The translations under genes and the position numbers were made by a program. A model generated the notes under the pieces. It was not told the DNA's origin, made no database searches, and saw only the letters and a list, made by a program, of their open reading frames with translations. A stretch of DNA of 64,000 bases from contig CAIYSZ010000028.1 of assembly GCA_903928965.1 (NCBI GenBank), positions 2,837 to 66,836 on the forward strand, in the 5' to 3' direction. Within the stretch, counting starts at the first letter, position 1, and every line of letters begins with the position of its first letter. This stretch comes from an uncultured Pseudomonadota bacterium. Lineage in GTDB: Bacteria > Pseudomonadota > Gammaproteobacteria > Methylococcales > Methylomonadaceae. Below, in pieces: positions 1 to 64,000 of this stretch.

Positions 1-417
1 GGCCGCCAAATCCGGGGCGTTGACGGAGACGATGCCTTGGTAGGGCTCGCCTTGCTCAGGTTCTATGGTAATGACCAAGCGTGCGCCGGGGCCTAGCATG
101 TGCGCCAAATGTTCGCCCGCGACTTGCGCTTCGCTGCGCACCAGGCCGCGGATGCGGCGTTGGTGGTCGCATTGCGCGACTAGGGCTTTCAGGTCGCCGC
201 CGCCTTGTATTTGCATGATTAGCGCGCCTTTGAATTTGATGGTGGCGGATAACAGCGCCGAGGCGGCCAGAGCTTCGCCCAGTTGCGCCTCGACGGCGGG
301 GCTCGGGAAATGCTGCCGGCTTTTGGCTTGTTGCAGGCTGTGCGTGAGTTGAACCCATTCGCCGCGCACGCCGCATTTTTCAAATAAAAACCGGCGTAGA
401 CTATCTTGCTCTTGCAT
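1..417 (-). CDS. hslO: Hsp33 family redox-regulated chaperone, N-terminal part (runs off the window start)
   Basis: Manual translation from ATG at 417: MQEQDSLRRFLFEKCGVRGEWVQLTHSLQQAKSRQHFPEPAVEAQLGEALAASALLSATIKFKGALIMQIQGGGDLKAL, matching the Hsp33 N-terminus. Not in the ORF track because the stop lies outside the window. Confidence 0.9.
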   Translation of the reverse strand, partial: MQEQDSLRRFLFEKCGVRGEWVQLTHSLQQAKSRQHFPSPAVEAQLGEALAASALLSATIKFKGALIMQIQGGGDLKALVAQCDHQRRIRGLVRSEAQVAGEHLAHMLGPGARLVITIEPEQGEPYQGIVSVNAPDLAA

Positions 418-518
418 GGATGGCTTGTATTTTAGCTTGGTTTGCAAGCGTCTATTATACGCGAGTTGCGGCGCCTGATTTTCAAAAACCGGCGCCGGGC
501 CGGGAAACATGTAAAGGT

Positions 519-1052
519 TTATTCACGCGACGGTTGCAGGCCGTGCAGGCGTTCCAATTGGCAAATGGCGCGGTTCAACAGGCGGATCTGTTTGTCCTCG
601 ACGAAATGCATGCCCAGTGCGTAAAAAATCGGCATCCAGAACGGATTAATCAGCAGACCGCCGACTAGGCTGTTAAAGGTGCGTTTCAGGTTTAACAGCG
701 GATTCAGACCTTGGGTCAGGGTGTGCTTAGGGTGTTCGGCGAACACATTAGAGAGCGGCAGCAGGCGGTTAGCCTGATGCGGTTGTAGCGCGGCCAAGCT
801 GGTTCGCAGGCGCAGGCCTATGTTTTTAAAGCCGCCGCGGGCGCGGAAGACGGTGATTAAAAAGGCCAAGGCCATCATCGGCAGCAGTATGCGCGGCGGG
901 GCCACGGGCGCGAACATCGGTGCGGCTAGGACGAGCATATAGCCCAGCATGATGGTGTCTTCGCAATGTTCGAGGTCTTGGTCAACGCCGGCGATGATGG
1001 CGATGACCGGGTCCTGATGGAACTGGGCGGGATAGGCTTGAGGATTTTTCAT
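519..1052 (-). CDS. Hypothetical membrane protein
   Basis: 177-aa ORF with two or three hydrophobic segments; no family recognised. Confidence 0.6.
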   Translation of the reverse strand: MKNPQAYPAQFHQDPVIAIIAGVDQDLEHCEDTIMLGYMLVLAAPMFAPVAPPRILLPMMALAFLITVFRARGGFKNIGLRLRTSLAALQPHQANRLLPLSNVFAEHPKHTLTQGLNPLLNLKRTFNSLVGGLLINPFWMPIFYALGMHFVEDKQIRLLNRAICQLERLHGLQPSRE

Positions 1053-1171
1053 GGCGTCACCTGAAGTTAGGAATCTGCCGTTTCAGCATTACCGGGTTTT
1101 TACAATTTGTCAAGCGGATGCGGCGTCTTTTTTCGGCCCGTTTGCTTGCAATGCGCTCTTGCCGGAAGCGC

Positions 1172-1822
1172 TTACCAGAAACGCGCCCGGCCGGAGTCTA
1201 TGTGCACGAAGTCGGAATCGGGGTAATAGCCCACGCCGCCCCGGTTCATGACCAGCGCGGCGTTGCGGATATGCCCGGTGTCGATGCCGGCGATGCGGAT
1301 GTCGATAGCCTTGCCTTCCATGTGTAGGCTGTGGCTGGCGACGCCGCTGCTTTCACTTTGCAGCCAGTTGTTGGTGGCGGGCGAACGGTAGCCGGAGATG
1401 ATGTGAAACGGTTTACCCTCGGTGTTCAGCATGAGTTTTAGATCGTGCAATTGGTCCAATAGGGCCAGGTCGATGGGGTATATGTCGCCGGTGCGGTAAT
1501 CGCGCAATATGTAATTGATTTCATTTAGCGCGGATTTGAGGTAACGGCCGCTTTCAAAATAGGTTAGCTTTAATTTGTCGCCGGTATGGGTGTGTTCAAA
1601 AGCCAGGGTTTTATGGCTTTCGAGATGCGGCTTGTGCGGGTGGCGGTGCGCATCCCGCGCATGGCGCGGGTGAAGAACGTGATGGGCGTGATGCGCATGT
1701 CCCGCCAGCGCCGCCGGAGCGCTTAAAGTGAGTAATGCTCCGCCGGCTTGGCAAAGAAATTTACGGCGTCCGCTAGCAATGTTTTCCTCCGCCTCGCGGA
1801 GGTTGTTTGGATGTTGCAACAT
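1172..1822 (-). CDS. ycbK: YcbK/DUF882 (MepK-like) peptidase M15A, Tat-exported
   Basis: Twin-arginine signal GRRKFL; motifs HTHTGDKL, ISGYRSPATN, SHSLHMEGKAID, GGVGYYP.SDFVHIDSG..RFW. Confidence 0.9.
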   Translation of the reverse strand: MLQHPNNLREAEENIASGRRKFLCQAGGALLTLSAPAALAGHAHHAHHVLHPRHARDAHRHPHKPHLESHKTLAFEHTHTGDKLKLTYFESGRYLKSALNEINYILRDYRTGDIYPIDLALLDQLHDLKLMLNTEGKPFHIISGYRSPATNNWLQSESSGVASHSLHMEGKAIDIRIAGIDTGHIRNAALVMNRGGVGYYPDSDFVHIDSGRARFW

Positions 1823-2037
1823 AGGGGCGTTCCTTAATGGTGATCAATGCTATGGGTTAAACAAAACCTCGTTTGGGGGCCCGGATTTGGCCAAAAAAGC
1901 TTGGTTTCGGCATTGTCATTATCAAGTTTGTCTTTTTGTTGTAGCATGATGCCTATTATAGCAATTCTTGGCCGGTTGTACGATAATTCGGCCGCCGCCG
2001 CGGCGGCTACAAATGGGTTGAATAGGGGGAAGGAATA

Positions 2038-2466
2038 ATGGGGGAAGGATTGATGCGTTTTGCAAGTATTTTTTTGTTGGCGGCCGGTCTAATGGTTAGT
2101 CAGGGGCTTTGGGCGCAGGCCGCGCCGAGCCATTCAGGTCATGGCGGCGGCAGCGGTTCGTCGGAGGATGGCGCTTGCGTCAAGGCCAGGATTAGCCGTT
2201 TCAAGCCGGATCATTTGGAATCGGTTCCGCCGGGGGCGGAATTTCAATTCACGGTTTCCGGCAGTAACGGGCCAGGGCATATTCACGTCACCATTCGCCA
2301 GGAGCCGGTTCCGGTGACCGTGGAGGATAAGGAAACATTTTATGTGGTTAAGGCCAAGTTGCCGCCGGAGATTAAAAATCAGGCGGTGCGGATTTCGATC
2401 AAGGCCAAGGCGAAAAACAGTAAATGCGACGCCGATGCCGGTATTTTGCTAAAAGTGACCGAGTAG
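2038..2466 (+). CDS. Hypothetical secreted protein
   Basis: Signal peptide (FASIFLLAAGLMVSQGLWA), Gly/Ser linker, then a beta-rich domain with two Cys. The start may be 2053. Confidence 0.7.
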   Translation: MGEGLMRFASIFLLAAGLMVSQGLWAQAAPSHSGHGGGSGSSEDGACVKARISRFKPDHLESVPPGAEFQFTVSGSNGPGHIHVTIRQEPVPVTVEDKETFYVVKAKLPPEIKNQAVRISIKAKAKNSKCDADAGILLKVTE

Positions 2467-2500
2467 CCGTGATCCGGATAAGTCCGGCCGGGACGCTCTT

Positions 2501-2860
2501 TTAAACTTCCGGCGCGGCGGGTTGGTCTATAAACACGGCTAGCCAGATTGTGTTTTGCATAGGGTCGGTCCAGTCTACCCGATGCCGGCTATGGGCGGGG
2601 ATAAAAACGTGATCGCCGGGCTGGAGTTCGATATCGGCTTGGCCGGCCACGCTCAACCGAGCTTGGCCTTGCAGCAGCAGCACCCATTCGTGTTGCGGTT
2701 GATCTTGCCAATCATCGCCGGGGTCGGCGTGGCCATGCGAGACGATGCGCTCGATACGTACGCCGGGCTTGGCGCATAGGGTTTCAAACCATTCCGCCGC
2801 CTCTGGCTCCGGTATGTTTTTAAATAACGATAATTTATTCAGGCTTAATGGATTATTCAT
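2501..2860 (-). CDS. Cupin domain protein
   Basis: RIERIVSHGH...WQDQPQHEWVLLLQGQA...LQPGDHVFIPAHSRHRVDWT cupin motifs. Confidence 0.85.
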   Translation of the reverse strand: MNNPLSLNKLSLFKNIPEPEAAEWFETLCAKPGVRIERIVSHGHADPGDDWQDQPQHEWVLLLQGQARLSVAGQADIELQPGDHVFIPAHSRHRVDWTDPMQNTIWLAVFIDQPAAPEV

Positions 2861-2877
2861 GCCGAAAGGGGGGAACG

Positions 2878-3534
2878 ATGGGTAATACTATTTTAGCAAT
2901 TTTAGAACAGGTTTGGCCGCGGCTGAAAGCGGAAGCGCCGGGAGCGGCGGCTTGGACGCGCAAGGCTTGCGCCAGGGCAAGAACGGCCGAGTTCATGGCG
3001 CCGCTATTGCTGCGCTGGTATTTGGCGCCGGTGTTTTGGATGGCCGGCGTGCAAAAATTTAGCCATTTTTCAGAAACCGCGGTTTGGTTTGGCGACGCGG
3101 AGTCGGGATTGGGCCTGCCCGCGCCTTATATCTGGGTGTTTTTAGTGGCTTTGTTCGAGACTTTGGGCGCGGTGTTTTTATTCCTGGGTTTCGCCACCCG
3201 CGTTATCAGTCTGCCGTTGATGGTGATTATGGCGGTGGCCGCGCTAGAGGTGCATTGGCCGAACGGCTGGCTGGCTATTGCCGCCGGTCAGGGTCTGTTC
3301 GCCACCGGCCGCACCATGGCGGCGGTGGAGCGTTTGCAGCAGGCCAAGGAGATTCTGCAATCTCAAACGGATTATAACTGGCTGACTGAGCACGGCAATT
3401 TGGTGATGTTGAATAACGGCGTCGAATTCGCCGTCACTTATTTTGTCATGCTATTGACTTTGTTTTTCATCGGCGGCGGCCGTTATGTCAGCGCGGATTA
3501 TTGGTTGAAGCGGCATTGGCATTGGCAGGATTGA
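2878..3534 (+). CDS. DoxX family membrane protein
   Basis: LLLRWYLAPVFWMAGVQKF, ETLGAVFLFLGFATR, LNNGVEFAVTYFVML..GGGRYVSAD; ATG at 2878 follows a GGGGGA RBS. Confidence 0.85.
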   Translation: MGNTILAILEQVWPRLKAEAPGAAAWTRKACARARTAEFMAPLLLRWYLAPVFWMAGVQKFSHFSETAVWFGDAESGLGLPAPYIWVFLVALFETLGAVFLFLGFATRVISLPLMVIMAVAALEVHWPNGWLAIAAGQGLFATGRTMAAVERLQQAKEILQSQTDYNWLTEHGNLVMLNNGVEFAVTYFVMLLTLFFIGGGRYVSADYWLKRHWHWQD

Positions 3535-3630
3535 AGCCGTATACACGCTATGCATGGTGTCCGGCGTTGGTTTTATTTTCATTTCGTCGTATTATAATTT
3601 ATTGTTTGTGGTTGGGTTGTAGGTGGAATT

Positions 3631-4338
3631 ATGTCTTTGTTGAGTTCTTTGAAAAAACGTTCGGCCTTGGATGCGGCGGTCAAGCTGGTGGCAAAGGCGC
3701 GCAAGAACCAGGGCGAGAATAGCGAGCAACTTTATCGAGAGGCTTATCTGGGTTTCGCTTCGGTGGTGGCGGATAATCTGTTGATTGCCGAAGCCTTGTA
3801 CCATTGGGGCTTCGCCTTATTACACGAAGCCAAGGCTCAGGACCCGGAAACGGCGGCCTCTACCCTGCTGGACGCTATCGACAAGTTTACTTTTTGTTTG
3901 TTGGCCAGACCGGAGTATTTAGGCGCCGCGATCGACGGCGGCGTGGCTTACATGGAGTTGGCGCGCTTGCACCCGGACGCGGATAAGCCGGGTTTATATG
4001 CGGCGGCCCGTGACTTTTTCGAGAAGGCCGGGGCGATTCAAAAAGGCAGCTCCGCGTATAATCTGGCTTGCATTCATGCCTTAAACGGTGACGAGGAGGC
4101 TTGCTTGGCGGCCTTGCGTTTGGCCGGCCAAAGCGGTTGCTTGCCGGACGAATCCATGATTTTGCAGGACGCGGATTTGGCTTCGGTGGTGGATAAGGAT
4201 TGGTTTACCGAGTTTCTGGCCGAAACGCGGGAGAATCTTTTGCAGGCCGCCGCCGAGAAAAAGGCTAAAACCAATGTGGAATATGAGCCTATGGTTAAAT
4301 TGAAAAAAACCGAGGATTTTGATTATTACGCCAAGTGA
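3631..4338 (+). CDS. TPR-repeat protein with C-terminal TPR-end domain
   Basis: Helical repeats ending in AYNLACIHALNGDEEACLAAL..A...DADLASV. Confidence 0.75.
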   Translation: MSLLSSLKKRSALDAAVKLVAKARKNQGENSEQLYREAYLGFASVVADNLLIAEALYHWGFALLHEAKAQDPETAASTLLDAIDKFTFCLLARPEYLGAAIDGGVAYMELARLHPDADKPGLYAAARDFFEKAGAIQKGSSAYNLACIHALNGDEEACLAALRLAGQSGCLPDESMILQDADLASVVDKDWFTEFLAETRENLLQAAAEKKAKTNVEYEPMVKLKKTEDFDYYAK

Positions 4339-4384
4339 TTCTGGTGTATCAGATCGAGCGGCAGGCTGACAAGAGGACGAGGAT

Positions 4385-5470
4385 ATGTATAAGCAGCCAA
4401 AGGCGGTGTCCATCATTCGCATCGAAAACCAGGCCGGTTTGTCGCGTTCGCAAAAGCAGTTTAATACCTTAAACAAGAAAATCGAGCAGGCGAAAAATAC
4501 GCTGTCGGTGTGGCAGAATGCGGTACTGGAGTATAACCATCTGGTGATTACGGAGTATGAGCCGGTAAGGCAACGATACAATGATTCCAGGGTGGAATTG
4601 TTGCAGCTTTTCGACCGGGCTTGGGGGCTTAAATCGCACCCGAAAAACGAAAAAAAAAAATTGAGTCATCTTATTTGCGATTTGGCGTATGAATTGATTG
4701 ATGCGTTTGATCGGGCGGATTTGAAATCCCTGTACGACAAGCACAGTCAGATTTCCTTTGATGAGTTGCGTGAGCGGGAAGATGCGTTGCATCATGAAAT
4801 GATGCGGCGAGTAGGCGAGGATTTATTTGGTCTTGACCCGGCGGAGAATGTGGACTTTTCTTCCCCGGAGGCGGTCGCGGCGGCCATGGAGGACGTATTG
4901 CGCCGGGAAGCCGAGGCGGAACAGCAGCGCCGCGCCAAACGCAAGAAAAGCGCCAAGCAATTGCAGGCCGAGGCGCGCAAGCTGCAAGAGGAGCAGGATA
5001 TCAGTTTGACGATTAGGGAAATCTTCAGAAAATTGACTTCGGCGGTGCATCCGGACCGCGAGCCTGACGAGGATGAGCGGTTGCGGAAAACGGAATTGAT
5101 GCAACGGGTTAACGCGGCTTATCAAAAAAAGGATTTATTGGCTTTGTTGGGTTTGCAGTTGGAGATAGAGCAAATCGACGCTTCGCATATTAATACCATG
5201 GCCGAAGAGAAATTGAAATATGTGAACAAGGTGTTGCGGGAGCAGCTGTCCAGTTTGGAGCAGGAAATCGAGTCGATTACCGAGCCGTTTAGAATCCGTT
5301 TGGGGTGGCCGCATTATGCGGCTTTCAGCCCGGCCAGTTTGTTTGTGCGCTTGCGCGCGGAAATTGGCGAATTGCGCGGCGCGGCGAAGGATATTCAGAG
5401 CAATTTGGATGCGTTCCGGGACGACGGGGTGCTTAGCCTCTGGTTGAAGCACTATAAAATACCCAAATAG
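4385..5470 (+). CDS. Coiled-coil protein with an internal J-domain
   Basis: IREIFRKLTSAVHPDRE...ELMQRVNAAY (HPD motif). Confidence 0.75.
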   Translation: MYKQPKAVSIIRIENQAGLSRSQKQFNTLNKKIEQAKNTLSVWQNAVLEYNHLVITEYEPVRQRYNDSRVELLQLFDRAWGLKSHPKNEKKKLSHLICDLAYELIDAFDRADLKSLYDKHSQISFDELREREDALHHEMMRRVGEDLFGLDPAENVDFSSPEAVAAAMEDVLRREAEAEQQRRAKRKKSAKQLQAEARKLQEEQDISLTIREIFRKLTSAVHPDREPDEDERLRKTELMQRVNAAYQKKDLLALLGLQLEIEQIDASHINTMAEEKLKYVNKVLREQLSSLEQEIESITEPFRIRLGWPHYAAFSPASLFVRLRAEIGELRGAAKDIQSNLDAFRDDGVLSLWLKHYKIPK

Positions 5471-5493
5471 GGGCGGCAAGCGGACGTTTTTAC

Positions 5494-6039
5494 TTATTCC
5501 GCTAGACCGAGGATTCGCCGCAATTTGGCGCTGCCCAGTTCCCGGCACAGGCGGATGTTGCGTTCCGGTATAAGCTCGGGATGCGGATAGTGAGCCAACG
5601 CTTGTTCTAGTCTTTCTTCCCGTAGCAGATGCCACATCGGATAAGGCGAGCGGTTGGTGTAATTGGCCGGATCGTCCGCGTCGCAACCGGCAAAACGGTA
5701 GCCGGGATGGAAATGGGCTAGTTGATAGACGCCCTGATAGCCTTGCTGCGGCATCAATTGTTCCGCCACGGCGGTTAGATCCAAAAAATCGTCGAAGTCA
5801 GCGAGCGCTTGGCTGAATATGAGTAGCGTGGTTTCAATGCTCGGCAGCTGATCGAGAATGCGGCATTCGGCGATCAGCGCCAGCAGGCAAGCTTCCGCGT
5901 CCGCGTCGTCTAGGACGCGGTAGCGGATGCTTTGTTGTTCATGAACGCGTTCCGCGAACGGACATATCCGGTAAGGGATGATAAAGCGGCCGAGCCAGTC
6001 TTTGACGGCCGCCGCCGGCCCCGATTCGGACATGTCCAT
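5494..6039 (-). CDS. DUF1415 family protein
   Basis: ICPFA, ETTLLIF, YQLAHFHPGYRFAG..DDPANYTNRSPYPMWHLLRE. Confidence 0.85.
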   Translation of the reverse strand: MDMSESGPAAAVKDWLGRFIIPYRICPFAERVHEQQSIRYRVLDDADAEACLLALIAECRILDQLPSIETTLLIFSQALADFDDFLDLTAVAEQLMPQQGYQGVYQLAHFHPGYRFAGCDADDPANYTNRSPYPMWHLLREERLEQALAHYPHPELIPERNIRLCRELGSAKLRRILGLAE

Positions 6040-6048
6040 GGGCGGGTT

Positions 6049-6714
6049 TTAGTAGGTGATGACTTCGCTGCCTTTGCCGACCAATACGATATCGGCGCCG
6101 CGCATGGCGAAAAGTCCTACGGTCAAGACGCCGGGAATGTTGTTGATGGTCTGTTCCATGGCAACCGGGTCCAGGATGTTCAGGTTATGCACGTCAAGTA
6201 TTTCGCAGCCGTTGTCGGAGATGAAGTTTTCGCGTAATACCGGTTGGCCGCCCAATTTGACCAGTTCGCGGGCGACGAAGCTGCGCGCCAGAGGCAGCAC
6301 TTCGACCGGTAATGGATATTTACCCAGCACGTCCACGCATTTGCTGGAGTCTACGATGCAGACGAAGGTTTTGCTGGCGCCGCCGATGATTTTTTCCCGC
6401 GTCAGCGCGCCGCCGCCGCCTTTGAGCATTTTTTTATGCGGCGTGACTTCGTCCGCGCCGTCCACGTAAACTTCCAGACTGCCGGTTTGGTTTAGCTCCA
6501 GTACCGGGATGCCGATGCTTTTCAGGTGTTCGGTGGTTTTGATGGAGCTGGAGACCGCGCCTTCGATATCGCGTTTGAAATCGCAGTCCGCCAGTAAATT
6601 AATTAAATGGGTGACGGTGGAGCCGGTGCCCATGCCGATGATAGGCACATTTTTTAAATAGCCGAGCGCGGCTTGGGCGACTTGTTTTTTGAGTTCGTCT
6701 TGTGTCAAGGTCAT
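6049..6714 (-). CDS. rpiA: Ribose-5-phosphate isomerase A
   Basis: [39 protein letters not shown]. Confidence 0.97.
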
Positions 6715-6849
6715 GAGTCTTAAGTCCTGATGATTTTTTTTATGATGAGGCGACGCTATGCGTTTATTTGATAATTATATAGGATTTCGGTCATAAGGCG
6801 CTATGCTAGCGTCAATTCGTAAGCTTGGGCAAGTAGGGGGTGTTTAAAA

Positions 6850-7380
6850 ATGAATGAACTCGCGTCCTTAAATGATGCTACTAGCGCTTCTATCCGCTTT
6901 GTCACCGGCGATTGTTCGCTGGGCTGCGTTTTGTTGGCCATGAGTCCGGTTGGGGCGTGCGCCATTTTACTGGGTGACGAAGCGGAGGTTCTGATTAGCG
7001 ATCTGGGTAGGCGTTTTTCCCAAGAGAAGCGAGAGCTTAGCGAGGATGCGGAGTGCGCCGGCGGGTTGCGGCGGGTGGTGGAGCTTATAGAAGCGCCGGC
7101 CTTGGGTCCGGCGTTGCCGCTGGATATTCGCGGTACGGCGTTTCAATTGCGGGTATGGCGGGTGTTGCGCGAGATTCCGCCGGGCGGCCGAGCGAGTTAT
7201 GCGGAGGTCGCGCGACGCATCGGCGCGCCGAATGCGGCGCGGGCCGTGGCCGGGGCTTGCGCCGCTAATCCGCTGGCGGTGGCGATTCCCTGCCATCGCG
7301 TGGTGCGTTCTGATGGCGCTTTATCCGGCTACCGTTGGGGTATTGCGCGCAAGGCGGAATTGTTGCGCCGGGAAAGCTAG
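6850..7380 (+). CDS. ogt: Methylated-DNA--protein-cysteine methyltransferase (Ogt / Ada C-terminal type)
   Basis: GTAFQLRVW, RAVAGACAANP, active-site PCHRVV. Confidence 0.9.
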   Translation: MNELASLNDATSASIRFVTGDCSLGCVLLAMSPVGACAILLGDEAEVLISDLGRRFSQEKRELSEDAECAGGLRRVVELIEAPALGPALPLDIRGTAFQLRVWRVLREIPPGGRASYAEVARRIGAPNAARAVAGACAANPLAVAIPCHRVVRSDGALSGYRWGIARKAELLRRES

Positions 7381-7387
7381 GCTAGGG

Positions 7388-9463
7388 TTACCGTTTTATT
7401 TTAATGGTGACCGATTTTTCAATTGAGCCGCCGCTGCCCGAGCAAGTCAGGGTAAAGGTTTGCGCGGCTTGCAATGAAGGTATTTGAAAGCTGCCGTTCA
7501 AGGCTTGCGCCCCGCTCCAATCGCCGCTGGCTTGGCAAGCGGCGGTGTGGCTGGATTTCCAATGCAATGCGCTCGCCGCGCCGATTTTTACTGGGTCAGG
7601 CTTGGCGCTCAGGCTTAGCGACGGCGGCGGTGTGAGGTCTATGATCTTAGCGGATGCATGTGAGGAGCCGCCCGGTCCTTGGCAGGTTAGCGTATAGGTT
7701 TCTGTTTTGGTAATCGGACCGACTTGTTGGCTGCCGGAAGATTGTAGGTTTTCGATTTGCGGGCTTATGTCCCAACCGCCGCTCGCGGCGCAGGCGGTGG
7801 CTTCGGTTACTGTCCAGGCGATTTCGGCTTGGCCGCCGTAAGGCGCTTTATCGGGAGTCGCAAGCAGTTTGACGATAGGCCGGATTTTTTTGGGTTGTAG
7901 GGTGATGGTTTTTTCCGAATTGCCGCCGCTCCCGCTGCAAGTCAGGGTAAAGCTTTGTTTGGCCGTTAACTGCGCGGTAAGATAAGAGCCGCTAATGGCC
8001 TGGGTTCCGCTCCAGTTTCCGCCTGCTTGGCAGCTGTCGGCGTTTTTAGCCGACCAGCTTAAGGTGGCGGTTTGGCCGTAGATGACTGTTTTGGGCGAGG
8101 CGGTAAAGGTTATGACTGGCGGAGAGGGGCCCAGCCAGGCTTTTACGTTTGGGTAATAGGCGGCGAAATGCGAATAGACGGCGTTTTGATAGTCGTCGCT
8201 TTCGGTGCCGAACAACGTGCCTTTCCAGTTGGATTGGCCGTTTTCAAATGAGAATAGGCCGGAACCGCTGCTGCCGGGCTCCACGCCGCCTTGATTGAAA
8301 TAGATGTTGTCCAGCAAGTGATTGCCGCCTTGGTCGGCGTCCTGTACGTCAGTTAACAAGATTGCGACTTGACCTAGGCTGGCCATGGTTTGGTCGCCTT
8401 GCGGGTGGTGCACGCCCCAAACCGTGTCGCCGACAGCGATGTTCGTGTTCCAGCCGCTGAAGGTGACTCCGGCGGCGGGCGGGCGGTTGAGTTTTAAAAA
8501 AGCCGGTTCTAAATTAAAATTTGTCCATAGCAAAGTAGCGCCGCCATAGGTTTGCGCGTAACGGGAATCAGTGGCGGAGCCGCCGCAGGTTTGCGCTTGA
8601 TAAAACCATTCAAAGGAAGCGGTATCGGCGACATTTTGCGCGCCCAAACAATGATTGGCGCTCATAAACCAGGGTTTTTGGCTGTTAGAGAGGTCATTTA
8701 ATAGGGTGCCGGTGCAGATATAGGACGCGTCGTCCTTGATAAAATTGATTTTGGCGGTAGCGGCGGCGGCTTGGCTTAGCGCGGGGTAAGCCGGGTTGTT
8801 GCTCCAGCAAGCTACATCGAATTTAGTATGATTGGTTAGACCTAGGCTTTCAGGTTGCGCGGCTAGCGCGGTTTTGGGAGTGTCAACCGCAATCAGGTTC
8901 ACCGCGTCCACGCTGAAATCCAAGCTTTGAATATGGGTGGCCGGGATATAAATTTCCAACAGGGTGTTTTCGCCTTCGGTTACCGGCAGCCACAAGGCTT
9001 GGCCGCGGAGGTCGGTTTCATCCAACGGCCCTATCGGTTTCAAGTTTTTGCCGCCTTGCACCCGGAATTCGATTTTATCGGCTTTGACTACGCTGACATG
9101 CAGGCGCGCGCGCAATGCTCCCGGGATGGTGACGCCAAGGCTGGTCGCAAAACCGCCGCCGGTTGGCCGCCATTGCAGTTGCGAGCTGGAGACCGGGTTG
9201 GGCAGGCGGTAAACGACGCCGCTTTGCGTCGGCCCCCGCGAACTAGGCTTGATTTGCGGATTGAGAACCGGCAAAGTAAGCTGGTAGCTTAATGCGGCTG
9301 AGCTACGAAAGGCATTCGTCAGTTGGCTGGGCGGCCGAGGGATGTAGGCCAAGGATGCGGCTTGTTCGGCGAAACCCGGTAGCGTAAAAGCGAACGCCAA
9401 TAGCAGGCCCGCGGCAAGAGCCAAGCGTTTAGTCAATGCGGGCGCGGGGGAGCGAAAGGGCAT
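7388..9463 (-). CDS. Secreted trypsin-like (lysyl endopeptidase-type) serine protease with C-terminal Ig-like repeats
   Basis: Signal peptide; CTGTLLN, SANHC (His), VHHPQGD, GSSGSGLF (Ser); three C-terminal repeats of type W....C.ASG.WSG...SGS......TFTLTC.G.GGS. Confidence 0.85.
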   Translation of the reverse strand: MPFRSPAPALTKRLALAAGLLLAFAFTLPGFAEQAASLAYIPRPPSQLTNAFRSSAALSYQLTLPVLNPQIKPSSRGPTQSGVVYRLPNPVSSSQLQWRPTGGGFATSLGVTIPGALRARLHVSVVKADKIEFRVQGGKNLKPIGPLDETDLRGQALWLPVTEGENTLLEIYIPATHIQSLDFSVDAVNLIAVDTPKTALAAQPESLGLTNHTKFDVACWSNNPAYPALSQAAAATAKINFIKDDASYICTGTLLNDLSNSQKPWFMSANHCLGAQNVADTASFEWFYQAQTCGGSATDSRYAQTYGGATLLWTNFNLEPAFLKLNRPPAAGVTFSGWNTNIAVGDTVWGVHHPQGDQTMASLGQVAILLTDVQDADQGGNHLLDNIYFNQGGVEPGSSGSGLFSFENGQSNWKGTLFGTESDDYQNAVYSHFAAYYPNVKAWLGPSPPVITFTASPKTVIYGQTATLSWSAKNADSCQAGGNWSGTQAISGSYLTAQLTAKQSFTLTCSGSGGNSEKTITLQPKKIRPIVKLLATPDKAPYGGQAEIAWTVTEATACAASGGWDISPQIENLQSSGSQQVGPITKTETYTLTCQGPGGSSHASAKIIDLTPPPSLSLSAKPDPVKIGAASALHWKSSHTAACQASGDWSGAQALNGSFQIPSLQAAQTFTLTCSGSGGSIEKSVTIKIKR

Positions 9464-9669
9464 GGATGATCGGTATTTAATGGTTATGGGTTTAATTGTA
9501 GATTAACTTGGCTTATGGATTGGATTTTAGACTGTTTTCGGTGTAAAGTTTGGAAAAGGATTCACAATTTTGTTTTTCGTCTCGGCCCGCGCGGGGCGTG
9601 TTTTTTGCGGTTCACTTCCGGGCCGCATGTTATAATTTTGAAATTTGGAGCTGCTGATTGGTTGGCCGT

Positions 9670-11964
9670 GTGAGAAAAAATCCGGTTTTTCAAGTTCTTG
9701 TGCTAGGGACGCTTGCCTCGCGGGCCGCGATGGCCGGCGGGGAATTTATAGTGGACGATATACAGGTCAAAGGCTTGCAACGTATTTCGGCGGGTACGGT
9801 TTACAATTATTTGCCCGTGAATATCGGCGATACTTTTACCGAGGAAAAACAAGGCGCGGCGATCCGGGCGTTGTTCAACACCGGTTTTTTTAAGGACATT
9901 GTGCTGGAGCGCGAGGGCAACACCTTGGTGGTCGAGGTGGTGGAGCGGCCTTCGGTGGCCAAGATTGCCATTGAAGGAAATAAGGATATTAAAAAGGAGG
10001 ATTTGACCGAAGCCTTGAAAAAGATAGGCTTGACGGAAGGTAAAACCTATAACAAGCAAATGCTGGACAAGGTGGAGCAGGAGTTGCGCCGCCAGTATTT
10101 TAGCCACGGCAAATATGGTTTGAAAATTAAAACCGAGGTCACGGAGTTGAGCCGCAACCGGGTGGCGATCAAGATTGAAATCACCGAGGGCAAGGTGGCG
10201 AAAATCAAGCAGATCAATGTGGTAGGCAATCATGCGTTCAGCACCGAAGTCTTGCGCAAGGAATTTGAATTGAGCGCGACTAATTTTTTGTCTTTTTATT
10301 CCAAGGATGATCAATATTCCAAGCAAAAATTGTCCGCCGACTTGGAGAAGTTGCGTTCGTATTATTTAGATCGCGGCTATATCAATTTTTCCATCGAATC
10401 TACTCAGGTCGATATCACCGCCGATAAAAAGGAAATTTATATTACCATTAACGTCAAGGAGGGCGAGGTTTACACCTTGGACAAGGTAAAACTGACTGGC
10501 GAGTTGATCGTGTCGCCGGAGGATTTGCTCAAATTGGTGCGGGTGGGGCCGGGCGAAATTTTTTCCCGTAAAAACGCGACCGAAACCTCCAAGGCCATCT
10601 CCGACCGTTTAGGAAATGACGGTTATATGTTCGCCAACGTGAACATGGTGCCGGAAATTAACGATGCGGCTAAAACCGTGACCATGACCTTTTTCGTGGA
10701 CCCGGGCAAGCGTGTTTACGTGCGCCGGATCAACGTCAAGGGTAACACGAAGACCAGGGACGAGGTGATACGTCGGGAAATGCGGCAAATGGAGTCCAGC
10801 TGGGCTGCAAGCAATAAAATCGAGCGTTCAAAGACCAGGCTGGAACGCTTGGGGTTCTTTGAGGAGGTTGGCGTGGAGACGCCGGCGGTGGTCGGAGCCG
10901 GCGATCAGGTGGACGTCAATTATTCGGTCAAGGAAAAGGCTTCCGGCAATTTGCAGGCTGGCGTCGGCTATTCCCAGGTGCAAGGCATTATTTTCAACGC
11001 GAACATCTCGCAGGACAATATTTTCGGCACCGGCAAGCGGGTGGATCTGGGGTTTAACAATAGTTATATCATGACTCGTTATAATCTCGGCTTTACCGAT
11101 CCTTATTTTACCCTGGACGGGGTGTCGGTAGGCTATAACGTGGGTTATACCACGCGTAACGCTTATGCCGCTAACTTGGCCAGTTATAATACGGCGGTGG
11201 AAAACGGTTCCATGAACTTCGGCATACCGCTGAACGAGTTCAATCGGCTCGGCTTCGATATGGAGGCCAAGCATACCGGTATTTCCACCAACAATTTGTC
11301 GTCGCCGCTGATTGTGGATTATCTTAAACTCAACGGCCACAAATTCACCACTTTTTCGATTTCGGCCGGTTGGACGCACGACACCCTGGATAAGCCTACG
11401 TTCTCCAGCCGCGGCGGTCAACAGCGCATCTCCGGTTTGATCACGGTGCCCGGCAGCGATTTGGACTATTACAAGATTAGTTACAAGCATCAACATTTCT
11501 TCGCTTTGTCGAATGATTTCACGTTTCGCATGCTGGGCGAGGTGTCGCACGGCGACGGTTACGGGCATACCACCGGATTGCCGTTTTTTGAAAATTATTA
11601 CGCGGGCGGTACCGGCGACGTGCGCGGTTTTATGCAAAACACGCTGGGACCGCGCGACGGTTCGGTGTACAATCGACCCTTCGGCGGCTCTACCAAGGCG
11701 GTCGCCAAGCTGGAGATGTTTTTTCCGTTGCCTTTCCTGAGTGAATTAAAATCGGTGCGGGTGGGCGCTTTCATGGACGGCGGCACCTTGGCTAACAGTT
11801 TTAGTCTGCATAGCATGGATCAGTATTTACGTTATTCCGCTGGTTTGTCCGGCGAATGGATGTCGCCGTTTGGCGCGCTGGCGATCAGCATCGCGCATCC
11901 AATGAACGTGCATACCAACGATTACACCCAAGCGTTCCAATTCACTTTCGGTTCCGGATTTTAG
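9670..11964 (+). CDS. bamA: Outer membrane protein assembly factor BamA
   Basis: POTRA repeats (DIQVKGLQRIS), VRGF motif, C-terminal FQFTFGSGF. Confidence 0.97.
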   Translation: MRKNPVFQVLVLGTLASRAAMAGGEFIVDDIQVKGLQRISAGTVYNYLPVNIGDTFTEEKQGAAIRALFNTGFFKDIVLEREGNTLVVEVVERPSVAKIAIEGNKDIKKEDLTEALKKIGLTEGKTYNKQMLDKVEQELRRQYFSHGKYGLKIKTEVTELSRNRVAIKIEITEGKVAKIKQINVVGNHAFSTEVLRKEFELSATNFLSFYSKDDQYSKQKLSADLEKLRSYYLDRGYINFSIESTQVDITADKKEIYITINVKEGEVYTLDKVKLTGELIVSPEDLLKLVRVGPGEIFSRKNATETSKAISDRLGNDGYMFANVNMVPEINDAAKTVTMTFFVDPGKRVYVRRINVKGNTKTRDEVIRREMRQMESSWAASNKIERSKTRLERLGFFEEVGVETPAVVGAGDQVDVNYSVKEKASGNLQAGVGYSQVQGIIFNANISQDNIFGTGKRVDLGFNNSYIMTRYNLGFTDPYFTLDGVSVGYNVGYTTRNAYAANLASYNTAVENGSMNFGIPLNEFNRLGFDMEAKHTGISTNNLSSPLIVDYLKLNGHKFTTFSISAGWTHDTLDKPTFSSRGGQQRISGLITVPGSDLDYYKISYKHQHFFALSNDFTFRMLGEVSHGDGYGHTTGLPFFENYYAGGTGDVRGFMQNTLGPRDGSVYNRPFGGSTKAVAKLEMFFPLPFLSELKSVRVGAFMDGGTLANSFSLHSMDQYLRYSAGLSGEWMSPFGALAISIAHPMNVHTNDYTQAFQFTFGSGF

Positions 11965-12068
11965 TTTGGCTTGGCCGGGTTTAATCTTATAGGCTTTTAT
12001 CTTATAATTATCTAATCCGTTTAATAATTTTATTTTCCTTTTTGAATTTAGTTGGAGATGGTTATTCC

Positions 12069-12581
12069 ATGAAGAAAAAAACAAGCTTGTTATTAATGGC
12101 CGCGAGCGTTCTGTTAATGGCCGCCGGCGTCGCCCAAGCGGAGCTGAAAATAGGTTTTGTCAATGTCGGCAAGGTATTGGAGAAAGCCCCGCAAGCCCAA
12201 AAAGCCAAAACCCGTCTGGAAACCGAATTTTCTCCGCGCGACAAGGCTTTGATGTCGCAACAAAAAGAAATTAAGAACCTGGAAGATAAACTGACCCGCG
12301 ATTCGGCGGTGATGGGCGATGAAGAGCGGCGTAAGCTGGAAAAAGATATCGTGGATAAAAAACGCGATGCCGCCCGCGCGCAGCAGGAGTTTAGCGAGGA
12401 TTTGAATATGCGCCGGAACGAAGAACTGGGCAATTTGCAAAAACGCATAGTCGAAGCGGTTAGGGCCTTGGCCAAGGAAGAGTCTTATGATTTGTTGTTG
12501 ACCGACGGCGTGATTTACGCCAATGATCAAATTGACGTCACCGCCCGCGTGCAGCAAAAACTGGAAACTTTGTCGCAATAA
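12069..12581 (+). CDS. skp: Periplasmic chaperone Skp/OmpH
   Basis: KIGFVNV..VL, coiled-coil tentacles, YDLLL..GVIYA..IDVT; immediately after bamA. Confidence 0.95.
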
Positions 12582-12622
12582 GCTTTTGTTCGCCCTTCCG
12601 TTTCCGAAACTCCATTGATTTT

Positions 12623-13075
12623 ATGAGTATTACGCTGGACACTTTGCAAATCCAAGAATATTTGCCGCATCGGTATCCGTTTTTATTGGTCGACCGGGTG
12701 TTGGCCTGCGAACCGGGCGTCAGTTTGCTGGGTTTGAAAAACGTGAGCTTTAACGAGCCTTTTTTTCAAGGCCATTTTCCGGCGCAACCGGTATTCCCTG
12801 GGGTATTGATCGTGGAGGCCTTGGCGCAAGGCACCGGTTTGCTGGCTTCCTTGAGCGACGCGGCCTTGGGCAAGGGTGTGACCTATTATCTGGCCGCGGT
12901 GGATAATGCACGGTTCAAAAAGCAGGTGACTCCCGGCGACCAGTTGTTGCTGCATATACAGTATATTAAGCATAAGCGCCATATTTGGTCTTTCGATTGC
13001 CGCGCCGAGGTGAACGGGGAATTGGCGGCCAGCGCCGAGATCATGTGCGCGGCGAGCAAGAATGTGACGGTATAG
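12623..13075 (+). CDS. fabZ: 3-hydroxyacyl-ACP dehydratase FabZ
   Basis: [34 protein letters not shown]. Confidence 0.97.
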
Positions 13076-13083
13076 TGACGGAT

Positions 13084-13854
13084 ATGATCGATCCTAGAGC
13101 GGTAGTGCATTTAAACGCGGAATTGGCCGAAAATGTCAAGGTTGGCCCGTTCACTATTATCGGGCCGGACGTGCAAATCGATTCCGGAACCCTGATTGGC
13201 CCGCACGTGGTGATTAAAGGTCCCACTACGATAGGCCGGGACAATGAAATTTATCAATTTACCTCCATCGGCGAGGACCCGCAGGATAAAAAATACGCCG
13301 ACGAGGTGACGCGCTTGCAGATCGGCGACCGTAACGTGATCCGCGAGTTTTGCACCATGCACCGCGGCACGCAACAGGATAAGGGCGTCACCTTGATCGG
13401 CAACGATAATTTGTTCATGGCCTACACGCATGTGGCGCACGATTGTCAGATCGGCAATCATGTCATCATGGCTAACGGCGCTTCCATCGCTGGGCATGTA
13501 CATATTGGCCATCATGCTATCCTGGGCGGCTTTACCCTGGTGCATCAATTTACTCAAATCGGTGAATACAGTTTTTCGGCCATGGGCAGCGCCATTACTC
13601 AGGACGTGCCGCCGTTTGTGATGGTCGGCGGCCGGCCGACGCGCCCGCATGGCATTAATTCCATCGGCATGGAGCGCAACGGTATGCCGCCGGAGGTGAT
13701 CCGGCAAATTCGTAAGGCGTATAAGATTCTGTATAAGAATAATTTACGCTTGGAGGACGCGATTGAGGAAATGGAAGATATGGCCGGTGAAAGCAATGAA
13801 TTGTCGAATATGGTGAGTTTTTTGCGCAACGTCACGCGCGGCATTTTGCGTTAG
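13084..13854 (+). CDS. lpxA: UDP-N-acetylglucosamine acyltransferase LpxA
   Basis: Hexapeptide repeats; [25 protein letters not shown]. Confidence 0.96.
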
Positions 13855-13856
13855 GT

Positions 13857-14417
13857 GTGCGGGGCGTAGCCGGCATAGACGAGGTTGGACGCGGTTGTTT
13901 GGCCGGTCCCGTTATTGCGGCCGCGGTGGTGTTGCCTCCCGGTTTGGCCTTGCCCGGTTTGGCCGATTCCAAGCAATTGAGCGCAAAGCGCCGCGAGGCG
14001 TTGGCCGGGCATATCCGGGCTTCCGCCTTGGCTTGGGCTTTGGGGCGGGCCGAGGCCAGCGAAATCGACCGCATGAATATTCTACAGGCTTCGCTATTGG
14101 CGATGCGGCGGGCCTATGCGCAAATCGCCGCTTGGGCCGATTACGCCAAGGTGGATGGCAATCGCTGGCCGGAACTGCCGTGTCCGGGCGAGGCGATTGT
14201 CGGCGGCGATCAACTGATCGCCGAAATCTCGGCGGCTTCGATTCTAGCCAAGACTGCGCGCGACGCGGAAATGCTGACTCTGGACCTGCTGTATCCCGGC
14301 TATGGCTTCGCCGGGCATAAGGCGTATCCTACCCGCGAGCATGTGGCCCGGCTGCAAGCCTTGGGGCCTAGTCCGCAACATCGACGTTCCTTCGCGCCGG
14401 TAAGGCGTTTTCTTTGA
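13857..14417 (+). CDS. rnhB: Ribonuclease HII
   Basis: [37 protein letters not shown]. Confidence 0.96.
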
Positions 14418-14433
14418 GTCTGTCTCCAAGAGT

Positions 14434-17400
14434 ATGTCGCCCACTTTTGTTCATTTACGCATCCATACCGAATTTTCCTTGATCGACGGCGTCGTGCGGA
14501 TTAAACCGCTGGTGCGTACGTTGGAGAGTCTCGGCATGCCCGCCGCCGCCGTGACAGAACAAGGCAATCTGTTTTCCTTGGTCAAGTTTTATAGGGCGGC
14601 GCAAGCCGCCGGGGTCAAGCCTATCGTGGGCGCGGACGTCTGGGTAGTCAACCCGGAGGACGTCAACGCGCCGCATCGTTTGACTTTGCTGGCCCGCAAC
14701 CGGCAAGGCTATGTCACGCTGACCGAATTGATTTCCCGCGCTTATCAGGAAGGCCAATATTTGGGTACGCCGATGCTGCGCAAGGCTTGGATTGCCGAAA
14801 ATGCCCAAGGCTTGATTGCCTTGTCCGGTGCCATGGACGGCGATATCGGTCAGGCCTTGCTTGCGGACAATCCGGCTCAAGCGCGGGCGTGCGCGGAATT
14901 TTGGCGCGAGGTGTTTCCTGATTGTTTTTATTTGGAAGTGCAGCGCGTCGGCAAGGCCGAGGAAGAGCGTTACTTGCTTTTGGCCGCGGAATTGGGCGCG
15001 GATTTAGATCTGCCGCTGGTGGCGACCAATGATGTGCGTTTTTTGCGGCCCGAGGATTTTGAGGCGCACGAGGTGCGGGTGTGCATTAACCAGGGCCGGG
15101 TATTGGATGATAGCCGGCGGCCGCGCAATTATACCGATCGGCAATATTTGCGCAGCGCGGAGGAAATGGCCGAGTTGTTCGCGGACATTCCGGCGGCCTT
15201 GGTCAATAGCGTGGCGATAGCCATGCGCTGTAATGTGGCCTTAAGTCTGGGCGAGAATTATTTGCCGGATTTTCCGGTTCCTGAAGGTTTGAGCGTGGCC
15301 GACTATTTTCGGCAAACCTCGCGCCAAGGCTTGGAGGAACGCCTGGCCGCCTGGCCGCCGGCCGGCGATGGCGATATCGCCGTCACGCGCCGGATATATG
15401 ATCAGCGTCTGGAAACTGAATTGGATGTGATCATCCAGATGGGTTTTCCGGGTTATTTTTTGATCGTGGCGGATTTTATCCAATGGGCTAAGCAGCATGG
15501 CATTCCGGTCGGGCCGGGCCGGGGCTCCGGGGCCGGCTCCTTGGTGGCTTACGCCTTGAACATTACCGATTTGGACCCGATTGAATTCGATTTGCTGTTT
15601 GAGCGGTTTTTGAATCCGGAGCGGGTGTCGATGCCGGATTTCGATATCGATTTTTGCATGGAGCGGCGGGACGAGGTGATTGACTACGTGGCGCGCCGCT
15701 ATGGCCGGGAGCGGGTGTCGCAAATCATTACTTATGGTTCCATGGCGGCCAAGGCGGTGATTCGCGACGTGGGCCGGGTGATGTCGCTGTCTTATGGTTT
15801 TGTGGATCGCTTGGCTAAATTGATTCCGTTTGAAATCGGCATGACCTTGGACAAGGCCTTGCGCGACAGTCCGGAACTGAAGCAGTTGTACGATGGCGAG
15901 GAAGAGGTCAAGGGCTTGATCGACATGGCGCAAGCCTTGGAAGGCATGGCGCGCAACGCCGGCAAGCACGCCGGCGGGGTGGTGATCGCGCCTAGCAAGC
16001 TGACCGATTTTACGCCTTTGTATTGCGAGGAGGGCGGCGGCAATTTGGTGACGCAGTTCGACAAGGATGACGTGGAGGCCGTGGGTCTGGTCAAGTTCGA
16101 CTTTTTGGGCTTGCGCACGCTGACCATCATCGATTGGGCCTTGCAAACCATTAACGCGCGGCGCGCGGCGCGGGGCGAAGAGCCGATAGATATTGCCCGC
16201 ATTCCGCGCGACGACGCGCCGACTTACGATTGGTTGAAGCAGGCGCGCACCACGGCGGTGTTCCAGTTGGAGTCGCGCGGCATGAAGGAGTTGATCAAGA
16301 AACTGAAGCCGGATTGCTTTGACGATATTATCGCGCTGGTGGCCTTGTTCCGGCCGGGGCCGTTGGAGTCCGGCATGGTGGACGATTATATCAATGTCAA
16401 GCACGGCGCGAAGGCGGAATACGCGCATCCGATTTTGGAGCCGATTCTGAATCCCACCAACGGGGTTATTTTGTATCAGGAGCAGGTGATGCAAATCGCC
16501 CGCGAAATGGCGGGCTATACCCTGGGCGGCGCGGATATGCTGCGGCGGGCGATGGGTAAGAAGAAACCGGAGGAAATGGCCAAGCAGCGGGAAAGCTTTA
16601 CCGCCGGGGCCTTGCAAAACGGTATAGACGTTTCTGTCGCCAGTCATATTTTCGATTTAATGGAAAAGTTCGCCGGCTACGGTTTCAATAAATCGCATTC
16701 GGCGGCCTACGCTTTAGTGGCGTATCAGACCGCTTGGTTGAAGCGGCATCATTCAGCCGCCTTTATGGCGGCGGTGATGTCGTCGGACATGGATAATACC
16801 GACAAAGTGGTGGTGTTGATCGAGGAATGCCGGGCCTTGAAATTGAGCATTCGGCCGCCGGACGTGAATTATTCCGCTTACCGGTTTACCGTGGACGCCG
16901 AGGATAACATTGTTTACGGCTTGGGCGCGATTAAAGGCGTGGGCGAGAATGCGATTCAGGATTTAGTGGCCGCGCGCAATCAGGAAGGACTGTATCAGAA
17001 TTTATACGATTTTTGCCGGCGCGTGGATTTACGCAAGGTAAACCGCCGGGTGTTGGAGGCCTTGATCAAGTCCGGGGCCATGGATAGCCTGCATGCCAAC
17101 CGGGCGGCCCTGCTGGCGGAATTGGACACGGCCTTGAAAACCGCCGAGCAGCGCGGCAAAATGCTGGAAGCGGGACAGCACGATTTATTCGGCCTGGATG
17201 GTTTGCAAGAAACCGCCGCCGCCTCGGGGCAATCCGCGCCGGCCCCGGAATGGCCGGAGCGTGAAAAATTGGAGGCGGAAAAGCAAACCTTGGGTTTTTT
17301 TCTGTCCGGACATCCTATCAGTGAATATTTACCGGAACTGCGGCAGTTCACGCATGCCGCGCTCGGCGATTTGGAGACCGGCGGCGAGCGCGGGCGCGGC

Positions 17401-17919
17401 AAGTTGGAGGGGCGTTTCGCCGGCATGATCGTGGATCTGCGTTTGCGGCAAAGCAAAACCGGCAAGACCATGGCTTTTGCCACCATTGATGACCGTAGCG
17501 GCAAGTTGGAGGTGGCGGTGTATAACGAGGCTTATCAAAAATACCGGGAGTTGCTGGTTAAGGATGCCATTTTAGTGGCGGAGGGCGGTTTGGGCGTGGA
17601 TGAATTCACCAACAGCTGGCGTTTGGCGGCGGATAAATTGTACGGCATTGAGCAAGCGCGGGAAATGTTCGCCCGCGGTTTGCATCTTGTTTGGCGGCGC
17701 GGCGAATGGACGGCGCAGAGGGATTTCTGCGCCGAGTTGGCGGCGGCGCTGTCCCCTTACGCCGGCGGCCGCTGCCCGGTGTTTTTGGAGTTTTTGGGCG
17801 GCGAAGCCAAGGCGGCCTTGCAGTTGGGGGATGCTTGGCGCGTGCGTCCGGCGGACGAGTTGTTCATCGCCTTGCGCCGCTTGCTGGGGCGGGATGGCGT
17901 GCAATTGCGCTATAAGTGA
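14434..17919 (+). CDS. dnaE: DNA polymerase III alpha subunit
   Basis: FVHLRIHTEFSLIDG, GPGRGSGAGS, FERFLNPERVSMPDFDIDF, FNKSHSAAY. Confidence 0.98.
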   Translation: MSPTFVHLRIHTEFSLIDGVVRIKPLVRTLESLGMPAAAVTEQGNLFSLVKFYRAAQAAGVKPIVGADVWVVNPEDVNAPHRLTLLARNRQGYVTLTELISRAYQEGQYLGTPMLRKAWIAENAQGLIALSGAMDGDIGQALLADNPAQARACAEFWREVFPDCFYLEVQRVGKAEEERYLLLAAELGADLDLPLVATNDVRFLRPEDFEAHEVRVCINQGRVLDDSRRPRNYTDRQYLRSAEEMAELFADIPAALVNSVAIAMRCNVALSLGENYLPDFPVPEGLSVADYFRQTSRQGLEERLAAWPPAGDGDIAVTRRIYDQRLETELDVIIQMGFPGYFLIVADFIQWAKQHGIPVGPGRGSGAGSLVAYALNITDLDPIEFDLLFERFLNPERVSMPDFDIDFCMERRDEVIDYVARRYGRERVSQIITYGSMAAKAVIRDVGRVMSLSYGFVDRLAKLIPFEIGMTLDKALRDSPELKQLYDGEEEVKGLIDMAQALEGMARNAGKHAGGVVIAPSKLTDFTPLYCEEGGGNLVTQFDKDDVEAVGLVKFDFLGLRTLTIIDWALQTINARRAARGEEPIDIARIPRDDAPTYDWLKQARTTAVFQLESRGMKELIKKLKPDCFDDIIALVALFRPGPLESGMVDDYINVKHGAKAEYAHPILEPILNPTNGVILYQEQVMQIAREMAGYTLGGADMLRRAMGKKKPEEMAKQRESFTAGALQNGIDVSVASHIFDLMEKFAGYGFNKSHSAAYALVAYQTAWLKRHHSAAFMAAVMSSDMDNTDKVVVLIEECRALKLSIRPPDVNYSAYRFTVDAEDNIVYGLGAIKGVGENAIQDLVAARNQEGLYQNLYDFCRRVDLRKVNRRVLEALIKSGAMDSLHANRAALLAELDTALKTAEQRGKMLEAGQHDLFGLDGLQETAAASGQSAPAPEWPEREKLEAEKQTLGFFLSGHPISEYLPELRQFTHAALGDLETGGERGRGKLEGRFAGMIVDLRLRQSKTGKTMAFATIDDRSGKLEVAVYNEAYQKYRELLVKDAILVAEGGLGVDEFTNSWRLAADKLYGIEQAREMFARGLHLVWRRGEWTAQRDFCAELAAALSPYAGGRCPVFLEFLGGEAKAALQLGDAWRVRPADELFIALRRLLGRDGVQLRYK

Positions 17920-17939
17920 TTTTAAGCGGGCGGCGGGTA

Positions 17940-18140
17940 ATGAGCGGAGTTGATATGGATGAGATGTTGTGCAAGTGCGGCGGCGTGACGCGGGCGCAAG
18001 TGGACTATTGGTTCGGGCAAGGGGTCTGCACGCTGGAGGGCTTGTCGCGCAAGACCGGCGCGGTTTCCGGTTGCGGGGGCTGCGAGCCGGAGCTGTTGGC
18101 GGCGTTAGCTGCGGCGGAGAATAATATGAGTGATGGCTAG
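17940..18140 (+). CDS. BFD-like (2Fe-2S)-binding small protein
   Basis: CKCGGV...TGAVSGCGGC, the BFD CxC...CxxC pattern. Confidence 0.75.
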   Translation: MSGVDMDEMLCKCGGVTRAQVDYWFGQGVCTLEGLSRKTGAVSGCGGCEPELLAALAAAENNMSDG

Positions 18141-18199
18141 CTAGGAAAGCTACAATTTATATTGTATGAACCCATTGATAATGCGCTTGGATAACACAA

Positions 18200-19233
18200 A
18201 TGAAACTTAAGCATATTACTCTACATAATTATCGCGGATTTGATAATGTTACGTTTTATTTTCATCCAGAATCCAATGTCTTAATAGGTGATAACGGTAA
18301 GGGAAAAACTACTGTTCTGGACGCTATTGCCGTCATGCTGGGTTCGTATTTCATAGGTTCGGGTATGGATGTGGGTCAGAAGGGCATTAAAAAAGACGAT
18401 GCTAGAATCAGTTACTATTCCAGAGGCGGGCAATCCTATTGTCAACCGGAAAAAGACGTCTATATTGAAGCCGTGGCGGAATTTGATGGTGGCACTATTG
18501 CCTGGCGTAGGGAGATTGGCGATCGCTGCGGAAAAGCGCAAATGCTCAGAAATTTGGGCGAATTATATCGACATGCCATTATTATGGTTCAGGCCGGTTA
18601 TGGGAAACGAGGAATAAAATTGCGGTGGAAAAGCCTAAGCATCAACTTGACGCATATCGATATTGCCTAGATCCAAGGTCGGATCATAGGGCTTTTGAAG
18701 AATGGTTTAAGCGGCTTTCGTATGCGGAAATTCAGCAAGGGAAACCAAATCCGGCATTGGACACCGTTAGGGAAACCGTTAAAAATTCGATTCCAGATGT
18801 GAAAGGATTTTATCATGATATAGATCAAGATCGCGCCATTGTCTCGTTTGCTAATCATAGTGTCATGCCTTTCAACTACTTGTCTGATGGTTACAGGAAT
18901 ATGGTCGCCATGCTGGCGGATATTTCCTATCGCGCGATACGCTTGAATCCTCACCTCGAACAAGACGCCGCGAAAAAAACCAAGGGCATTGTGTTAATTG
19001 ATGAACTGGATATGCATTTGCATCCTAAATGGCAACGTAGAATAGTTCAGGATTTACAAAATGCGTTTCCTGATATGCAATTTATCGCCACCACCCATTC
19101 GCCTTTTATTTTGCAATCCCTGGAATCAGGCCAAGTAATAGATTTGAACTTGGATCAAGAGGATGAGGAACAGGCGAATACTTATGCGATGCTTGCCGAC
19201 AAAGCTGGGCCGGGACCAGCATACTCTTATTGA
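18200..19233 (+). pseudogene. Frameshifted AAA ATPase of Septu PtuA type
   Basis: Walker A GDNGKGKT is in frame 18200-18670. The conserved continuation YYGSGRLW...YCLDPRSD...LSDGYRN...LIDELDMHLHPKWQ...QFIATTHSP is in another frame from ~18580. AT-rich. Confidence 0.8.
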
Positions 19234-19537
19234 ATTGACTGGTTTAGACAGACAACCCGCTAATGACGTGTCAGCTAAAGATAGGCGCTGGATCAACCGT
19301 AGAGAAACTTGGTATGTAGCGATTGATTCCAAGACCAATCTAGGTTTATGTGATACCGATCAAATGCGGAAGCAAATAGTAAAAACCTGTATTGCGGCCG
19401 GATATTGGAGTGTTTGGATGACCGTTTTTAGGGATGACGCGGATATGTTGAGGCGTTTTATTGATGAATTTACAGGTACTTGTGTCGCCTGTTTTGATGC
19501 GAATAATCAATATCAACCTATTGCTCGTTCCGATTAA
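19229..19537 (+). pseudogene. C-terminal remnant of a PtuB-like HNH partner
   Basis: IELTGLDRQP...DRRWINRRETW...GYWSVWMTVFRDDADMLRRF..F.GT resembles the C-terminus of ATPase-associated HNH proteins; no N-terminal HNH domain or proper start. Confidence 0.6.
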
Positions 19538-19707
19538 GATTAGCCAAAAATAAATATTCAGTGATGTTACTTTTTTCAGGCTTGCAAATTATGCCTGAAC
19601 CAATGTTTTAGCTGGATTGTGTTGTTATTCCGCGCCGGGTTCGTGGTAATATAACCTATCCTTAACACCAAGGCCGCGCCGGAAACGGTAAGAGGCGGCT
19701 GTCGCCA

Positions 19708-21012
19708 GTGGAAATTTGGCTAATCATTGCGCTGATTTGCGTTAACGCTGTTTTCGCTTTGTCGGAAATGGCCGTCGTTTCGTCCTCCAAGGTGCGCTTG
19801 CAGCAGTTGGCGGACGAGAAACGTCCCGGAGCCCGGACGGCTTTGAAATTGCATCAAGAACCTTCCCGGTTTCTGTCCACCGTGCAGGTGGGGATTACCT
19901 TGGTGGCGATTTTGAACGGTTTTTTAGGCGAGGATGCTTTAGTGACGCCGTTGAAACAACAATTTCTGAAAATCCCGTTCCTGGAGCCTTACGCCGAGGC
20001 GGCGGCGCGGGTGGCGACCGTGAGTTTGATTACTTATTTTTCGGTGGTGATCGGCGAATTGGCCCCCAAGCGTCTGGCTTTGTTGCGTCCGGAGCGGGCC
20101 GCGCTAATAGTCGCCCGGCCCATGAATTTTATTGCCGTTTTTTCCAGCCCGTTTGTGTGGTTGTTGTCGGTTTCCAGTAACGGTATTTTGCGCTTGTTGC
20201 GCGCGCACCGCCAGCCGGAGGCCACCGTGACTAACGAGGAAATCAAGTTGTTGATGGAGATCGGCTCCAAGTCCGGCGTGTTTCATGAAAGCGAGGGCGC
20301 TCTGGTCACCAATGTCATGCGTTTGGACGAGCAGCGGGTCGGCGCGATCATGACGCCGCGCAAGGATATTTACTGCATAGATTTGGATGCCGGCGAGGAA
20401 GAGATTCTGGCGCGGGTGGCCGATTGCCCCTATTCGCGGGCGGTGGTGTGCCGTAAAGGTTTGGATAACATCACCGGCGTGTTGCAACGCAGCGATTTGT
20501 TGCAGGCCTTGATGCAGGGCATGAAGCCGGAGATTAGGGCACGGCAACGGCCGGCGGTATATGTGCCGGATAATTTGACCTTGGCGCAGTTATTGAAGTT
20601 TTTTCAGGAGAACCACGCGGACTTCGTGCTGGTGGTGAATGAGTATGGGGAGACCGAGGGTTTGGCGACCTTGAGCGACGTGCTGGGGGCGATAGTCGGC
20701 GAGTTGCCGAGTCAGGAGTCGATGAGCGACCCTGAGGTATTGCCGCGCGCCGAGGGCGGTTGGGTGATTGATGGCGGGGTGTCGATTAAGCGCTTGAAGA
20801 TGGTGATTGGCATGAACGGCTATTTTCCGGGCGAGGCGGACAACGAATACAATACCTTGAGCGGTTTAATTTTGTATCAATTAGAAAAAATCCCGCAAGT
20901 CGGCGATCATTTTGATTATTTAAATTGGTATTTCGAGGTGGCGGAGTTGGACGAGGCGCGAATCAATAAGGTATTGGTGACTTGCCAACTTGCCGAAGCG
21001 GCGCATGCATAA
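19708..21012 (+). CDS. HlyC/CorC (CNNM) family protein with CBS and CorC domains
   Basis: FALSEMAVVSS, STVQVGIT, GELAPKRLAL, CBS pair (IMTPR, VNEYG...GL.TL.D), CorC tail. Confidence 0.9.
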   Translation: MEIWLIIALICVNAVFALSEMAVVSSSKVRLQQLADEKRPGARTALKLHQEPSRFLSTVQVGITLVAILNGFLGEDALVTPLKQQFLKIPFLEPYAEAAARVATVSLITYFSVVIGELAPKRLALLRPERAALIVARPMNFIAVFSSPFVWLLSVSSNGILRLLRAHRQPEATVTNEEIKLLMEIGSKSGVFHESEGALVTNVMRLDEQRVGAIMTPRKDIYCIDLDAGEEEILARVADCPYSRAVVCRKGLDNITGVLQRSDLLQALMQGMKPEIRARQRPAVYVPDNLTLAQLLKFFQENHADFVLVVNEYGETEGLATLSDVLGAIVGELPSQESMSDPEVLPRAEGGWVIDGGVSIKRLKMVIGMNGYFPGEADNEYNTLSGLILYQLEKIPQVGDHFDYLNWYFEVAELDEARINKVLVTCQLAEAAHA

Positions 21013-21042
21013 GCTTTTGGCGGGCGCGGTTGGCGGGAATTT

Positions 21043-22008
21043 ATGATAGTGCAATGCGTGGGGTATCAAAACGGAGTTAGCCTGGGCTCGATTCCGTTGG
21101 ATCAATTGCCGGCGGCGTTGGAACAGCCTGGGGTTTGGGTGTGGTTGGGTTTGTTCGAGCCCGATGCCGCTTTGTTGAAGGATATCAAGCGGATTTTCGA
21201 TTTGCATGAGTTGGCGGTGGAGGATGCGGCTTCCGCGCATCAGCGGCCGAAGATAGAGGAGTACGGCGATTCCTTGTTCCTGGTGTTGCACACCGCCATT
21301 TTGAGCGGCAAGCAGGTCATGTTCGGGGAGACGCATATTTTTTGCGGCCAGCGTTTTATCGTCACGGTGCGGCACGGCGCTTCGCACGGTTTGGGCCGCG
21401 CCCGCGCGCGGTGCGAGGGTATGCCGGCGCAGTTGGCCAAGGGGCCGGGGTTTGCGTTATATTCGATCATGGATTTGATCGTGGATGAGTATATGCCGGT
21501 GTTGGAGGGTTTGCAGCAGCGGTTTGATGTGTTGGAGCTGGCGATTTTTCAGCAGCGTCCGAGCCGGCTGACCTTGGAGGGTTTGTACGAGTTAAAGCGC
21601 GAGTTGTTGCGGCTGCATGCGGCGATTATGCCGCTGGTGGATATTTGCAATGAGTTGATGCGTTTTCATCATGGGTTCATTCATAAAGATGTGCGCGTGT
21701 ATTTCCGCGACATTGCCGATCATATCAAGCGCATTGATCAGGGGATAGATGCCACGCGCGAGATGTTGATCGCGGCGATGCAAGTGCATTTGACGTTTGA
21801 GACGGTCAGGCAGAACGAGGTGGTAAAAGGTTTGGCCGGCTGGGGCGCGATTTTGGCGATTCCGACCATGGTGTTTAGTTGGTATGGCATGAATTTTAAG
21901 GATATGCCGGAGTTGAATTGGCCGTATAGTTATCCTGTGGTGATGGGTTTGGTCATCGTCGGCAGTTTGTTGTTGTATCGGCGCTTGAAGCGGTTGGGGT
22001 GGATTTAG
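21043..22008 (+). CDS. corA: Magnesium/cobalt transporter CorA family
   Basis: LHELAVED, HQRPKIEEY, YGMNF signature, two C-terminal TM helices. Confidence 0.93.
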   Translation: MIVQCVGYQNGVSLGSIPLDQLPAALEQPGVWVWLGLFEPDAALLKDIKRIFDLHELAVEDAASAHQRPKIEEYGDSLFLVLHTAILSGKQVMFGETHIFCGQRFIVTVRHGASHGLGRARARCEGMPAQLAKGPGFALYSIMDLIVDEYMPVLEGLQQRFDVLELAIFQQRPSRLTLEGLYELKRELLRLHAAIMPLVDICNELMRFHHGFIHKDVRVYFRDIADHIKRIDQGIDATREMLIAAMQVHLTFETVRQNEVVKGLAGWGAILAIPTMVFSWYGMNFKDMPELNWPYSYPVVMGLVIVGSLLLYRRLKRLGWI

Positions 22009-22095
22009 TTTGTTGGATAGAGAAGCTTGTCGGATCGCAGTGAACGATTCGGTCGCCGGTTCGCCCGTTCCGGGACGCCGTGAATCCTTCCATAA

Positions 22096-22170
22096 CTAAA
22101 GGTTTGAACTTTTGCTGGCGTATTAAAACATGCGGGCCTAACGGCTGAAGATTTTATAAAAGCGTTGGAT
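22096..22170 (+). pseudogene. HicA toxin C-terminal remnant
   Basis: Manual translation LKV*TFAGVLKHAGLTAEDFIKAL resembles the HicA C-terminus, with an in-frame TGA at a Gly position. Confidence 0.5.
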
Positions 22171-22181
22171 ACAAGAGGGCC

Positions 22182-22212
22182 GTAGGATGTGCCGCACGAA
22201 GTGTGGCGCATC
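22182..22212 (+). repeat. GTAG-type REP element (left copy)
   Basis: GTAGGATGTGCCGCACGAAGTGTGGCGCATC: GTAG foot plus imperfect palindrome; near-identity with the 23393 copy extends over about 60 bp. Confidence 0.85.
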
Positions 22213-22251
22213 GCTCGCGTTATTCTATACGGGGAAGCGGCGGGGTTGGAT

Positions 22252-22563
22252 TTAAATTCCAGTAATCAATAAATCAACAGCCGCCAAAATTTGATCGCGT
22301 AGCGTTTCCAGTTCCGTCACTTTGTCGCCAAGATGATTCGCCGGTATGGCAGCCATTTCCTGAATTTGGAGTATATAGGTCTGTTGCTCCCATTCAAAAA
22401 CCGGGTTTAAATACGTCATCGGTTTTTGATCAACAAGTTTGGTGGCTGGAATGACGAGCCTGGTTTTGAGTGTATCAAGAAAGTTGCTTTGAATGTCTAG
22501 CAAAAATGGATAACGGCCTTGGGTTTCCCGGTTGGTATTGTGGTATAAGTTGAATTGCGTCAT
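22252..22563 (-). CDS. ccdB: CcdB family toxin
   Basis: MTQFNLYHN....YPFLLDIQSNFL..LKTRLVIP...ILAAVDLLITGI; an alternative TTG start lies at 22581. Confidence 0.9.
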   Translation of the reverse strand: MTQFNLYHNTNRETQGRYPFLLDIQSNFLDTLKTRLVIPATKLVDQKPMTYLNPVFEWEQQTYILQIQEMAAIPANHLGDKVTELETLRDQILAAVDLLITGI

Positions 22564-22577
22564 GAAAAGTTTCGCGA

Positions 22578-22823
22578 TCAAAAATTTCGCTGATTATCGC
22601 TAAAACAGCCATCTGCTTCAATGCGCCGATTGTAGTCTGCTATGGATTGCTGATTGTCTTGCAGCCATTGTTGCCGTTGTTTGTCGCGAATGGTTTCTAT
22701 CAAGGCGCGTTCCAGGGTAGCGGATAAATTAATGTTGAGAATTTTGGCTTGATGCAGCAATTCGCTGTTAACACTGAGGTTGGCGGATTTTTTGGGGGCA
22801 TTGGGATGGTAGGCGGTTTGCAT
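22578..22823 (-). CDS. ccdA: CcdA family antitoxin
   Basis: KKSANLSVNSELL..AK.LNINLSATLERAL...WL.DN...I.DYN.RIE..G.FSD. Confidence 0.92.
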   Translation of the reverse strand: MQTAYHPNAPKKSANLSVNSELLHQAKILNINLSATLERALIETIRDKQRQQWLQDNQQSIADYNRRIEADGCFSDNQRNF

Positions 22824-22899
22824 GGTTGGTTCCTGCGTATTGTTTGTGCGCAGTGATTATACGCGTAAGAATGGCATGGCCAAGAAAATTTTTGCTAAC

Positions 22900-23115
22900 G
22901 GCACCAGATGTTGGTTGAGGTTTGAGAACAGGATGTTGCCCATGTTCAAGCCACTACGACATTTTGAGTTCCAATAAACTCTGATTCCAATACGAGTTCT
23001 CCGTCCTCAAGCAACATTGCAACGACTTCTTTCAGATTTATATTCAGTTCATCCAATGATTCGGCTTAGGCTATGCGCGCCAGGAAATCCGGGTATAAAG
23101 CTGACATAAGTACAT
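22900..23115 (-). pseudogene. Decayed hicB plus 5' stub of hicA
   Basis: Two frames join as YVSFIPGFPGAHS / AESLDELNINLKEVVAMLLEDGELVLESEFIGTQNVVVA* (HicB; +1 frameshift, stop at 22946). ATG at 22943 then gives MGNI / VLKPQ (HicA start, frameshifted and truncated). Confidence 0.7.
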
Positions 23116-23392
23116 ATGCATAAATTTTCCGGTATTCGCGCCTATAAAAATAAATGGCTTATGATTCTGTAATGCCTCATTTATTAGGCATAAATACTTA
23201 TATTCCTGTTTCGGGGTATTTTTCAATGATCGCTGTGTACATTTTTTGTTGGTTTGGCCTTTTATGAGAAATTGGTTTTAGGTTTTTTATTTTCAGGCTG
23301 TTTTCAGTGAATAGCAGCATGATGTCGTCCTTAATTTTTGAATGACTGGTTTAATTCTTTGATGAGTTAATCTCGTAGTCTCGGTTAGGGCC

Positions 23393-23423
23393 GTAGGATG
23401 TGCCGCACGAAGTGTGGCGCATC
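23393..23423 (+). repeat. GTAG-type REP element (right copy)
   Basis: Identical 31-bp core to 22182..22212, same orientation. Confidence 0.85.
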
Positions 23424-23613
23424 ATTCGCGTTATTCTATACCGGGAATATCCAAAGGAACTGAAGTCCCCCAATTTTTTGGATAAATACCTCGTTGCACA
23501 TATTATTACTGTACCGCATACACTTCCTATAGGGCTATGGGCGGTATCAGATTTTGCGACGGGATAAGTCGCTGGGTTCAACCGCCGGATGCGGAGAAGC
23601 GTTACAGCCGGGA

Positions 23614-25218
23614 TTAAAAATCGTAGACGACTCTAAAGTCTATACGTTGCTGCCCTGGGGCGACGTTGTATTGGCGTGACATGGGGTAGCTCCAGTCGAA
23701 TTCGCCGAGCAGGTGTTTGAACCATTGGGTGCGGAGGCCGGCTCCGACGCTGGATAGCTGTTGGTTGGGTTGGGTGGGGGCGATGGGGGCCATGGTCCAC
23801 AGGTCGGCCCAGTCGACGAAGGCGATGGCGCGCAGGTTTTGGGTGTAGGCGGCGTCGTCGAACAGCAGTTTCGGGCTATGCAGTTCAAAGGATAAATTAA
23901 TGCCTTGGTCGGCCAATACTTGGGTTTGATGATAGCCGCGCACGCTTAAGGGGCCGCCGGCGGAGTATTGTTCGTTGCTGATGAGCCGGTTCAAGCTGCC
24001 TTGGCCCTGGGCGTGAATTTGGAACCGCATGTCTTCGGGCAGGATTTGCAAGTGCCTGAAGTCGCCGGTGAGGTAGACGAAATCCGGAGTCGCGCCGGTG
24101 CGCTTGTTGTTGAATTGGGTGGCGCTGTCGACCAGTCCGCGGATGGAGAAATTCGCAGCCACGTTGAGGGTAGTTGTTCGTTGCTCGGTGCGTAGCGCCC
24201 AATCGTAACCGGTCACAAATTTAAGGTATTGAATGGCGGTGTGGCCGGTGTCTTGACCCTGTAGTTGGGTGGCTTGGTCGAAGCTTTTGTAGTCGATGCC
24301 GAAAGTCAGATTGTTGAGGCCGTCGTTTACCGTCGGCAACGGTTTGACCAGCCGCAGGCCGAAGATGTCGCCGGTACCGACTACCGAGGCGCCGCCGACG
24401 CTGGCGCCAAGCTGGGTGTTGGAGCTGATGCCTACGCCGTAAAACGCCAAGCGGGTGTCGTGCCAATTAGTCGGCATGACATAGGTGCCGGACCAGACGT
24501 CGACTTGATTGGCGTTTTGCGGCGAGGTTTGAAATTGTAATGAGGCGCTATGGTATTTTTGCCACAGGTTGTCGTAGCGCAAGGAGCCGATCAAGCGGGT
24601 GTAATCGGTGCTGCTGGTATTGCGGGTGTTCATTTCCACGCTGCCGTGCAGCGGCAGATCGTCCTTGACTTTAAGTTCCACTTCCATTTGCCCCGGCGTG
24701 GCCCCGGCGCGGAATACCGGAGTAACGCCGCGGTCGGGCGCTTGTTGCGCCAAGGCGGCCATTTGAGTTTGCACGGTGGGCATGTGCGGGGTTTGACCTT
24801 CCGCTAGGGCCGGCACGGCGGCGCGGATTTTGTCCAGATCATAGTAGCGGGAGCCGGTGATGCGCTGGATGGCGATGCGGCCTTCGGTCACTTCGATGCG
24901 CACTTGGTTTTCGTTGACGTCTTGTTCGGGTATGGCGACGATGACGCTGGGATAGCCTGCTTGACGGTAGGCGGTTTCCAGCGCGGCGCGGGCTTGTTCC
25001 ACGTCGTCCACGGTTTTACCCGGTCCGAGAAACGGATATACCGCGCGTTCCAGGGTTTCGTCGTCCAGCAGGGTATTGCCGTCGATTTGAAAATCATACA
25101 GGTCGAAAGCGGGCTTTTCGCCGGCGGCGGCCGGCGGCGTGGCGTCGGCGGCGCGTGCGGCGGACAGGCCGCGGCATAGGGCTAGGACCAAAATCAGAGT
25201 CAGTTTGGCTGAAGTCAT
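23614..25218 (-). CDS. ShlB/FhaC/HecB family two-partner secretion transporter (TpsB)
   Basis: POTRA (IDGNTLL...AYRQAGYP), SVRGY motif, C-terminal beta-barrel ending in F. Confidence 0.9.
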   Translation of the reverse strand: MTSAKLTLILVLALCRGLSAARAADATPPAAAGEKPAFDLYDFQIDGNTLLDDETLERAVYPFLGPGKTVDDVEQARAALETAYRQAGYPSVIVAIPEQDVNENQVRIEVTEGRIAIQRITGSRYYDLDKIRAAVPALAEGQTPHMPTVQTQMAALAQQAPDRGVTPVFRAGATPGQMEVELKVKDDLPLHGSVEMNTRNTSSTDYTRLIGSLRYDNLWQKYHSASLQFQTSPQNANQVDVWSGTYVMPTNWHDTRLAFYGVGISSNTQLGASVGGASVVGTGDIFGLRLVKPLPTVNDGLNNLTFGIDYKSFDQATQLQGQDTGHTAIQYLKFVTGYDWALRTEQRTTTLNVAANFSIRGLVDSATQFNNKRTGATPDFVYLTGDFRHLQILPEDMRFQIHAQGQGSLNRLISNEQYSAGGPLSVRGYHQTQVLADQGINLSFELHSPKLLFDDAAYTQNLRAIAFVDWADLWTMAPIAPTQPNQQLSSVGAGLRTQWFKHLLGEFDWSYPMSRQYNVAPGQQRIDFRVVYDF

Positions 25219-25928
25219 GGCGCGCCCTCGGCTGGCGCGGGCGGTTCGGCGCTGTCGGCCGGGGCGTTTTCCGCGTCGGTTTTGGCTTCCGGCGTCGCTT
25301 GGCTGGCCTGGAACGGGGTGATTTGCAGTTGGTGCAATTGGTAGCGGTAATTTTCGGCTATATTTTGCGTTTCAACTTTGCCTATGCCGGTGAGCGGCTC
25401 CAATTCCAATGCTTGTTGCAACAGGCTTTTGTCGCGGTATTGCCGCACGATGTCTTGGTTCAGCGAGATCAGGCTGTTATTTTGTTCGCTGCATTGGGTA
25501 ATCCATTGTTCGCGTTCCTTGACCGCGGCGACCAGGAGTTGATTGTCGGCGTAAATGGCGTTGGCCTTGGTTACCGTGTCGTTGTGTTTTTGCAATAGTT
25601 TTTGCCGGTTTTCCCGTTCTTGGCCCAGTTGGCTTTCCAGATTGGTTTTTAGAGTCTCCAGGCCGGTTTTGTAACGTTCTACCTCGGCTTGCAAAGGGGC
25701 CAAGGCTTTGACGGCTTCTTCCAGTTGCTTAACCTTGATCTCCAGTTGCAGTTTGTCGTTGCGCAGGCCGTTTCTTTCCGCTTCCAGCGCGGATTTTTCC
25801 TGGCTGAGCTGGCGCACCAGGCCTTGCGCTTTTTTCATGGCCGCGCCGGCGTCGGGGGCTTTGGCGTCGGAAAAAGCCGCGGGCGAAAAGCCGATCAGGC
25901 AAAGAAGGCAATAAGCTTGGGCGCGCAT
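25215..25928 (-). CDS. Periplasmic coiled-coil hypothetical protein
   Basis: Signal peptide and long heptad region; overlaps tpsB by 4 bp. Confidence 0.8.
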   Translation of the reverse strand: MRAQAYCLLCLIGFSPAAFSDAKAPDAGAAMKKAQGLVRQLSQEKSALEAERNGLRNDKLQLEIKVKQLEEAVKALAPLQAEVERYKTGLETLKTNLESQLGQERENRQKLLQKHNDTVTKANAIYADNQLLVAAVKEREQWITQCSEQNNSLISLNQDIVRQYRDKSLLQQALELEPLTGIGKVETQNIAENYRYQLHQLQITPFQASQATPEAKTDAENAPADSAEPPAPAEGAP

Positions 25929-25938
25929 CGGATTCTCT

Positions 25939-27786
25939 TTAGTAGCGGGTGTTCAAGTCCAGGTTCAGGGTGTCGACGGCGTATTTGGGGCCGTCGATGG
26001 CGTCGGAGCTAAACCAGTTCAGGTTGAGCCAGGTGTTTTTCGCCACGCCGTATTGGCCGCCCAAGACCCAACCTTTGGCGTTGGTGCCGCCCAGATGGAA
26101 GATCGAGTCGGTAAACGCGTCTAGCACCGCGTCGCGCTGTATGTAACGGTAGGCGAAGTTGACGCTCCATTGTCCGGAGCGTTGGATTTGCATGGCGCCG
26201 ATATCGAAGCGCAATTGGTAAGCCATGGTGCGCGGGGTAATGCTTTGGTGAAATTCACTTAGGATTTGTTGTTTGTTAAAGCCTAGGTTTTGCGCGTAAT
26301 CGGCGGTGAACATCACATGCTTGTCGCCGAAGGCGGTCCAGTCGTAGATACCGGTGAAGTTCAATATTTTAAAGCCGGAGGCTAGGCCGAACAAGCAGCC
26401 TTTAGGGTCGGAACAAACTTGGCCGCCGCCGGAGTTGCTGTCGGTAATAGCCACCATGGAGTTGCCGCCTTGCAAGAATTGCGGCGCGGTCCAGTCGTTT
26501 TCGTGGCCGTTGCCGTTGGCGCTATTGTAGCGCGCGCTGATGTTTTGGTATTCATAATAGGAGCCGGCGAAGTTGAGCCGCGAGTTCTCGCCGATCAATA
26601 AGTCGGTGCCCAGCTGGCCGGCGTACAGCCATTTGGATTCGCTGGAAAAGTTGACGTTTTGGATCGGGTAGACGCCCAAGGTCAGGAACACGCTGTCCGG
26701 TGATTGCTGGCCTTGGTTGACGCCGTAGCGCGCGGTGGGCAAGGGCGGGCGGTAGCCGAGGATGCGCGCGTCGTTTTGGTTCATGTGGTAGCGGAAGCTG
26801 GTGGTGACGCCCTCGAAGCTCAAGTCCGGGTCGAATACGACGTCGGAAGAGACGAAGGGGTTGATGGTGCGGCCGCCGTAAAAACTAAACCAGTTGACGT
26901 TGTTGGCGTCGTTGTAATCGTATTGGATGAAGGCGCGGTCGATGGCGAATTGATAGCTTTGGCCGGTATTGCCCAAGGTTTGGTCGTTGGATACCGGGCT
27001 GTAGTTATTGCTGGTGGCCAGCCGCACGCCGGTTTTGATGCTGTCGTTGATTTGGGTTTCAAAGCTGAGGCGGAAGCGTTCCCGCAGCAGCATGCCATTT
27101 TTGGTGTTGTTGATATAGGCGTCGGTCAGGTTGCGCGCCAGGGCGTTCTTAAAACCGCCGTCCTGGTTGATTTGCAAATAGTTGAACGGGCCTATGCTGG
27201 GGCCGGTTTGATTGTCGGGAGCGAAGAAGTTGTTGGAGTAGCGCAAACGCATGTCGAAAGTGGGGTTGATGTCGCGCACCCAGTCCGGTAGCGCGCCGGG
27301 TACGCCCCAGCCCTCGTTCTTGGCGTCCTGCTTGACTTCGCTGACGACCTCGCCTTTGAGTTCCTTGCGCAGTTGTTCGCGGATTTCGTTTTTGACGAAT
27401 TCCGGCACATAGCCTACGTGTTTGCTTTTGCCGGCGGCTTCGGCGGCTGCGGAGGCGGCGGGCTTGCCCGCGCCTGTACTCGCGCCGGAGGCTGGATTCG
27501 GCGCGCTAGCGTTGCTGTCGCCGACGTTGGTCCCGCCCGCGCTGCCCGCGCCGGCCTTGGCGGCTGTTTCGGCTTCGGCTTCCGCCGCTTCTTGCTGCGC
27601 GCCGCTGACTAGGCCTTCGCCTTCTTGTTTATTGATGACGCCGCGTTGCACCAGAAGATCGACCAGATTGACGAAGGTGGATTTTTTCACCTTCAGCATT
27701 TCCTCGGCGTGGGCGGGCAGCGCCGCCAAAATTAGGCCGCCGGTTAGCGACAATAGCGTATGGGTAGCGATTCTTGTCATGGTCAA
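25939..27786 (-). CDS. Putative porin family outer-membrane protein
   Basis: Signal peptide; LVDLLVQRGVI, RERFRLSF, PVSNDQTLG, AIDRAFI, DAVLDAFTDSIFHLGGTNAKGW; ends DLNTRY. Confidence 0.85.
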   Translation of the reverse strand: MTMTRIATHTLLSLTGGLILAALPAHAEEMLKVKKSTFVNLVDLLVQRGVINKQEGEGLVSGAQQEAAEAEAETAAKAGAGSAGGTNVGDSNASAPNPASGASTGAGKPAASAAAEAAGKSKHVGYVPEFVKNEIREQLRKELKGEVVSEVKQDAKNEGWGVPGALPDWVRDINPTFDMRLRYSNNFFAPDNQTGPSIGPFNYLQINQDGGFKNALARNLTDAYINNTKNGMLLRERFRLSFETQINDSIKTGVRLATSNNYSPVSNDQTLGNTGQSYQFAIDRAFIQYDYNDANNVNWFSFYGGRTINPFVSSDVVFDPDLSFEGVTTSFRYHMNQNDARILGYRPPLPTARYGVNQGQQSPDSVFLTLGVYPIQNVNFSSESKWLYAGQLGTDLLIGENSRLNFAGSYYEYQNISARYNSANGNGHENDWTAPQFLQGGNSMVAITDSNSGGGQVCSDPKGCLFGLASGFKILNFTGIYDWTAFGDKHVMFTADYAQNLGFNKQQILSEFHQSITPRTMAYQLRFDIGAMQIQRSGQWSVNFAYRYIQRDAVLDAFTDSIFHLGGTNAKGWVLGGQYGVAKNTWLNLNWFSSDAIDGPKYAVDTLNLDLNTRY

Positions 27787-27823
27787 TAGTTGAGTAAGTT
27801 TAATTCCTTTTCACGCCAAGATG

Positions 27824-28495
27824 CTATATCTTGGCGGTTAGCCGCATGCGTATCGGTTGCGGCAAGTTTTCCGGCGGCGTTTTGTCCGCGGGGATTTTTA
27901 AGCGCGCCAATGCCGAGCGCAGCGCTTGGTCCACTTCCGGCTTGCCGCTGCCGGTAGCCAGTTCGGCGCGGCTGATTTGGCCGTTGGCGTCCATCCAGAC
28001 GTCTATGATGGCGGTATAGCCGAATTTCATGGCCGCCGTGTCCGCCAGTAGCGGTTGGATGGCATCTTCGATTTGGCGCTTGACGTGGCCGCCATACCAG
28101 ATGACGGCGTTGCCGCCGCCGCCGCCCAACAGCGAGTGGCCGCCCTTCCGCGCGGCCAGGCCGAAACTGTCCGAGCCGGCCCCGCCTTCCGCGTCCAGGC
28201 CTAGTTCTTCCGCCGGCGGTTCGTTGCTCTCATCCGGCGTCGGTTCGGGCTCCGGCTCCGGTTCGGGCGTTTGCTCCTCCACTTTTTCCTGTTCCGGCTC
28301 CGGTTCCGGCGGCTTGACCTCGGGCGGCGGAGGCGGCGGCGGTTGCAGCATGGTGATTTGTTGCGCCACTTTCTTGGTTTGCGGCGCTTTTTCACTATGA
28401 CTGATCAAATAGGCCACTACGCCGACGATGATCAGCGTCAAAAAGACTCCAATCAGCGCCGGCAGGCGGCGCAGCCATTTAGTTTTTTGTTCCAT
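27824..28495 (-). CDS. TonB/TolA-like energy transducer (TonB C-terminal domain)
   Basis: Single TM anchor, PPPPPP/EPEPEP linker, GSGKPEVDQALRSAL C-terminal domain. Confidence 0.85.
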   Translation of the reverse strand: MEQKTKWLRRLPALIGVFLTLIIVGVVAYLISHSEKAPQTKKVAQQITMLQPPPPPPPEVKPPEPEPEQEKVEEQTPEPEPEPEPTPDESNEPPAEELGLDAEGGAGSDSFGLAARKGGHSLLGGGGGNAVIWYGGHVKRQIEDAIQPLLADTAAMKFGYTAIIDVWMDANGQISRAELATGSGKPEVDQALRSALARLKIPADKTPPENLPQPIRMRLTAKI

Positions 28496-28507
28496 GGGCT
28501 TGTGCGC

Positions 28508-28912
28508 TTACTTAACCAGTTTTTGCGTTACCAAGCCGAGTTGGGAGATTTGCAAGCGGGTGACGATGTCCAGCACTTCTATGACTTTTTGGTATTGCAC
28601 GCTGGCGTCGGCTTTAACCACCACTGGCAGATCGGGTATCGCGGCTTTGTATTGCGCCAGGCGCGTCTCCAGCTCCGTTAGGGTCACCGGATAAGTGTCC
28701 AGGTATATCGTGCCGTCGGGCGTGATGGAGATGGCCTTGGTTTTCGGTTTGGCCAGCGAAGGAGTGCTGCTGGCCTTGGGCAGATTGACGGTAATGCCTT
28801 GTACGGTGGCGGTGGTCATGATGATGAAGATCAACAGCAACACATAGGCCACGTCCAGCATCGGCGTGATGTTGATATCGTCATAGACTTTCTCTTCGGA
28901 TTCGACTTTCAT
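28508..28912 (-). CDS. exbD: ExbD/TolR family protein
   Basis: INITPMLDVAYVLLLIF, VNLPKA, VKADASVQYQKVIEVLD. Confidence 0.9.
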   Translation of the reverse strand: MKVESEEKVYDDINITPMLDVAYVLLLIFIIMTTATVQGITVNLPKASSTPSLAKPKTKAISITPDGTIYLDTYPVTLTELETRLAQYKAAIPDLPVVVKADASVQYQKVIEVLDIVTRLQISQLGLVTQKLVK

Positions 28913-28918
28913 GTTTGA

Positions 28919-30739
28919 TTAATCTCTTTTGCCATTGCCATTGATATATTTGGCGGCGGTGCGCATGGACAGCAAGGCCAGGAATTCGTCCGAGAACACG
29001 CGCATGCCGGCGGTGATGTCCTTGATTTGCGTCAGCAGGTAGTTGTAGGAGAACAGCGCCGGAATAGCCACCGCTAACCCGGCCACGGTGGCCAGCAAGG
29101 CGGCGGCGATGCCGGGCGCGATGGAGTTGATGTTGACGTCGCCGGTGGCGGCGATGGCGGCGAAAGTGATCATAACTCCGACCACGGTGCCGAGCAGGCC
29201 GAGAAACGGGCCGCCGGCGATGGCGATGGTCAGCAACACCATGTTTTTGTTCAGGCGTTGGCTTTCGAGCACGATTTGCGAGTCCAATTTGACGTGCAGG
29301 TAATTCCACGCCTCGGCGGTGATCGGGCTGTCCACGCCGCCTTGCAGTTGTTTCATTTCGTGTATCGCGGTGTGATATAGGTGGTACAAGGTCGAGCTTT
29401 GGAAGTGATCGTGCCTGCCGACCAGGGCGGTGAGGAACTCGGAATCGGACAGTTCCCGCTCCTCGGCGTCTTCTTCTTGATCCAGATCGCCTAAATGACT
29501 GTGGTCCAGTTCGCGGTAGCGGGCCAGAAATAATTTATTGTCCTTGACGATGCGGTTGATGACGATGGTTTTAGTAACCATGACCAGCACCGCGATCACC
29601 AGCATGATGCCGGTGAGGCCGATGATCACCCAGCCGTCGATGGTGACGTTGTGTACGATGACCATGAAATGGCTGTCGCTGCTGGCATTGGTTTCATCCT
29701 CGCCGAAATTCAATACCGCGAAATCCGGGCTTTGGCTGCGGTAGGCCAGCTTCAGCCAGTCTGGGCCGCGGGCGGCGGAGGCAATTTGCACTTCGTCCAA
29801 AAGTCCGGCGAAGTTGGCTCCGATTTCGATTTTGGGGTTGGCGCTGGTCAAATGGATGGCGGTTTGACCAACCGGCGCGCCGTCGAGATAGAGGGTCAGC
29901 CGGTCGGCGGCGGCGGTTAGTGCAACATGCCGCCAAGCGCCGGGGGTTAGCGCGACAGGCGCGGTCTGCTCTCCGTCCCAGCTTGCTTGCAGATTAAGCC
30001 CTTGCAGGGTCAGCGACAGAGTATGCGCGCCGTCGCCGGCGCGCAAAATTTGCGCGGCGGATTGCGCTTGCTCCACCCGCAACCACGCGCTGAAGGTCCA
30101 GCCTTTGTCTGGGGCTAGCGCCAATTGCGGGGCCGGGTTGACGATCACGCCGGCTCCGTTGTTGAATTGCAGCGCCGCGCCTATCCAGCCGCCGGGCGTG
30201 ACTTGCGCGTCGGAACTCGCGGCGTGACTGGCGTAGGCGGTGGCGTCTTGCGGGACGATTTCTCCGTCCTTAAAGTGGTAAACCAGCCCTTGCGCTACGT
30301 CGTACAGGCTTTTGCCGTCCGAGGCGTCGGCGGCATTGGCGTTGCCGTAATACATCCAGAAGCTGTTGGTGTCCGTACCGCCTTGCACTTGTGTTTGTTT
30401 GACCCATACGAAACCGATTTCGTTAATGGCGTCGATGTGTTCGATTTGAAAGGCCAGCGGCGTTTTGTCGTCCTTGAGAAACCGGATGTCGGCCCCGTTT
30501 TCGGCCAGTTCAGCGAAATAACCGAAATTACCGGCATGCAGGCGGATCAGAAGCGGAAAATCGGCGAGCGAGCCCTGGATGTCCGCGCCGGTGGCCGACG
30601 CATCCAAATTGATTTGCCGGCGCGAGCTCCATTCGCCGTTCCACCATGCTTGGGCGTTTAACGAGGTTAATAGCGCGCACAAGCCTATCAGGGAAACCGC
30701 TAGGCGTTTGCAATGGGTATTAGCGTCGATTATTTTCAC
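28919..30739 (-). CDS. exbB: DUF2341 + LamG + ExbB/MotA proton-channel fusion
   Basis: WWNGEWSSRR, LIRLHAGNF...GADIRF (DUF2341), LamG-like middle region, LTIAIAGGPFLGLLGTVVGVMITF...GIAAALLATVAGLAVAIPA. Confidence 0.9.
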   Translation of the reverse strand: MKIIDANTHCKRLAVSLIGLCALLTSLNAQAWWNGEWSSRRQINLDASATGADIQGSLADFPLLIRLHAGNFGYFAELAENGADIRFLKDDKTPLAFQIEHIDAINEIGFVWVKQTQVQGGTDTNSFWMYYGNANAADASDGKSLYDVAQGLVYHFKDGEIVPQDATAYASHAASSDAQVTPGGWIGAALQFNNGAGVIVNPAPQLALAPDKGWTFSAWLRVEQAQSAAQILRAGDGAHTLSLTLQGLNLQASWDGEQTAPVALTPGAWRHVALTAAADRLTLYLDGAPVGQTAIHLTSANPKIEIGANFAGLLDEVQIASAARGPDWLKLAYRSQSPDFAVLNFGEDETNASSDSHFMVIVHNVTIDGWVIIGLTGIMLVIAVLVMVTKTIVINRIVKDNKLFLARYRELDHSHLGDLDQEEDAEERELSDSEFLTALVGRHDHFQSSTLYHLYHTAIHEMKQLQGGVDSPITAEAWNYLHVKLDSQIVLESQRLNKNMVLLTIAIAGGPFLGLLGTVVGVMITFAAIAATGDVNINSIAPGIAAALLATVAGLAVAIPALFSYNYLLTQIKDITAGMRVFSDEFLALLSMRTAAKYINGNGKRD

Positions 30740-30801
30740 AATATCCTAGTGAGGTTAGGGCAAGGTTCGGAAATAGTTTGAGAGCTTGTTTTAAGTAATA
30801 A

Positions 30802-30817
30802 AGCAATAGTTATGCCA
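30802..30817 (-). promoter_or_regulatory. Sigma-54 -24/-12 promoter for the exbB...tpsB operon
   Basis: Minus strand TGGCATAACTATTGCT. Confidence 0.8.
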
Positions 30818-30856
30818 TATAGGCTGTGTCCATATAACAACAACTTGCATGCAAAT

Positions 30857-30915
30857 TGTTGATTGGATGTTGATATATCAGCATGTTGTGTTGATTAGGT
30901 GTTGATATTTGAGCA
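30857..30915. promoter_or_regulatory. Tandem enhancer (UAS) sites
   Basis: TGTTGATT-GGA-TGTTGATATATCAGCA (30857-30883) and TGTTGATT-AGG-TGTTGATATTTGAGCA (30889-30915). Confidence 0.7.
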
Positions 30916-30952
30916 GATGGTTGCTATATACGCGAAAACATATCGCACTTTC

Positions 30953-33900
30953 CTAACCGCCGCAACCTTTTTTGTTCTCCTTGATGTCGCTGACGCTGCA
31001 ACCGCCGAAGCTCAACAAGTCCATGCTGAGCAGGGTGACGGGGTTTTTGCTTTGCGCGTCGGAGGCGCTATTGCCGGTGTTGTCCGTGCTGCTGGTTTGG
31101 GTTGCGGTTTTCGCGGCGGAGGCGGCGGCGCTATCCGCGCCGCTGACCGTGGGCACGACGACGGCGGCGGGCACGCCGACGGTGGCGCCGCTGGCCGAGA
31201 TGTTGCTGGCCCCGACCACGGCCGTGGCGGCGATGATGATATTGTTGCCGGAGATGCCGGCCTCGCCGGCGTTGACCACGCCCACCGGCGCGGCCAGATA
31301 CACGTTGCCGCCGCCGATGGCTTGAATGCCGCTGCCGGAAATGACCGGCGGATAAGTGATCAGGATTTGGCCGGCGGGGGTGACGCTGGCGACCGGGGCC
31401 GGGGCGGAGACTGCGCTTTTGGCGCCCTTGCCGGCGTCGATGCTGCCCGCGGACGACCAAGCGGTGATGTCGCCGCCGCCCAAAGTGAATACCCTGGATT
31501 GGTTGACGTTAAGATCGTTGTTCGTCAGGACGTTGACGTTGCCGGTGGTTTCAGCCACGATGCCGAGATCGCTGGCGCCTTTGATGACGCCGGCCAAGGC
31601 GCCGGCCAGGCCGACGTTGATGGAGCCGCCGGGAGTGAGTAGATTGATGTCGCCGCCGGATTCGGTTTTGATTTGGCTGAATACCAGGTCTATGTCGCCG
31701 CTGTATTTGGTTTTGGCCGGGAACAGGGCGTGTATGGCCTGGTAGCCGATTTGGTATAGGTCATAGCGTTTGTTTTGCGGCGCGGCGGCGGCGAGGGAGG
31801 CCGAGCGGGAGATTTCCTTGAACAATACTTGCAGGAATTTGTAGATTTGCGCGCGCTGTTGGTCGCTGCTCAAGCCGCTTAGGCCTTGCAGTTCCGGATA
31901 TTGGCTTTGGTATTTAGCGATGAAATTATTGAAATCCAGCGCGCTGCCGGTTCCGCCCGCGCCAGCCAGTACTTGGATGCTGGCCCCGGTTGCGCTCAGC
32001 GCCGGGTTGTTCAGATTGGCCACGGTTTGAATGCCGACGGAGCCGCCCAGGTTGATATTGCCGCCGGCGATGACTTGCAATTGGCCGGGGCCGGCCAGGG
32101 TAATGGCTTCGTTATTTTCTAAAATCACGCCGTTGGCGTTGATGGGCGTGTCGTAGCTGATGGAGCCGCCGGCTTGAATCAAGGTCACGTCGCTGGCGTT
32201 CAGGTTTTGCCCTTGCAGACTGAAATTGGTGATGTTTCCACCGGCGATGACGTCGCCGGCTTCCGGCAGCCACAGGGTGAATTCCGCCGAGGCCGGAAAG
32301 CTCAGATTTCCATGCAAGGCATCAATCAACGGGGTCTGATTTGAGCAGGCTTGAGTTTGTAAGGCGCAGTCATGCACTGGGATGAGGGCGTGCATGGATG
32401 CCTGATTGCCGTTTGAGTTAGGGTCTAGCAGTTCCCTAGTCAAATAGGATTTGGAAGATATGTCTCCGTCCAGGGATGGGGCTGGATCCGCCACGCCGGG
32501 CAGCAGGCTGGGGTCTGCGTCGGACATGGATATGTCGATGGATGAGGTTCCGGCGGCCAAGTTCAAACCAATAGTGTTGTAGGCCAATAATTGTAAATTC
32601 CCTTGCGGGGATGGATACAAAATCATGGACTTGTCAATGCGAATGTCGCCGCTTATGGCGGCGGCGCTGACCGCGCCGGGATAAATGTCGTATTCCACGC
32701 CGGATTCGTTGAGCAGCGGCAGGTTATCCAGGGCGGCAATCGTGGCTCCGTTATTCAGGAATTGCACGTTGCCGGCGGTGGAAAGCAAATTCACCGCGCT
32801 GTTCGCCGTGTAGGTAAAAAAGCGGGCATCATTATTTTTTTGGCCGTAGTCGGGCAAGGTGGCTTGGCTGAATAGCGTGGGGTTCATCACGCTGGACACA
32901 TCGATGTCTTGCCGCGCTTGCAGGTTAAACGTTCCATCGCCCAAATCCAGGGTTACGCCCACGGTTTGGCTGTTTCCGGCAACGGTGGCGCTGTAGCTGT
33001 TGATGGCTTCGCCGGCCTGCAAATCGCCGGTTCCGGCGGCGACGTAAAATTCGCCGCCGGTGATGTTTTGGCCAGCGGTGATATTTAGATTGCCGCCGCC
33101 GTTGACGACAGTGCCGTTACTGCTCCAAGCCGCGTTCGCATTCGCGTTCGCCAGCGCGGTCAATACGCCCATCGGCTTGCCGGTGGCGGGTATCATCACG
33201 CTCAAGGTATTCACGCTGCCGCCGGCTTGGATGCTGACGTTGCCGCCGCCCAAGGCGCCGACGTTTTGGTTGAAGTTGCGATTGTCCTTGCCGAAAACGG
33301 TGTCGCCGTTGGGCAAGGTGTTGTTGCTGGCGCTGTTGAACATATCGCCGCTGATGTTAATGCCCCAGGCGGTGGGTTCCGAATTAGCGCTGTTAGCGGT
33401 TCCGTTGTCCCAGCCGCTGGTGCGCACCAGCCAATCGGTCATCGCTTGGCCGGATTGCACGCCTTGGATATCGCCGCCGGCGGCGAGGGTGATATTCCCG
33501 CCGTTGGTCGGGTATTCGGCATAGAAGAGATTAGTCAAGCCGAACTGGGTGGGATCCAAGAGGCCGTAACGCAGCAATTGGCTGAGTTTAGTTTGATCCA
33601 GGCCGGCGATATAGTCTTGCAGGCTTTGGTTGGCCGGTTGCGGCGGCATGCCGGGCACGTTGCCCGCGATCAGGTCGTTAATAGTGTATTGCGCGGTAGT
33701 CCCCACCGTATAAATGGCGGAGGCGTTATTGGAGGTATCGCTGTTGTTGAGATTTTTATTGAAGACGATGTTATTGCCCGCGTTAACGTCGATAGCGCCG
33801 GTTCCGGTGCGTACCACCACTTGCGCGGTGACGGTTTGGCCGCTGCCCAATGGGTCTAGGGTTTGGTAGTCGGCGGCTAGGTTGACGTTGCCGCCAGCGT

Positions 33901-36900
33901 TCAAATTGTAGTTCCATGAAAAGCCGGCTTGGATCACGTCCTGAAAGAGGCTGGTTTGATCCAGGGTCAGAGTATTGCCGTCGGTCGAGGCGGGGAGGAT
34001 GTCGTCGGTTGGAATTGGAGTGGTGGCGAGGGCGTCGCTGATGCTGGCGTTGATGTTAAGGTCGCCGGCGGCGCTGAGCGTCAAAAAGCCGGCCACGTCG
34101 CCGTCGCCGTCGCCGTAGCGCCAGCCGGAATTCCAGCTAAAGGTGTTGCTGTTCCAGCCGCTGCCGCCGGATTCAAAATCCCAGGCGTCCTTAAGCGTCA
34201 AATCGCCGTCGCTGCGGACTTCCACGCCCGGACTCAAGATCAAGCCGGCGGGCAGGGTCAGCGCCGCGCCATTGGCGTCAATATAGCCGGCGGCGTTCAT
34301 GAAGTTGGCGGTATCGGTTTGCCATTGCGTGATGTTGGCGGCGGTGATGATGTTGGCGTTAACCGTATTGGCGTTGATGTCGTTATAGATGCGCGTCGCC
34401 TCCAGGGCGTCGCCGCCGGCGCGCGCGCCTATGATTTGCGTGTTGAAACCTACGGCGTTGATTTGGTCGTTGGCGTCCTTGCGGCCGGTGCGCAGATGCG
34501 CCAGGCCGCCCTCGCCGGTTCCTGAAGCGGAGACGTTGATGGTCCCGCCGGCCAGATTCAGCACCCCGCTGCCGCTGCTGTTTTTATATACGGTGTCCAA
34601 GGTGACCGAGCCGCCATTATTATTACCGGATAGCGCGTTGGCCAAAATGCTGGAGCCGGCGGCTAGGGTGATGCCGGTTTCGCCGTCCAGCGTGACGCTG
34701 CCGGCACTAGCGCCGCCGGCGTTGATTTCACCGGCCAGGATCACCGCGCCTTGGTCGGCGGCGATTTGCACTTGCTGGGCGGTAAGCGTGGTTCCGGTAT
34801 TGATTTGCACGTCGCCGGCGGTTTGCTCCAGGCTGATTTGTCGGGTAAAGCCGGCGGCGGCGATTTTTTGGTCCAAGGCCGCGACATCACCCAGATTGGC
34901 GGCGGTCAGTTGCAGCGCGCCGCCGGTGACGCCGGAGGCCAGGCTAGTGGAGCCGCCGCTCGCGTTTATACTGCCGTCCCACACGAATTGGCCGGCCGGC
35001 GCTTGCACGCTCAGAGTGCCGGCATTGCTGACTTCTTGCTTGTTCAGCACCGCGCCGTTTAATTCGACGTTGACGCCGCCGGCCAGGGTGACGTCGCCTT
35101 GGGCGGCGGAGAGGCTGAGTTTGCCGGCCGGGGCGGCTTTATACGTCGTACTGGTGTAGTTAACGATGCGGCCGGACAAATCCACGCCGCCGCCTTGTAA
35201 ATTGATGGGGCCGTTGCCGGTGGCCAGGCTTAGATTGCCGGCCGGCAGATTGAATTGCGCGGTTCCGCTGATACTGCCGCCGCTGATGCTCCAACTAGCC
35301 CCAATGCCGGGGGTGGCGGCCGCGGTTGCGCCGCTGGCGGCCAGCGTCACGTCGTAGTTTCCGGCGTTGATGCTGGTGGTCGCGCCGGCCCCGCCGATCA
35401 GTTGCGCGGCGGTCAGGGTTAGATTGCCGGCGACGCTCAGCGCGCCGGGGCTGGCGGTGACGGTGTCGCCGGAGGCGTTCTGACTGGAGCCTTGGCCGCC
35501 GATGGCGTCCTTGGCTTCTAAGTTGACTTGGCTAAAACCGGTGATGGCGTATTGTCCCGCGCCCAGGGTGATGTCGTTGGCGTTTAAGTTCAGAGAACCG
35601 CCGCCGGTTCCGGCGTGGGCGGAAACCGCGCCGCCGCTATTGCTCAAGGTAATGCCGGTGGTGGTTCCGCTGACGCCCAGGCTGACGTTGAGTCCGGCGT
35701 TGGCGAAACCGTTGATGGCGGCGGCGGAGATTTCGATGGTTTTGCTGTTGACGGAGGCCGCGCCGTAAAGGTCTAAATCGCCGCGGCTGTTAAGCGAGAT
35801 GTCGGACAGTTTTTCCGGCAGCGCGGACAATACCAGGCCCGGCGTGCCAGCCGGCGCGTCGCCGAGGCTGATGCGGTTGGCGGTCAGCGCCAAGGAACCG
35901 CCATCCATTTGAATGGAGCCGTCGAACACGGTGTTCAGACTGGAATCCAGCAGCATTGATTGGCTGGCGTTCAGCGCCGCGCCGGCCGCGACGTTCAGCG
36001 TTCCTTCCGCGCCGGCGATGGCCGCGCCGCGAACGATAGTGTCCTGGCCGCCGTTGGACAGGCGCAGGATGGCGCCGTCGCCGTTGCCGAGATTATTGCT
36101 CAAGGTCAAGGTTTCGCCGGCTACTTTGTTGGCGCTATGGGTGTCGATTTCGGCGTTGGCGGCTATATTGACTTGGTTGACGGCGGTGAACAAAATTTCA
36201 TTGCCGGTCAAGGCTTGCGCGCCGTTGACGTCGCTAGCCACCGTGACCGTATTGGCGGTAATGGTGATGGCGTTGCCGTTGCGCTTGCCGCCCAATAACA
36301 GGCTGGGGGCGTTTAATTTAGTTAATTGTCCGGCCACCAGGCCGACCACGCCGGAGCCGAGAGCGCTTAAGTCGCTATTTGAACCCACCACGGTCAGATT
36401 ATTGCCGCTGATGTTGACTTGGCCGCCTAGGCCCACCAGGCCGCCGAAACTGGCCGGATTCGCCAGCAGCGCGGCGTTCAAGTTGAGGCCGGCGGCGGCG
36501 GCGAGTGTCAAGCCGCCGGCGTCCCGCGGCAGTTGCGCGCCGGATTGGCTAAAGAATTGATCGGCCAGATAAGCGGTGAATTGCGATGGGCTGGCGCTGT
36601 TGGTATTGCTGGTGATGACGCCGGCGGCGGATTCCGAGAGGGAGCCGGTGAACAAAGAGCCGGGCTGTACTTCAAAACCTTGGGTTAGGGAATTGGCGGC
36701 GGCGGTTCCGGCGACGCCGTAGCGGCCGGCTTCTATGGTATAGCCGGACGCGGTTTCGGTATTTTGCAGCAGGCCGCTGGTTCCGGCGACCGGGGTGACT
36801 AGAAACGCGCCGGGCAATAGCGCGTAATGCGCCGGCAACAGTGTATACCAACCGGCGGCCAGTCCCGCGCCGCCGTCCAGGTAGACGCTTTCGCCCATGC

Positions 36901-39900
36901 CGAGGCTGTTTAGGCCCGAATTGGCGTATTGCGTGGGATCGTAAGGGGTTAAAATATTGTCCACGCCGGGAAGTATGGCGTAGGAAGTGGCGCTGTTCAA
37001 CGCGTCGCTACTGCCGCCGTTGCCGGGTATGAATTCATAGGCGTACAATTCGCCGCCGCCGTTTAGATCAATGGTGGCGTTGGTTTGCAAGTCTATGCCT
37101 TGCCCGCTGAGCGAAAGACTTTTCTGCGGCAAGTTGGCGGCGGTAATGACGATATTGTTGCTGCCCGATAAAGGATATAGCCATTGGCTGCCGCCTTCGC
37201 CGACGCCGAACGGGACCACCGCGCCCAGGCCGGAAACCGAGGTAACGCTACCGGCGGTCAATTGCAAGTTTTGCGCGGCGTTCAAGTTAAGAGAGCCGAA
37301 CGGGGCGTCGAGCACGCCGCCCTGAATAATGTTCCTGGCGTTAATCGTAACGCCCCCCCCGGCCGACAACGGGGTTTGCGTATTGTCCTGGCCCGTGGTT
37401 TGCAGGGTCACGGAACCGGAGACGTTGAAGGTGTAATTGGTCAGGGTGGCGGGATAGATGCGTTCTGCGCCAATGACCAAATCGCCGGCTAGATTCAGTT
37501 CGCCGAGGAAATTTTTATTGCTGGTGTTGGAATCACCTAGCATGCGTACATCGCCCCGGCTTTGCAGATCGACCTGATCGAAACCGTTGAAAGCGACGCC
37601 GCCCAATAAATCCACGCCTTGGGCCGCTACCGTGAATTGAGCGTTTCCGGCGACGGCTTTGTTGGCTAGTAAGTAGTTGTTGGCGGCGATATTGACTTTA
37701 CTGGAGCCGAGTTCGACATAGGCCGCGGTAAGCGTTACCGAGGCGGCGGCGGACCCGGCCTCAATGCTCGGGCTGTCGAGGATGATTTGGCGTTCCGCGG
37801 CGAGCGAGACGTCGCCATTGAATTGAACGGCGCCGGTCAGAGCGCCATTATAGGCTTGCGCATCTGTTTTCAGGCTGATGGAGCCGAAGCCGGCGGCGTT
37901 GATGGCGTCGGCGCCGAGAAAACCTTTGTCGGCGTCGGCCACTGGCGCGTTGGCGCCTTCGACCAGTTGCACGGCGGGCGCGCCAGCGCTAATTTCCAAA
38001 AGGCTGAAGAGTTGCGGATTCAGTTGATCAGGAAATACTCCGCCTGCAATCTGGGGCGATGGTTCATTTAGCAGGGAGCGATCCAAGATTACCGACAAGG
38101 TTCCGCCCAAGGTATTGGGGCTACTGGCGGCGGCTTTGAATGCACCGCCGGCGATGATGCCCTGGCCGGATGCTAGATTGATAGAGCCGCCGTTGCCGGC
38201 GACCAGGGTGGAGGTATAGCCAACATTGCCATTGGCCCCGGTTTGTAATTGATCCAGATTGGCTGAGCGGGCGGAGACGTCGATCAGCGAGCCGGATTCG
38301 GCGACAATGTAACCGCGGTTGGCGGTCAGATTGACTGTGCCGCCATCCTTGACCACGCCGCTGGTCAAGCCGTTGATTTTGGGTTGGTCAATGACCGCGC
38401 CCGGCGCGAGAAGTTGGCTTGCGCCGCCGAGCCAGATGCCTTGATTGGCGAAATAGCCTAAATCGTTATTCGCCACATTGATAGTCAGCGAGATGTTTCC
38501 GGCCGGGGCGCTGATGACGCCGTCCGCGTAAATTGAGGTGTCGGAGCTCAGGCTGACCTTGCCGCCGGGTTCGACGCCGATGAAACTGCCGGCGCCCAAG
38601 ATTAGGGATTGCGCGCGGTTTTGGGTTTGGGTTTCGGCGAAGCCAAGGCTAAGATTGACCGGATTGCGCGTGTCGGCTGTTAAGAGCACGGGTTGGCTAA
38701 TGGCGCGCAAGTTGGCGCCGCTGGCTGTCTGTTGCGAATCCGCGTTCAGTTGTAAATTCTGTTGCAGCAGATTGAATTGGGCGTTTTTCTCAACCGTTAA
38801 ACCGTAGTTATTGGAGGTCAAGCTATAACTGGCAAACCCGCTTTGTTGAAAAAACGCGTCGGTGAATATCAAAGGCGCGGCTGATTGGGCGTTATTGACT
38901 TGGGCCAGATTGTCGGCGAGGATGATTTCGGCGGAGTTAACACTGAGTGAGCCGTCTTGTTGCAGGCCCCAGGCGCTGAGAGAGCCGTTTAATATAACGT
39001 TGGCATAAGCGGCGGTTAGGCTGATGGCGCCAGCGGAGCCGTCGCTTATCGCGCCGCTGGCTTGCAGCCAGGCCCCTGCGTCGGCGCTGATGCGGCTGCC
39101 CGGGGCCAAGGTCAAGTTTCCTTGTTCCGTCTTCAGTGTGACCTTGCCGCCGTTGATATTGATAAGGCCCGGAGTTTGGTTGTTTTGCAGCGCCAGCCAA
39201 TCATTGACCCAGTGTCCGCTGACGCTAATCAGCGCGGTTTTGCCCAGTGTGGTGGCGTCGTTGTTGAGTTCGACCGTGCCGGAGGGATTGATGATTTGAC
39301 CATTGATGTCGGTATTGCTCGCGTTGATTTGCAAGTCACCCGCTCCCGGCAGCCGCAATACGCTGTTCTGAGTTTGGGTGAAGGGGGCGTTATTAGTACT
39401 GATGATGATGTTTTGCAAGCCGGAGTTACTGAGCATGGCGCTGTTCAAATTCAACGCCACCGGTTGGCCGGCTGTGCCGGCGGCGGGGAATGCCTGATTT
39501 TCGGCAATTGACAAGCCGCTATTGCCGTTGCCGAGCACCACGGCTTGATCGCTGGATAGGTTGCCATAGTCCAATTTGATGGTCAGCTCGCCGCCGGCGG
39601 CGCGGTCAGAGGCGGTGCGTTGGTAAGCGCCGTTTTCTGCTTGGCCGTGGATGCTTGCGTCCAGCAGCGCGTTGTAACTCGAAATACTGACCGCGCCGGC
39701 GGCAAAGCCCTGGATGTAGCTTGGGCTGAAACTGGTTTGATTGACCAGCGCGGTATAAACCAAATTGGGGCTGGCCGTGCCTAGGTTATACAGTTGGCCG
39801 TTGGATTGCAAATAGGTGGTGGAGATATCCGCGCCTTGGTAGGCGATGGAGCCGCCGGAAACGTCCAGAATCGAGCCGGCGGCGGCGATGACGTCGCCGG

Positions 39901-41551
39901 TGGAAGTCAGATTAATGTTGCCGCCGGCGGTGCTGCGCGCCTCGACATCGTTTTTCAGCGCTTGCACCGGATAGCTAATGTCGGCGATGGGTACGCTAGC
40001 GATTAAGTCGCCGGAGGAATCCGTGGTGATGGTGGCGTCGCGGATGTCCACGCTGACGGTTTTGCCGTACAGCACGCCGGTGCGTTGGGTGGGCGAGTCG
40101 CGCAATTCGTTGGATTGCAATTTGACCTGTACTATGTTGTTCCGCACCGATGCAATCACGTTTTTGACGCCGGATACGTCGATTTTGGCGCCGTTCGCTA
40201 GGTAGACGCGGGCGTCGCCTCTTTGCGTGGGTGAAGCCGGGTTGTCTTGAGCGTTGACGTTGACGATGCCGGAGTGGGCTTGCACGAGGGCGCCGCTTTC
40301 GATGTTAATCTGATGGCCGTCCAGCTCAATGTCGGATTTCGGTTGGCTTTGCACGGCCAAGGCTAGACCGGAGGAGTTGTCCAGAGTGACTCCAGTAAAA
40401 CTGCCGGAGCGCAAATTTAGGGTGGCGCTTTGTCCTAGGGTGTCGCCGTAATCCGTGCTTCGCGTGGTGGCGGCTCCTTCCAGCAGGCCGTTGGTATTGG
40501 TAGGATTTTGCAGGCCTTCTTGTGCTTGCAACCTTACCTGACCGGCCAATTGGGTGGAGGTGCTGGCGGAAACGATGCCGTCTTGATTAACGGCGAAGCC
40601 TATCATGCTGATGTTGCCGCTTTTGGCGTAAACGGCGCCGGAATTATTGATTTGACCGCCGACGCCGACTTCAACCAGCAAGCCGCGCACCGAGGAGTCG
40701 GTGCTGTCTTGCAAATACACTTTGTCCTTGGCCGCCGCCAGAATCACTTGGCCGGCATTGGCGGTAATGGCGCCTTGATTATTGATGCTGGAGGCGGCGA
40801 GCAAAATGATGCCGCCGTTGGCGTTGGTTTGTATATTGGCGTCCTTTGCCACGCTAATGGGCGCAAGGCTGATCTCAATTTTATGGCCGCTGGCATCTAG
40901 AATATAATTGCCGTCTTTGTCTTGCAGGTATTGGCCCGATGCGCTGACCAAGGCCGCACCTTGGCTAATGACGGTTCCAGGGCTGGCTTGATAGGCGGCG
41001 TTAAATACGTTGCCGATGCCGGTTTGCAATGCACTTTGGCTGATGCCAAGGGTGGTGGCCACCAAGGTGTTGACGTTGACGCTGGAGCCGGGTTCAAAGA
41101 TAAAGCCGTCTTGGTTGACTAGATACACCTGGCCGTTGGCGTGTAAGGTTCCGAAAATCGTGCTGGCGTTGGCGTCGCCGATATCGTTGAGTACGATGGA
41201 GGCAGTGGAGGTTTGGTGGAAATCGACAGTATAGCCCTTGCCGATGTCGAAACTGTGCCAATTAATGATGGCGTTGTTGCCAGGGTCGATGTTGAGGGTA
41301 TGACCGTTTAAAATTTCGCTGGCGGAGCCGGATAGAGTAGGCAGGGTAAGGGTTTGGCCGGGAGACAGGGTAGGGTCCAGCAGTTGGTGGGTGGTGGGGT
41401 TTTCACCTATGGGCAGCGCCGGGTTCGCGGCGGCGGGACTAAGACCAAAGCCGAAAGCCATGCTGCCGGCGATAATGCCGCGAATGGCGCGGGTTAACGG
41501 TTTTGGATGCGGGTTGAATGGCGCGCGGGGGGATGATGCGGACGTGGTCAT
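30953..41551 (-). CDS. Filamentous haemagglutinin family exoprotein (TpsA), 3532 aa, with C-terminal DUF3739-type domain
   Basis: Signal peptide; TPS domain (IINWHSFDIG...IFGTLHANGQVYLVNQDG); G/A/S/N-rich beta-helix repeats; C-terminal NQSRVFTLGGGDITAWSSAGSIDAGKGAKS. Confidence 0.92.
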   Translation of the reverse strand: MTTSASSPRAPFNPHPKPLTRAIRGIIAGSMAFGFGLSPAAANPALPIGENPTTHQLLDPTLSPGQTLTLPTLSGSASEILNGHTLNIDPGNNAIINWHSFDIGKGYTVDFHQTSTASIVLNDIGDANASTIFGTLHANGQVYLVNQDGFIFEPGSSVNVNTLVATTLGISQSALQTGIGNVFNAAYQASPGTVISQGAALVSASGQYLQDKDGNYILDASGHKIEISLAPISVAKDANIQTNANGGIILLAASSINNQGAITANAGQVILAAAKDKVYLQDSTDSSVRGLLVEVGVGGQINNSGAVYAKSGNISMIGFAVNQDGIVSASTSTQLAGQVRLQAQEGLQNPTNTNGLLEGAATTRSTDYGDTLGQSATLNLRSGSFTGVTLDNSSGLALAVQSQPKSDIELDGHQINIESGALVQAHSGIVNVNAQDNPASPTQRGDARVYLANGAKIDVSGVKNVIASVRNNIVQVKLQSNELRDSPTQRTGVLYGKTVSVDIRDATITTDSSGDLIASVPIADISYPVQALKNDVEARSTAGGNINLTSTGDVIAAAGSILDVSGGSIAYQGADISTTYLQSNGQLYNLGTASPNLVYTALVNQTSFSPSYIQGFAAGAVSISSYNALLDASIHGQAENGAYQRTASDRAAGGELTIKLDYGNLSSDQAVVLGNGNSGLSIAENQAFPAAGTAGQPVALNLNSAMLSNSGLQNIIISTNNAPFTQTQNSVLRLPGAGDLQINASNTDINGQIINPSGTVELNNDATTLGKTALISVSGHWVNDWLALQNNQTPGLININGGKVTLKTEQGNLTLAPGSRISADAGAWLQASGAISDGSAGAISLTAAYANVILNGSLSAWGLQQDGSLSVNSAEIILADNLAQVNNAQSAAPLIFTDAFFQQSGFASYSLTSNNYGLTVEKNAQFNLLQQNLQLNADSQQTASGANLRAISQPVLLTADTRNPVNLSLGFAETQTQNRAQSLILGAGSFIGVEPGGKVSLSSDTSIYADGVISAPAGNISLTINVANNDLGYFANQGIWLGGASQLLAPGAVIDQPKINGLTSGVVKDGGTVNLTANRGYIVAESGSLIDVSARSANLDQLQTGANGNVGYTSTLVAGNGGSINLASGQGIIAGGAFKAAASSPNTLGGTLSVILDRSLLNEPSPQIAGGVFPDQLNPQLFSLLEISAGAPAVQLVEGANAPVADADKGFLGADAINAAGFGSISLKTDAQAYNGALTGAVQFNGDVSLAAERQIILDSPSIEAGSAAASVTLTAAYVELGSSKVNIAANNYLLANKAVAGNAQFTVAAQGVDLLGGVAFNGFDQVDLQSRGDVRMLGDSNTSNKNFLGELNLAGDLVIGAERIYPATLTNYTFNVSGSVTLQTTGQDNTQTPLSAGGGVTINARNIIQGGVLDAPFGSLNLNAAQNLQLTAGSVTSVSGLGAVVPFGVGEGGSQWLYPLSGSNNIVITAANLPQKSLSLSGQGIDLQTNATIDLNGGGELYAYEFIPGNGGSSDALNSATSYAILPGVDNILTPYDPTQYANSGLNSLGMGESVYLDGGAGLAAGWYTLLPAHYALLPGAFLVTPVAGTSGLLQNTETASGYTIEAGRYGVAGTAAANSLTQGFEVQPGSLFTGSLSESAAGVITSNTNSASPSQFTAYLADQFFSQSGAQLPRDAGGLTLAAAAGLNLNAALLANPASFGGLVGLGGQVNISGNNLTVVGSNSDLSALGSGVVGLVAGQLTKLNAPSLLLGGKRNGNAITITANTVTVASDVNGAQALTGNEILFTAVNQVNIAANAEIDTHSANKVAGETLTLSNNLGNGDGAILRLSNGGQDTIVRGAAIAGAEGTLNVAAGAALNASQSMLLDSSLNTVFDGSIQMDGGSLALTANRISLGDAPAGTPGLVLSALPEKLSDISLNSRGDLDLYGAASVNSKTIEISAAAINGFANAGLNVSLGVSGTTTGITLSNSGGAVSAHAGTGGGSLNLNANDITLGAGQYAITGFSQVNLEAKDAIGGQGSSQNASGDTVTASPGALSVAGNLTLTAAQLIGGAGATTSINAGNYDVTLAASGATAAATPGIGASWSISGGSISGTAQFNLPAGNLSLATGNGPINLQGGGVDLSGRIVNYTSTTYKAAPAGKLSLSAAQGDVTLAGGVNVELNGAVLNKQEVSNAGTLSVQAPAGQFVWDGSINASGGSTSLASGVTGGALQLTAANLGDVAALDQKIAAAGFTRQISLEQTAGDVQINTGTTLTAQQVQIAADQGAVILAGEINAGGASAGSVTLDGETGITLAAGSSILANALSGNNNGGSVTLDTVYKNSSGSGVLNLAGGTINVSASGTGEGGLAHLRTGRKDANDQINAVGFNTQIIGARAGGDALEATRIYNDINANTVNANIITAANITQWQTDTANFMNAAGYIDANGAALTLPAGLILSPGVEVRSDGDLTLKDAWDFESGGSGWNSNTFSWNSGWRYGDGDGDVAGFLTLSAAGDLNINASISDALATTPIPTDDILPASTDGNTLTLDQTSLFQDVIQAGFSWNYNLNAGGNVNLAADYQTLDPLGSGQTVTAQVVVRTGTGAIDVNAGNNIVFNKNLNNSDTSNNASAIYTVGTTAQYTINDLIAGNVPGMPPQPANQSLQDYIAGLDQTKLSQLLRYGLLDPTQFGLTNLFYAEYPTNGGNITLAAGGDIQGVQSGQAMTDWLVRTSGWDNGTANSANSEPTAWGINISGDMFNSASNNTLPNGDTVFGKDNRNFNQNVGALGGGNVSIQAGGSVNTLSVMIPATGKPMGVLTALANANANAAWSSNGTVVNGGGNLNITAGQNITGGEFYVAAGTGDLQAGEAINSYSATVAGNSQTVGVTLDLGDGTFNLQARQDIDVSSVMNPTLFSQATLPDYGQKNNDARFFTYTANSAVNLLSTAGNVQFLNNGATIAALDNLPLLNESGVEYDIYPGAVSAAAISGDIRIDKSMILYPSPQGNLQLLAYNTIGLNLAAGTSSIDISMSDADPSLLPGVADPAPSLDGDISSKSYLTRELLDPNSNGNQASMHALIPVHDCALQTQACSNQTPLIDALHGNLSFPASAEFTLWLPEAGDVIAGGNITNFSLQGQNLNASDVTLIQAGGSISYDTPINANGVILENNEAITLAGPGQLQVIAGGNINLGGSVGIQTVANLNNPALSATGASIQVLAGAGGTGSALDFNNFIAKYQSQYPELQGLSGLSSDQQRAQIYKFLQVLFKEISRSASLAAAAPQNKRYDLYQIGYQAIHALFPAKTKYSGDIDLVFSQIKTESGGDINLLTPGGSINVGLAGALAGVIKGASDLGIVAETTGNVNVLTNNDLNVNQSRVFTLGGGDITAWSSAGSIDAGKGAKSAVSAPAPVASVTPAGQILITYPPVISGSGIQAIGGGNVYLAAPVGVVNAGEAGISGNNIIIAATAVVGASNISASGATVGVPAAVVVPTVSGADSAAASAAKTATQTSSTDNTGNSASDAQSKNPVTLLSMDLLSFGGCSVSDIKENKKGCGG

Positions 41552-41721
41552 GGCAGAAAGTGCGTGTTGGTTTCAGGATTAAATTCAATAGGTAAAGTCA
41601 TTTAAACGCTATAGCCGTTTTAATAGTCGCATAAGCGCAATAAGTATCCGGGTGCGCATGGGTAGTGGTTGGCCAAAGGCCTTTTATGTCTCATGAACTT
41701 AAGTCATTTTGCTAAGTACTC

Positions 41722-41767
41722 AAAATAAAAAAGCGTCGGCATACCCTAGGCAGGGTAATGTCGACGC
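41722..41767 (-). terminator. Intrinsic terminator
   Basis: Minus strand GCGTCG-ACAT-TACCCT-GCCT-AGGGTA-TGC-CGACGC followed by TTTTTTATTTT. Confidence 0.8.
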
Positions 41768-41888
41768 ATTTTGTCTTTCCATTTGTCTTTCCATGTTCCT
41801 GTGCGGCCACTCCTTTGAGGTTTCCCTTTGGCCTGTTCCTGCAACATCCCTGTTTTAAGTCGTCCGTTACTTGATTTTGTCCAATGTT

Positions 41889-42092
41889 TGCGCCGTTCCG
41901 TTAAAACTCCGTTTCTGGCGTATCCTGCCACCTCCGTTGTAGGGGCCAGTCACTTGACCCTGCCGCTTACCCTGCGTGTGCGCCGTTCCGTTGAAAGTCC
42001 GTTTCTGGCGATTCCAGCCACTTCCGTTGTGGGGGCCAGTCACTTGACCCTGCCGCTTACCCTGCGTGTGCGCCGTTCCGTTGAATATCCGT
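41889..42092. repeat. 90-bp tandem repeat, about 2.3 copies
   Basis: Unit begins TGCGCCGTTCCGTT at 41889, 41979 and 42069. Confidence 0.95.
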
Positions 42093-42226
42093 ATTCGGCA
42101 ATTCCCGTCACATCCCTGATGGAGCCTGTCCTAGACTCGGTTGCTTCCTGCTTACGCCTAATGGTTTATCCTTGGCAAAGCACATCCTTGTGCGGTAATC
42201 CTTTAGTTAAACCGATTCAAACGAGA

Positions 42227-43960
42227 TTATTTCAGCTCGATGATGTCGGTTTTCACGGTTGCAACCGGTCTTACACCCAAGTGGGTGTAACCGTCCGAAC
42301 CAACATGGCTAAGTGGAACCAAGGGGTTGCTGATTTGGAATGGAATGTCCAAAGCCACGCTGCCGCCCACCGGATGCGAAGCGGTAGTGGCGAAAATGCC
42401 TGGATTGCCCCAAGGTTGCGCTACTTGTGGGTTCACGGAAGCACCTACGCGGATGCTGCCCAAGTCATTGGCAAATGTAGTCAGGAAACCTTGGATATCG
42501 CTAGACAGCGGAATGGTAGGGATGCTGCCGGTTGCACCGGTGTAACCCGCGGCGGATTGAAACACCACCTCGCCTTCGGCCCAGAATGGGTAGCTGCCGG
42601 AGGAAACGTTTTCCACGGTTGGCGCGTAGCCGTCGATTTTTACGAAACGCCAGTTAGCGCCAATAGTAGTGTTGGTGCTGGAAAGGTCGTTGGCGGTGGC
42701 GGCGTCTATGGCGATACCCCAGTATTTGGCGCTGTTTGGATTCAGCTTGCTGGTGTTGGCGCCGGTTTGCCAGTCGAACAGCAATGCGCCGGTGTTGTTA
42801 ACGCCGGTGGCGGCGACCACGGCCGGATGCTGAGTGGCGAAAACGGCTTTGGTTTGAGAAGAAGCGGCGGCCGGCGCGGTTGAGTTTTCCGCGTACGGAT
42901 AGTTCAAGAAGGTGGCGTAGGCAGCCGCGCCAACCGCGGCGCCGTTGTTACGGATACCAACCCCGATTGGCGTCAAACCACCGGTAACGGTAGGCGCGGT
43001 AACGCCAGCGGTGGAGGCGAAGGACACCAAGGTTGCGGAAGTGCCATTGCCTAGGTTGACTTCAACGTTGTTCCAGTCGCTGATTTTGCCGGCCAGGACG
43101 GAGGCGACAAAGTCACGGCTTAAGCTAGGCAGGCTGGCGGCGTTGCTGTAATCGCCGATGGTGGTGGTGGCGGGCAATTTACCGTTGGCGATTTGCGCGG
43201 CTTGCAATACTTTATACAAGTCGGTGGTTACGGCGATGCCATAGGTCAAGCCGCCGGTTGGAATGCGTGACAGCGCGGACAAATCGCTAGGCGCCGCGCT
43301 GGTGTTCCAAGGCGAGGTGTTCGCGTTGGTGCTATATTCGGTGGTTTGAGCAGGGTAGTTTCTGGATTGAGAGTTCAATACCAGGGATTCGGAGTCCACG
43401 CCCGTGAAACCGCCGTGTGAAAAATGTTGCACGATGGAAGCCAAACCGCTGGTGGTGGTGTCAATGACTTGACCCCAGGAGCCGTCGATGGTGTTTTGAG
43501 TCCAGTTGCCGTAGCTGGCGGTGTTGCCTTGGGAGGCGTTAGCGGTTGGAGTATTGAAAATATACAGTTGGTCGATGGCGGTGCCGGCCAGGACTGGAAT
43601 CACGCCATAGCCCGCGGCGCCGCGCGAACGTTTGCCAAAATAGATTTTTTTGCCTTGCAGGTTGGCCGGCAGGTTGCTGCTACCGATGAAGTAATAACCT
43701 GTGAAGTTGGAGCCCCAGCTGCCAGAGGCTTGGCTGGTGGTGGTGGCGTCGCGGAACACATCCAAAGTGCCGGTTGCCGCCAAGGTGTTTTTCACTACGT
43801 CGTCAATGGCTGAGTCTTGCGCCGCGCCGCCGGAGGCGAAAATCACGTAATCCGGGGTGGCGTAGCCGGAGGTCCAAGGGGTAATGGCGGAAGCTGAGTT
43901 AGCGCCGGCCAATAAGGCCACGGCGATACCTAGTTTATTTAAAGTGTGTGTGTGTTTCAT
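42227..43960 (-). CDS. Secreted 577-aa protein with PstS/PBP-like motifs; no Cys and no internal Met
   Basis: Signal peptide ending ASA; LSRDFVASVLAGKISDW and KIDGYAPTVENVSSGSYPFW resemble periplasmic-binding-protein motifs. Confidence 0.85.
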   Translation of the reverse strand: MKHTHTLNKLGIAVALLAGANSASAITPWTSGYATPDYVIFASGGAAQDSAIDDVVKNTLAATGTLDVFRDATTTSQASGSWGSNFTGYYFIGSSNLPANLQGKKIYFGKRSRGAAGYGVIPVLAGTAIDQLYIFNTPTANASQGNTASYGNWTQNTIDGSWGQVIDTTTSGLASIVQHFSHGGFTGVDSESLVLNSQSRNYPAQTTEYSTNANTSPWNTSAAPSDLSALSRIPTGGLTYGIAVTTDLYKVLQAAQIANGKLPATTTIGDYSNAASLPSLSRDFVASVLAGKISDWNNVEVNLGNGTSATLVSFASTAGVTAPTVTGGLTPIGVGIRNNGAAVGAAAYATFLNYPYAENSTAPAAASSQTKAVFATQHPAVVAATGVNNTGALLFDWQTGANTSKLNPNSAKYWGIAIDAATANDLSSTNTTIGANWRFVKIDGYAPTVENVSSGSYPFWAEGEVVFQSAAGYTGATGSIPTIPLSSDIQGFLTTFANDLGSIRVGASVNPQVAQPWGNPGIFATTASHPVGGSVALDIPFQISNPLVPLSHVGSDGYTHLGVRPVATVKTDIIELK

Positions 43961-44022
43961 GTTTTAAACTCCAAAATTGAATGACGGCGATTCCTTGGAA
44001 TCCTTGGAATCGCCTGGTTTTA

Positions 44023-44922
44023 TTAGGCTTTAGTGCGTGAAGATTTGCGGCTCAAGCCCAGAGCGCCGCACAAACCGGACAAGAACAACCAAACGCCGGC
44101 GGGAACCGGAACCGAGCTTGCGCCAACCGGGTTATAGGTCAAAACGTCATTAGCGTTTAGGCTGAAGGTGCCCAATTTGCTAACAATGTTGGTGTCCGCG
44201 CCGTCGCCCAGCAGACCGTTTTGGTTGGTGACGAAGTAGAACGGAACCGAGTTAGCGCCGATGGTGCCTTCATAGGGAAACAAGGCAGAGTAAGCGAACG
44301 CGCCAGTGCCAGCCGCCGGAGCCAATACTTCGTTGCTGACGGCGTTCAACTTGGTCAAGCTGACGTTGGTCGCCGAAATGGCGCCGCCCACGGAGTCGGT
44401 GTTGACCGAAGCTTGTTCGTTTAAGCCGGCCCAACCGGCTAAGTTACCAGACCAAACGGCGGTGCTTTGCTCGGTGGCAACCACGCCCCAAGGCGCTACC
44501 GCGGTTAAAGGATAGCCGCCGGCGACATCATTCAGGTTGGTCAAAGTGTTTTGATCCAATACTGAAGCGCCGACCACGGACCAACTCAAGTGCGCGAGGT
44601 CGCCAGCAATGCTGTTGAAGTCAGCATAGTTGCTCAAGTTCCAGCTCAAGGTGGAGCTTGTGCCTTGGGTGCCGTTGACGAAGCTGGAGTAAGTCAAGCC
44701 GCTGTGGTCCAGGGACAAATCCAACAGAAAGGTTTTACCAAAGTTGGCGGAACCATTTAACTGGTCGTTAACCGCCAACAAGATGGAAGAACCCGCGCCA
44801 TTGTTGATTGGGGTTTGTTGCGACGAATCCGATGGATCGTAAGTCAGGGTTAACGCCGCGTTGGCGCTGCCCGCGACTAACGCCAGCGCAATCGCCGCGG
44901 ATAGCTTGTGAATATTTTTCAT
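44023..44922 (-). CDS. Secreted protein with VPxPA/PEP-CTERM-like C-terminal sorting signal
   Basis: Signal peptide ending ANA; C-terminus VPVPAGVWLFLSGLCGALGLSRKSSRTKA. Confidence 0.88.
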   Translation of the reverse strand: MKNIHKLSAAIALALVAGSANAALTLTYDPSDSSQQTPINNGAGSSILLAVNDQLNGSANFGKTFLLDLSLDHSGLTYSSFVNGTQGTSSTLSWNLSNYADFNSIAGDLAHLSWSVVGASVLDQNTLTNLNDVAGGYPLTAVAPWGVVATEQSTAVWSGNLAGWAGLNEQASVNTDSVGGAISATNVSLTKLNAVSNEVLAPAAGTGAFAYSALFPYEGTIGANSVPFYFVTNQNGLLGDGADTNIVSKLGTFSLNANDVLTYNPVGASSVPVPAGVWLFLSGLCGALGLSRKSSRTKA

Positions 44923-44994
44923 AATTTAAACTCTCTTTTTAAAAGTTAGTTAATAATTTTGCAGCAACAATTTCTGTTGTTGCGAAACCAGTAA

Positions 44995-45010
44995 GGCAAT
45001 AAATGTGCCA
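44995..45010 (-). promoter_or_regulatory. Sigma-54 promoter for the two surface-protein genes, with adjacent IHF-like site
   Basis: Minus strand TGGCACATTTATTGCC; AATCAATAATTTA (IHF consensus WATCAAN4TTR) at 45016-45028. Confidence 0.85.
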
Positions 45011-45082
45011 TGTTTTAAATTATTGATTTATAATTTAAATATCTTGTCCTGAAATAGAATGTGTTTTTTGGGAAACAGTTTA

Positions 45083-45109
45083 TGTTGATTTGCTGTTGAT
45101 ATTTCAGCA
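45083..45109. promoter_or_regulatory. Enhancer (UAS) site
   Basis: TGTTGATT-TGC-TGTTGATATTTCAGCA. Confidence 0.7.
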
Positions 45110-45253
45110 GCTTGCGGTATTCGATTCAGTATTATTCAGGAAAAACAAAATCTTATTAAAGTCGGTTGTCTGGTTTTATTGAAAAATTGTTTATTCAAAA
45201 AATATATTCTGTTTTAGCGTATTTTTTCAAAATTAATTTTCGCAATATATGTA

Positions 45254-45469
45254 TCAAAGGATATATTGGTCTTGCTGCGATTTTTCTTGATTTGATTCGT
45301 TAGGTTTTTTGCCTTGGTTAAATCGAAAGCGTTCCCGTTTATCTATTTGTACGATGCGGCCTTCATGCACCACAATTTCCAACGAACCGAAACGGATGTT
45401 TTTTAAAAAACCAATAATTTGAGTTATGGTCTCTTGGTATTCATCGCCATTGGGTAGATTTTGTTCCAT
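45254..45469 (-). CDS. YezD/DUF2292 (OscA-like) small protein
   Basis: FGSLEIVVHEGRIVQIDKRERFRF; this family is typically linked to sulfur-starvation loci. Confidence 0.85.
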   Translation of the reverse strand: MEQNLPNGDEYQETITQIIGFLKNIRFGSLEIVVHEGRIVQIDKRERFRFNQGKKPNESNQEKSQQDQYIL

Positions 45470-45562
45470 ACTGCGCCTATGTTTGCGGCAGTTAGCCGCT
45501 TTTGGTTTTCATTGGATAAAGGAGGGGCGTCCTAAGTTACGATCGTTTCTTTTCTTTAGTAA

Positions 45563-45578
45563 AGCAGTCTTTGTGCCA
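45563..45578 (-). promoter_or_regulatory. Sigma-54 promoter for the oscA-like gene
   Basis: Minus strand TGGCACAAAGACTGCT; degenerate UAS TGCTGATT-AGG-TGTTGAATTTTGGTCA at 45650-45676. Confidence 0.8.
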
Positions 45579-45776
45579 TTTTTATTTATTTGAAATATAA
45601 GGTAAATTTTTCGCATTTACCCTTGCGGTGCTGGGCTTTAAGCAGTTTCTGCTGATTAGGTGTTGAATTTTGGTCAGCGGGCTGTAGAGAAGTTAGCGTT
45701 TAATTTTGATGCCTAAACGTAAAAAAAATCCGGCTTGCGCCGGATGCCCGAAGCGGGAAGGAGACAACACAAAAAA

Positions 45777-46712
45777 TTAGTGTTTGGCCGTGACGCCGCC
45801 GGCATGCGCCGGGTAAACGGCCGAGTTTATTTGCCGGGTCGGGCTAGGATTTTTTTTTACCGGCTCGGATTGCGAATCATGGTGTTGTTGGCCGTCATGT
45901 TTAGGTTCATCGTATTGCACGAATTGGAAACCGTGGCGGCGCGCCAATTCAATGTGTCTTGTCGGGTTGGCGTTGAATAATACGCCTTGACCGCCTAGGG
46001 CGAGCCCGAAGCGGGCGAATTCTTGCGCCTGCTCCTCGAATTCATCGCCTCGTTGTTCATGGTCCGGGGCTTGCAGGCCGATGAAATCGGCGGCGGCGCG
46101 GTTGATGAAGGTTTGCGAGGTTTTGTCCAGGCTGCCCGCCGTGAACTTTAGCGCCAGGCGGTAGCCGCGGCGTTGGTAGTTTTCCAAGCCTTTCAGCAGA
46201 ATGGGGTAAAGCCGTAAATAGTCTTGGTCCACCGTGAGTACGATGACGATATTGCCGGTGTGCAGGCCGCATTTGTGGATGATTTCTTCAAAGTACGCGC
46301 CGTGATCGGATTTTACGCCGAGTATGTGCCGGGGGTCGACATCCAGAAACAGTAATTCCTCTAGGTGGGCTTGCGGCAGAAAATTCAGCATGTGTACGGT
46401 GCGGGCCAACCGGTCAAAGTCTATGACTGATTGGTATGGCGGATTGCCGCCGATATCGCCGGCCAAAGGCGAGTTTTCGGCCAATAGCGGCGGAAGTTGT
46501 TCCTCGCTGACATTCACGGTTAGTTGGGCGTAGCTGCCGACAGTTATTTCTAGCGCGTCGACGCAGCGGACCGGTTTCAGGCGGCTGCCGATGCGTAGCG
46601 GCCCGAATAGCGCTTGCGCCGCGCCGTCTTGCAGAGTAAAGGCGCGCGAGGTGTTTTTATGTTCTTGTTCCAAACGGTCGTTGAAATATTCGACCAGTTG
46701 TTGTAATGGCAT
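45777..46712 (-). CDS. Degenerate EAL-domain-like protein
   Basis: FDRLARTVHMLNF, LFLDVDPRH, YQRRGYRLAL.F: EAL-fold features without the EAL motif. Confidence 0.65.
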   Translation of the reverse strand: MPLQQLVEYFNDRLEQEHKNTSRAFTLQDGAAQALFGPLRIGSRLKPVRCVDALEITVGSYAQLTVNVSEEQLPPLLAENSPLAGDIGGNPPYQSVIDFDRLARTVHMLNFLPQAHLEELLFLDVDPRHILGVKSDHGAYFEEIIHKCGLHTGNIVIVLTVDQDYLRLYPILLKGLENYQRRGYRLALKFTAGSLDKTSQTFINRAAADFIGLQAPDHEQRGDEFEEQAQEFARFGLALGGQGVLFNANPTRHIELARRHGFQFVQYDEPKHDGQQHHDSQSEPVKKNPSPTRQINSAVYPAHAGGVTAKH

Positions 46713-47262
46713 TCATGGCTCCGGAATGGCTCGAATGTTGGATAAAAAAAGTCGGCGGGAGCGAGTTCCCGCCGAACAACGTCCCTGTTTAACAGCCATA
46801 AGTTGCAAGCTTTAAGGTCAGACTAAGACAGCTAATTAAGCCGCGGGTATAGAGTAAGCGTTTATTAATATTTTTAAAAACGATATAAATAGATTTATAT
46901 ATCTCTTTTTTGAAAAATCCTTAAATTTCAAATACTCGGCATGGATTGGGCCATAGGCTTTTGATTGTGTATATCAAAAAATGTGATATATTTATCTAAT
47001 TTTATAATAAATAATGTTTTTAATGACTTAGGTGATATTTTTGCTTGACATGGATTGAGCTAAACTGTTACTGTAATAAAAAAACAAGCTGACCGGACTT
47101 CCGGAAGCCGTGCCTTTTGGCAAAGCGGAATTCTGAAATCATGTGTGGATAATCTATAAGGAAACAGATTATGAAGCTTGAATTAAAACTTGTAGTTTTT
47201 ATTTATTTTGTCGAAGTTTATTTTTCAATGGTTGCGAGCGGCCGCGCCGCCGAGGCGGCGCA

Positions 47263-48162
47263 ATGACGACGCAAAACCAGGAACCTTGGCGTATCGATTT
47301 TTTGGTCAGTGAATTGCGCCGCTTGCGCTTGACCTCCCTGGAAGCTCGGCAACGCCGCGACCATCCGCCGAAATTGCCCTCGCGTAAGGCATTGACGCAA
47401 ATTGTAGACGATTTGGCGGCGGCTTTGTTTCCCAATCGCTTGGGTCAGCCGGATATCAGCCCGGAAGAGGTGGATTATTTTGTCGGCAATACCTTGGCCT
47501 CGGTGTTAAGACGCTTGAGCCGGCAAATCGCCTTGGAGTTGCAATTTAATGCCGAGCAAAACCAGCAGGTTTTGGACGCGCATGTGGAGGCGTTGGCGCT
47601 GACGCAGCAATTCGCCGCCGGTTTGCCGGATATCCGCGCCTTAATCGATACCGACATCAAAGCCGCGTTTGAGGGCGATCCGGCGGCGCGCAGCATTGAC
47701 GAGGTACTGGTTTGCTATCCCGGCGTCAACGCTATGATGCATCAACGCATCGCGCATCGTTTGTACCGCTTTGGCGCGCATTTGTCCGCGCGCATGATCG
47801 CCGAGATTGCGCATTCAGCCACTGGTATTGACATTCATCCCGGCGCTGAAATCGGCGAGAGTTTTTTTATTGATCACGGCACCGGCGTGGTGATTGGGGA
47901 AACCGCGGTCATTGGGCGGCGGGTGCGTATCTACCAAGCGGTGACTCTGGGCGCCAAACGTTTCGATAAGGACGAGCAGGGGATTCTAGTGAAGGGTAAC
48001 GCCCGGCATCCGATAGTCGAGGACGACGTGGTGATTTATGCCGGCGCAACTATTTTAGGCCGCATCGTGATCGGCCAGGGTTCGGTTATAGGCGGTAACG
48101 TCTGGTTGACGCATAGCGTGCCGCCGGGCAGTCAAGTCACGCAAGCGCATGTGCGCAGCTAG
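47263..48162 (+). CDS. cysE: Serine O-acetyltransferase (CysE/EpsC type)
   Basis: GDPAARS..EVLVCYPG, TGIDIHPGA.IG..FFIDHGTGVVIGET, IYQAVTLGA, RHPIVED. Confidence 0.93.
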   Translation: MTTQNQEPWRIDFLVSELRRLRLTSLEARQRRDHPPKLPSRKALTQIVDDLAAALFPNRLGQPDISPEEVDYFVGNTLASVLRRLSRQIALELQFNAEQNQQVLDAHVEALALTQQFAAGLPDIRALIDTDIKAAFEGDPAARSIDEVLVCYPGVNAMMHQRIAHRLYRFGAHLSARMIAEIAHSATGIDIHPGAEIGESFFIDHGTGVVIGETAVIGRRVRIYQAVTLGAKRFDKDEQGILVKGNARHPIVEDDVVIYAGATILGRIVIGQGSVIGGNVWLTHSVPPGSQVTQAHVRS

Positions 48163-48276
48163 TGTTGCAGGAGGGGTGAAATCTTAGCATTTCGCGTTTG
48201 AACGGCCGGCCGCGGCGTTTTCCTTTCCGCATCCGGTTTTTACATTATCTTTTATTCATAATTATAGGTAACCAAA

Positions 48277-49194
48277 ATGTCAGACATACATCAAGCTCAT
48301 ACCGCGTTAGGCGACGTCGCGGCGCGTACATTATCCAACGCTACTAAAACCGTGCCTATGATGGGGGCCATCACCCCGCGTTGGTTGGTGCATTTGTTGC
48401 AATGGGTGCCGGTTGAAGCCGGTATTTACCGGGTGAACAAAGTCAAAAGCGAAACCAGCATCGCGGTTGATTGTTCCAGTCTGGACGAGAAAGTGCTGCC
48501 GCAAACTTATGTGGATTACGAGGAATGGGGCCGCGAGTACCGCTTGAACGCGGTGAACACGGTGTTGGACGTGCATACTCGGGTAGCGGATTTGTACAGC
48601 AGCCCGCATAACCAAATTCACGAACAATTGCGCTTGACCATCGAAACCGTGAAAGAGCGTCAAGAAAGCGAGTTGATTAATAATGCCGAATACGGTTTGT
48701 TGAACAATGTTTCGCAAAGCCAAAAAGTGTCCACTCGCTCCGGCGCGCCGACTCCGGATGATTTGGACGAGTTGATTTCATTGGTGTGGAAAGAACCGGG
48801 TTTTTTCTTGGCGCATCCTAAAGCCATCGCCGCTTTCGGCCGCGAGGCCACTTGGCGCGGCACCCCGCCTCCGACTGTTAGCTTGTTCGGTTCGCAATTT
48901 TTGACCTGGCGCGGTTTGCCGTTGATTCCGACCGACAAATTGAAAATCGAAAACGGCAAGACCAATATCATTTTGCTGCGCACCGGCGAAAGTCGGCAAG
49001 GGGTGGTCGGTCTGTATCAACCGAATTTGACCGATGAGGTGCACATGGGCTTGTCGGTGCGGTTTATGGGCATTAACCATAAGGCCATCGCTTCTTATTT
49101 GGTGTCTTTGTACTGTTCCTTGGCGGTGTTGACCGAGGATGCCCTGGGCGTACTCGAAAATGTTGATGTAGGCCAATACCATGAGTATAAATAA
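48277..49194 (+). CDS. Family 2A encapsulin shell protein (SrpI-like)
   Basis: TALGDVAARTLSNATKTVPMMGAITPRWLVHLLQWVPVEAGIYRVN, PTPDDLDEL, GLSVRFMGI, ASYLVSLYCSLAVL; 305 aa, between cysE and a desulfurase. Confidence 0.92.
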   Translation: MSDIHQAHTALGDVAARTLSNATKTVPMMGAITPRWLVHLLQWVPVEAGIYRVNKVKSETSIAVDCSSLDEKVLPQTYVDYEEWGREYRLNAVNTVLDVHTRVADLYSSPHNQIHEQLRLTIETVKERQESELINNAEYGLLNNVSQSQKVSTRSGAPTPDDLDELISLVWKEPGFFLAHPKAIAAFGREATWRGTPPPTVSLFGSQFLTWRGLPLIPTDKLKIENGKTNIILLRTGESRQGVVGLYQPNLTDEVHMGLSVRFMGINHKAIASYLVSLYCSLAVLTEDALGVLENVDVGQYHEYK

Positions 49195-50785
49195 TCAAAC
49201 CTTGGAAAAATTGGCCGGTTTGGCCATGAGCGGAAGTTCGCCTTCCGCCGGCTTGCCGGACGCCGGTTTGCTGCGGCAATGGGCTAGCCAGTTGTTCGCG
49301 GCGATGCCGAACCAGTCGGCTTCGCTGGAGCCGGTGCAATACGCTCCGCAATTGAGCGGGGCAGGATTGCCTGCCTTGCCTGGCGTGGATTCCGGAGCGT
49401 TGTCTGCGTTGGCGCGGCGTTCGTTCACTAACCCGAACGACATTGGTTTGGCCCCGTGGCCGGTTCCGAGCGCCGGGTCCGGGGAGAGCGCCGCGCCGGT
49501 TAATTATTATTTCGTTAGCGAGTTGGCCAAGCATGCCGCGGACCCTTCATTGGCTCCGGCGGAGTTTGACGTGCAACGGGTGCGCCGCGATTTTCCGATC
49601 TTGCAGGAACGGGTGAACGGTTATCCGTTGGCTTGGCTGGATAATGCGGCCACCACGCAGAAACCGCTGGCGGTGATAGACCGGATCTCGGAGTTTTATA
49701 AACACGAGAATTCAAATATTCACCGCGCGGCGCATGAGTTGGCGGCTCGCGCTACTGATGCCTATGAACACGCGCGGGATGTGGTGGCGCGGTTTTTGAA
49801 CGCGTCGTCCAGCAACGAAATTATTTTCGTGCGCGGTTCGACCGAAGGCATCAATCTGGTCGCGAAGAGTTGGGGCAAGCAAAATATCGGCGCCGGCGAC
49901 GAGATCGTGATCAGTTGGCTGGAGCATCATGCCAATATCGTGCCTTGGCAGCAGTTAGCCGCCGAAACCGGCGCGGTGTTGCGAGTGATCCCGGTGGACG
50001 ATCACGGTCAGGTTATTCTGGCTGAGTTTCAAAAACTGTTGAATCCGCGTACCAAGCTGGTGTCGTTCACGCATGTTTCAAATGCCCTGGGCACCATTAC
50101 TCCGGCGCATGAGATGATTGAGATGGCGCACCGCGCCGGGGCCAGGGTATTGCTGGACGCTGCGCAATCAGTGTCGCATATCCGGGTGGACGTGCAAAGC
50201 TTGAATCCCGATTGGCTGGTGTTTTCCGGGCATAAAATCTTCGGTCCCACCGGTATTGGCGTGGTTTACGGTAAATTCGACTTGTTGGAGGAGACTCAAC
50301 CCTGGCAAGGCGGCGGCAATATGATAGAGGACGTGACTTTCGAGCATACCCGTTATCAACCGGCGCCGGCTAAATTTGAGGCGGGCACCGGCAATATCGC
50401 CGACGCGGTGGGACTGGGCGCGGCTCTGGAGTATTTGAGCGGTTTAGGCATCGAGCGGGTGGCGTATTACGAGCATGAGTTGCTGCACTATGGCACGCAC
50501 GTGCTGCAAGGCATTCCCGGCGTGCGCTTGATCGGCACCGCGCCGGATAAAACCAGCGTGCTGTCGTTCGTGTTGGCGGGTTATAGTCCGTTGGAGGTCG
50601 GTACGGCGTTGAATGAGGCAGGCATAGCGGTGCGCGCCGGTCATCATTGCGCGCAACCGATTCTGCGCCGCTTTGGGTTGGAGAGCACGGTGCGTCCGTC
50701 GCTGGCTTTCTATAACACCTACGAGGAAATCGACCGTTTGGGCGGCGTGATTAAACGCTTGCAGTGCCAAAAACGGTATTTTTAG
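49181..50785 (+). CDS. Encapsulin cargo cysteine desulfurase (SufS type) with N-terminal extension
   Basis: About 125-aa Pro/Ala/Ser-rich N-terminus, then FDVQRVRRDFPIL, WLDNAATTQKP, FSGHK (PLP Lys), RAGHHCAQP. Confidence 0.93.
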   Translation: MSINNQTLEKLAGLAMSGSSPSAGLPDAGLLRQWASQLFAAMPNQSASLEPVQYAPQLSGAGLPALPGVDSGALSALARRSFTNPNDIGLAPWPVPSAGSGESAAPVNYYFVSELAKHAADPSLAPAEFDVQRVRRDFPILQERVNGYPLAWLDNAATTQKPLAVIDRISEFYKHENSNIHRAAHELAARATDAYEHARDVVARFLNASSSNEIIFVRGSTEGINLVAKSWGKQNIGAGDEIVISWLEHHANIVPWQQLAAETGAVLRVIPVDDHGQVILAEFQKLLNPRTKLVSFTHVSNALGTITPAHEMIEMAHRAGARVLLDAAQSVSHIRVDVQSLNPDWLVFSGHKIFGPTGIGVVYGKFDLLEETQPWQGGGNMIEDVTFEHTRYQPAPAKFEAGTGNIADAVGLGAALEYLSGLGIERVAYYEHELLHYGTHVLQGIPGVRLIGTAPDKTSVLSFVLAGYSPLEVGTALNEAGIAVRAGHHCAQPILRRFGLESTVRPSLAFYNTYEEIDRLGGVIKRLQCQKRYF

Positions 50786-50795
50786 TAGTGTTGGC

Positions 50796-51848
50796 CTAGC
50801 CGGCTTTTTGTCCGCTCGGCAGCATGCCGTAACGTGCGAGTTTATGTCTCAGCACGTTACGGCTGATGTCGAGCAGGCGCGCGGTGTGCACCTGGTTTTC
50901 CTCGCAGAATTCGTAGGCGGTGCGGATGACGGTTTCTTCTATGATTTCGTAAAGTTTGGGCGGCCCTTGTTCGCACAGGCGTTGCAAGGCGCTTTCCAAT
51001 GAGGTGGTGGATACCATGGGCGCGCTGCTGCCATGGATTCTGACCCCGGACAGTTTGAAATCTTCAGGCCGTAGCCGGTTGCCCGGGCAGACCAGCAAGG
51101 CCCTATGCACGGCGTTTTCCAATTCGCGGATGTTGCCGGGCCAGTCGTAATTCAATAATACCAGTTCGGTGGCGGGGGAGAGTTTGATGTCGTTATATCC
51201 TAGCCGGTCGCCGTAGATTTTCAAAAAATGTTGCGTCAGGGGCAGGATGTCGCCGGGTCGGTCGCGTAGCGGCGACAGCTGCAGGGCGGCGACGTTGAAG
51301 CGGTAATACAAGTCGGCGCGAAAATGCGAGGCGGCCACCGCTTCTTCCAGGTTGACGTTGGTGGCGGCGATGATGCGCACGTCCACCGGCACCGGGGTGC
51401 GGGAGCCGACCTTGACCACTTCACGTTCTTGCAGCACTCTGAGCAGCTTGACTTGCAAGCCCAGCGGCAGGTCGCCGACTTCGTCTAGAAACAGGCTGCC
51501 TTTGTTGGCGTTTTCAAACCAGCCGATCTTGGTGGCCAGCGCGCCGGTGAAAGCGCCTTTTTCGTGGCCGAACAGTTCGCTTTCTATCAGGTTTTCGCTC
51601 AAGGCGGCGCAGTTGAGCGCGCCGAAAGTGTTGTTGTTGCGCTTGCTCAAGGCGTGAATGTGCCGGGCTACCAGTTCCTTGCCGGTGCCGGTTTCACCGA
51701 TGATTAACACGGTGGCGTCGCTGGGGGCGATGCGCTCAATTTGCTCCAGCAAGCGGCGGGAGACGGGATCTTCAAATACCAGAGCCGAGGCGCGCACGGA
51801 GAGTGAGAGCGACCGCGATTCCAGTTCGTCGAATGTCAGTAAGGTCAT
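50796..51848 (-). CDS. Sigma-54-dependent Fis-family activator lacking an N-terminal sensor (SfnR-like)
   Basis: [38 protein letters not shown]-terminal HTH; only about 20 aa precede the AAA domain. Confidence 0.92.
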
Positions 51849-51936
51849 GGCTTAGCTCGGCTGTTAGGTTTTGGCGCCTTAGTCATCTGGATGTCCGGCG
51901 GGCTAATAATCGTGTTTTAGTTTGCATTATTTTGCA

Positions 51937-51952
51937 TGCATTATTTGCGCCA
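51937..51952 (-). promoter_or_regulatory. Sigma-54 promoter of the activator gene
   Basis: Minus strand TGGCGCAAATAATGCA. Confidence 0.75.
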
Positions 51953-52003
51953 TGTTGGCAAGGTGTTAATATTAAAACATTTATTGTTTGTAAGTCAAAT
52001 AAA

Positions 52004-52052
52004 TGTTGATATATCAACAGCAATTTGCTGATTGTGTGTTTATATATCAGCA
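52004..52052. promoter_or_regulatory. Tandem enhancer (UAS) sites
   Basis: Perfect palindrome TGTTGATATATCAACA (52004-52019) and TGCTGATT-GTG-TGTTTATATATCAGCA (52026-52052). Confidence 0.75.
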
Positions 52053-52077
52053 GTCAAAGGGGCGCGCCGGGCAGCGG

Positions 52078-53241
52078 CTAGAAATATTGCAGCAGCCGCC
52101 AATTGGGTTTGCGGTTTTTCAGGTTTTCAAATCCGCGGCACAGCGGGTATAGCGCCAGCAACACCAGTAGGGTTATGGCGTACACAATGGGCAGGGAATA
52201 GCCGTAATCGGAAGGCAGAGCTTTGTTCCAGATGCCGCCGGCGGCTATTTCGCGCGCCGGTCCGCCGGTCAGGGCGGCGAGTAGCAGCGCCGAGCCGTGT
52301 ATGAGGTACAGGTGAAGTAAATAGAAAACTAGCGGCGCGCGGCCAAATTGCCGCAGGAGGCCTAGGTTCAAACCCGGCCAGCGTTCGCAGGCGGCCAGGA
52401 ATAGTAGCGCCGGCCCTAGGGTCATCAATAAATACTGCAAGGACGGCGGATATTTGTGGCAGTTTAGAAATGACAGTATGCTAAATGCCGGGTCGGGTTG
52501 AACTTGCCATGGGTCCGGGTCGCCATAGAGGTTGGTTAGGCGTAGCGCGATGAAGGCGGTTAGGCATAATCCGCCAAGCAGCGACAGGTTTCCCGGCGCG
52601 CGCCAAGTTTCGGAGCTTAGCATGCGGCCGAAGGCATGACCAAGCGCCATGACGCCTATCCATGGGATTAAGGGGTAATAGGGGTTTAGCGTCCAGCCTT
52701 GGCCTAGTTCTATTTTGCCGCCGGCGTGCAAAATCTTCCACCAGGGTTCAAACCATCCCAGCGCGGCGGCGTTTAGCCCATCAAAGGCATTATGCGCGGT
52801 TATCATGCCGACGGCAAACAGCAGGATCAGGTTGTCGGGTAATTGAACCAACGCCGCCATGGCTAGCATGGACCAGGCGATGGCCCATAGCACGCCGCCG
52901 TCGATATGCCGAAAGTCGTTGAGAAAATTCCAGGACCAAGCTTCCACCGTCACGGTTAAGATAAGCAACACTAGGCCGCGCCGAATTAAAAAACCGCTGG
53001 CCGAGGCGCGGGCGCCATGCCGTGAGCGCCATAAATAAATGCTGGTTCCGGCCAGGAACACAAATACCGGGGCGCAATAATGCGTGATCCAGCGCGTTAG
53101 AAATAGGCTGACGGTAGTTTGCGTGAGATCGGTGGGCGGGAAGTGGGCCGCGCTAAAGAAATCACGGGTGTGGTCTAGGGTCATGAGCGCCATGACCAGG
53201 CCGCGCAGGGTGTCGATGGAATTTAGGCGGGGGTTGGGCAT
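52078..53241 (-). CDS. DUF1624 / heparan-alpha-glucosaminide N-acetyltransferase-like membrane protein
   Basis: RLNSIDTLRGLVMALMTLDH, TRWITHYCAPVFVFLAG, KYPPSLQYLLMTLG. Confidence 0.85.
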   Translation of the reverse strand: MPNPRLNSIDTLRGLVMALMTLDHTRDFFSAAHFPPTDLTQTTVSLFLTRWITHYCAPVFVFLAGTSIYLWRSRHGARASASGFLIRRGLVLLILTVTVEAWSWNFLNDFRHIDGGVLWAIAWSMLAMAALVQLPDNLILLFAVGMITAHNAFDGLNAAALGWFEPWWKILHAGGKIELGQGWTLNPYYPLIPWIGVMALGHAFGRMLSSETWRAPGNLSLLGGLCLTAFIALRLTNLYGDPDPWQVQPDPAFSILSFLNCHKYPPSLQYLLMTLGPALLFLAACERWPGLNLGLLRQFGRAPLVFYLLHLYLIHGSALLLAALTGGPAREIAAGGIWNKALPSDYGYSLPIVYAITLLVLLALYPLCRGFENLKNRKPNWRLLQYF

Positions 53242-53264
53242 GAGGGCTGGGTGCGGCGTTGTGT

Positions 53265-53648
53265 TTACTCTACTTTGATAACGATATTTCGTGGCCATGG
53301 CTCAAGATGAGCTAGATCGAATGAGCCGGTTTCAAGTAATTTGATCATGTCGGCATGAATTTGCATAGGCTCAGCTTTAATTCGATGACCGTTTATGCGA
53401 AGAAATACATCCGTAACCGCAAAGGCGATACGCTTGTTACCGTCAATAAATGGATGGTTGATAGCTAGACTCTCCATCAGTGCTGCTGCTTCAGCAACAA
53501 TATCATCATAGTAACCGGACTGAGGTCGGTGCAATGCGGCTTCAAGCGCGCCCTGGTCGCGGATGCCGATTGCGCCGCCGTACTTGTTTATCAAAATTGG
53601 GTGCAGTTCCAAAACCTCGGCAACTGTTAGGTAATTTCTGGGCGTCAC
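53265..53648 (-). CDS. Fic/Doc (death-on-curing) family toxin
   Basis: GIRDQGALEAAL.RP, Fic motif HPFIDGNKR. Confidence 0.9.
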   Translation of the reverse strand: MTPRNYLTVAEVLELHPILINKYGGAIGIRDQGALEAALHRPQSGYYDDIVAEAAALMESLAINHPFIDGNKRIAFAVTDVFLRINGHRIKAEPMQIHADMIKLLETGSFDLAHLEPWPRNIVIKVE

Positions 53649-53872
53649 TTAGCAAGTTCGCGGTAAAGGCTATCAAATTCAGTTAGGCTTTCGGAAAATG
53701 CGTCCATGACATGGCGACGGGGTAGTGGTTTTGTTTTGCGTTCAATGTATTCACGCAGAGCTTCATCAATAACAATTTTTAATTGTCGTCCTTCGGATTC
53801 GGCAATGTGTTGTAGAGCTTCAACCATTTCCGGCGAGGCTTGGGATGTGATTTTTTCGATGGATGTTGGCAT
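53645..53872 (-). CDS. Ribbon-helix-helix-type antitoxin
   Basis: 75 aa, overlaps the doc gene by 4 bp; ALQHIAESEGRQL..VIDEALREYIE...FDSLYRELAK. Confidence 0.75.
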   Translation of the reverse strand: MPTSIEKITSQASPEMVEALQHIAESEGRQLKIVIDEALREYIERKTKPLPRRHVMDAFSESLTEFDSLYRELAK

Positions 53873-54002
53873 GGCGGTTGAGTGTTGGCGTATTTGACGC
53901 CAATATATTACTCTTAACCGGCATTAATTTACATGTTTTTGCAAATTCCGGTTATTGGCGGCGTTTCGCAAGGACTTTAGGTCGCGACTCGTATGTATGA
54001 AC

Positions 54003-54358
54003 TTATACCTCTGTTTCACCCATTTCAAGCAAACCGTCAGCCGATTGAATCACGACATAATTCGCGAAAATTTCAGCATGAAACGCGGCGGGGATATCCG
54101 CCCAGTCCACTAGTTGCACCATAATGGGGATGTTGCTTTCGGAAAACGCTTCAACGGCAGTGACAGATTAGGTTGACTGCATGCTAAATCACCCGGTTGA
54201 CGCGCCACCAGATCAAGATCACTCGCTTCATAATAATCGCCATTCACCCGGCTGCCATAGGCCCACACTTCGGCCTGGGGTAAATGGGCGTGCAAGATAT
54301 CTTGTACCTTGTGCAGATAAGAATCGGGCAGATGCAGGCGAGGCTTTGTTGGCGTCAT
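54003..54358 (-). pseudogene. Frameshifted minimal nucleotidyltransferase (MNT)
   Basis: VWAYGSRVNG...SDLDLV in one frame; EAFSESNIPIMVQLVDWADIP..FHAEI in another after ~54160. Confidence 0.75.
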
Positions 54359-54430
54359 GTTTCGCTCCCTTGCCAAGTTTTTGTTCCAATAAATACAATA
54401 TGTTTGGTTTCTCCGAGAGGGTATAAGTTG

Positions 54431-54631
54431 TTAGCAATTAGTCTCTATGCGTATAATGGTTGTTTGACCTGTCAAGGCTACATAGGTTTGCGCAATATTT
54501 GCCTGTTGAAATTCCTTGGCTTGTTTTTGTAAAAAGGTTTTAAGCGGTAAAAAGGCTGAATGGCCGCTTTTGAAGTCTTTTACTGGGTCTGAATCTTCGA
54601 GCTTACGAATGTAAAAATCTGCATCAGGCAT
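54431..54631 (-). pseudogene. Truncated GNAT toxin (AtaT/TacT-like N-terminus)
   Basis: MPDADFYIRKLEDSDPVKDFKSG...LKTFLQKQA..FQQANIAQTYVAL, then homology is lost; no acetyl-CoA-binding region. Confidence 0.6.
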
Positions 54632-54806
54632 GGCGGTTGAGTTTGAACGCCTCGCCTTTTTTGATTTTTTCGCAGATTTCTCGACCACGAGCAAGCGCGG
54701 CCATAGCCAAAGGATTGGCTTTATCGCTGTTCATGTGTTGAATAAATCGTTCAGCTTCCTTACCGCTCAATTCAACACTGCCAAAAGCGCTTGTTTTAAT
54801 CGCCAT
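54624..54806 (-). CDS. Putative antitoxin of the GNAT TA pair
   Basis: 60 aa overlapping the toxin start; VELSGKEAERFI..M...ANP.A..AL.R resembles the DUF1778 C-terminus. Confidence 0.55.
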   Translation of the reverse strand: MAIKTSAFGSVELSGKEAERFIQHMNSDKANPLAMAALARGREICEKIKKGEAFKLNRHA

Positions 54807-54952
54807 AATAAATACCTCTACCTATATGCGCTGAACATTTTTTGGGGGAAATTGTATTGGAATCATGCCCAAATGTCCATAATTCTTCATAAAATTGCAT
54901 GCAGTTGACGCACTTTTAAACAAGAACGACTAATTAGCCGTCTCACGGGCAT

Positions 54953-54992
54953 AAAAAAAGCGCTATGCATAGAATGCAAGCGCTTGATTTTT
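54953..54992 (-). terminator. Terminator downstream of tRNA-Met
   Basis: AGCGCT-ATGCAT-AGA-ATGCA-AGCGCT hairpin flanked by A/T tracts. Confidence 0.6.
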
Positions 54993-55069
54993 TGGTGGCG
55001 ATACCGGGGATCGAACCTGGAACCTCGGGGTTATGAATCCCGCGCTCTAACCGGTTGAGCTATATCGCC
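54993..55069 (-). tRNA. tRNA-Met (CAT), elongator type
   Basis: GGCGATATAGCTCAACCGGTTAGAGCGCGGGATTCATAACCCCGAGGTTCCAGGTTCGATCCCCGGTATCGCCACCA: G1-C72 pair, CAT anticodon, encoded CCA. Ile2 identity is not formally excluded. Confidence 0.93.
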
Positions 55070-55126
55070 ATATTTGTTAGGTTAAGCGAGCATTTTAACA
55101 CTTATTTAACGCTTGTCAAACATACG

Positions 55127-56218
55127 TTAAACATTAAATCGGAAGTGCATGACGTCGCCGTCTTGCACTTTGTAGTCCTTGCCTTCCAAACGCCATTTGC
55201 CGGCGTCCTTGGCGCCTTGTTCGCCTTTATAGGCTACGAAGTCGGCGTAGGCTATGACTTCGGCACGGATGAAGCCTTTTTCAAAGTCGGTATGAATGAC
55301 GCCGGCGGCTTGCGGCGCCGTGGCTAGACGGGGGATGGTCCAGGCGCGCACTTCTTTTACGCCGGCGGTGAAATAGGTGGATAGGTTCAGCAATTCGTAG
55401 CCTGCGCGCACGACTCGGTTCAAGCCCGGTTCGCTCAGGCCTAGTTCGGCCAGGAATTCCTGTTTTTCGTCGTCTTCCAGTTGCACGATTTCCGCCTCGA
55501 TGGCGGCGCAGATGGTGACGACTTGCGAGCCTTCGGCGGCGGCGAAAGCGATTACTTTTTCCACCAAAGGGTTGTTTTCCATGCCGTCGTCTTGCACGTT
55601 GGCAATGTACAAAGTCGGTTTTACCGTGATTAGGCAAAGGTCTTTAATGGATTTGAGTTCTTCCTCGTCTAAACCCAAAGTACGCACCGGCAGGCCTTGG
55701 TTCAAGTGCTCCAAGGCGCGTTCCAGCACTTGCTTGCGCGCCACTTCGTCCTTGACGCCGGATTTTGCGGCCTTGCCGGTCTTGAGCAGGGCTTTTTCCA
55801 CCGACGCCATGTCGGCTAGGGCGAGTTCGGTGTTGATGACTTCAATATCGTTGATCGGGTTGACTTGACCAGCGACGTGTATGACGTTGTCGTCTTCAAA
55901 GCAGCGAACTACATGCACGATGGCGTCGGTTTCACGGATGTTGCCTAGAAACTGGTTGCCCAGGCCTTCGCCCTTGGACGCGCCGGCGACCAGGCCGGCG
56001 ATGTCCACGAATTCTATGGTGGTCGGCAGCACGCGTTCGGGTTTGACGATTTCGGCCAGTTTGTCCAGGCGCGGGTCCGGCACCGGCACCACCCCGACAT
56101 TGGGGTCTATGGTGCAGAACGGGTAGTTCTCCGCGGCGATGGCCGCTTTGGTTAGCGCGTTAAAGAGTGTGGATTTGCCGACGTTGGGCAAGCCCACGAT
56201 ACCGCAATGAAGAGCCAT
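55127..56218 (-). CDS. ychF: Redox-regulated ATPase YchF
   Basis: [59 protein letters not shown]. Confidence 0.97.
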
Positions 56219-56359
56219 AATGTTAGGTTGTTTGAGTCTAGGGAGCCAGGGCCTTGGCGTGTATCGCGCAGGCAACTGCTAATTATATCAAACGACCTTG
56301 ATAGTTCAAGTTTGACCGGTGTTGCAAAATTGACCATTAGTCCAGTTTGCGGGCGGGCT

Positions 56360-57514
56360 TTATTTTTGACTGCTCAAGTCCTCGGCCAAAAGAGGAAACA
56401 ATATTACGGATAACATACCGGCGGAAATCAGCACCGCCCCCTGGTCCGGCGTCATGATGCCCAGGACGTTTCCCAGCTCGGTGATGATGACGATGAGCGG
56501 CAAACCGGTGGCGGAATAGAGCGCGAAAGACCATTTGCTGCGCGGCGGCAGAATTTTGGAATACAAAAACAGCGGCATGCCGCGCGCGAGGAGCATGAGG
56601 CCCAGCACGGCCGCGACTTGCAACACCACCAGCGGCGACGAGCCTAGGTAGTTGAGATGAAATTTCATGCCGGCGGAGATGAAAAAGAACGGAATCAGAA
56701 AACCGTAGCCGATGGCGTCCAGTTTTTGCTTTAACAGGTCTCCGGCTTCGCCTTTGCAGCCCAAATTGACCACTAGGCCGGCGGCGAACGCCCCTAGCAC
56801 TACGTTAAAGCCGAATTGCGCCGCCAGCCAAATCAGTAGGGCTTGTAAAGCCAGGCATAATCTGACCGGTAATTGGCCGCTGGTTTGCATGCTTTCGGTT
56901 AGGATTGTCATCCATTTGGGAGAGCGGACGTGCATGGCGGCATAGGCGGCGAGTAAAATGACGCCGGCGAAAAACAGCATGAACGTCATGTTTAATAAGG
57001 GCGTTTGGGTTGGAATAAAAGCCAACGCCAGCAACGGGCCGATTTCGCCCATGGCCGCCGCCGCGATCAGCCAGTGGCCGAACGGGGTTTCCAGTTGGCC
57101 GTTATCGCGCAAAATGGGCGCCAGAATGCCAAGCGCGGTGGTGGACAGGGCTATGGCGGTCAGCAAGGGGGCGCTGGTCAACCCCAGGGCCCTTGCGGCG
57201 CTGACGCAGGCCAGGGCCGTAAGCAGGGAGATAATCCAGCCGGCGCCGGCCAGGGCCAGCGGTTTGCCGCGAATCCGGTTGAAATTGATTTCCAGTCCGA
57301 CCATGAAGAGTAAAAAGGTTAAACCGAGTTCGCCCATGACGCCCAGCAGTCCGTCGGCGTTGACCAGATTCAGCGCGTGCGGGCCAATGCAAATGCCCAA
57401 TAGCAGTTCCGCCACCACCACCGGCAAGCGCGGGTGACGGAAGGCTTTTACCAGCAGCGGGGACAGGGCCGCCATCAGGGCGATGATTAATAGCTCCAGT
57501 CGATAGGTTTCCAT
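56360..57514 (-). CDS. Cation:proton antiporter (CPA2)
   Basis: About 12 TM helices; LFMVGLEI, LSTTALGI, LGAFAAG, FFISAGM. Confidence 0.88.
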   Translation of the reverse strand: METYRLELLIIALMAALSPLLVKAFRHPRLPVVVAELLLGICIGPHALNLVNADGLLGVMGELGLTFLLFMVGLEINFNRIRGKPLALAGAGWIISLLTALACVSAARALGLTSAPLLTAIALSTTALGILAPILRDNGQLETPFGHWLIAAAAMGEIGPLLALAFIPTQTPLLNMTFMLFFAGVILLAAYAAMHVRSPKWMTILTESMQTSGQLPVRLCLALQALLIWLAAQFGFNVVLGAFAAGLVVNLGCKGEAGDLLKQKLDAIGYGFLIPFFFISAGMKFHLNYLGSSPLVVLQVAAVLGLMLLARGMPLFLYSKILPPRSKWSFALYSATGLPLIVIITELGNVLGIMTPDQGAVLISAGMLSVILFPLLAEDLSSQK

Positions 57515-58148
57515 GCGGGCCTCCAGGCTTGGTTCAGGTTAACCGGATTCGGTTTGGGTAGAGTTTGCAGGTTTAGATGCGGCAAGGCGACGCCGCCGGT
57601 GACGATTCTCGGCGGCATGGCTTGAGGATTGATGCGCCGCTGGCCGGCGCTGTCGCTGCCGTTCATGCTAAATCCTGGGATGAGTTATGTTTGCCTAAAA
57701 ATAATACCTCATTTGCCGGTTTTTTGTTGGCGCTTCGGCTGCCGTTATGCATGACGGTTGAGAACGGGCGGGCAGCCTGGACCTTCTGGCCTGGTTTGAA
57801 AGTGTTGCGAGTAAATACATTAAGTAGGAGTGCGCAACCATTTTTAAATTTGCCTTATGCGAAGCGCACCGTCAACCAAAATCTCAATGCACTGTTGATG
57901 TGGCGCTATTTAAAAAACGGTTACACGTTTTTACTTAAGATGATTAGTTTTTATGTTGCAACAGATAACAATGTTAGTTACATTCGGCATTATGTTAGCG
58001 TTTGTGGTAATCGTCTTTGTCTGTCATGACTTGATTTTTACGTGATATATTATTGCAATTTATTGAAATGATTAATTTTTTATATGTGCAAGGCGCTTGC
58101 CGTCGCGGGGTGGCTGTTTTTGAATAGGCCTCTTGGAACAGTATCCTT

Positions 58149-58184
58149 TATTTAGTTGACAAACTAAATAAACAGTGATAGGAT
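58149..58184 (+). promoter_or_regulatory. Sigma-70 promoter overlapped by a palindromic operator
   Basis: TTGACA (58156)-17 bp-TAGGAT (58179) with extended TG; inverted repeat TATTTAGTT-GACA-AACTAAATA covers the -35 box. Confidence 0.7.
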
Positions 58185-58336
58185 TTTTTATTAAGGGTTG
58201 TTAACATATGTGAACGCGAAATGACAAGGCCATTTCGCCTAGTGTGCAGCAGTCGCAATCGTACCTGGATTTGGGATGAAAAATCCGTGGCTTGCGCCTT
58301 GAAATCCTGCTTTCCATTAATATAAGGTAATCTGAT

Positions 58337-58609
58337 ATGTCATGTTCCAGTACAAAGCAAGCAGCTAAACCCTTGGACACGCAGCGCAAGCAGCTTGATG
58401 TGATCGCCATGGTGCGCAATGAAGTAAAAACTGAGTTGTCCACTTCCGGCGTTTTGCAAGATCAGGCCCTTTATGCGAAAAAAAGAGGCGAAGACAACAA
58501 CTTCCAGCGTAACCGCTCCCTAGATGTCATCGCCATGGTGCGCAGACAGGTGGAAAAGGATTTGTCCGAGGTATTTCCATCCAGCGCTGCCGGGCGCTTG
58601 CATAAATAA
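58337..58609 (+). CDS. Small protein with a duplicated LDVIAMVR..V...LS motif
   Basis: 90 aa; the DNA repeat at 58397 and 58523 is offset by 126 bp (in frame) with a synonymous difference (GTG/GTC). Confidence 0.65.
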   Translation: MSCSSTKQAAKPLDTQRKQLDVIAMVRNEVKTELSTSGVLQDQALYAKKRGEDNNFQRNRSLDVIAMVRRQVEKDLSEVFPSSAAGRLHK

Positions 58610-58667
58610 GGGTTGATTCCCGAATATTCATTACGTTCTGTTTGTTTTTTAATGGGATGCTAATTTC

Positions 58668-64000: not shown

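Follow-up and report, generated by a model that had tools for sequence, protein, structure and literature searches.

The window analysed here, a stretch of 64,000 nt from an uncultured Pseudomonadota bacterium (GCA_903928965.1 CAIYSZ010000028.1:2837-66836) whose host is a methanotroph, contains a conserved sigma-54 regulon. Within it, a sensor-less activator is linked to a two-partner-secretion (TPS)/TonB/porin module, to exported proteins free of cysteine and methionine and, through genomic and cis-regulatory connections, to cys and encapsulin genes. We interpret the block, at roughly even odds (probability about 0.5), as a regulon for sulfur limitation that places an oxyanion-capturing machine at the cell surface. 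A preliminary description had proposed sulfur limitation; the conserved regulon, the activator paralogue, a shared leader, the encapsulin neighbours and the sulfur depletion favour that interpretation, whereas its details on surface-layer replacement, the ligand, regulon membership of the encapsulin and YezD do not hold as stated.

A conserved sigma-54 regulon

The module comprises nine genes on the minus strand. Six form an operon (23614-30739) with intergenic gaps of -4 to 37 bp, encoding TpsB (23614-25218; Pfam POTRA_2 and ShlB, 60 bits each), a coiled-coil protein with a weak DUF3450 match (25215-25928), Porin_5 (25939-27786; 562 bits), TonB (27824-28495; TonB_2), ExbD (28508-28912; Pfam) and a DUF2341-LamG-ExbB protein (28919-30739; Pfam); gene calls and Pfam agree with the operon as previously described. 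The remaining three encode the 3532-aa TPS exoprotein TpsA (30953-41551; Pfam TPS 65.5 bits, DUF3739 101 bits) and two secreted proteins of 577 aa (S577; 42227-43960) and 299 aa (S299; 44023-44922). With its TPS domain in TpsA and the POTRA domain and ShlB/FhaC barrel of TpsB, the pair qualifies as type Vb two-partner secretion. No TonB-dependent receptor domain occurs in the operon, whose outer-membrane partners are the Porin_5 protein and TpsB, so the operon does not classify as a TonB-dependent uptake system. A tpsA gene comes after S577 in 33 of the 67 related loci; here a GGA-rich tandem-repeat spacer (41722-42226, minus strand) separates them and is possibly a CsrA/RsmA-binding leader of tpsA. 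Two further paralogues of the nine-gene module are present in this genome, one of them on contig C36, with a comparable GGA-rich leader in front of it. Neither DUF2341 nor Porin_5 had a match in 14 control genomes.

Two smaller minus-strand genes follow. The first encodes an OscA-like DUF2292/YezD protein of 71 aa (45254-45469) that scores 57 bits for Pfam DUF2292 against a cut-off of 22 and 43 bits for the OscA equivalog against an NCBIfam cut-off of 85; of the proposed oscA/YezD assignment, the YezD part therefore stands and the OscA part does not. The gene was associated with the module in none of the 67 related loci, contrary to the expectation that it would accompany the cluster elsewhere. 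The second, lying between yezD and cysE, encodes a 311-aa protein (45777-46712) of no detectable family, with no matches in Pfam, NCBIfam or PDB; one homologue (42% identity) adjoins S577 and the encapsulin operon at locus L050.

Four -24/-12 promoters on the minus strand share a 27-bp enhancer, TGCTGAWATATCAACAnnnAATCARCA, located about 85 bp upstream of each and made up of the near-palindromic TGYTGA-WATA-TCAACA and a third half-site. They precede the exbB operon (promoter 30803-30817, TGGCATaactaTTGC; enhancer units 30857-30883 and 30889-30915), the S299-S577 operon (44996-45010, TGGCACatttaTTGC; 45083-45109), yezD (45564-45578, TGGCACaaagaCTGC; 45650-45676) and the activator gene, whose promoter was read from the sequence (51938-51952, TGGCGCaaataATGC) and whose enhancer copies (52004-52052) consist of a perfect palindrome, TGTTGATATATCAACA, and one 27-bp unit. 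The -24/-12 pattern by itself is not above chance (3 matches versus 3.7 expected). The enhancer core TCAACAnnnAATCAACA matches 7 times in the window against 0.35 expected, a count attained in 0 of 100 shuffles, and five of these matches sit ahead of the four promoters at a distance of 50-100 bp, which bears out the earlier claim of four sigma-54 promoters with one shared enhancer.

Genome-wide, the enhancer is nearly unique to the promoters of the block: 5 of the 10 matches of a loose 17-mer in the 3.25-Mb assembly, and 7 of the 8 matches of the palindromic part, are located there. At a fifth site, on another contig (C96:26722), the 17-mer matches perfectly and a sigma-54 promoter is present. 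When sigma-54 promoters were ranked together with enhancer half-sites, the exbB-operon site came first and the activator-gene site second in the genome, which also encodes rpoN; in the same genome-wide scan none of the classical sulfate-starvation genes sbp, cysA and ssu bore the enhancer. The predicted tie between enhancer and cluster recurs in relatives: about 30 loci, belonging to several genera of Methylococcales, have a sigma-54 promoter and the same enhancer ahead of S577, S299 or tpsB. S299 homologues at five loci (L033, L054, L063, L077 and L087) have this arrangement upstream, the enhancer precedes activator orthologues in two genomes (G006 and G015), and the exbB-operon promoter and enhancer are kept in a third (G021). 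A conserved regulon is real.

The activator itself (50796-51848, minus strand; 350 aa; Pfam Sigma54_activat 233 bits, plus HTH_8) is sensor-less, as had been claimed: the AAA+ domain begins at residue 24 (Sigma54_activat, residues 24-189), GAFTGA lies at residue 98 and HTH_8 (303-340) is C-terminal, the SfnR-type architecture of a GAFTGA-bearing AAA+ domain and a Fis-type HTH with no N-terminal regulatory domain. Within the genus, 14 of 24 genomes encode orthologues at 80-88% identity. Its closest paralogue (56%) is in its own genome, at the end of an ssu/sfn contig (C66) that also carries SsuD, SfnG-like monooxygenase, FMN reductase and acyl-CoA-dehydrogenase-like genes; among related loci, the closest orthologue (87%, L052) adjoins mop-modC-S577. 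The enhancer copies upstream of the activator gene suggest probable positive autoregulation.

The encapsulin operon and its leader

Embedded in the block on the plus strand, as first noted, is an operon of cysE (47263-48162; EpsC/cysE-type serine acetyltransferase), a family 2A encapsulin shell (48277-49194; 524 bits for NCBIfam encap_f2a, whose cut-off is 380) and a cargo cysteine desulfurase (49181-50785; 854 bits against 800). The shell and cargo genes overlap by 14 bp, and the desulfurase has an N-terminal extension of about 125 aa rich in Ala, Pro, Ser and Gly, consistent with a family 2A encapsulin and its desulfurase cargo. In both S. elongatus and A. baumannii, sulfur starvation turns on operons of this family (PMC8049743, PMC10836720).

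Upstream of cysE lie a sigma-70-like promoter (TTGACA at 47041) and a conserved leader with a hairpin, GCUGACCGGAcuuCCGGAAGCC (47041-47130, plus strand). In this genome the encapsulin operon has neither the enhancer nor a sigma-54 promoter, and the activator gene lacks the leader. Across 41 genomes, the leader GCUGACCGGAnnnCCGGAAGCCAG followed by a terminator occurs only before cysK/cysE/encapsulin operons and activator orthologues, the latter in sister species; its terminator stem shows compensatory changes, and no Rfam family matches it. At one locus (L028) the enhancer and a sigma-54 promoter stand ahead of an entire CysK-cysE-encapsulin-desulfurase operon. The proposal that the encapsulin belongs to the same regulon finds no promoter support in the window itself and gains ground in relatives, through the L028 enhancer and the shared leader. 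The module in other genera repeatedly adjoins encapsulin, CysK or rhodanese genes, so that the co-occurrence anticipated for encapsulin is found, often with encapsulin or rhodanese genes as neighbours, while that anticipated for YezD is not. Restricted to cys/encapsulin operons and the activator gene, the leader is a candidate new sulfur-status attenuator and might account for the control of family 2A encapsulins.

Exported proteins, sulfur content and candidate ligands

S577 has no sequence match in Pfam or PDB, and similarity to PstS is undetectable at that level. Its AF2 model (pLDDT 87.7) retrieved phosphate-binding proteins as all of its top 32 Foldseek matches in PDB (E down to 3e-7); no sulfate binder was among these structural relatives. 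The model gives the secreted S577 a PstS/DING-type, type II binding fold. Its pocket is strongly conserved; conserved motifs are SGGAAQD, KRSxGAAGYGV, GVD and RNxGAA, together with three invariant Arg. By sequence-pattern alignment only, the loops GGAAQ, GAAGYG and RNxGAA correspond to, and depart from, GATF, GSSGG and RxxGSGT of PstS. S299 carries a VPxP-CTERM (exosortase-type) sorting signal, weakly matching VPLPA-CTERM, and all 11 homologues share a VP[LV]P..WLF..RR tail; its AF2 model is poor (pLDDT 59.6). Both proteins are fixed components of the nine-gene module, of which this genome has two more paralogues, and this speaks against the suggestion that they replace the surface layer.

At about 14 loci, S577 homologues lie in or near mod genes; of the 108 conserved positions, 107 are the same in them and in the window's clade. 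Five of these homologues (L070, L071, L074, L076 and L086) occupy the place between mop and modA within mod operons that have nif genes next to them, and six others (L044, L048, L052, L069, L072 and L078) adjoin ModE, ModC, Mop or Oxidored_molyb genes. The operons follow the order modE-mop-[S577]-modABC, with modA and modC above NCBIfam cut-offs, and the binding-site residues are identical in the two clades. Given the PstS fold and the homologues in modABC operons, a molybdate-type oxyanion and a sulfur compound are equally plausible ligands; of the earlier idea that the cluster scavenges a sulfur ligand, the binding fold is retained and the nature of the ligand is not. The whole block might accordingly serve molybdate, tungstate or vanadate acquisition, with S577 binding a group 5/6 metal oxyanion, the module carrying it across the outer membrane, and the desulfurase, rhodanese and cys links reflecting sulfur for molybdenum-cofactor synthesis or sulfate-molybdate antagonism. 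PstS-type pockets take vanadate, and a vanadium-haloperoxidase-like enzyme belongs to the regulon. We consider this alternative unlikely. In the S577 tree, none of the 13 members of the window's clade is beside mod genes and 7 have encapsulin or rhodanese neighbours, and neither the sigma-54 promoter nor the enhancer accompanies the mod-embedded copies. Moreover, the activator leader is shared with cysK/cysE/encapsulin operons rather than mod genes, the activator paralogue is in an ssu/sfn cluster, and metal-oxyanion uptake leaves the sulfur-free composition unexplained.

That composition is marked. S577 contains no Cys, and its one Met is the initiator, which leaves a mature chain without either residue; S299 adds to its initiator Met a single Cys, inside the C-terminal sorting helix, and is sulfur-free once the signal peptide and helix are removed. 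The observation that two secreted proteins lack Cys and Met is upheld with this one addition. Nearly all S577 homologues (n = 106) have 0-1 Cys/Met, and the S577 paralogues have one Met only. All 15 genes of the block rank below the 30th genome percentile for Cys+Met, cytoplasmic members included, and Cys+Met make up 0.86% of the module, compared with 1.49% of its paralogue (Fisher p = 0.026 for Cys, 0.008 for Met). Positive controls are likewise poor (Sbp 0.32%; ssu/sfn genes 0-1.4%), as are PEP-CTERM-type and other secreted proteins of this genome in general. Depletion is only moderate in the outer- and inner-membrane parts of the module, and TpsA retains 18 Met and 4 Cys.

The fifth regulon site, on contig C96, precedes a secreted vanadium-haloperoxidase-like protein of the PAP2 superfamily. 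Its only PDB matches are vanadium haloperoxidases, and relative to 1IDU/1VNC it keeps all the vanadate-site motifs, KX6RP, (P/T)SGH and SRX5HX3D; its homologues are named vanadium-dependent haloperoxidases at NCBI, and 106 of 120 contain no Cys or Met. It could equally be a PAP2-type phosphatase. Cys and Met are the residues that hypohalous acids attack first, and such a regulon member therefore offers another reason to avoid them. The block could then encode an oxidant-hardened surface system, in which the haloperoxidase produces hypohalous acid on the outside of the cell, to be used in antagonism or in oxidative chemistry, and co-exported proteins shed targets of attack rather than spare scarce sulfur. 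The full vanadate site and the homologues' NCBI name, the sulfur-free state of both exported families and the merely moderate depletion of the membrane parts fit this explanation. We nevertheless judge it improbable, since the enzyme gene is present in 2 of 40 related genomes (intact in G015, a fragment in G017), in contrast to the widespread S577, activator and enhancer; TpsA, the largest exported protein, keeps its Met and Cys; cytoplasmic genes are sulfur-poor too; and the enzyme may be a phosphatase.

Proposed role and comparison with known systems

According to the sulfur-limitation interpretation, the SfnR-like activator would bind the enhancer upstream of the -24/-12 promoters and switch on its own gene, giving positive feedback, together with the S299-S577 operon, the exbB-exbD-tonB-porin-coiled coil-tpsB operon, the DUF2292/YezD gene and the haloperoxidase-like exoenzyme. 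Sulfur limitation would most likely trigger this programme alongside cysteine synthesis and the encapsulin that stores sulfur. The resulting apparatus would consist of an exosortase-anchored S299, the PstS-fold oxyanion binder S577, the giant fibre TpsA and its TpsB pore, a DUF2341-ExbB/ExbD/TonB motor driven by proton-motive force, and a Porin_5 channel with its coiled-coil partner; it would capture a tetrahedral oxyanion and move it across the outer membrane. Making exported, non-recoverable proteins without Cys or Met would spare sulfur. Several observations count against this interpretation: the S577 homologues linked to mod genes, the phosphate-binding structural relatives of S577, the phosphate response of the comparable P. 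aeruginosa locus, hypohalous-acid resistance as a different ground for avoiding Cys and Met, the generally low sulfur content of secreted proteins here and the single Met of the S577 paralogues, the missing enhancer of the encapsulin operon and of classical sulfate-starvation genes together with the missing leader of the activator gene in this genome, and the lack of a YezD link to the module at other loci.

More tentatively, Methylococcales and some Nitrosomonas may possess an undescribed surface nutrient-harvesting machine (exosortase-anchored protein, PstS-fold binder, TpsA, DUF2341-ExbB/ExbD/TonB and Porin_5) in paralogous editions controlled by an SfnR-like activator with sigma-54, by ModE and possibly by PhoB. 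The sulfur edition would have sulfur-free exported proteins and, in sister species, an activator gene gated by a riboswitch-like leader common only to the cysK-cysE-encapsulin operon. Acquisition of S, Mo and V by methanotrophs and ammonia oxidisers limits freshwater methane and ammonia oxidation. If the reading is true, it would give a physiological role to uncharacterised DUF2341-ExbB/TonB/Porin_5/TPS sets, including a virulence-linked P. aeruginosa analogue, and show that a TonB-type motor can operate where no classical TonB-dependent receptor is present.

That analogue, the pdtA-phdA-pdtB-exbB2-exbD2-tonB4-PA0696(porin)-PA0697 locus, is induced by phosphate starvation in a PhoB/sigma-VreI-dependent manner, and its molecular function is still unknown (PMC7035377). 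The earlier remark that no function was known for such a cluster needs correcting in that this phosphate-induced locus is on record. In both systems a giant TpsA and its TpsB are combined with an ExbB/ExbD/TonB set of their own and with a putative porin, a likeness in gene architecture as described in PMC7035377; they differ in that the P. aeruginosa locus answers to phosphate limitation through PhoB and an ECF sigma factor while the module here is under sigma-54, and no S299/S577 pair is reported there. A phosphate-starvation module of the PdtA/PdtB-ExbB2-ExbD2-TonB4-PA0696 kind, with S577 as a DING/PstS-type phosphate scavenger, would suit this architecture, the fold of S577, the PAP2-superfamily enzyme and the C36 module, which keeps a canonical PstS-like loop (VRRAAGSGSQ) and has a Pho-box-like TTGTCATcaagTTGTAAC upstream, but is very improbable given the sigma-54 promoters and SfnR-like activator with no evident Pho box, the Ala in place of PstS Ser/Thr anion ligands, the absence of pst/pho genes among recurrent neighbours at 67 loci and the weakness of the C36 Pho-box call.

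S577 resembles PstS and DING proteins in its two-lobed type II fold, in conserved Arg and Asp at positions plausibly matching the PstS anion site and, as with DING proteins, in being exported. It differs in about 250 extra residues, the lack of a linked ABC permease, three invariant Arg alongside the Ser/Thr-to-Ala replacements, and homologues in molybdate rather than phosphate operons.

SfnR of Pseudomonas putida/fluorescens is a sigma-54 activator for dimethylsulfone and methanesulfonate utilisation, expressed under CysB control. The comparison rests on architecture, and we call the present activator SfnR-like: both are NtrC-family proteins with a GAFTGA sigma-54 interaction domain and a Fis-type HTH and without an N-terminal sensory domain, so that control must act on their expression. 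Unlike SfnR, whose targets are monooxygenases, the activator here targets the TPS/TonB/porin module and exported proteins and appears autoregulatory; in sister species the leader/terminator, rather than any recognisable CysB site, would gate it.

The encapsulin system is itself ordinary: shell, cargo and serine acetyltransferase all score at or above curated cut-offs, as expected of family 2A systems (SrpI; A. baumannii), and the rhodanese and CysK linkage in relatives matches known operon types. What is new is the conserved leader/terminator and the linkage to activator and module. The putative C96 enzyme shares with C. inaequalis VCPO, Zobellia VIPO and NapH3 all vanadate/phosphate-site residues, and with known vanadium haloperoxidases the size, helical bundle and PF22778 domain; it departs from them in being sulfur-free and having a sigma-54-dependent promoter.

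Finally, sulfur-sparing cyanobacterial phycobiliproteins and the sulfate-starvation-induced proteins of E. coli and Pseudomonas are depleted in Cys and Met, as are proteins here, including the sulfate-binding protein and ssu products. Compared with these known sulfur-sparing isoforms, the depletion described here is total and is kept in more than 100 homologues of two unrelated exported families, making them an exceptionally clear natural example of elemental sparing or else of oxidative hardening.

Promoters, enhancer and gene content of the block

Searches against Pfam and NCBIfam confirmed every gene named in the preliminary description of the block. A tightly packed minus-strand operon (23614-30739) encodes, in order, DUF2341-LamG-ExbB (28919-30739), ExbD, TonB, Porin_5, a coiled-coil protein with a weak DUF3450 match, and TpsB (23614-25218). 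The same strand carries genes for the 3532-aa TpsA (30953-41551; assigned, like DUF2341-LamG-ExbB and TpsB, by Pfam/NCBIfam), the secreted proteins S577 (577 aa, 42227-43960) and S299 (299 aa, 44023-44922), a 71-aa DUF2292/YezD protein (45254-45469), a 311-aa orphan that matched no family in Pfam or NCBIfam and no PDB entry, and a 350-aa sigma-54 activator (50796-51848) with an AAA+ domain from residue 24 and GAFTGA at residue 98. Located on the plus strand, cysE, a family 2A encapsulin gene and its cargo desulfurase gene (47263-50785, NCBIfam) form an operon in which both encapsulin models exceed their curated cut-offs; taken alone, this operon is ordinary. The YezD gene had also been proposed as oscA. 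Its membership of DUF2292 holds, but OscA is undemonstrated, since the gene scores 43 bits against a cut-off of 85.

The pattern TGGCA-N7-TGC is matched exactly at three sites (30803, 44996 and 45564), and a fourth -24/-12 promoter, TGGCGCaaataATGC, lies at 51938-51952. By itself, the -24/-12 pattern occurs at chance frequency. The upstream element TCAACAnnnAATCAACA gave seven matches versus 0.35 expected, a count equalled in 0 of 100 shuffles, and five of these matches lie 50-100 bp upstream of the four promoters; the four sigma-54 promoters with a shared enhancer described earlier are therefore real. Alignment of the enhancer copies yielded a 27-bp unit, TGCTGAWATATCAACAnnnAATCARCA, with a near-palindrome inside that becomes a perfect palindrome in the copy at 52004-52019. 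When the whole 3.25-Mb assembly was scanned, the window held five of ten loose 17-mer matches and seven of eight matches to the palindromic part of the enhancer. The exbB, activator and S299 promoters occupy ranks 1-3 among all sigma-54-like promoters of the assembly scored by upstream half-sites. A further perfect enhancer site, accompanied by a TGGCACacaaaATGC promoter, precedes the gene of a 535-aa secreted protein on another contig, C96. The genome contains rpoN. A search of the literature gave no usable consensus for SfnR binding sites.

The block is bordered on its left by a gene for a CcdB toxin (98 bits) with a small upstream partner (22252-22823, minus strand). The spacer between S577 and tpsA (41722-42226) is GGA-rich with tandem repeats of roughly 60-90 bp, and could bind CsrA/RsmA. 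A strong terminator-like hairpin with a U-run (46752-46775, minus strand) lies a short way 5′ of the gene for the 311-aa protein; no gene precedes it on that strand, and it could signal a small transcript that diverges from the cysE promoter.

Conservation of the switch and its links to sulfur metabolism

Of 24 genomes of the genus, 14 contain an activator orthologue at 80-88 % identity. The enhancer recurs without mismatch ahead of the activator gene (G006 and G015), exbB (G021) and S299/S577 (G015 and G021). Scanning GTDB species genomes with the S577 alignment retrieved 67 loci, distributed over Methylomonas, Methylobacter, Methylovulum, Methylomicrobium, Methylomagnum, Methylocucumis and Nitrosomonas. 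In about 30 of the 67, S577, S299 or tpsB is preceded by a sigma-54 promoter together with either the same half-sites or an element resembling the 17-mer, and the activator gene is divergently adjacent to the S577 gene in 11 loci. Cultured carriers of the module include Methylomonas aurea SURF-1 and M. subterranea SURF-2, both window-type, Methylovulum miyakonense HT12, with one activator-linked and one TPS-linked copy, and Methylomicrobium lacus.

Elsewhere in the genome, an 8-kb contig (C66:35-8210) carries a classical organosulfur gene set for an FMN reductase, two acyl-CoA-dehydrogenase-like proteins, an SfnG-like monooxygenase and SsuD, the last sharing 65 % identity with its E. coli counterpart, and terminates in an activator paralogue, 56 % identical and cut by the contig end. 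All proteins of this ssu/sfn cluster are sulfur-poor.

A leader, GCUGACCGGAnnnCCGGAAGCCAG, followed by a hairpin and U-run, stands ahead of CysK-cysE-encapsulin-desulfurase operons in four related loci (L028:1143; L044:842; L050:17090, minus strand; L087:3606) and is also present at L003, L006, L010, L011 and L012. In G006, G013, G015, G016 and G023 it separates the activator gene from its sigma-54 promoter. In the window, a copy without the U-run precedes cysE (47088-47130, plus strand), and the activator gene has no leader. When 41 genomes were searched throughout by pattern, exact copies were confined to three settings: ahead of cysK/cysE, immediately ahead of the encapsulin gene, and ahead of the activator. 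The 5′ part shows no variation, and compensatory changes occur in the terminator stem. The leader matches no Rfam family; an Rfam search of the block returned a tRNA as its sole match and none for the leader. We regard it as a candidate for a new attenuator or riboswitch responding to sulfur status. Because it is common to the activator and to cysK/cysE/encapsulin genes, it could plausibly supply an activator that has no sensor domain of its own with an outside signal to which cysteine synthesis also responds. A 31-codon ORF (MKLELKLVVFIYFVEVYFSMVASGRAAEAAQ; 47171-47266, plus strand) has a good ribosome-binding site and a stop that overlaps the cysE start codon (ATGA), and may encode a leader peptide.

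In L028, the entire CysK-cysE-encapsulin operon has the enhancer and a sigma-54 promoter ahead of it, and would there be under direct control of the switch. Across the genus, encapsulin is present in 13 of 14 genomes with the activator versus 4-5 of 10 without it; seven genomes have the two genes less than 10 kb apart, and an eighth has them separated by 22 kb. Sulfur starvation is known to induce family 2A encapsulin operons (PMC8049743, PMC10836720).

The module, its paralogues and the ligand of S577

A complete paralogous nine-gene module lies on another contig of this genome (C36:8352-30482), encoding in nearly the same order S299-like and S577-like proteins, TpsB, TpsA (4041 aa), DUF2341-ExbB, ExbD, TonB, Porin_5 and the coiled-coil protein. 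A third S299-like/S577-like pair of the genome is divergent from a gene for a 3367-aa TpsA-like protein (contig C114:59498-72496). Among the related loci with enough downstream sequence, S577 is mostly followed by tpsB and/or tpsA (tpsA in 33 of 67). This recurrence with module genes identifies S299 and S577 as fixed machine components and argues against the earlier proposal that sulfur-free proteins replace the surface layer; oxyanion scavenging is the likelier role of the module. S299 homologues all end in an exosortase-type sorting signal, VP[LV]P..WLF..RR, and about 29 proteins of the genome carry a signal of this type. The AlphaFold-type model of S299 (pLDDT 59.6) was too poor for a fold search. 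In S577-tpsB-tpsA-type loci, a sulfur-poor PKD-domain protein of ~440 aa is regularly encoded 3′ of S577 (L037, L047, L052, L056, L058, L074 and L084).

The AlphaFold model of S577 (pLDDT 87.7, from a 56-sequence alignment) retrieved PstS/DING phosphate-binding proteins as all of its best 32 Foldseek PDB matches, with no sulfate- or molybdate-binding protein among those 32. Residue-level correspondence with PstS is only tentative, because neither a profile search of PDB sequences nor hhalign against E. coli PstS produced a reliable match. Conservation within the family is very strong in the loops SGGAAQD, KRSxGAAGYGV, SDGGFxGVD, RNxGAA and RYVKIDG..N..G.Y..W.E, and three arginines are invariant; at the position of RNNGAAVG in S577, the C36 paralogue retains VRRAAGSGSQ, a loop resembling that of PstS. 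We dropped the argument that S577 had lost PstS Asp56 and hence binds sulfate, because D189, probably the equivalent residue, is conserved: 45 of the 56 aligned sequences have D there and the other 11 have N. On the predicted structure, the description that fits S577 best is an oxyanion binder of PstS fold whose pocket has been remodelled; its ligand cannot be called from sequence.

The genomic neighbourhoods of S577 revealed a second association. In five loci with adjacent nif genes (nifV, flavodoxin, glutaredoxin), namely L070, L071, L074, L076 and L086, the operon reads modE-mop-[S577]-modABC, a homologue separating mop from modA, and in six others (L044, L048, L052, L069, L072 and L078) the homologue neighbours a ModE, ModC, Mop or Oxidored_molyb gene; modA and modC exceed their NCBIfam equivalog cut-offs. 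The module's ligand may accordingly be a molybdate-type anion. The mod-embedded copies lack the sigma-54/enhancer arrangement. A maximum-likelihood tree placed the window's protein in a well-supported clade of 12, which with the near outlier L080 gives 13 window-type proteins of S299-S577-tpsA architecture; encapsulin or rhodanese genes are neighbours in 7 of these 13 and mod genes in 0. A second clade of 48 members comprises the mod-linked, activator-linked and S577-tpsB-tpsA types. A switch in ligand specificity between the sulfur-linked and mod-linked clades found no support: 107 of 108 jointly conserved positions are identical, and with only one differing there is no sign of different ligands.

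The C36 module has no enhancer and is preceded by a Pho-box-like TTGTCATcaagTTGTAAC and a GGA-rich leader; phosphate control of this paralogue is a guess, on which scanning the genome with the E. coli Pho-box consensus shed no light.

Sulfur content, proposed mechanism and known systems

Median Cys+Met content in the genome is 2.4 % for secreted-like and 2.9 % for remaining proteins, and the sulfur-sparing positive controls behaved as expected (Sbp 0.32 %; ssu/sfn proteins 0-1.4 %). All 15 of the 15 block genes fall below the 30th percentile, with a neighbouring acyltransferase at the 68th. The window module contains 0.86 % versus 1.49 % in its C36 paralogue, a deficit that holds for Cys (p = 0.026) as well as for Met (p = 0.008). 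Nearly all S577 homologues (n = 106, down to 33 % identity) have 0-1 Cys/Met, and the window-type proteins have none (13/13). This depletion argument is tempered because the S577 paralogues have a single Met each and the PEP-CTERM-type proteins of the genome are sulfur-poor in general.

The 535-aa secreted regulon member on C96 (C96:24937-26738, equivalent to L001:8938-10739, minus strand), behind the fifth enhancer and its sigma-54 promoter, likewise contains no Cys/Met, as do 106 of 120 homologues. Its PDB matches are vanadium haloperoxidases only, with the KX6RP, SGH and SRX5HX3D motifs intact, and its homologues carry vanadium haloperoxidase names at NCBI. That two unrelated exported families under one enhancer are both purged of sulfur is hard to ascribe to chance. 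The loss of Cys/Met could reflect sulfur sparing or resistance to hypohalous acid.

Collectively, the original observation is confirmed and extended. As for the proposed sulfur-starvation regulon joining a TonB/TPS export machine, sulfur-free surface proteins and an encapsulin, the C66 paralogue, the leader, L028 and encapsulin co-occurrence favour a sulfur-limitation programme, and the second association with mod operons weighs against it. Sulfur limitation is the best single explanation, still unproven, with a probability of about 0.5.

What is observed directly is the gene of the activator, the enhancer with its promoters, and the organisation of the operons. We infer that a sulfur-status signal permits activator production (in sister species this would work by leader read-through), and that the activator amplifies itself via its own enhancer and turns on YezD and the haloperoxidase-like enzyme along with the module. 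More speculatively, an exosortase would anchor S299 at the surface, S577 would bind an oxyanion, the TpsA fibre might display or concentrate S299/S577, and the DUF2341-ExbB/ExbD/TonB motor might power passage through Porin_5; no TonB-dependent receptor is encoded with the motor genes.

DUF2341 and Porin_5 found no match in the 14 named control genomes, and the function of DUF2341-ExbB proteins was still listed as unknown in 2025 (PMC12505986). The nearest architecture to the module, likened by gene layout only, is the pdtA-pdtB-exbB2-exbD2-tonB4-PA0696 locus of P. aeruginosa, which is induced by phosphate starvation and functionally uncharacterised (PMC7035377). The nearest regulator type to the window's activator is SfnR.

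Follow-up and report, generated by a model that had tools for sequence, protein, structure and literature searches.

Why would the two genes of a two-partner secretion (TPS) pair, tpsA and tpsB, be separated by genes for ExbB, ExbD, TonB, a putative porin and a coiled-coil protein? An earlier note on the DNA analyzed here (a 64-kb stretch of a Methylococcales genome, hereafter the window) described this arrangement and read it as a hybrid envelope machine in which proton-motive force acts through TonB on the porin or on TpsB. ORF and profile checks recovered all seven genes on the minus strand (Table 1). TpsA carries an N-terminal TPS domain (PF05860, E 9e-18, 65.5 bits against a cut-off of 33.5; TIGR01901, E 2.7e-19, 68.9 bits against 29.1) and a C-terminal DUF3739 (PF12545, E 6e-29), and TpsB combines POTRA_2 (60.4 bits) with a ShlB barrel (59.7 bits). 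By their genes, tpsA and tpsB qualify as a two-partner secretion (type Vb) system, with TpsB-dependent export predicted. The six genes from exbB through exbD, tonB, the Porin_5 gene and the coiled-coil gene to tpsB, the last of them, form a tight operon. The earlier description of the whole group as tightly packed holds from exbB to tpsB, where gaps measure -4 to 37 bp, but not for tpsA and exbB, which lie 213 bp apart with a promoter between them. Between X and tpsA, a GGA-rich element includes a tandem repeat (90 bp x 2.4, 41889-42105) and is closed by an intrinsic terminator (41767-41725); an Rfam scan of this element returned no match. The genes cysE, for an SrpI-type encapsulin and for a cysteine desulfurase adjoin the cassette.

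Table 1. Features of the locus by position in the window; bracketed letters are those used for gene order in the text.
Feature	Position	Strand	Description
tpsB (S)	23614..25218	-	534 aa; POTRA_2 and ShlB barrel
Coiled-coil gene (C)	25215..25928	-	237 aa; signal peptide; weak DUF3450 similarity; counterpart of PA0697
Porin_5 gene (P)	25939..27786	-	E 1.8e-168
tonB-like gene (T)	27824..28495	-	223 aa; TM helix, Pro-rich spacer, TonB_2 C-terminal domain
exbD/tolR-type gene (D)	28508..28912	-	134 aa; ExbD match
exbB (B)	28919..30739	-	606 aa; periplasmic N-terminal extension of DUF2341 and Laminin_G_3, then MotA_ExbB
exbB-tpsB operon promoter	30802..30906	-	sigma-54 site TGGCATAACTATTGC (30817-30802); two ATCAACA-N4-ATCAACA repeats (30874-30857, 30906-30889)
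tpsA (A)	30953..41551	-	3532-aa exoprotein; N-terminal TPS domain, C-terminal DUF3739
3' region of V-X transcript	41718..42226	-	GGA-rich stretch, 26 GGA
X	42227..43960	-	577-aa secreted protein; predicted PstS/DING fold with large insertions
V	44023..44922	-	299-aa secreted protein; putative VPxPA/PEP-CTERM-like C-terminal sorting signal
V-X promoter	44995..45100	-	sigma-54 site 45010-44995; repeat 45100-45083; starts 90 bp apart
OscA-like/DUF2292 gene	45254..45469	-	71 aa
OscA-like gene promoter	45563..45667	-	sigma-54 site 45578-45563; ATCAACA-type repeat 45667-45650
Sensor-less sigma-54 activator gene	50796..51848	-	350 aa
Activator gene promoter	51938..52043	-	sigma-54 site 51938-51952; repeat 52026-52043; spacing as in the other regulon promoters

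The motor genes encode proton-channel-type subunits (MotA_ExbB, 89.7 bits; ExbD, 100.6 bits) and a protein matching Pfam TonB_2 at 28.1 bits against a cut-off of 22. The earlier note had seen no TonB-dependent receptor, and indeed none was found in the whole window, where the large ORFs encode BamA, DnaE and similar proteins: there is no 22-strand transporter with a plug and TonB box, and the linked outer-membrane protein is a predicted 16-strand porin. Its match to Porin_5 (PF16930) is full-length (model positions 2-535 of 535), and its predicted structure, a 16-strand barrel with a helical periplasmic N-terminal stalk, resembles OmpM1 (the best match), OmpF, PhoE and DcaP-like proteins. As modeled, this is a genuine 16-strand porin fold and not a TonB-dependent transporter. 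Such porins normally need no energy, and we know of no established TonB-gated porin. The barrel is preceded by a motif, hRVxYVP(E/D)xVK, that is kept in all 27 aligned sequences from many families and is a candidate TonB-box-like motif. The contacts of TonB proposed here are candidate motifs only, and its action on the porin is a guess from their conservation. An NCBIfam search with the porin and the coiled-coil protein gave nothing useful. On DUF3450, the coiled-coil protein reaches 18 bits (cut-off 32.6).

In a class-wide sample of 401 gammaproteobacterial species, DUF2341-ExbB was present in 27/27 genomes with full-length Porin_5 and in 7/374 others (Fisher p = 7e-36), counts that leave out short partial Porin_5 matches in other porins of ~400 aa. 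Among 26 fetched neighborhoods, exbB-exbD-tonB adjoined the porin gene in 24, and about 23 had tpsA within 20 kb. Of 80 Methylococcales loci, nearly all have the order A-B-D-T-P-C; in other classes, S-B-D-(T)-P occurs with tpsA alongside in five of five loci, in four of them as S-B-D-(T)-P-(C)-A. Of 16 further loci, 15 have an X-family gene immediately upstream of the TPS genes, and at least four also have V upstream of X; the PstS-like and VPxPA-tagged proteins singled out earlier are thus tied to the unit. Elsewhere in the genome, contig C36 carries a second complete cassette and C114 a third V-X-TpsA triad. These data indicate that the TPS pair and the ExbB-ExbD-TonB-porin-coiled-coil module are inherited as one unit in many families of at least two classes; a lack of co-occurrence across genomes, which the earlier note would have taken as a refutation, is contradicted. 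The cassette comprises nine genes, V-X-(S)-A-B-D-T-P-C-(S), which, judged by these neighborhoods, stay together throughout the Gammaproteobacteria and in at least one further class. That the module splits the TPS pair is true of the window but describes one of several gene orders: tpsB takes several positions among the loci, directly before exbB in many of them, so the split is one permutation.

Both this gene set and its association with TPS genes were already known. In Pseudomonas aeruginosa, PA0690-PA0697 comprises pdtA, (phdA), pdtB, exbB2, exbD2, tonB4, PA0696 (a putative porin) and PA0697, belongs to the PhoB and sigma-VreI (PUMA3) regulon and is induced by phosphate starvation (PMC2729926, PMC7035377, PMC4971064); that other bacteria also have it linked to TPS genes was noted in 2009 (PMC2729926). 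Single mutants in tonB4 and PA0696 had no virulence phenotype (PMC2729926), a result that informs on function neither way, and a literature search on tonB4, PA0695, PA0696, PA0697 and DUF2341 with ExbB found no functional study. The 14 control genomes searched included no Pseudomonas, and the link to P. aeruginosa rests on the gene order of a locus in another genome (L115 of G333), which runs TpsB, DUF2341-LamG-ExbB, ExbD, TonB, Porin_5, a 208-aa coiled coil, YbjN, PpiC and LysR. Exactly this succession has been published for PA0692-PA0701 (PMC7035377), and six of the six proteins that L115 shares with the window are homologous. By gene content and order, the cassette is the counterpart of the pdtA/pdtB-exbB2-exbD2-tonB4-PA0696-PA0697 locus. 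Because the gene set matches, with B-D-T-P-C in the same order, the kind of locus is known. Likewise, the P. aeruginosa locus is controlled by nutrient starvation and has a secreted PstS-like protein, LapA, encoded nearby. The window differs in that tpsB stands at the end of the motor operon rather than between tpsA and exbB; in having no vreAIR, hxc or phdA; in having sigma-54 promoters and a candidate private activator instead of a Pho box; in encoding X, a sulfur-free protein of 577 aa with a predicted PstS fold, rather than LapA; and in a TpsA that ends in a putative Cys loop.

The upstream protein X had been called PstS-like, a name that stands at the level of predicted fold, although no Pfam or NCBIfam model matches it. 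Single-sequence and profile searches against Pfam, NCBIfam and the PDB yielded nothing meaningful; a weak similarity to PBP_like_2 appears in its C114 paralogue (E 3.7e-4) and in some X orthologues, most of them below the cut-off. The AlphaFold2 model (pLDDT 85, pTM 0.87) has a class II periplasmic binding-protein fold of PstS type: its top 43 Foldseek matches in the PDB are all PstS/DING proteins, with E values down to 2e-7. X has no linked ABC permease. The tag of V scores 18.5 bits on TIGR03370, below the cut-off of 25.35; a VPxPA-type motif is visible in V, in its paralogues and in its orthologues in other families, and the genome has three exosortase-family genes. The earlier note listed X and V as possible substrates for export, but they could equally well be binding partners.

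Regulation sets the two complete cassettes apart. Genome-wide, an ATCAACA-N4-ATCAACA repeat is paired with a sigma-54 site at five promoters, with starts 89-91 bp apart. Four of these are in the window, before the activator gene, the OscA-like gene, V-X and the exbB operon, and the fifth drives a secreted PAP2/vanadium-haloperoxidase-like protein; tpsA itself has no recognizable sigma-54 site. The same architecture is conserved in window-type orthologues, and the 350-aa sensor-less activator is a candidate regulator of the cassette. The window contains no canonical Pho box at up to 3 mismatches, and PhoB control of this copy was therefore rejected. In loci of the C36 type, Pho-box-like sites precede exbB at a fixed distance (-57 to -71), and similar sites occur in cassettes of other families; their presence in most cassette copies implies phosphate starvation as the signal. 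In the window copy, such sites would have been replaced by sigma-54 promoters under the sensor-less activator.

We propose that the window holds one of two complete copies, in this genome, of a starvation-induced surface scavenging machine, a reading to which we give about an even chance. From the observed gene content, homology, co-occurrence, folds, promoter motifs and amino-acid composition, we infer its nutrient, direction of transport and TonB partner as follows. TpsB would export the giant TpsA fiber and hold it on the cell. X, a large secreted binding protein with a predicted PstS/DING fold, and perhaps V, a putative surface protein with a PEP-CTERM-like tag, would bind an oxyanion nutrient at or near the fiber, and the nutrient would enter through the stalked 16-strand porin. 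ExbB with its periplasmic DUF2341-LamG domain, ExbD and TonB would form a private Ton/Tol-like proton-driven motor, coupled to the conserved periplasmic N-terminal motif of the porin; the periplasmic coiled-coil accessory protein and the LamG domains may join in this coupling. The Haemophilus influenzae HxuCBA system offers a parallel, in that a TpsA retained on the cell catches a nutrient source at the surface, ahead of its TonB-dependent uptake (PMC5422565). The Hxu receptor is a classical TonB-dependent one of 22 strands, served by the housekeeping TonB, whereas the window encodes a porin, a dedicated motor and no receptor, and the two have no sequence relationship beyond the TPS domain.

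The motor might instead serve the TPS pair. TonB or the LamG domain of ExbB would then grip the periplasmic C-terminus of TpsA, and proton-motive force would finish, hold, retract or release the fiber through TpsB; the porin and the coiled coil would be structural parts of a trans-envelope complex and not a nutrient channel. A strand-like C-terminal motif, ...(S/T)V(E/D)V(I/L)G(F/Y)G, is nearly universal in TpsA, at or near the very end, and in the window a conserved ...LLSFGG motif is followed by C-x12-C, as in its clade, and 23 of 54 relatives have the Cys pair. In HxuA and HMW1, a comparable C-terminal disulfide loop remains periplasmic and fixes TpsA in TpsB (PMC5422565). The window TpsA has the C-terminal Cys pair of such anchored TpsA proteins, its disulfide and periplasmic location being predicted. 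Linkage of tpsA to the motor genes in about 90% of loci, and tpsB being co-transcribed with the motor genes in the window and directly preceding exbB in many loci, also speak for a motor that serves secretion. However, TPS secretion is established as needing no outer-membrane energy input, and the TpsA of the C114 triad, which has V and X, has no motor or porin alongside. By its model, the porin that co-occurs so strictly has the fold of an ordinary diffusion porin, and nutrient capture is suggested by the PstS-fold partners and the Pho boxes. Taken together, we consider a motor for TPS somewhat unlikely.

If the cassette is a scavenging machine, which nutrient does the window copy serve? X contains neither Cys nor internal Met (0 Cys/Met in 577 aa), and of 106 homologues with 33-56% identity, 78 are sulfur-free as well; the X proteins of Pho-type cassettes, in contrast, have 6-14 Cys and 3-10 Met. 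The window X family thus appears to have lost nearly all of its Cys and Met. Five of six inner-membrane and periplasmic cassette proteins of the window likewise have less Cys+Met than their C36 paralogues. Low Cys+Met by itself was rejected as proof of sulfur economy: it is common among the secreted repeat proteins of this genome, and the argument therefore rests on the contrast with the paralogues and Pho-type orthologues. Since the regulon includes an OscA-like sulfur-starvation gene (OscA model, E 3e-11, below the family cut-off) and X of this clade lacks sulfur amino acids, the window copy is most likely a sulfur-starvation paralogue. In pseudomonads, where OscA is a sulfur-starvation protein, SfnR is a sulfur-starvation sigma-54 activator that also lacks a sensor domain (references in PMC8234197). 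In the window, too, a small regulon unites a sensor-less activator of the sigma-54 type with an OscA-like DUF2292 gene, but it controls an envelope machine rather than sulfonate monooxygenases, and its OscA match falls short of the cut-off.

X, V and other secreted members of the regulon could also have lost Cys and Met as a protection from oxidants at the surface, with the sigma-54 regulon sensing some other signal. The haloperoxidase-like protein under the fifth promoter would fit this explanation, as would the many secreted proteins of this genome that are poor in Cys and Met. Yet the OscA-like gene in the regulon and the adjacent sulfur-metabolism genes (cysE, encapsulin and cysteine desulfurase) argue against it, as does the depletion in the cassette proteins that are not at the surface, and we judge it quite improbable.

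A further alternative to scavenging is that a TolQRA-like motor works a stalked porin linking outer membrane and periplasm, and so stabilizes or reshapes the envelope as the fiber is deployed under starvation, with no specific transport. In NCBIfam, ExbB scores higher on TolQ, and ExbD on TolR, than on the ExbB and ExbD models, all below cut-off, and the TonB-like protein scores alike on the TonB C-terminal domain (26.0 bits, cut-off 27.1) and TolA (26.9 bits, cut-off 59). A weak match to GltJ, and the fact that OmpM1 is a stalked outer-membrane attachment porin, point the same way. However, the cassette encodes no Pal, TolB or peptidoglycan-binding domain, and it would not explain why a PstS-fold protein is so consistently present, nor the nutrient-type regulation; we regard this alternative as very doubtful. 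Finally, systems of both kinds are common, but that an independent TPS and an independent TonB system are neighbors by chance has a negligible probability and is already refuted by strict co-occurrence and by linkage that persists through gene-order permutations in many families of two or more classes.

For the scavenging machine that we favor, other systems offer partial precedents. The Vibrio TonB2 system, with its accessory proteins TtpB (DUF3450) and TtpC, serves ordinary TonB-dependent receptors; it resembles the window in adding periplasmic or coiled-coil accessories and an enlarged ExbB-family subunit to a Ton motor, but the DUF3450 match of the window protein is below cut-off and the window has no TtpC or TtpD. 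Among stalked porins, OmpM1 of Veillonella and DcaP of Acinetobacter likewise have a 16-strand barrel after a helical periplasmic extension, whereas the window porin has no SLH domain and its N-terminal motif is specific to Porin_5. To our knowledge, neither OmpM1 nor DcaP has a known link to a Ton motor.

What the present analysis adds to the known gene set is a second full copy with Pho-box-like sites, the sigma-54/repeat promoters that the window copy shares with an OscA-like gene and a sensor-less activator gene, and a Cys/Met-poor X family. The role of exbB2-exbD2-tonB4-PA0696-PA0697 beside pdtAB in P. aeruginosa has been a question since 2009. This methanotroph genome offers a natural comparison, in which two paralogous cassettes differ in their predicted starvation signals and one variant of the binding protein is sulfur-free. 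Because a LamG-bearing ExbB is strictly paired with a stalked porin and there is no TonB-dependent receptor, a non-canonical use of a Ton/Tol motor becomes directly testable. Tentatively, and as a possibility that we would not call probable, these cassettes may represent a modular class of outer-membrane scavenging machines driven by proton-motive force, in which a surface-anchored TPS fiber, a PstS-fold capture protein, a stalked porin and a private Ton/Tol-like motor work with no TonB-dependent receptor, and paralogues are specialized by nutrient: a phosphate copy under PhoB, and a sulfur copy under a sensor-less sigma-54 activator whose secreted parts lack sulfur amino acids. If true, the machine would be a general route by which environmental bacteria scavenge scarce oxyanions.

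The split two-partner secretion (TPS) pair described in the earlier note is present together with the genes between its members, seven genes in the order it gave, all on the minus strand. From exbB to tpsB, spacing ranges from a 4 bp overlap to a 37 bp gap and the genes therefore form a single operon, while the 213 bp gap between tpsA and exbB holds a promoter. The ExbB, ExbD and TonB proteins are as close to the NCBIfam models of TolQ, TolR and TolA as to those of ExbB, ExbD and TonB, with every score below the curated cut-off, which would make this motor a separate Ton/Tol-like clade of its own. The lack of a TonB-dependent receptor, also pointed out earlier, extends to the entire 64-kb window, which encodes none. 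The closest homologues are found in Methylococcales; the assembly that contains the window is 3.25 Mb and 92% complete. Directly downstream of tpsB lies an intact ccdA-ccdB toxin-antitoxin pair.

Features of the window and of two other contigs (C96, C114) of the same genome
Feature	Location	Strand	Description
tpsB	23614-41551 region	minus	POTRA_2 and ShlB domains
coiled-coil gene	23614-41551 region	minus	237 aa, secreted; weak DUF3450 match
Porin_5 gene	23614-41551 region	minus	full-length match, E 1.8e-168
tonB-like gene	23614-41551 region	minus	223 aa
exbD	23614-41551 region	minus	
exbB	23614-41551 region	minus	606 aa; N-terminal signal sequence, DUF2341, LamG (Laminin_G_3), MotA/ExbB channel domain
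tpsA	23614-41551 region	minus	3532 aa; TPS domain, TIGR01901, C-terminal DUF3739
ccdA-ccdB	22252-22823		
V-X transcript 3' end	41722-42226	minus	505 nt
repeat in V-X 3' end	41889-42105		90-bp unit x 2.4
311-aa ORF	45777-46712		
sulfur-gene neighbours	47263-50785	opposite to cassette	cysE-like acetyltransferase with N-terminal extension, SrpI-type family 2A encapsulin, cysteine desulfurase
sigma-54 activator	50796-52043 (with its promoter)		350 aa
third V-X-TpsA triad	C114:59498-72496		
C96 promoter products and nearby activator	C96:24292-26739 and 29249-31078		PAP2 / vanadium-haloperoxidase-like, 535 aa, secreted, nearly sulfur-free; VPxPA-tagged, 190 aa; sigma-54 activator, 609 aa

Two genes directly upstream of tpsA, on the same strand, encode secreted proteins that we call V and X. 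V (299 aa) has the C-terminal end VPVPAGVWLFLSGL...RK, a VPLPA/PEP-CTERM-like signal scoring below the family cut-off, and X (577 aa) matches no family model. An AlphaFold2 model of X built from 37 homologues (pLDDT 85, pTM 0.87) returned PstS or DING phosphate-binding proteins as all of its best 43 PDB fold matches; the earlier label 'PstS-like' is therefore right at the level of fold only, with no family match in the sequence. The V-X transcript has at its 3' end a repeat-containing stretch in which GGA occurs 26 times on the coding strand and once on the opposite strand, followed by a strong terminator (-20 kcal/mol, z -5.2). This stretch has no match in Rfam; its appearance suggests a sponge that binds CsrA/RsmA, or else a 3' UTR under regulation.

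As a kind, the arrangement is not new. In P. aeruginosa the published gene series comprises PA0690 (pdtA), PA0691 (phdA), PA0692 (pdtB), PA0693 (exbB2), PA0694 (exbD2), PA0695 (tonB4), PA0696 ('putative outer membrane porin'), PA0697, PA0698 (YbjN family), PA0699 (PpiC-type isomerase) and PA0701 (LysR); phosphate starvation induces all of it via PhoB and sigma-VreI, and its Ton genes have been termed 'still uncharacterized' (PMC7035377, PMC2729926, PMC5422565). Llamas et al. found homologues of TPS, ExbBD and PA0696 together in several bacteria (PMC2729926). One locus of our gammaproteobacterial sample (L115; genome 6.5 Mb, GC 63%) encodes TpsB, DUF2341-LamG-ExbB, ExbD, TonB, Porin_5, a 208-aa coiled coil, YbjN, PpiC and LysR in exactly the published order, and by this gene order we take it as Pseudomonas-type; all six proteins it shares with the window are homologous. 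The window is a member of this published locus type, whose mechanism is so far unexplained; gene order, a sigma-54 regulon and a sulfur-free binding protein set the window copy apart. The literature searched contained no functional study of a pdt-type motor or porin, and no earlier report that the cassette spans nine genes or that Porin_5 is strictly paired with LamG-ExbB.

The cassette genes make up a single conserved unit whose type is known, with a porin in place of the receptor and a PstS-fold partner. Among 401 evenly drawn gammaproteobacterial species, 27 encode full-length Porin_5, and all 27 also encode DUF2341 in an ExbB-type frame of ~600-730 aa; DUF2341 occurs in 7 of the 374 species without full-length Porin_5, there mostly in far larger, unrelated frames (Fisher p = 7e-36). 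We fetched 26 neighbourhoods from ~20 families (GC 41-74%): exbB, exbD and tonB (B, D, T) adjoin the porin gene (P) in 24, the coiled-coil gene (C) lies downstream in 24, and tpsA (A) is no more than 20 kb away in ~23. Observed orders include, with S for tpsB, S-A-B-D-T-P-C, A-S-B-D-T-P-C and A-B-D-T-P-C-S. All five loci taken from other classes within the phylum have S-B-D-(T)-P and an adjoining tpsA; in four the order is S-B-D-(T)-P-(C)-A, which mirrors the split in the window. Nearly all Methylococcales loci with sufficient flank (80 loci, found by porin) have the order A-B-D-T-P-C, and only the window's closest orthologues among them carry tpsB downstream of C. A split TPS pair is thus one among the permutations of the cassette. 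When 16 further loci were searched with a profile of the X family, 15 had a member immediately before tpsB or tpsA, and in at least four a V-type protein with a C-terminal signal like that of V preceded it; together with the linkage counts, this therefore makes the unit a nine-gene cassette. The genes do travel together, and their conserved linkage and co-occurrence strongly support the earlier claim that they form one machine. The earlier interpretation is supported in this part; its other part, that TonB would act on the porin or on TpsB, stands as a proposal. In two loci of a single family (L125 and L126, genomes G009 and G200), the Porin_5 gene adjoins tpsA and the DUF2341-ExbB gene is ~28 kb off or sits on a different contig, so the cassette can be broken up and still be retained.

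The window genome holds a second complete cassette on contig C36, ordered V, X, TpsB, TpsA (4041 aa), ExbB-LamG, ExbD, TonB, Porin_5, coiled coil. Its proteins are 31-69% identical to those of the window, except for the X pair (~26%). The third V-X-TpsA triad has neither motor, porin nor tpsB nearby; its TpsA has 3367 aa, and beside it are divergently transcribed genes for a V-like protein of 266 aa and an X-like protein of 541 aa with 11 Cys. This TpsA may depend on either full cassette.

The cassette promoters are of starvation type, and the window copy is distinct in promoter type and composition. Pho-box-like sites stand upstream of V and upstream of exbB in the C36 cassette; across loci of this type one is fixed at -57 to -71 from exbB, and similar sites occur in many other families, in agreement with Pseudomonas phosphate-starvation data. 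The pstS gene of the window genome has the Pho box TTGTCATAAAATTGACAT, and a search of the window found no Pho box. Sigma-54-type promoters (TGGCAY-N5-TTGC) lie in the window upstream of exbB, V and a 71-aa gene, in all three cases starting 89-90 bp downstream of the start of an ATCAACA-N4-ATCAACA direct repeat, for which 0.4 occurrences are expected by chance in the window. Repeat and sigma-54 site pair at 89-91-bp spacing five times genome-wide, an architecture kept in window-type orthologues of other genomes. The fourth such promoter precedes the window's own sigma-54 activator, suggesting positive autoregulation; this protein has no sensor domain and resembles in this SfnR of pseudomonads, a sensor-less sigma-54 activator according to references in PMC8234197. 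The fifth, on contig C96, lies ahead of the genes for a PAP2-like secreted protein and a further protein with a VPxPA tag. A 609-aa sigma-54 activator is encoded 2.5 kb from there.

The 71-aa product is a DUF2292 protein that matches the NCBIfam model 'sulfur starvation response protein OscA' with E 3e-11, short of the equivalog cut-off. Upstream of its gene is a 311-aa ORF that matches no family and by eye resembles a degenerate EAL-type domain. X contains no Cys and no internal Met; 78 of 106 homologues (33-56% identity) lack both in the mature chain, and the others have at most 5. Its paralogues on C36 and C114 have 8-11 Cys; in other families, the X proteins encoded by Pho-type cassettes contain 6-14 Cys and 3-10 Met. 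Sulfur residues are nearly absent from V and from the OscA-like and PAP2-like proteins too, and Cys+Met content is below that of the C36 paralogues in five of six motor-operon proteins. Because the OscA-like gene, the sulfur-gene neighbours and composition point one way, we read the window copy as a paralogue apparently adapted to sulfur starvation; a rival reading takes the Cys/Met-poor composition as oxidant resistance.

Nearly all cassette TpsA proteins carry the motif ...(S/T)V(E/D)V(I/L)G(F/Y)G at, or shortly before, their C-terminal end, beyond which TpsA of the window clade has a C-x12-C loop (present in 23 of 54 relatives). In HMW1 and HxuA a comparable C-terminal loop remains periplasmic and locks TpsA in TpsB (PMC5422565), and by this analogy the C-terminus of the window's fibre is probably within the motor's reach. 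That the motor acts on this periplasmic end of TpsA is a serious alternative, albeit an unlikely one. The model of the window porin (pLDDT 75) begins with helices and a disordered linker, and its barrel runs from residue ~171 to the end. General porins of 16 strands match this fold best: first OmpM1, a stalked outer-membrane attachment porin, then OmpF, PhoE and DcaP. In the coiled-coil protein, a signal peptide is accompanied by a long coiled coil, and the C-terminal part is conserved. A Tol-like tethering role for the module we consider distinctly improbable. Independent TPS and TonB systems adjacent by chance are excluded.

Directly ahead of the porin barrel, and followed by an amphipathic helix, stands the motif hRVxYVP(E/D)xVK, the most conserved N-terminal stretch in all 27 aligned porins, Pseudomonas type included; it is a candidate for the place where a C-terminal domain of TonB/TolA type might bind by strand addition. 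We see about an even chance that the cassette is a scavenging machine induced by starvation, in which an anchored TPS fibre and the PstS-fold protein would capture an oxyanion, Porin_5 would be its entry channel, and a private motor would couple to Porin_5.

Follow-up and report, generated by a model that had tools for sequence, protein, structure and literature searches.

SfnR of Pseudomonas putida DS1 and SfnR1-SfnR2 of P. aeruginosa are reportedly sigma-54 activators of dimethylsulfone and methanesulfonate use. A second arrangement, the PEP-CTERM box associated with PrsR-PrsK, has a 17-nt motif 1 that ends in TTTACA, its spacer measuring 62.8 +/- 10.6 nt (Haft et al. 2006, PMC1569441). In the window, by which we mean the whole 64-kb stretch of DNA analyzed here, repeats lying at a fixed distance from sigma-54 promoters are probably, judging from sequence, the upstream activator sequence of a 350-aa receiver-less sigma-54 activator (50796-51848) and part of a sulfur-limitation circuit. 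This gives a testable regulon and a DNA code for an uncharacterised but highly conserved activator of the Methylococcales, the main aerobic methane consumers of lakes and wetlands. Enhancers, promoter boxes and coding regions given below with window coordinates are on the reverse strand.

Architecture of the proposed enhancers and promoter spacing

Read in the direction of transcription, the full site is PalA(16)-N3-AATCARCA-N5/6-PalB(16), where the consensus of PalA is TGYTGAnATATCAACA, the half-site is AATCARCA, and the consensus of PalB is TGYTGnTnnAnCARCA. The centres of the two 16-bp palindromes of each enhancer are 32 bp apart, and the five half-sites, separated by 11 and 21 bp, share one helix face, giving the dyad symmetry and the multiple sites in helical phase that mark a sigma-54 enhancer. 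Its proximal end falls about 52 nt upstream of TGGCAY-N5-TGCT, so that PalA spans roughly -126 to -111 and PalB roughly -93 to -78.

Upstream of the activator gene, the tripartite enhancer (52004..52052) is made up of PalB TGTTGATATATCAACA (52004-52019), a half-site (52026-52033) and PalA (52037-52052), and its distal edge is 100 nt from the -24 box of TGGCGCAAATAATGCA (51937..51952; 0 mismatches to the pattern used). A double enhancer (30857..30915; 98 nt and 66 nt) precedes the ExbB-like operon and its box TGGCATAACTATTGCT (30802..30817; 0 mismatches), with PalA at 30900-30915, a half-site at 30889-30896, PalB at 30868-30883 and an extra half-site at 30857-30864. For the PEP-CTERM-like gene, the enhancer (45062..45109; 99 nt) combines a weak PalB TGTTTTTTGGGAAACA (45062-45077), a half-site (45083-45090) and PalA (45094-45109), and pattern search located the -24/-12 box TGGCACATTTATTGCC at 44995..45010. 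The same search placed TGGCACAAAGACTGCT at 45563..45578 ahead of the OscA-like gene, below a degenerate enhancer (45629..45676; 98 nt) with a PalB-like element (45629-45644), the half-site TGCTGATT (45650-45657) and a degenerate PalA (45661-45676). A fifth site lies outside the window, at C96:26722-26748, 99 nt from TGGCACACAAAATGC. The first-pass annotation had located motif copies at 30857-30883, 30889-30915, 45083-45109 and 52026-52052, a degenerate copy at 45650-45676 and a perfect palindrome at 52004-52019, with distal edges 98, 99, 98 and 100 nt from -24 boxes at 30817, 45010, 45578 and 51952; all of these were recovered.

Measured to the T of TGGCAY, the distal-edge offsets of the five promoters of this genome are 98, 99, 98, 100 and 99 nt. 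In a set of 37 non-identical promoters, drawn from this and other Methylococcales genomes, the offset is 100 nt in 18, 99 in 8, 98 in 5, 101 in 3, 97 in 2 and 102 in 1, so that the five promoters here, and all 37 overall, have their enhancer within the range of about 80-150 bp upstream of -24 GG/-12 GC that is typical of sigma-54 enhancers. Since the spacers are only 25-52% identical among promoters, as against 67-89% for the enhancer, the fixed distance is not that of a copied cassette; a spacer length constant to within 1-2 nt suggests instead a stereospecific loop. Such a near-invariant enhancer-promoter distance across unrelated spacers makes these promoters a clean natural system for studying sigma-54 loop geometry. 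IHF-like sites had also been reported at 30852-30864 and 45016-45028. Both matches are present, but the former is the enhancer's own AATCAACA half-site, and the case for a common feature is weak: between enhancer and promoter, the pattern WATCAANNNNTTR matches in two of the five promoters of this genome (once through that half-site) and in only 7 of 37 related spacers. IHF sites are thus not supported as a shared promoter feature, three of the five promoters giving no match.

The motif is rare. In the 64-kb window, where 0.47 matches would be expected, the palindrome TGYTGATWTWTSARCA was found at 5 places. The 16-mer gave 12 strand-hits at 5 places plus 2 weak ones, a total of 12 being reached in none of 100 shuffles. 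Across the genome (3.25 Mb, at most 1 mismatch) it is found at only 9 places, five of them those of the window and one the promoter on contig C96 described above. The genome-wide PWM scan proposed at first pass left a clear gap, with sites at 39-44 bits, the next best match at 26 and the shuffled genome at no more than 16.7; the degenerate copy at the OscA-like gene scored 25.7 bits. In relatives, the motif was present in all 10 ortholog-bearing genomes of Methylomonas, Methylomicrobium, Methylobacter and Methylomagnum, and the reversed-pattern control returned 0. Scanning relatives for the motif together with -24/-12 pairs, another early suggestion, showed the same offset to be conserved in other genera. 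The genes downstream encode the activator, ExbB-like and PEP-CTERM-like proteins, a homolog of the 577-aa protein described below (p577) and TpsB; SMBP, RibA, a Mop/TOBE protein and a PAP2-like protein are further targets. A strict 16-mer scan within 700 nt upstream of orthologs in relatives was nearly negative, because the sigma-54 pattern was overly strict and the enhancer there lies far upstream, at 350-580 nt, owing to a long leader.

The candidate activator and its predicted regulon

The 350-aa protein (50796..51848) is a receiver-less bacterial enhancer-binding protein with an AAA+ sigma-54 interaction domain (residues 24-189; Sigma54_activat, 233 bits), a lid and a C-terminal Fis-type HTH (HTH_8, 22.6 bits). 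GAFTGA and Walker motifs are present and there is no N-terminal domain. The genome also encodes rpoN (479 bits against a cut-off of 277) and about nine sigma-54 activators. Across Methylococcales genera, the activator is 81-90% identical, and the motif stands upstream of its gene in at least 10 other genomes. Among 121 genomes, the motif was found in 16 of the 35 that carry the activator family and in 4 of the 86 that do not (Fisher p = 2.6e-7), and two or more matches were seen in 12 of 35 versus 0 of 86. Two genomes with an 84-85% activator ortholog, G010 and G020, are exceptions: they yielded no motif, their activator gene has no enhancer ahead of it, and close p577 orthologs were not found in them.

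The suggestion that the motif is the binding site of the local activator is thus supported by its rarity, by an offset conserved across genera despite unrelated spacers, by its autoregulatory placement and by co-occurrence, on which grounds we predict it to be the activator's upstream activator sequence. Activator dimers would bind the palindromes and the half-site, allowing an AAA+ hexamer to assemble; the hexamer would then contact sigma-54 holoenzyme across the AT-rich, sequence-unconstrained spacer of fixed length, and the promoter would open. With its own gene as a target, the activator would be under positive feedback.

As had been anticipated, the motif outlines a regulon genome-wide, and a small one, with five promoters in this genome: those of the activator gene, an ExbB-ExbD-TonB-Porin_5-TpsB operon, a pair encoding PEP-CTERM-like and PstS-fold proteins, the OscA-like DUF2292 gene, and a pair on contig C96 encoding a PAP2-like exported protein and a second PEP-CTERM-like protein. 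According to profile searches, the operon (23614..30739) encodes DUF2341-LamG-ExbB (28919-30739), ExbD (28508-28912), TonB (27824-28495), Porin_5 (25939-27786), a 237-aa protein (25215-25928) and a TpsB/ShlB-type transporter (23614-25218). The DUF2292/OscA-like protein (45254..45469; 71 aa) scored 57 bits for DUF2292 and 43 bits, below the cut-off, for the OscA model; its initiator Met is its sole sulfur residue. The 299-aa secreted protein (44023..44922) ends in a sorting helix judged PEP-CTERM-like by eye, with no HMM match; its only Cys sits within this C-terminal helix, and homologs are found under the same enhancer in L085, L089, L090, L116 and L131. The second gene of this operon (42227..43960) encodes p577, an exported protein of predicted PstS/DING-like fold that has no Met or Cys beyond the initiator; it gave no NCBIfam or Pfam match, and a PDB sequence search returned only noise. 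Membership of the 3532-aa FHA-like gene is doubtful, as it is preceded by a terminator near 41725, downstream of the p577 gene, and neither enhancer nor sigma-54 box was found ahead of it in 41552-41725.

Possible inducing cue and alternative binding proteins

The activator has no sensor domain, and its amount should therefore be what is controlled. We lean, by a modest margin, toward sulfur limitation as the cue: scarce sulfur would act through the activator to induce a TonB uptake module together with surface proteins that lack sulfur. The same enhancer and activator could possibly serve another cue instead, such as phosphate, another oxyanion (molybdate, vanadate), metal scarcity or surface remodelling, a reading we consider distinctly less likely. 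Consistent with this second reading, the top 42 PDB matches in a fold search with p577 were all of the PstS/DING phosphate-binding-protein kind; moreover, the C96 target is PAP2-like, SMBP, RibA and the Mop/TOBE protein are targets in relatives, and a TonB-ExbBD-porin module is among the targets here. However, where PstS has its hydroxyl ligands, p577 appears to have Ala instead, within its conserved motifs SGGAAQD and RGAAGYG. The near-total loss of Met and Cys also argues for sulfur, since 79 of 106 members of the p577 family have neither after residue 30 and the loss is kept down to 35% identity. As a unique marker this composition is weakened, because the genome encodes many giant secreted repeat proteins that are likewise sulfur-poor, and this in turn favors a cue other than sulfur.

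Genomic context also speaks for sulfur. An OscA-like gene is a target, the nearest paralog of the activator is an SfnR-like regulator of an organosulfur cluster, and the activator gene adjoins a cysE-encapsulin 2A-cysteine desulfurase group both here and in genome G133, its synteny with cysE-encapsulin-desulfurase and with cysK being conserved. Family 2A encapsulins respond to sulfur starvation (PMC8049743). In relatives, the activator gene carries, between its sigma-54 promoter and the ORF, a leader (GCUGACCGGAnnnCCGGAAGCCAG plus a terminator) that is otherwise a feature of cysK, cysE, cysJ and encapsulin operons; the absence of this cys-type leader from the window's own activator gene counts against the proposed circuit. 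No Rfam match was obtained in 28000-53000 of the window or in the loci of seven relatives, and the leader may represent a novel element in the control of cysteine metabolism. In relatives, a terminator separates promoter and ORF, and the sigma-54 promoter of the activator gene may there yield chiefly a short RNA instead of serving autoregulation. Tentatively, and with the odds against so complete a picture, the data could describe a previously undescribed methanotroph circuit, in which a sensor-less SfnR paralog acts through a rigidly spaced (100 +/- 1 nt) tripartite enhancer so that Met/Cys-free proteins take over the cell surface and a TonB/TPS export-uptake module is turned on, and a new class of leader RNA gates the activator together with the cysK, cysE, cysJ and encapsulin operons. 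If the sulfur reading is true, this would be a bacterial case of surface proteins being replaced by sulfur-free ones under sulfur limitation.

Whatever the cue, the protein that binds the sites could be the SfnR-like paralog encoded on contig C66, either in place of the local activator or alongside it. The two proteins share 56% identity and a similar HTH, and the paralog cluster of G133 has related TGCTGC..GCAGCA repeats upstream of sigma-54 promoters. However, it is upstream of the local activator's gene that TGYTGAT-type sites occur in many genomes, the paralog boxes differ at inner half-site positions, and the recognition helices consistently differ (a distinct ten-residue sequence versus xSR(H/N)(V/I)VRA(K/R)L), which makes binding by the paralog improbable. 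In this genome, the paralog-type box TGCTGCNNNNGCAGCA gave no convincing site beside a sigma-54 box, contig C66 being without the paralog's promoter regions. Still less probably, the palindrome would be of the NifA type (TGT-N10-ACA) or would serve a different activator, for instance that of 609 aa encoded 2.5 kb from the C96 enhancer copy. The palindrome TGTTGATATATCAACA does fit TGT-N10-ACA, and one of the genome's sigma-54 activators is indeed close to the C96 site, but conservation spans all 16 positions and the half-site, many copies end in GCA rather than ACA, the targets include no nif genes, the C96 activator has just one site nearby, and the 350-aa protein is the one indicated by co-occurrence and by the autoregulatory position of the motif. 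Finally, chance similarity of AT-rich intergenic DNA, a concern already raised at first pass, or a dispersed repeat element is effectively refuted: the regions are AT-rich, yet shuffles, the genome-wide scan and reversed-pattern controls all oppose it, the spacers are unrelated, and orthologous genes in different genera have kept the sites.

Comparison with described sigma-54 systems

Like enhancers of the NtrC/NifA type, the sites described here are dyad-symmetric, lie at -80 to -130, occur several per promoter on one helical face and are proposed to nucleate an AAA+ hexamer. They differ in their layout of palindrome, half-site and palindrome, in a distance to the -24 box that is nearly invariant across genes and genera, and in having no consistent IHF site. 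The PEP-CTERM box (PMC1569441) is likewise an enhancer motif that stands with a sigma-54 box ahead of single PEP-CTERM-type genes, is sometimes duplicated, and had its regulator predicted from the phylogenetic profile of the motif. Here, however, the sequence is different, the spacer is held to about 1 nt, and the activator is receiver-less, whereas PrsR has a receiver domain. For PrsR (TIGR02915), the best-scoring protein of this genome stays below the cut-off (353 against 502.6), and together with the differing motif this led us to reject a PEP-CTERM box/PrsR regulon.

The closest likeness is to SfnR. The activator has the AAA+ domain with GAFTGA, the C-terminal HTH and the lack of an N-terminal regulatory domain that define this type, and, as with SfnR, a short sigma-54 activator without a sensor domain would be governed by the amount made and tied to the sulfur-starvation response. 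On sequence grounds we call it SfnR-like, the relation being one of paralogy to an sfnG-linked activator only, namely the 56%-identical protein encoded on contig C66 in an msuE/sfnB/sfnG/ssuD cluster. No sfn/msu organosulfur oxygenase gene of this genome has the motif, such genes sitting with the C66 paralog, whose counterpart cluster in G133 carries TGCTGC..GCAGCA repeats rather than the TGYTGAT-type box of the activator. Unlike SfnR, the activator would direct a TonB module, an OscA-like protein and exported proteins free of sulfur instead of organosulfur oxygenases, and its gene has a sigma-54 promoter of its own.

A predicted composite enhancer upstream of sigma-54 promoters

The four minus-strand -24/-12 boxes of the first-pass annotation are present in the window, upstream of an ExbB-like operon (TGGCATAACTATTGCT, 30802-30817), a PEP-CTERM-like gene (TGGCACATTTATTGCC, 44995-45010), an OscA-like gene (TGGCACAAAGACTGCT, 45563-45578) and an activator gene (TGGCGCAAATAATGCA, 51937-51952), and all the motif copies it had named were likewise found. 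With up to two mismatches, the 16-mer TGYTGATWTWTSARCA gave 12 strand-hits in the 64-kb window (at 30868, 30900, 45094, 52004, 52037 and two weak places), against a mean of 0.47 and a maximum of 2 in shuffled windows. At one mismatch or fewer, it occurs at nine places in the source assembly (3.25 Mb, 116 contigs, 54% G+C), five of them in the window, which spans C28:2837-66836. The match at C96:26733, on another contig, is part of a full composite site, TGTTGATTTGATGTTGATTTTTCTGCA, 99 nt from TGGCACACAAAATGC; this is a fifth instance, located independently of the window. The genome scan that had been proposed, with a PWM trained on the five composites, scored these at 39-44 bits, compared with 26 bits for the next-best matches (one within a coding region, the other the degenerate copy at 45650) and at most 16.7 bits in a shuffled genome. 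Since the assembly is 92% complete, additional sites may exist.

In the direction of transcription, the consensus of 26 non-identical promoters reads TGYTGAnATATCAACA-CCn-AATCARCA-n5-TGYTGnTnnAnCARCA, that is, PalA, a half-site and PalB. Within it, half-sites of the ATCARCA type begin at 10, 21 and 42 and those of the TGYTGA type at 1 and 33, which places all five on the same helix face. Within the window, PalA and PalB are both strong at the activator promoter, the ExbB promoter has PalA, the half-site, PalB and one extra half-site, and PalB is weak at the remaining promoters. At the ExbB promoter, a third palindrome-like sequence, TGTTGTTATATGGACA (two mismatches; 30827-30842, minus strand), lies only 10-25 nt ahead of the -24 box and could be a low-affinity site or a chance occurrence.

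Measured from the distal edge of the enhancer to the T of TGG, the distances of 98, 99, 98 and 100 nt reported earlier were reproduced, and the C96 promoter adds 99 nt. Among 37 non-identical promoters, the distance was 100 nt in 18, 99 in 8, 98 in 5, 101 in 3, 97 in 2 and 102 in 1, and the relatives' copies keep this offset from their sigma-54 box. The spacers (68% A+T) lack conserved positions; between promoters of the source genome they are 25-52% identical, compared with 67-89% for the enhancer. Because the spacers are unrelated while the enhancer is conserved, their fixed length reflects a constraint rather than a copied cassette. The IHF consensus was found in two of five promoters (in one case as the enhancer's own AATCAACA) and in 7 of 37 related spacers, and IHF sites are not supported as a shared feature.

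Conservation of the motif and its predicted activator

The local activator (50796..51848, minus strand) shares 81-90% identity with proteins of Methylobacter, Methylomonas, Methylomicrobium and Methylomagnum, and at most 55% with those outside Methylococcales. The composite motif was detected in 10 of 24 same-genus genomes versus none of 16 from other families, with no match to a reversed pattern in any of them, and in all ten named ortholog-bearing genomes tried. In relatives, it lies upstream of the activator ortholog (nine loci), an ExbB-like gene (seven), a PEP-CTERM-like gene and/or a homolog of the 577-aa exported protein p577 (ten) and TpsB (two), and in single lineages upstream of SMBP, RibA, a Mop/TOBE protein or a lipoprotein. 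Across 121 evenly drawn genomes of the order, 35 encode an activator homolog (E <= 1e-120), and the motif was found in 16 of these versus 4 of the 86 others (Fisher p = 2.6e-7). Those four carry one match each; at least two matches occur in 12 of the 35 and in none of the 86. As exceptions, two genomes with orthologs at 84-85% identity, G010 and G020, show neither the motif nor an enhancer in front of the activator gene, and also lack close p577 orthologs.

The source genome encodes rpoN and about nine sigma-54 activators. Among these, the strongest competitor as binder of the enhancer is a likewise receiver-less paralog on contig C66, 56% identical to the local activator. Its organosulfur cluster (C66:1-8230) encodes an MsuE-like reductase, SfnB-like proteins, SfnG (631 bits) and SsuD (628 bits). 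This is the gene neighborhood of an SfnR regulator. The paralog is also found in the complete genome G133, within an ssuD/sfnB/ribBA cluster whose five sigma-54 promoters follow TGCTGC..GCAGCA-type repeats, akin to the box described here yet distinct from it. Moreover, the paralogs share the recognition helix xSR(H/N)(V/I)VRA(K/R)L, from which orthologs of the local activator consistently differ. Because the recognition helices differ and the ortholog's gene is itself preceded by the TGYTGAT box, this box is assigned to the local activator as its predicted binding site. At C96:29249-31078 (plus strand), 2.5 kb away from the enhancer copy on that contig, lies the gene for another sigma-54 activator, of 609 aa, which has a long N-terminal domain; a link between it and the motif was sought and none was found.

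Predicted targets, possible function and a candidate leader RNA

The promoter at 51952 would serve the 350-aa activator (AAA+ from residue 24, GAFTGA, HTH_8, no receiver) and that at 45578 a 71-aa DUF2292/OscA-like protein (45254..45469, minus strand). Downstream of 45010 lie genes for a 299-aa PEP-CTERM-like protein and p577 (42227-43960, minus strand), and downstream of 30817 those for DUF2341-LamG-ExbB, ExbD, TonB, Porin_5, a 237-aa protein and a ShlB-type TpsB. The C96 promoter precedes genes for two proteins, one exported and PAP2-like (535 aa), the other PEP-CTERM-like (190 aa). The region 3' of p577 (41722-42226, minus strand) is GGA-rich, with tandem repeats of ~90 nt and a strong terminator near 41725; as it separates the sigma-54 operon from a 3532-aa FHA-like gene, the latter is probably driven by a promoter of its own. 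In front of the activator gene, two sigma-70-like hexamer pairs, TTGACT-18-TAATAT and TTAACA-18-AATAAT (51940-51998, minus strand), follow the enhancer and either precede or overlap the sigma-54 box; they could form a basal promoter priming the feedback loop of this gene.

On balance, we slightly favor a response to sulfur limitation. An OscA-like gene is among the targets, and, apart from signal or sorting segments, the p577, 299-aa, C96 and OscA-like proteins contain neither Met nor Cys (genome median, 3.0%). The p577 family (no Pfam) has 106 members, each annotated as hypothetical; Met/Cys after residue 30 number zero in 79 of them and exactly one in 20, down to 33% identity. The closest paralog of the activator is SfnR-like, and the activator gene adjoins cysE-like-encapsulin 2A-cysteine desulfurase genes in the window and in G133, and cysK in G010. 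Family 2A encapsulins are sulfur-starvation proteins (PMC8049743, PMC10836720). Against this reading, p577 is predicted to adopt a PstS/DING fold (AlphaFold pLDDT 85, pTM 0.87; Foldseek E down to 5e-8), the PAP2-like, SMBP, Mop/TOBE and RibA targets would equally suit oxyanion or metal scavenging, and a sulfur-poor composition is also seen in many giant secreted proteins of the source genome. The p577 fold carries large insertions, and its conserved motifs SGGAAQD and RGAAGYG occupy the positions at which PstS has hydroxyl ligands.

Also consistent with a sulfur response, activator genes of relatives carry, between the sigma-54 promoter and the ORF, the leader of cysK, cysE, cysJ and encapsulin operons. 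This candidate new leader RNA comprises an invariant GCUGACCGGAnnnCCGGAAGCCAG (4-bp CCGG hairpin) leading into an intrinsic terminator, whose stem covaries at seven pairs and is followed by U8. Thirty distinct copies were found in 16 of 41 family genomes (reversed control, 0), upstream of cysK(-cysE), cysE-like-encapsulin-desulfurase, cysJ-like, porin and activator genes, and it has no match in Rfam. The window copy (47089-47109, plus strand) lacks the U-run and precedes the cysE-like gene (ATG at 47263); downstream of it, a 31-codon ORF, MKLELKLVVFIYFVEVYFSMVASGRAAEAAQ (47170-47265, plus strand), overlaps the cysE-like start through its terminal ATGA. At seven activator loci of relatives, the sigma-54 promoter is followed by ~110-120 nt, the leader and terminator, 150-350 nt and the ORF, a layout that would mean gated autoactivation or, alternatively, a small RNA dependent on sigma-54. 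In the counterpart region of the window (51849-51936), the leader of the activator gene is only ~75 nt long and lacks this element.

Comparison with known systems

A literature search found no published description of this regulator or motif, and the PrsR/PEP-CTERM box system was rejected as their identity. The closest known regulator is SfnR; since the local activator is a paralog that differs in both its box and its targets, it is not classed as SfnR. The arrangement of motif and promoter has the architecture of a classical sigma-54 enhancer; what is unusual about it is that the site is tripartite and that its distance to the promoter hardly varies.

Follow-up and report, generated by a model that had tools for sequence, protein, structure and literature searches.

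A GGA-rich non-coding element behind a secreted-protein gene

What is the role of the GGA-rich DNA that directly follows a gene for a 577-aa secreted protein in a methanotroph genome, and does it act through CsrA? The element lies on the minus strand at 41722–42226 of the window, by which we mean the whole 64-kb stretch of DNA analysed here. The source genome is a 3.25-Mb Methylomonas assembly, with M. aurea SURF-1 and M. subterranea SURF-2 among its relatives in the genus. The element is 505 nt long, and its first base adjoins the TAA stop of the 577-aa gene. It holds 26 GGA motifs, 18 of them as ANGGA, and is a candidate CsrA-binding 3'UTR or sRNA. A first-pass annotation had read it as a likely CsrA sponge of the CsrB/RsmZ type.

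The strand bias on which that reading was built (26 GGA on the minus strand against about one on the plus strand) is borne out by our count of 26 versus 1, and 26 is the maximum of all 505-nt minus-strand stretches in the window (mean 5.9, sd 3.1). The accompanying expectation of about 7 GGA, taken as 1/64 of the positions, was too low as it ignores composition: the element's own bases (A 31%, G 29%) give 13.7 ± 2.9 in shuffles, leaving a roughly twofold excess (z ~3.9). After this composition control GGA is the second most over-represented trimer, with TTT, which comes from the U-runs, alone standing higher. The ANGGA context is more telling than the bare GGA count. We count 18 ANGGA (4.3 ± 2.0 expected), 9 CA(N)GGA (1.9 expected) and 4 CA(N)GGA[AU]G (0.3 expected), and none of the three counts was matched by any of 2000 shuffles. 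A single site agrees with the strict CsrB repeat CAGGA(U/A/C)G, and nine of the sites are ACGGA. An A at position -2 is present at 69% of the GGA sites, compared with 60% in the CsrB-like RNA of the same genome (see below). The gaps between GGAs are mostly 10–17 nt, within the 10–63 nt over which one CsrA dimer can bridge two sites (PMC7652899).

Part of the motif content was generated by duplication. Tandem Repeats Finder places a minus-strand array at 41889–42105 (period 90, 2.4 copies, 90% matches), in agreement with the 90-bp tandem duplication noticed on first reading. One could picture the element as a non-functional purine-rich spacer inflated by this recent event, since the repeat copies supply 7 of the 26 GGAs and the fold of the whole element is no more stable than that of shuffles (z -0.2). 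However, the enrichment survives when one repeat copy is kept (19 GGA against 9.4 expected), the ANGGA context lies beyond every one of the shuffles, and a co-varying stem and locus-specific covariance-model matches recur across species, as described below. We regard the spacer explanation as highly improbable.

Coding potential was rejected as an explanation: a 351-aa plus-strand ORF and two minus-strand ORFs of ~60 aa are without a Pfam match, and the former, antisense to the 577-aa gene, is open because the TCC-rich sequence lacks stop codons. A dispersed repeat was likewise rejected. BLAST against 40 relatives and the source genome matched the element itself only; it is unique in its own genome, and DNA alignable to it was found in none of the 40 relatives. 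Two metagenome pattern scans with conserved words of the repeat gave 0 matches and 23 matches, the latter all chance hits to unrelated DNA.

The element as the probable 3' end of a putative sigma-54 operon

The 577-aa gene (42227–43960, minus strand) encodes a secreted protein of unknown family, with no match in Pfam or NCBIfam, that has no Cys and the initiator Met only. It is preceded, across a 62-nt spacer, by a gene for a 299-aa secreted protein (44023–44922, minus strand) with 1 Cys, 1 Met and a VPLPA/PEP-CTERM-like C-terminal anchor (weak TIGR03370 match). A predicted sigma-54 promoter, TGGCACatttaTTGC, is located on the minus strand at 44996–45010, 74 nt upstream of the 299-aa gene, and matches TGGCAC-N5-TTGC exactly. 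Just upstream of the operon is an OscA-like sulfur-starvation gene with a sigma-54-like promoter of its own. The sigma-54 operon context proposed earlier is upheld by the perfect promoter match, the sulfur-poor proteins and the OscA-like neighbour; because the sulfur link is drawn from the sulfur-poor proteins and this adjacent gene, we treat it as plausible context and not as a result. An exact sigma-54 consensus on the correct strand precedes the orthologous operon at a Methylocucumis locus only; the consensus matches near the M. aurea and M. subterranea operons are on the opposite strand.

We found no promoter that would serve the element by itself. No sigma-70-like site is present in 41400–44300, and no sigma-54 site lies nearer to the element than that at 45010–44996. 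The GacA/UvrY box (TGTAAG-N6-CTTACA, up to 3 mismatches) is matched 7 times versus 12.5 in shuffles, never upstream of the element and once within it, at 41854–41871, with 3 mismatches. The lack of a promoter of its own makes a 3'UTR of the sigma-54 operon the simplest reading of the element, and the 45010–44996 site is the presumed start of the transcript that carries it. The start immediately after the stop codon, without a convincing promoter, was already part of the first-pass annotation, as was a proposed origin as 3'UTR or processed product, with which the position behind the coding sequence and the one terminator agree.

The GC-rich intrinsic terminator recognised at that stage is equally clear. 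It occupies 41722–41767 on the minus strand, with a stem at 41767–41733 followed by the U-run UUUUUUAUUUU (dG -20.7 kcal/mol, z -5.1). Downstream, separated from the element by this terminator and about 175 nt, is a 3532-aa TpsA/filamentous-haemagglutinin-type gene (30953–41551, minus strand; Pfam TPS and DUF3739). We rejected the possibility that the element is a 5' leader of tpsA, as the terminator intervenes and the same kind of tail exists where tpsA is absent.

Hairpin modules and predicted folding

Each full copy of the 90-bp repeat contains a GGA-loop hairpin (UGGC-NGGAxxC-GCCA), then GAAACGGAYUUU, then AACGGAACGG. This hairpin, which we call hairpin A, is UGGC-UGGAAUC-GCCA in repeat copy 2 (42006–42020, minus strand), where the alternative pairing CUGG/CCAG is equally possible, and UGGC-AGGAUAC-GCCA in repeat copy 3 (41916–41930, minus strand). 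Nearer to the stop codon, at 42180–42193 on the minus strand, the hairpin GCAC-AAGGAU-GUGC (dG -5.9 kcal/mol, z -2.1) has its GGA in the loop and is close to the SELEX consensus RUACARGGAUGU (PMC7652899). At the other end, hairpin C (41805–41833, minus strand) has the stem GGCCA/UGGCC, a 19-nt loop AAGGGAAACCUCAAAGGAG with two GGA, and ACAGGAACAUGGA after it; 1.6% of shuffles fold as well.

Folding had been suggested on first reading as a means to see whether the GGAs sit in hairpin loops. Thermodynamic prediction alone does not put them there, because neither their accessibility nor the stability of the whole element is better than in shuffles: with local folding the GGAs have a mean unpaired probability of 0.35 compared with 0.31 for all positions, and 32% of shuffles score as high. 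Individual modules do have a predicted loop placement, namely for the two loop GGAs of hairpin C and for the loop GGAs of hairpin A, whose stems differ among relatives.

GGA-rich tails recur behind orthologues of the 577-aa gene

Orthologues of the 577-aa protein are encoded in part of the genus (46–52% identity), in other Methylococcales and in Nitrosomonas. All end in ...(I/V)(E/Q)LK*, the stop context found directly before the element, which therefore lies outside the coding frame. A GGA-rich tail follows the stop directly in 9 of the 10 genus orthologues examined (G046, G014, G002, G021, G053, G057, G015, a split locus in G059, and the window's own genome) and is absent after the orthologue in G001. 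Single short units contain 12–13 GGA, and long or two-unit versions 21–29; in G046, G015, G057 and G059 a second unit comes after a terminator-like hairpin. Weaker GGA tails were also seen behind the gene in some other Methylococcaceae (L040, L070, L036, L080). The tail is kept in G021 and G053, where the next gene is not tpsA, and its presence with or without tpsA speaks against a leader of tpsA. Both csrA and a GGA tail are missing from three Nitrosomonas genomes that encode the orthologue, and csrA is present in 13 of 13 Methylococcales genomes tested; the correlation between csrA and the tail runs one way only, because many csrA-positive genomes with the gene have no tail.

The tails share two modules. 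The first, multiplied by the 90-bp repeat in the window, is the hairpin A module: a short hairpin whose loop contains (U/A)GGA, then RAAA-NGGAYUUU. Its stem differs by lineage (CCCAC/GUGGG, GGGCG/CGCCC, CGACGC/GCGUCG, GUCAA/UUGAC, UGGC/GCCA). RNAalifold gave no consensus on this module because the loop lengths differ, and we judged it instead by per-sequence shuffle tests, which yield frequencies of 0.004–0.08. The window and M. aurea also have in common the word GAAACGGAYUUU-N4-GGAACGGC.

The second is the hairpin C module, just before the terminator, whose 13–19-nt loop begins with AAGGGA and ends with GGAG and is followed by ACAGGAUAAGGA. Its stem was predicted by RNAalifold itself on a sequence-only MAFFT alignment of 11 sites. 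In the 4-bp stem 44 of 44 cells are paired and all four pairs show double changes; the covariation score is 0.80 versus 0.35 ± 0.07 in shuffles (reached by 0 of 500) and at most 0.22 with the partner slid, figures that are inflated because the sites were chosen by seeking hairpins upstream of an anchor motif. The invariant columns of the alignment are the two loop GGAs and the downstream AGGA. A variable stem combined with a fixed loop motif is the pattern that would be expected of protein-binding loops, and the alignment indicates that the GGA motifs of the element are under comparative constraint.

We built a covariance model of the hairpin C module (R1) and a second one that omits the window's copy (R2), and we use R1 and its co-varying 4–6-bp stem to define a GGA-tail RNA of Methylomonadaceae. 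In a search of 45 Methylomonas genomes, the R1 matches at E <1e-3 fall at a single locus per genome, invariably just behind the orthologue, apart from one orphan copy (G047). Five of the matched sites had not been used for training: G059 contributes two, G021 one, G015 its first unit and G046 its second unit. Across 201 genomes of the order, matches are present in 4 of 52 genera. The window's hairpin C (41784–41837) scores 33.5 bits with R1. With R2 it scores 15 bits as the top match in its 2-kb neighbourhood (E ~0.001), and R2 finds nothing at E<=1 across the window's own genome. We consider the window's tail a divergent member of the GGA-tail RNA family, a classification that, because the R2 score is only 15 bits, relies on position, synteny, the local match and the word shared with M. 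aurea.

The orphan in G047 is a GGA-rich stretch of ~250 nt with its own terminator, flanked by a tatB-like gene and an efflux-pump gene in a genome without the 577-aa gene. This copy must have its own promoter, and, together with the second units behind a terminator-like hairpin, it speaks for an independent small-RNA gene in the window too, one read from an overlooked promoter located at the end of the 577-aa gene or shortly behind it; the product would still be a CsrA sponge, only not a 3'UTR. Against this stand the lack of sigma-70- and sigma-54-like sites in 41400–44300, the lack of a GacA box upstream of the element, and the fact that the element begins at the stop codon in every orthologous locus. 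We think such a gene very unlikely here and favour the 3'UTR.

A canonical CsrA and a separate CsrB-like RNA in the genome

A CsrA sponge requires CsrA, and the presence of csrA in the genome had been named as a check. The genome encodes one CsrA (G000:C20:23120-23275; PF02599, 91.5 bits), canonical and presumably near-identical to E. coli CsrA over the RNA-binding part. It contains L4 and R44, both of which are critical for RNA binding (PMC7652899).

A genome-wide scan of GGA density uncovered a classical sponge candidate that is better than the element: an unannotated, ORF-free stretch of ~700 nt with 47 GGA that ends in a terminator (G000:C114:14199-14919). It has no Rfam family match and was not found by BLAST in 44 genus mates, which shows the fast drift of such RNAs. 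We used it as a positive control for the accessibility test, and its GGAs have a mean unpaired probability of 0.53 versus 0.31 for all positions, reached by 2% of shuffles.

Membership of the element in the CsrB/RsmZ families, as first annotated, could not be upheld: cmscan of 41000–43000 at E<=10 detected no Csr/Rsm family (CsrB/CsrC/RsmX/RsmY/RsmZ/RsmW), and an Rfam scan of the whole window at gathering thresholds returned only one tRNA. The lack of an Rfam match is one of several observations that would suit a conserved structured RNA with a role unconnected to CsrA, such as binding another RNA-binding protein, base-pairing with UCC-containing targets, or an effect on the stability or localisation of RNA. 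Instead of the CsrB repeat, many sites have the form ACGGA or GGAG, GGA accessibility is not above that of shuffles, and the conserved hairpin loop is unusually large, 13–19 nt with two GGA. CsrA/RsmE sites of high affinity typically have hexaloops, and affinity drops when the loop gains nucleotides (PMC7652899). However, A at -2 with an invariant GGA is the signature of CsrA/RsmE contacts (PMC7652899), several sites (ACAAGGAUGUG, UCAGGGAUGUG and ACAGGGAUGUU) are near the consensus, and the Nitrosomonas genomes with the gene but without csrA have no tail. We judge a role apart from CsrA to be unlikely. A multi-site CsrA-binding RNA fits the A at -2, the density of sites and the terminator. The sponge reading as first put forward keeps csrA, the motif form, the terminator and the recurring GGA-loop tails on its side, and loses the CsrB/RsmZ families and folding accessibility.

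A proposed CsrA-titrating 3' end on a sigma-54 operon

In our estimate the chances are about even that the element is a trans-acting, CsrA-titrating RNA at the 3' end of an operon for sulfur-poor proteins driven by sigma-54. As the non-coding tail of the operon for the 299-aa and 577-aa proteins, closed by its own terminator, it would display ~26 CsrA-type sites (ANGGA) in short hairpin loops and single-stranded linkers. Upon induction of the operon, for which we infer sulfur starvation as the trigger, the tail would bind several CsrA dimers and the level of free CsrA would fall. Titration could take place on the mRNA itself or, if the transcript is processed, by a stable terminator-protected fragment after cleavage. 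The tail would in this way act as a condition-specific second sponge beside the large CsrB-like RNA of the genome.

CsrA might also bind the tail and act in cis only, without a noticeable change in the global CsrA pool, by controlling operon mRNA stability, translation of the 577-aa protein or read-through into tpsA. CsrA has established roles in the control of mRNA stability and of the elongation of transcripts (PMC7652899), and the tail is usually linked to the 577-aa gene family. The operon itself offers a possible CsrA target site: an intercistronic hairpin (43986–44014, minus strand) with a 9-bp stem and the AAGGA-containing loop AAGGAUUCCAA (dG -17.3 kcal/mol, z -5.6) sits just 5' of the GGAG Shine-Dalgarno of the 577-aa gene, an arrangement of hairpin-loop GGA and Shine-Dalgarno that resembles glgC. 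GGAs also cluster in the 5' region of a paralogous operon of this genome. However, 26 sites are far above known cis-regulatory CsrA targets and their density equals that of CsrB, a strong terminator parts the tail from tpsA, the tails in G021 and G053 precede a gene other than tpsA, and the G047 orphan has no such gene nearby. Action in cis alone strikes us as unlikely, and we retain titration in trans as the working explanation.

More tentatively, and with some doubt, the titrating tail may be viewed as a modular GGA-display cassette attached to a sulfur-starvation-type operon, that is, a nutrient-specific CsrA sponge that would feed sulfur status into the methanotroph Csr network. Rapid gains and losses of hairpin modules, as in the 90-bp array and the two-unit versions, would adjust the capacity of this sponge, and it could also exist as a free-standing sRNA, as in G047.

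In the full-text literature we found no Csr/Rsm sponge RNA described in methanotrophs, only mentions of csrA expression in transcriptomics. CsrA sequestration by RNA is an established mode of regulation, and its probable occurrence here would be new for methane-oxidising bacteria. If confirmed, the element and the larger CsrB-like RNA would constitute the first map of the RNA side of Csr in Methylococcales, an order of interest for methane mitigation and bioconversion, and the element would add a third independent case of a CsrA sponge that is carried on a 3'UTR and linked to a specific nutrient signal (iron in RsmW, here possibly sulfur). Hairpin C, which is small, co-varies and keeps two GGAs fixed, is a compact candidate from which a new Rfam family could be built, and it shows such RNAs evolving by module duplication while their primary sequence drifts beyond BLAST detection.

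Comparison with known CsrA-sequestering RNAs

E. coli CsrB carries ~18 CAGGA(U/A/C)G repeats and binds ~18 CsrA subunits (PMC7652899). The element resembles CsrB/CsrC of E. coli and RsmX/Y/Z of Pseudomonas (RF00018 and relatives) in having on the order of 20 GGA, one per 17–20 nt, in ANGGA context, modular repeats, an intrinsic terminator and, as the presumed partner, a near-identical CsrA. The classical RNAs are free-standing with GacA/UvrY-dependent promoters, whereas the element has neither promoter nor GacA box; their GGAs are clearly in hairpin loops, whereas the predicted accessibility of 0.35 in the element is not above shuffles.

Protein-coding transcripts can double as CsrA-binding competitors, which would be a further point of likeness. 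The leader of the Salmonella fim mRNA reportedly titrates CsrA. The Campylobacter flaA mRNA does so as well (PMC4894983). Such mRNAs have few sites in their 5' leaders, in contrast to the many sites in the 3' tail described here.

RsmW of Pseudomonas aeruginosa is an iron-responsive RsmA sponge that is cut by RNase E from the pa4570 3'UTR (PMC4950607; PMC13622538). Like the element it is a multi-GGA RNA of the RsmA/CsrA type directly behind a protein-coding gene, in its case derived from that gene's 3'UTR, and it is induced by iron limitation and works alongside RsmY and RsmZ, the main sponges. It differs in that the two have no sequence or Rfam similarity, in that the element is about twice as long, with many more GGAs, a 90-bp array and a position behind a sigma-54 operon, and in that processing, RNase E dependence and binding have been shown for RsmW only. 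RsmU of Xanthomonas campestris sequesters RsmA and arises by processing of the 3'UTR of a comEA-like mRNA, which encodes a periplasmic protein (PMC7694677). It shares with the element a lineage-restricted distribution and a sequence unrelated to the classical families; RsmU is more than 90% conserved in its genus, whereas the element evolves so fast that it has no BLAST match in 40 relatives, and only a short hairpin core is common to the tails. We place the element in the known class of CsrA-sponge-like RNAs, as a new member that evolves fast and is restricted to its lineage; RsmW and RsmU are the closest known systems.

A candidate CsrB-type sponge elsewhere in the genome

The genome from which the window derives carries a CsrB-like locus outside the window, on the plus strand of contig C114 (G000:C114:14199-14919, extracted as L034:1000-1720). 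It is a GGA-rich stretch of about 700 nt without an ORF, containing 47 GGA motifs, many of which sit in hairpins of the GGGCU-GGA-AGCCC type, and it is closed by a terminator. The GGAs of this locus are exposed in local folding (0.53 versus 0.31), a significant result, reached in 2% of shuffles. Rfam returned no match, BLAST found none in 44 genus mates, and no GacA box was found upstream. We consider this locus a probable canonical CsrB-type sponge of this genome.

Another GGA-rich tract, also followed by a terminator, lies outside the window on the minus strand of C92 (G000:C92:24-307). It is a non-coding 9-nt microsatellite with units GAUUGGGGU, GAUUGGGAG and GAUUGCGGG, and looks like a simple repeat rather than a hairpin array.

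Relatives of the operon and of its GGA-rich tail

An orphan copy of the GGA-hairpin RNA, the GGA-rich tail that follows 9 of the 10 577-aa orthologues examined in Methylomonas, was found in a genome lacking the 577-aa gene (L110, G047:C1:1982500-1986500, at ~2270-2700). A long inverted repeat made up of CACGAAA words lies ahead of this copy, and a terminator of its own comes after it.

Three betaproteobacterial Nitrosomonas genomes (G061-G063, loci L071-L073), from which csrA is absent, encode clear 577-aa orthologues (38-42% identity). These adjoin a TpsB gene, and the family thus crosses class boundaries along with two-partner-secretion genes. A TpsB gene follows the paralogous operon on C36 of the window's own genome, which pairs a 249-aa PEP-CTERM-like gene with a 571-aa gene paralogous to the 577-aa one. 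The operon's 5' region, outside the window, holds a minus-strand cluster of ~9-11 GGA (AUGGAUCAGGGAGUAAACAGGGAGCAGGGAUGAAAAGGAUAGGGAG...; G000:C36:30528-30770); its 3' end shows no GGA richness.

The operon within the window

Both minus-strand products are sulfur-poor secreted proteins: the 577-aa protein (42227-43960) has no Cys and its sole Met is the initiator, and the 299-aa protein (44023-44922) has one Met and one Cys, the latter within the C-terminal anchor. Two further sigma-54-like -24/-12 sites, each with one mismatch, lie on the same strand: one at 45564-45578, upstream of an OscA-like 71-aa gene, and one at 30803-30817, upstream of a 606-aa ExbB/TolQ-like gene.

Between the two cistrons, a very stable minus-strand hairpin with a 9-bp stem (43986-44014; dG -17.3 kcal/mol, z -5.6) carries AAGGA in the loop and lies 25 nt ahead of the GGAG Shine-Dalgarno that serves the 577-aa gene; the hairpin in the equivalent position in G046, a relative's genome, has a loop without GGA. 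Hairpin and Shine-Dalgarno are arranged as in glgC, and by analogy with that layout CsrA could repress the 577-aa gene.
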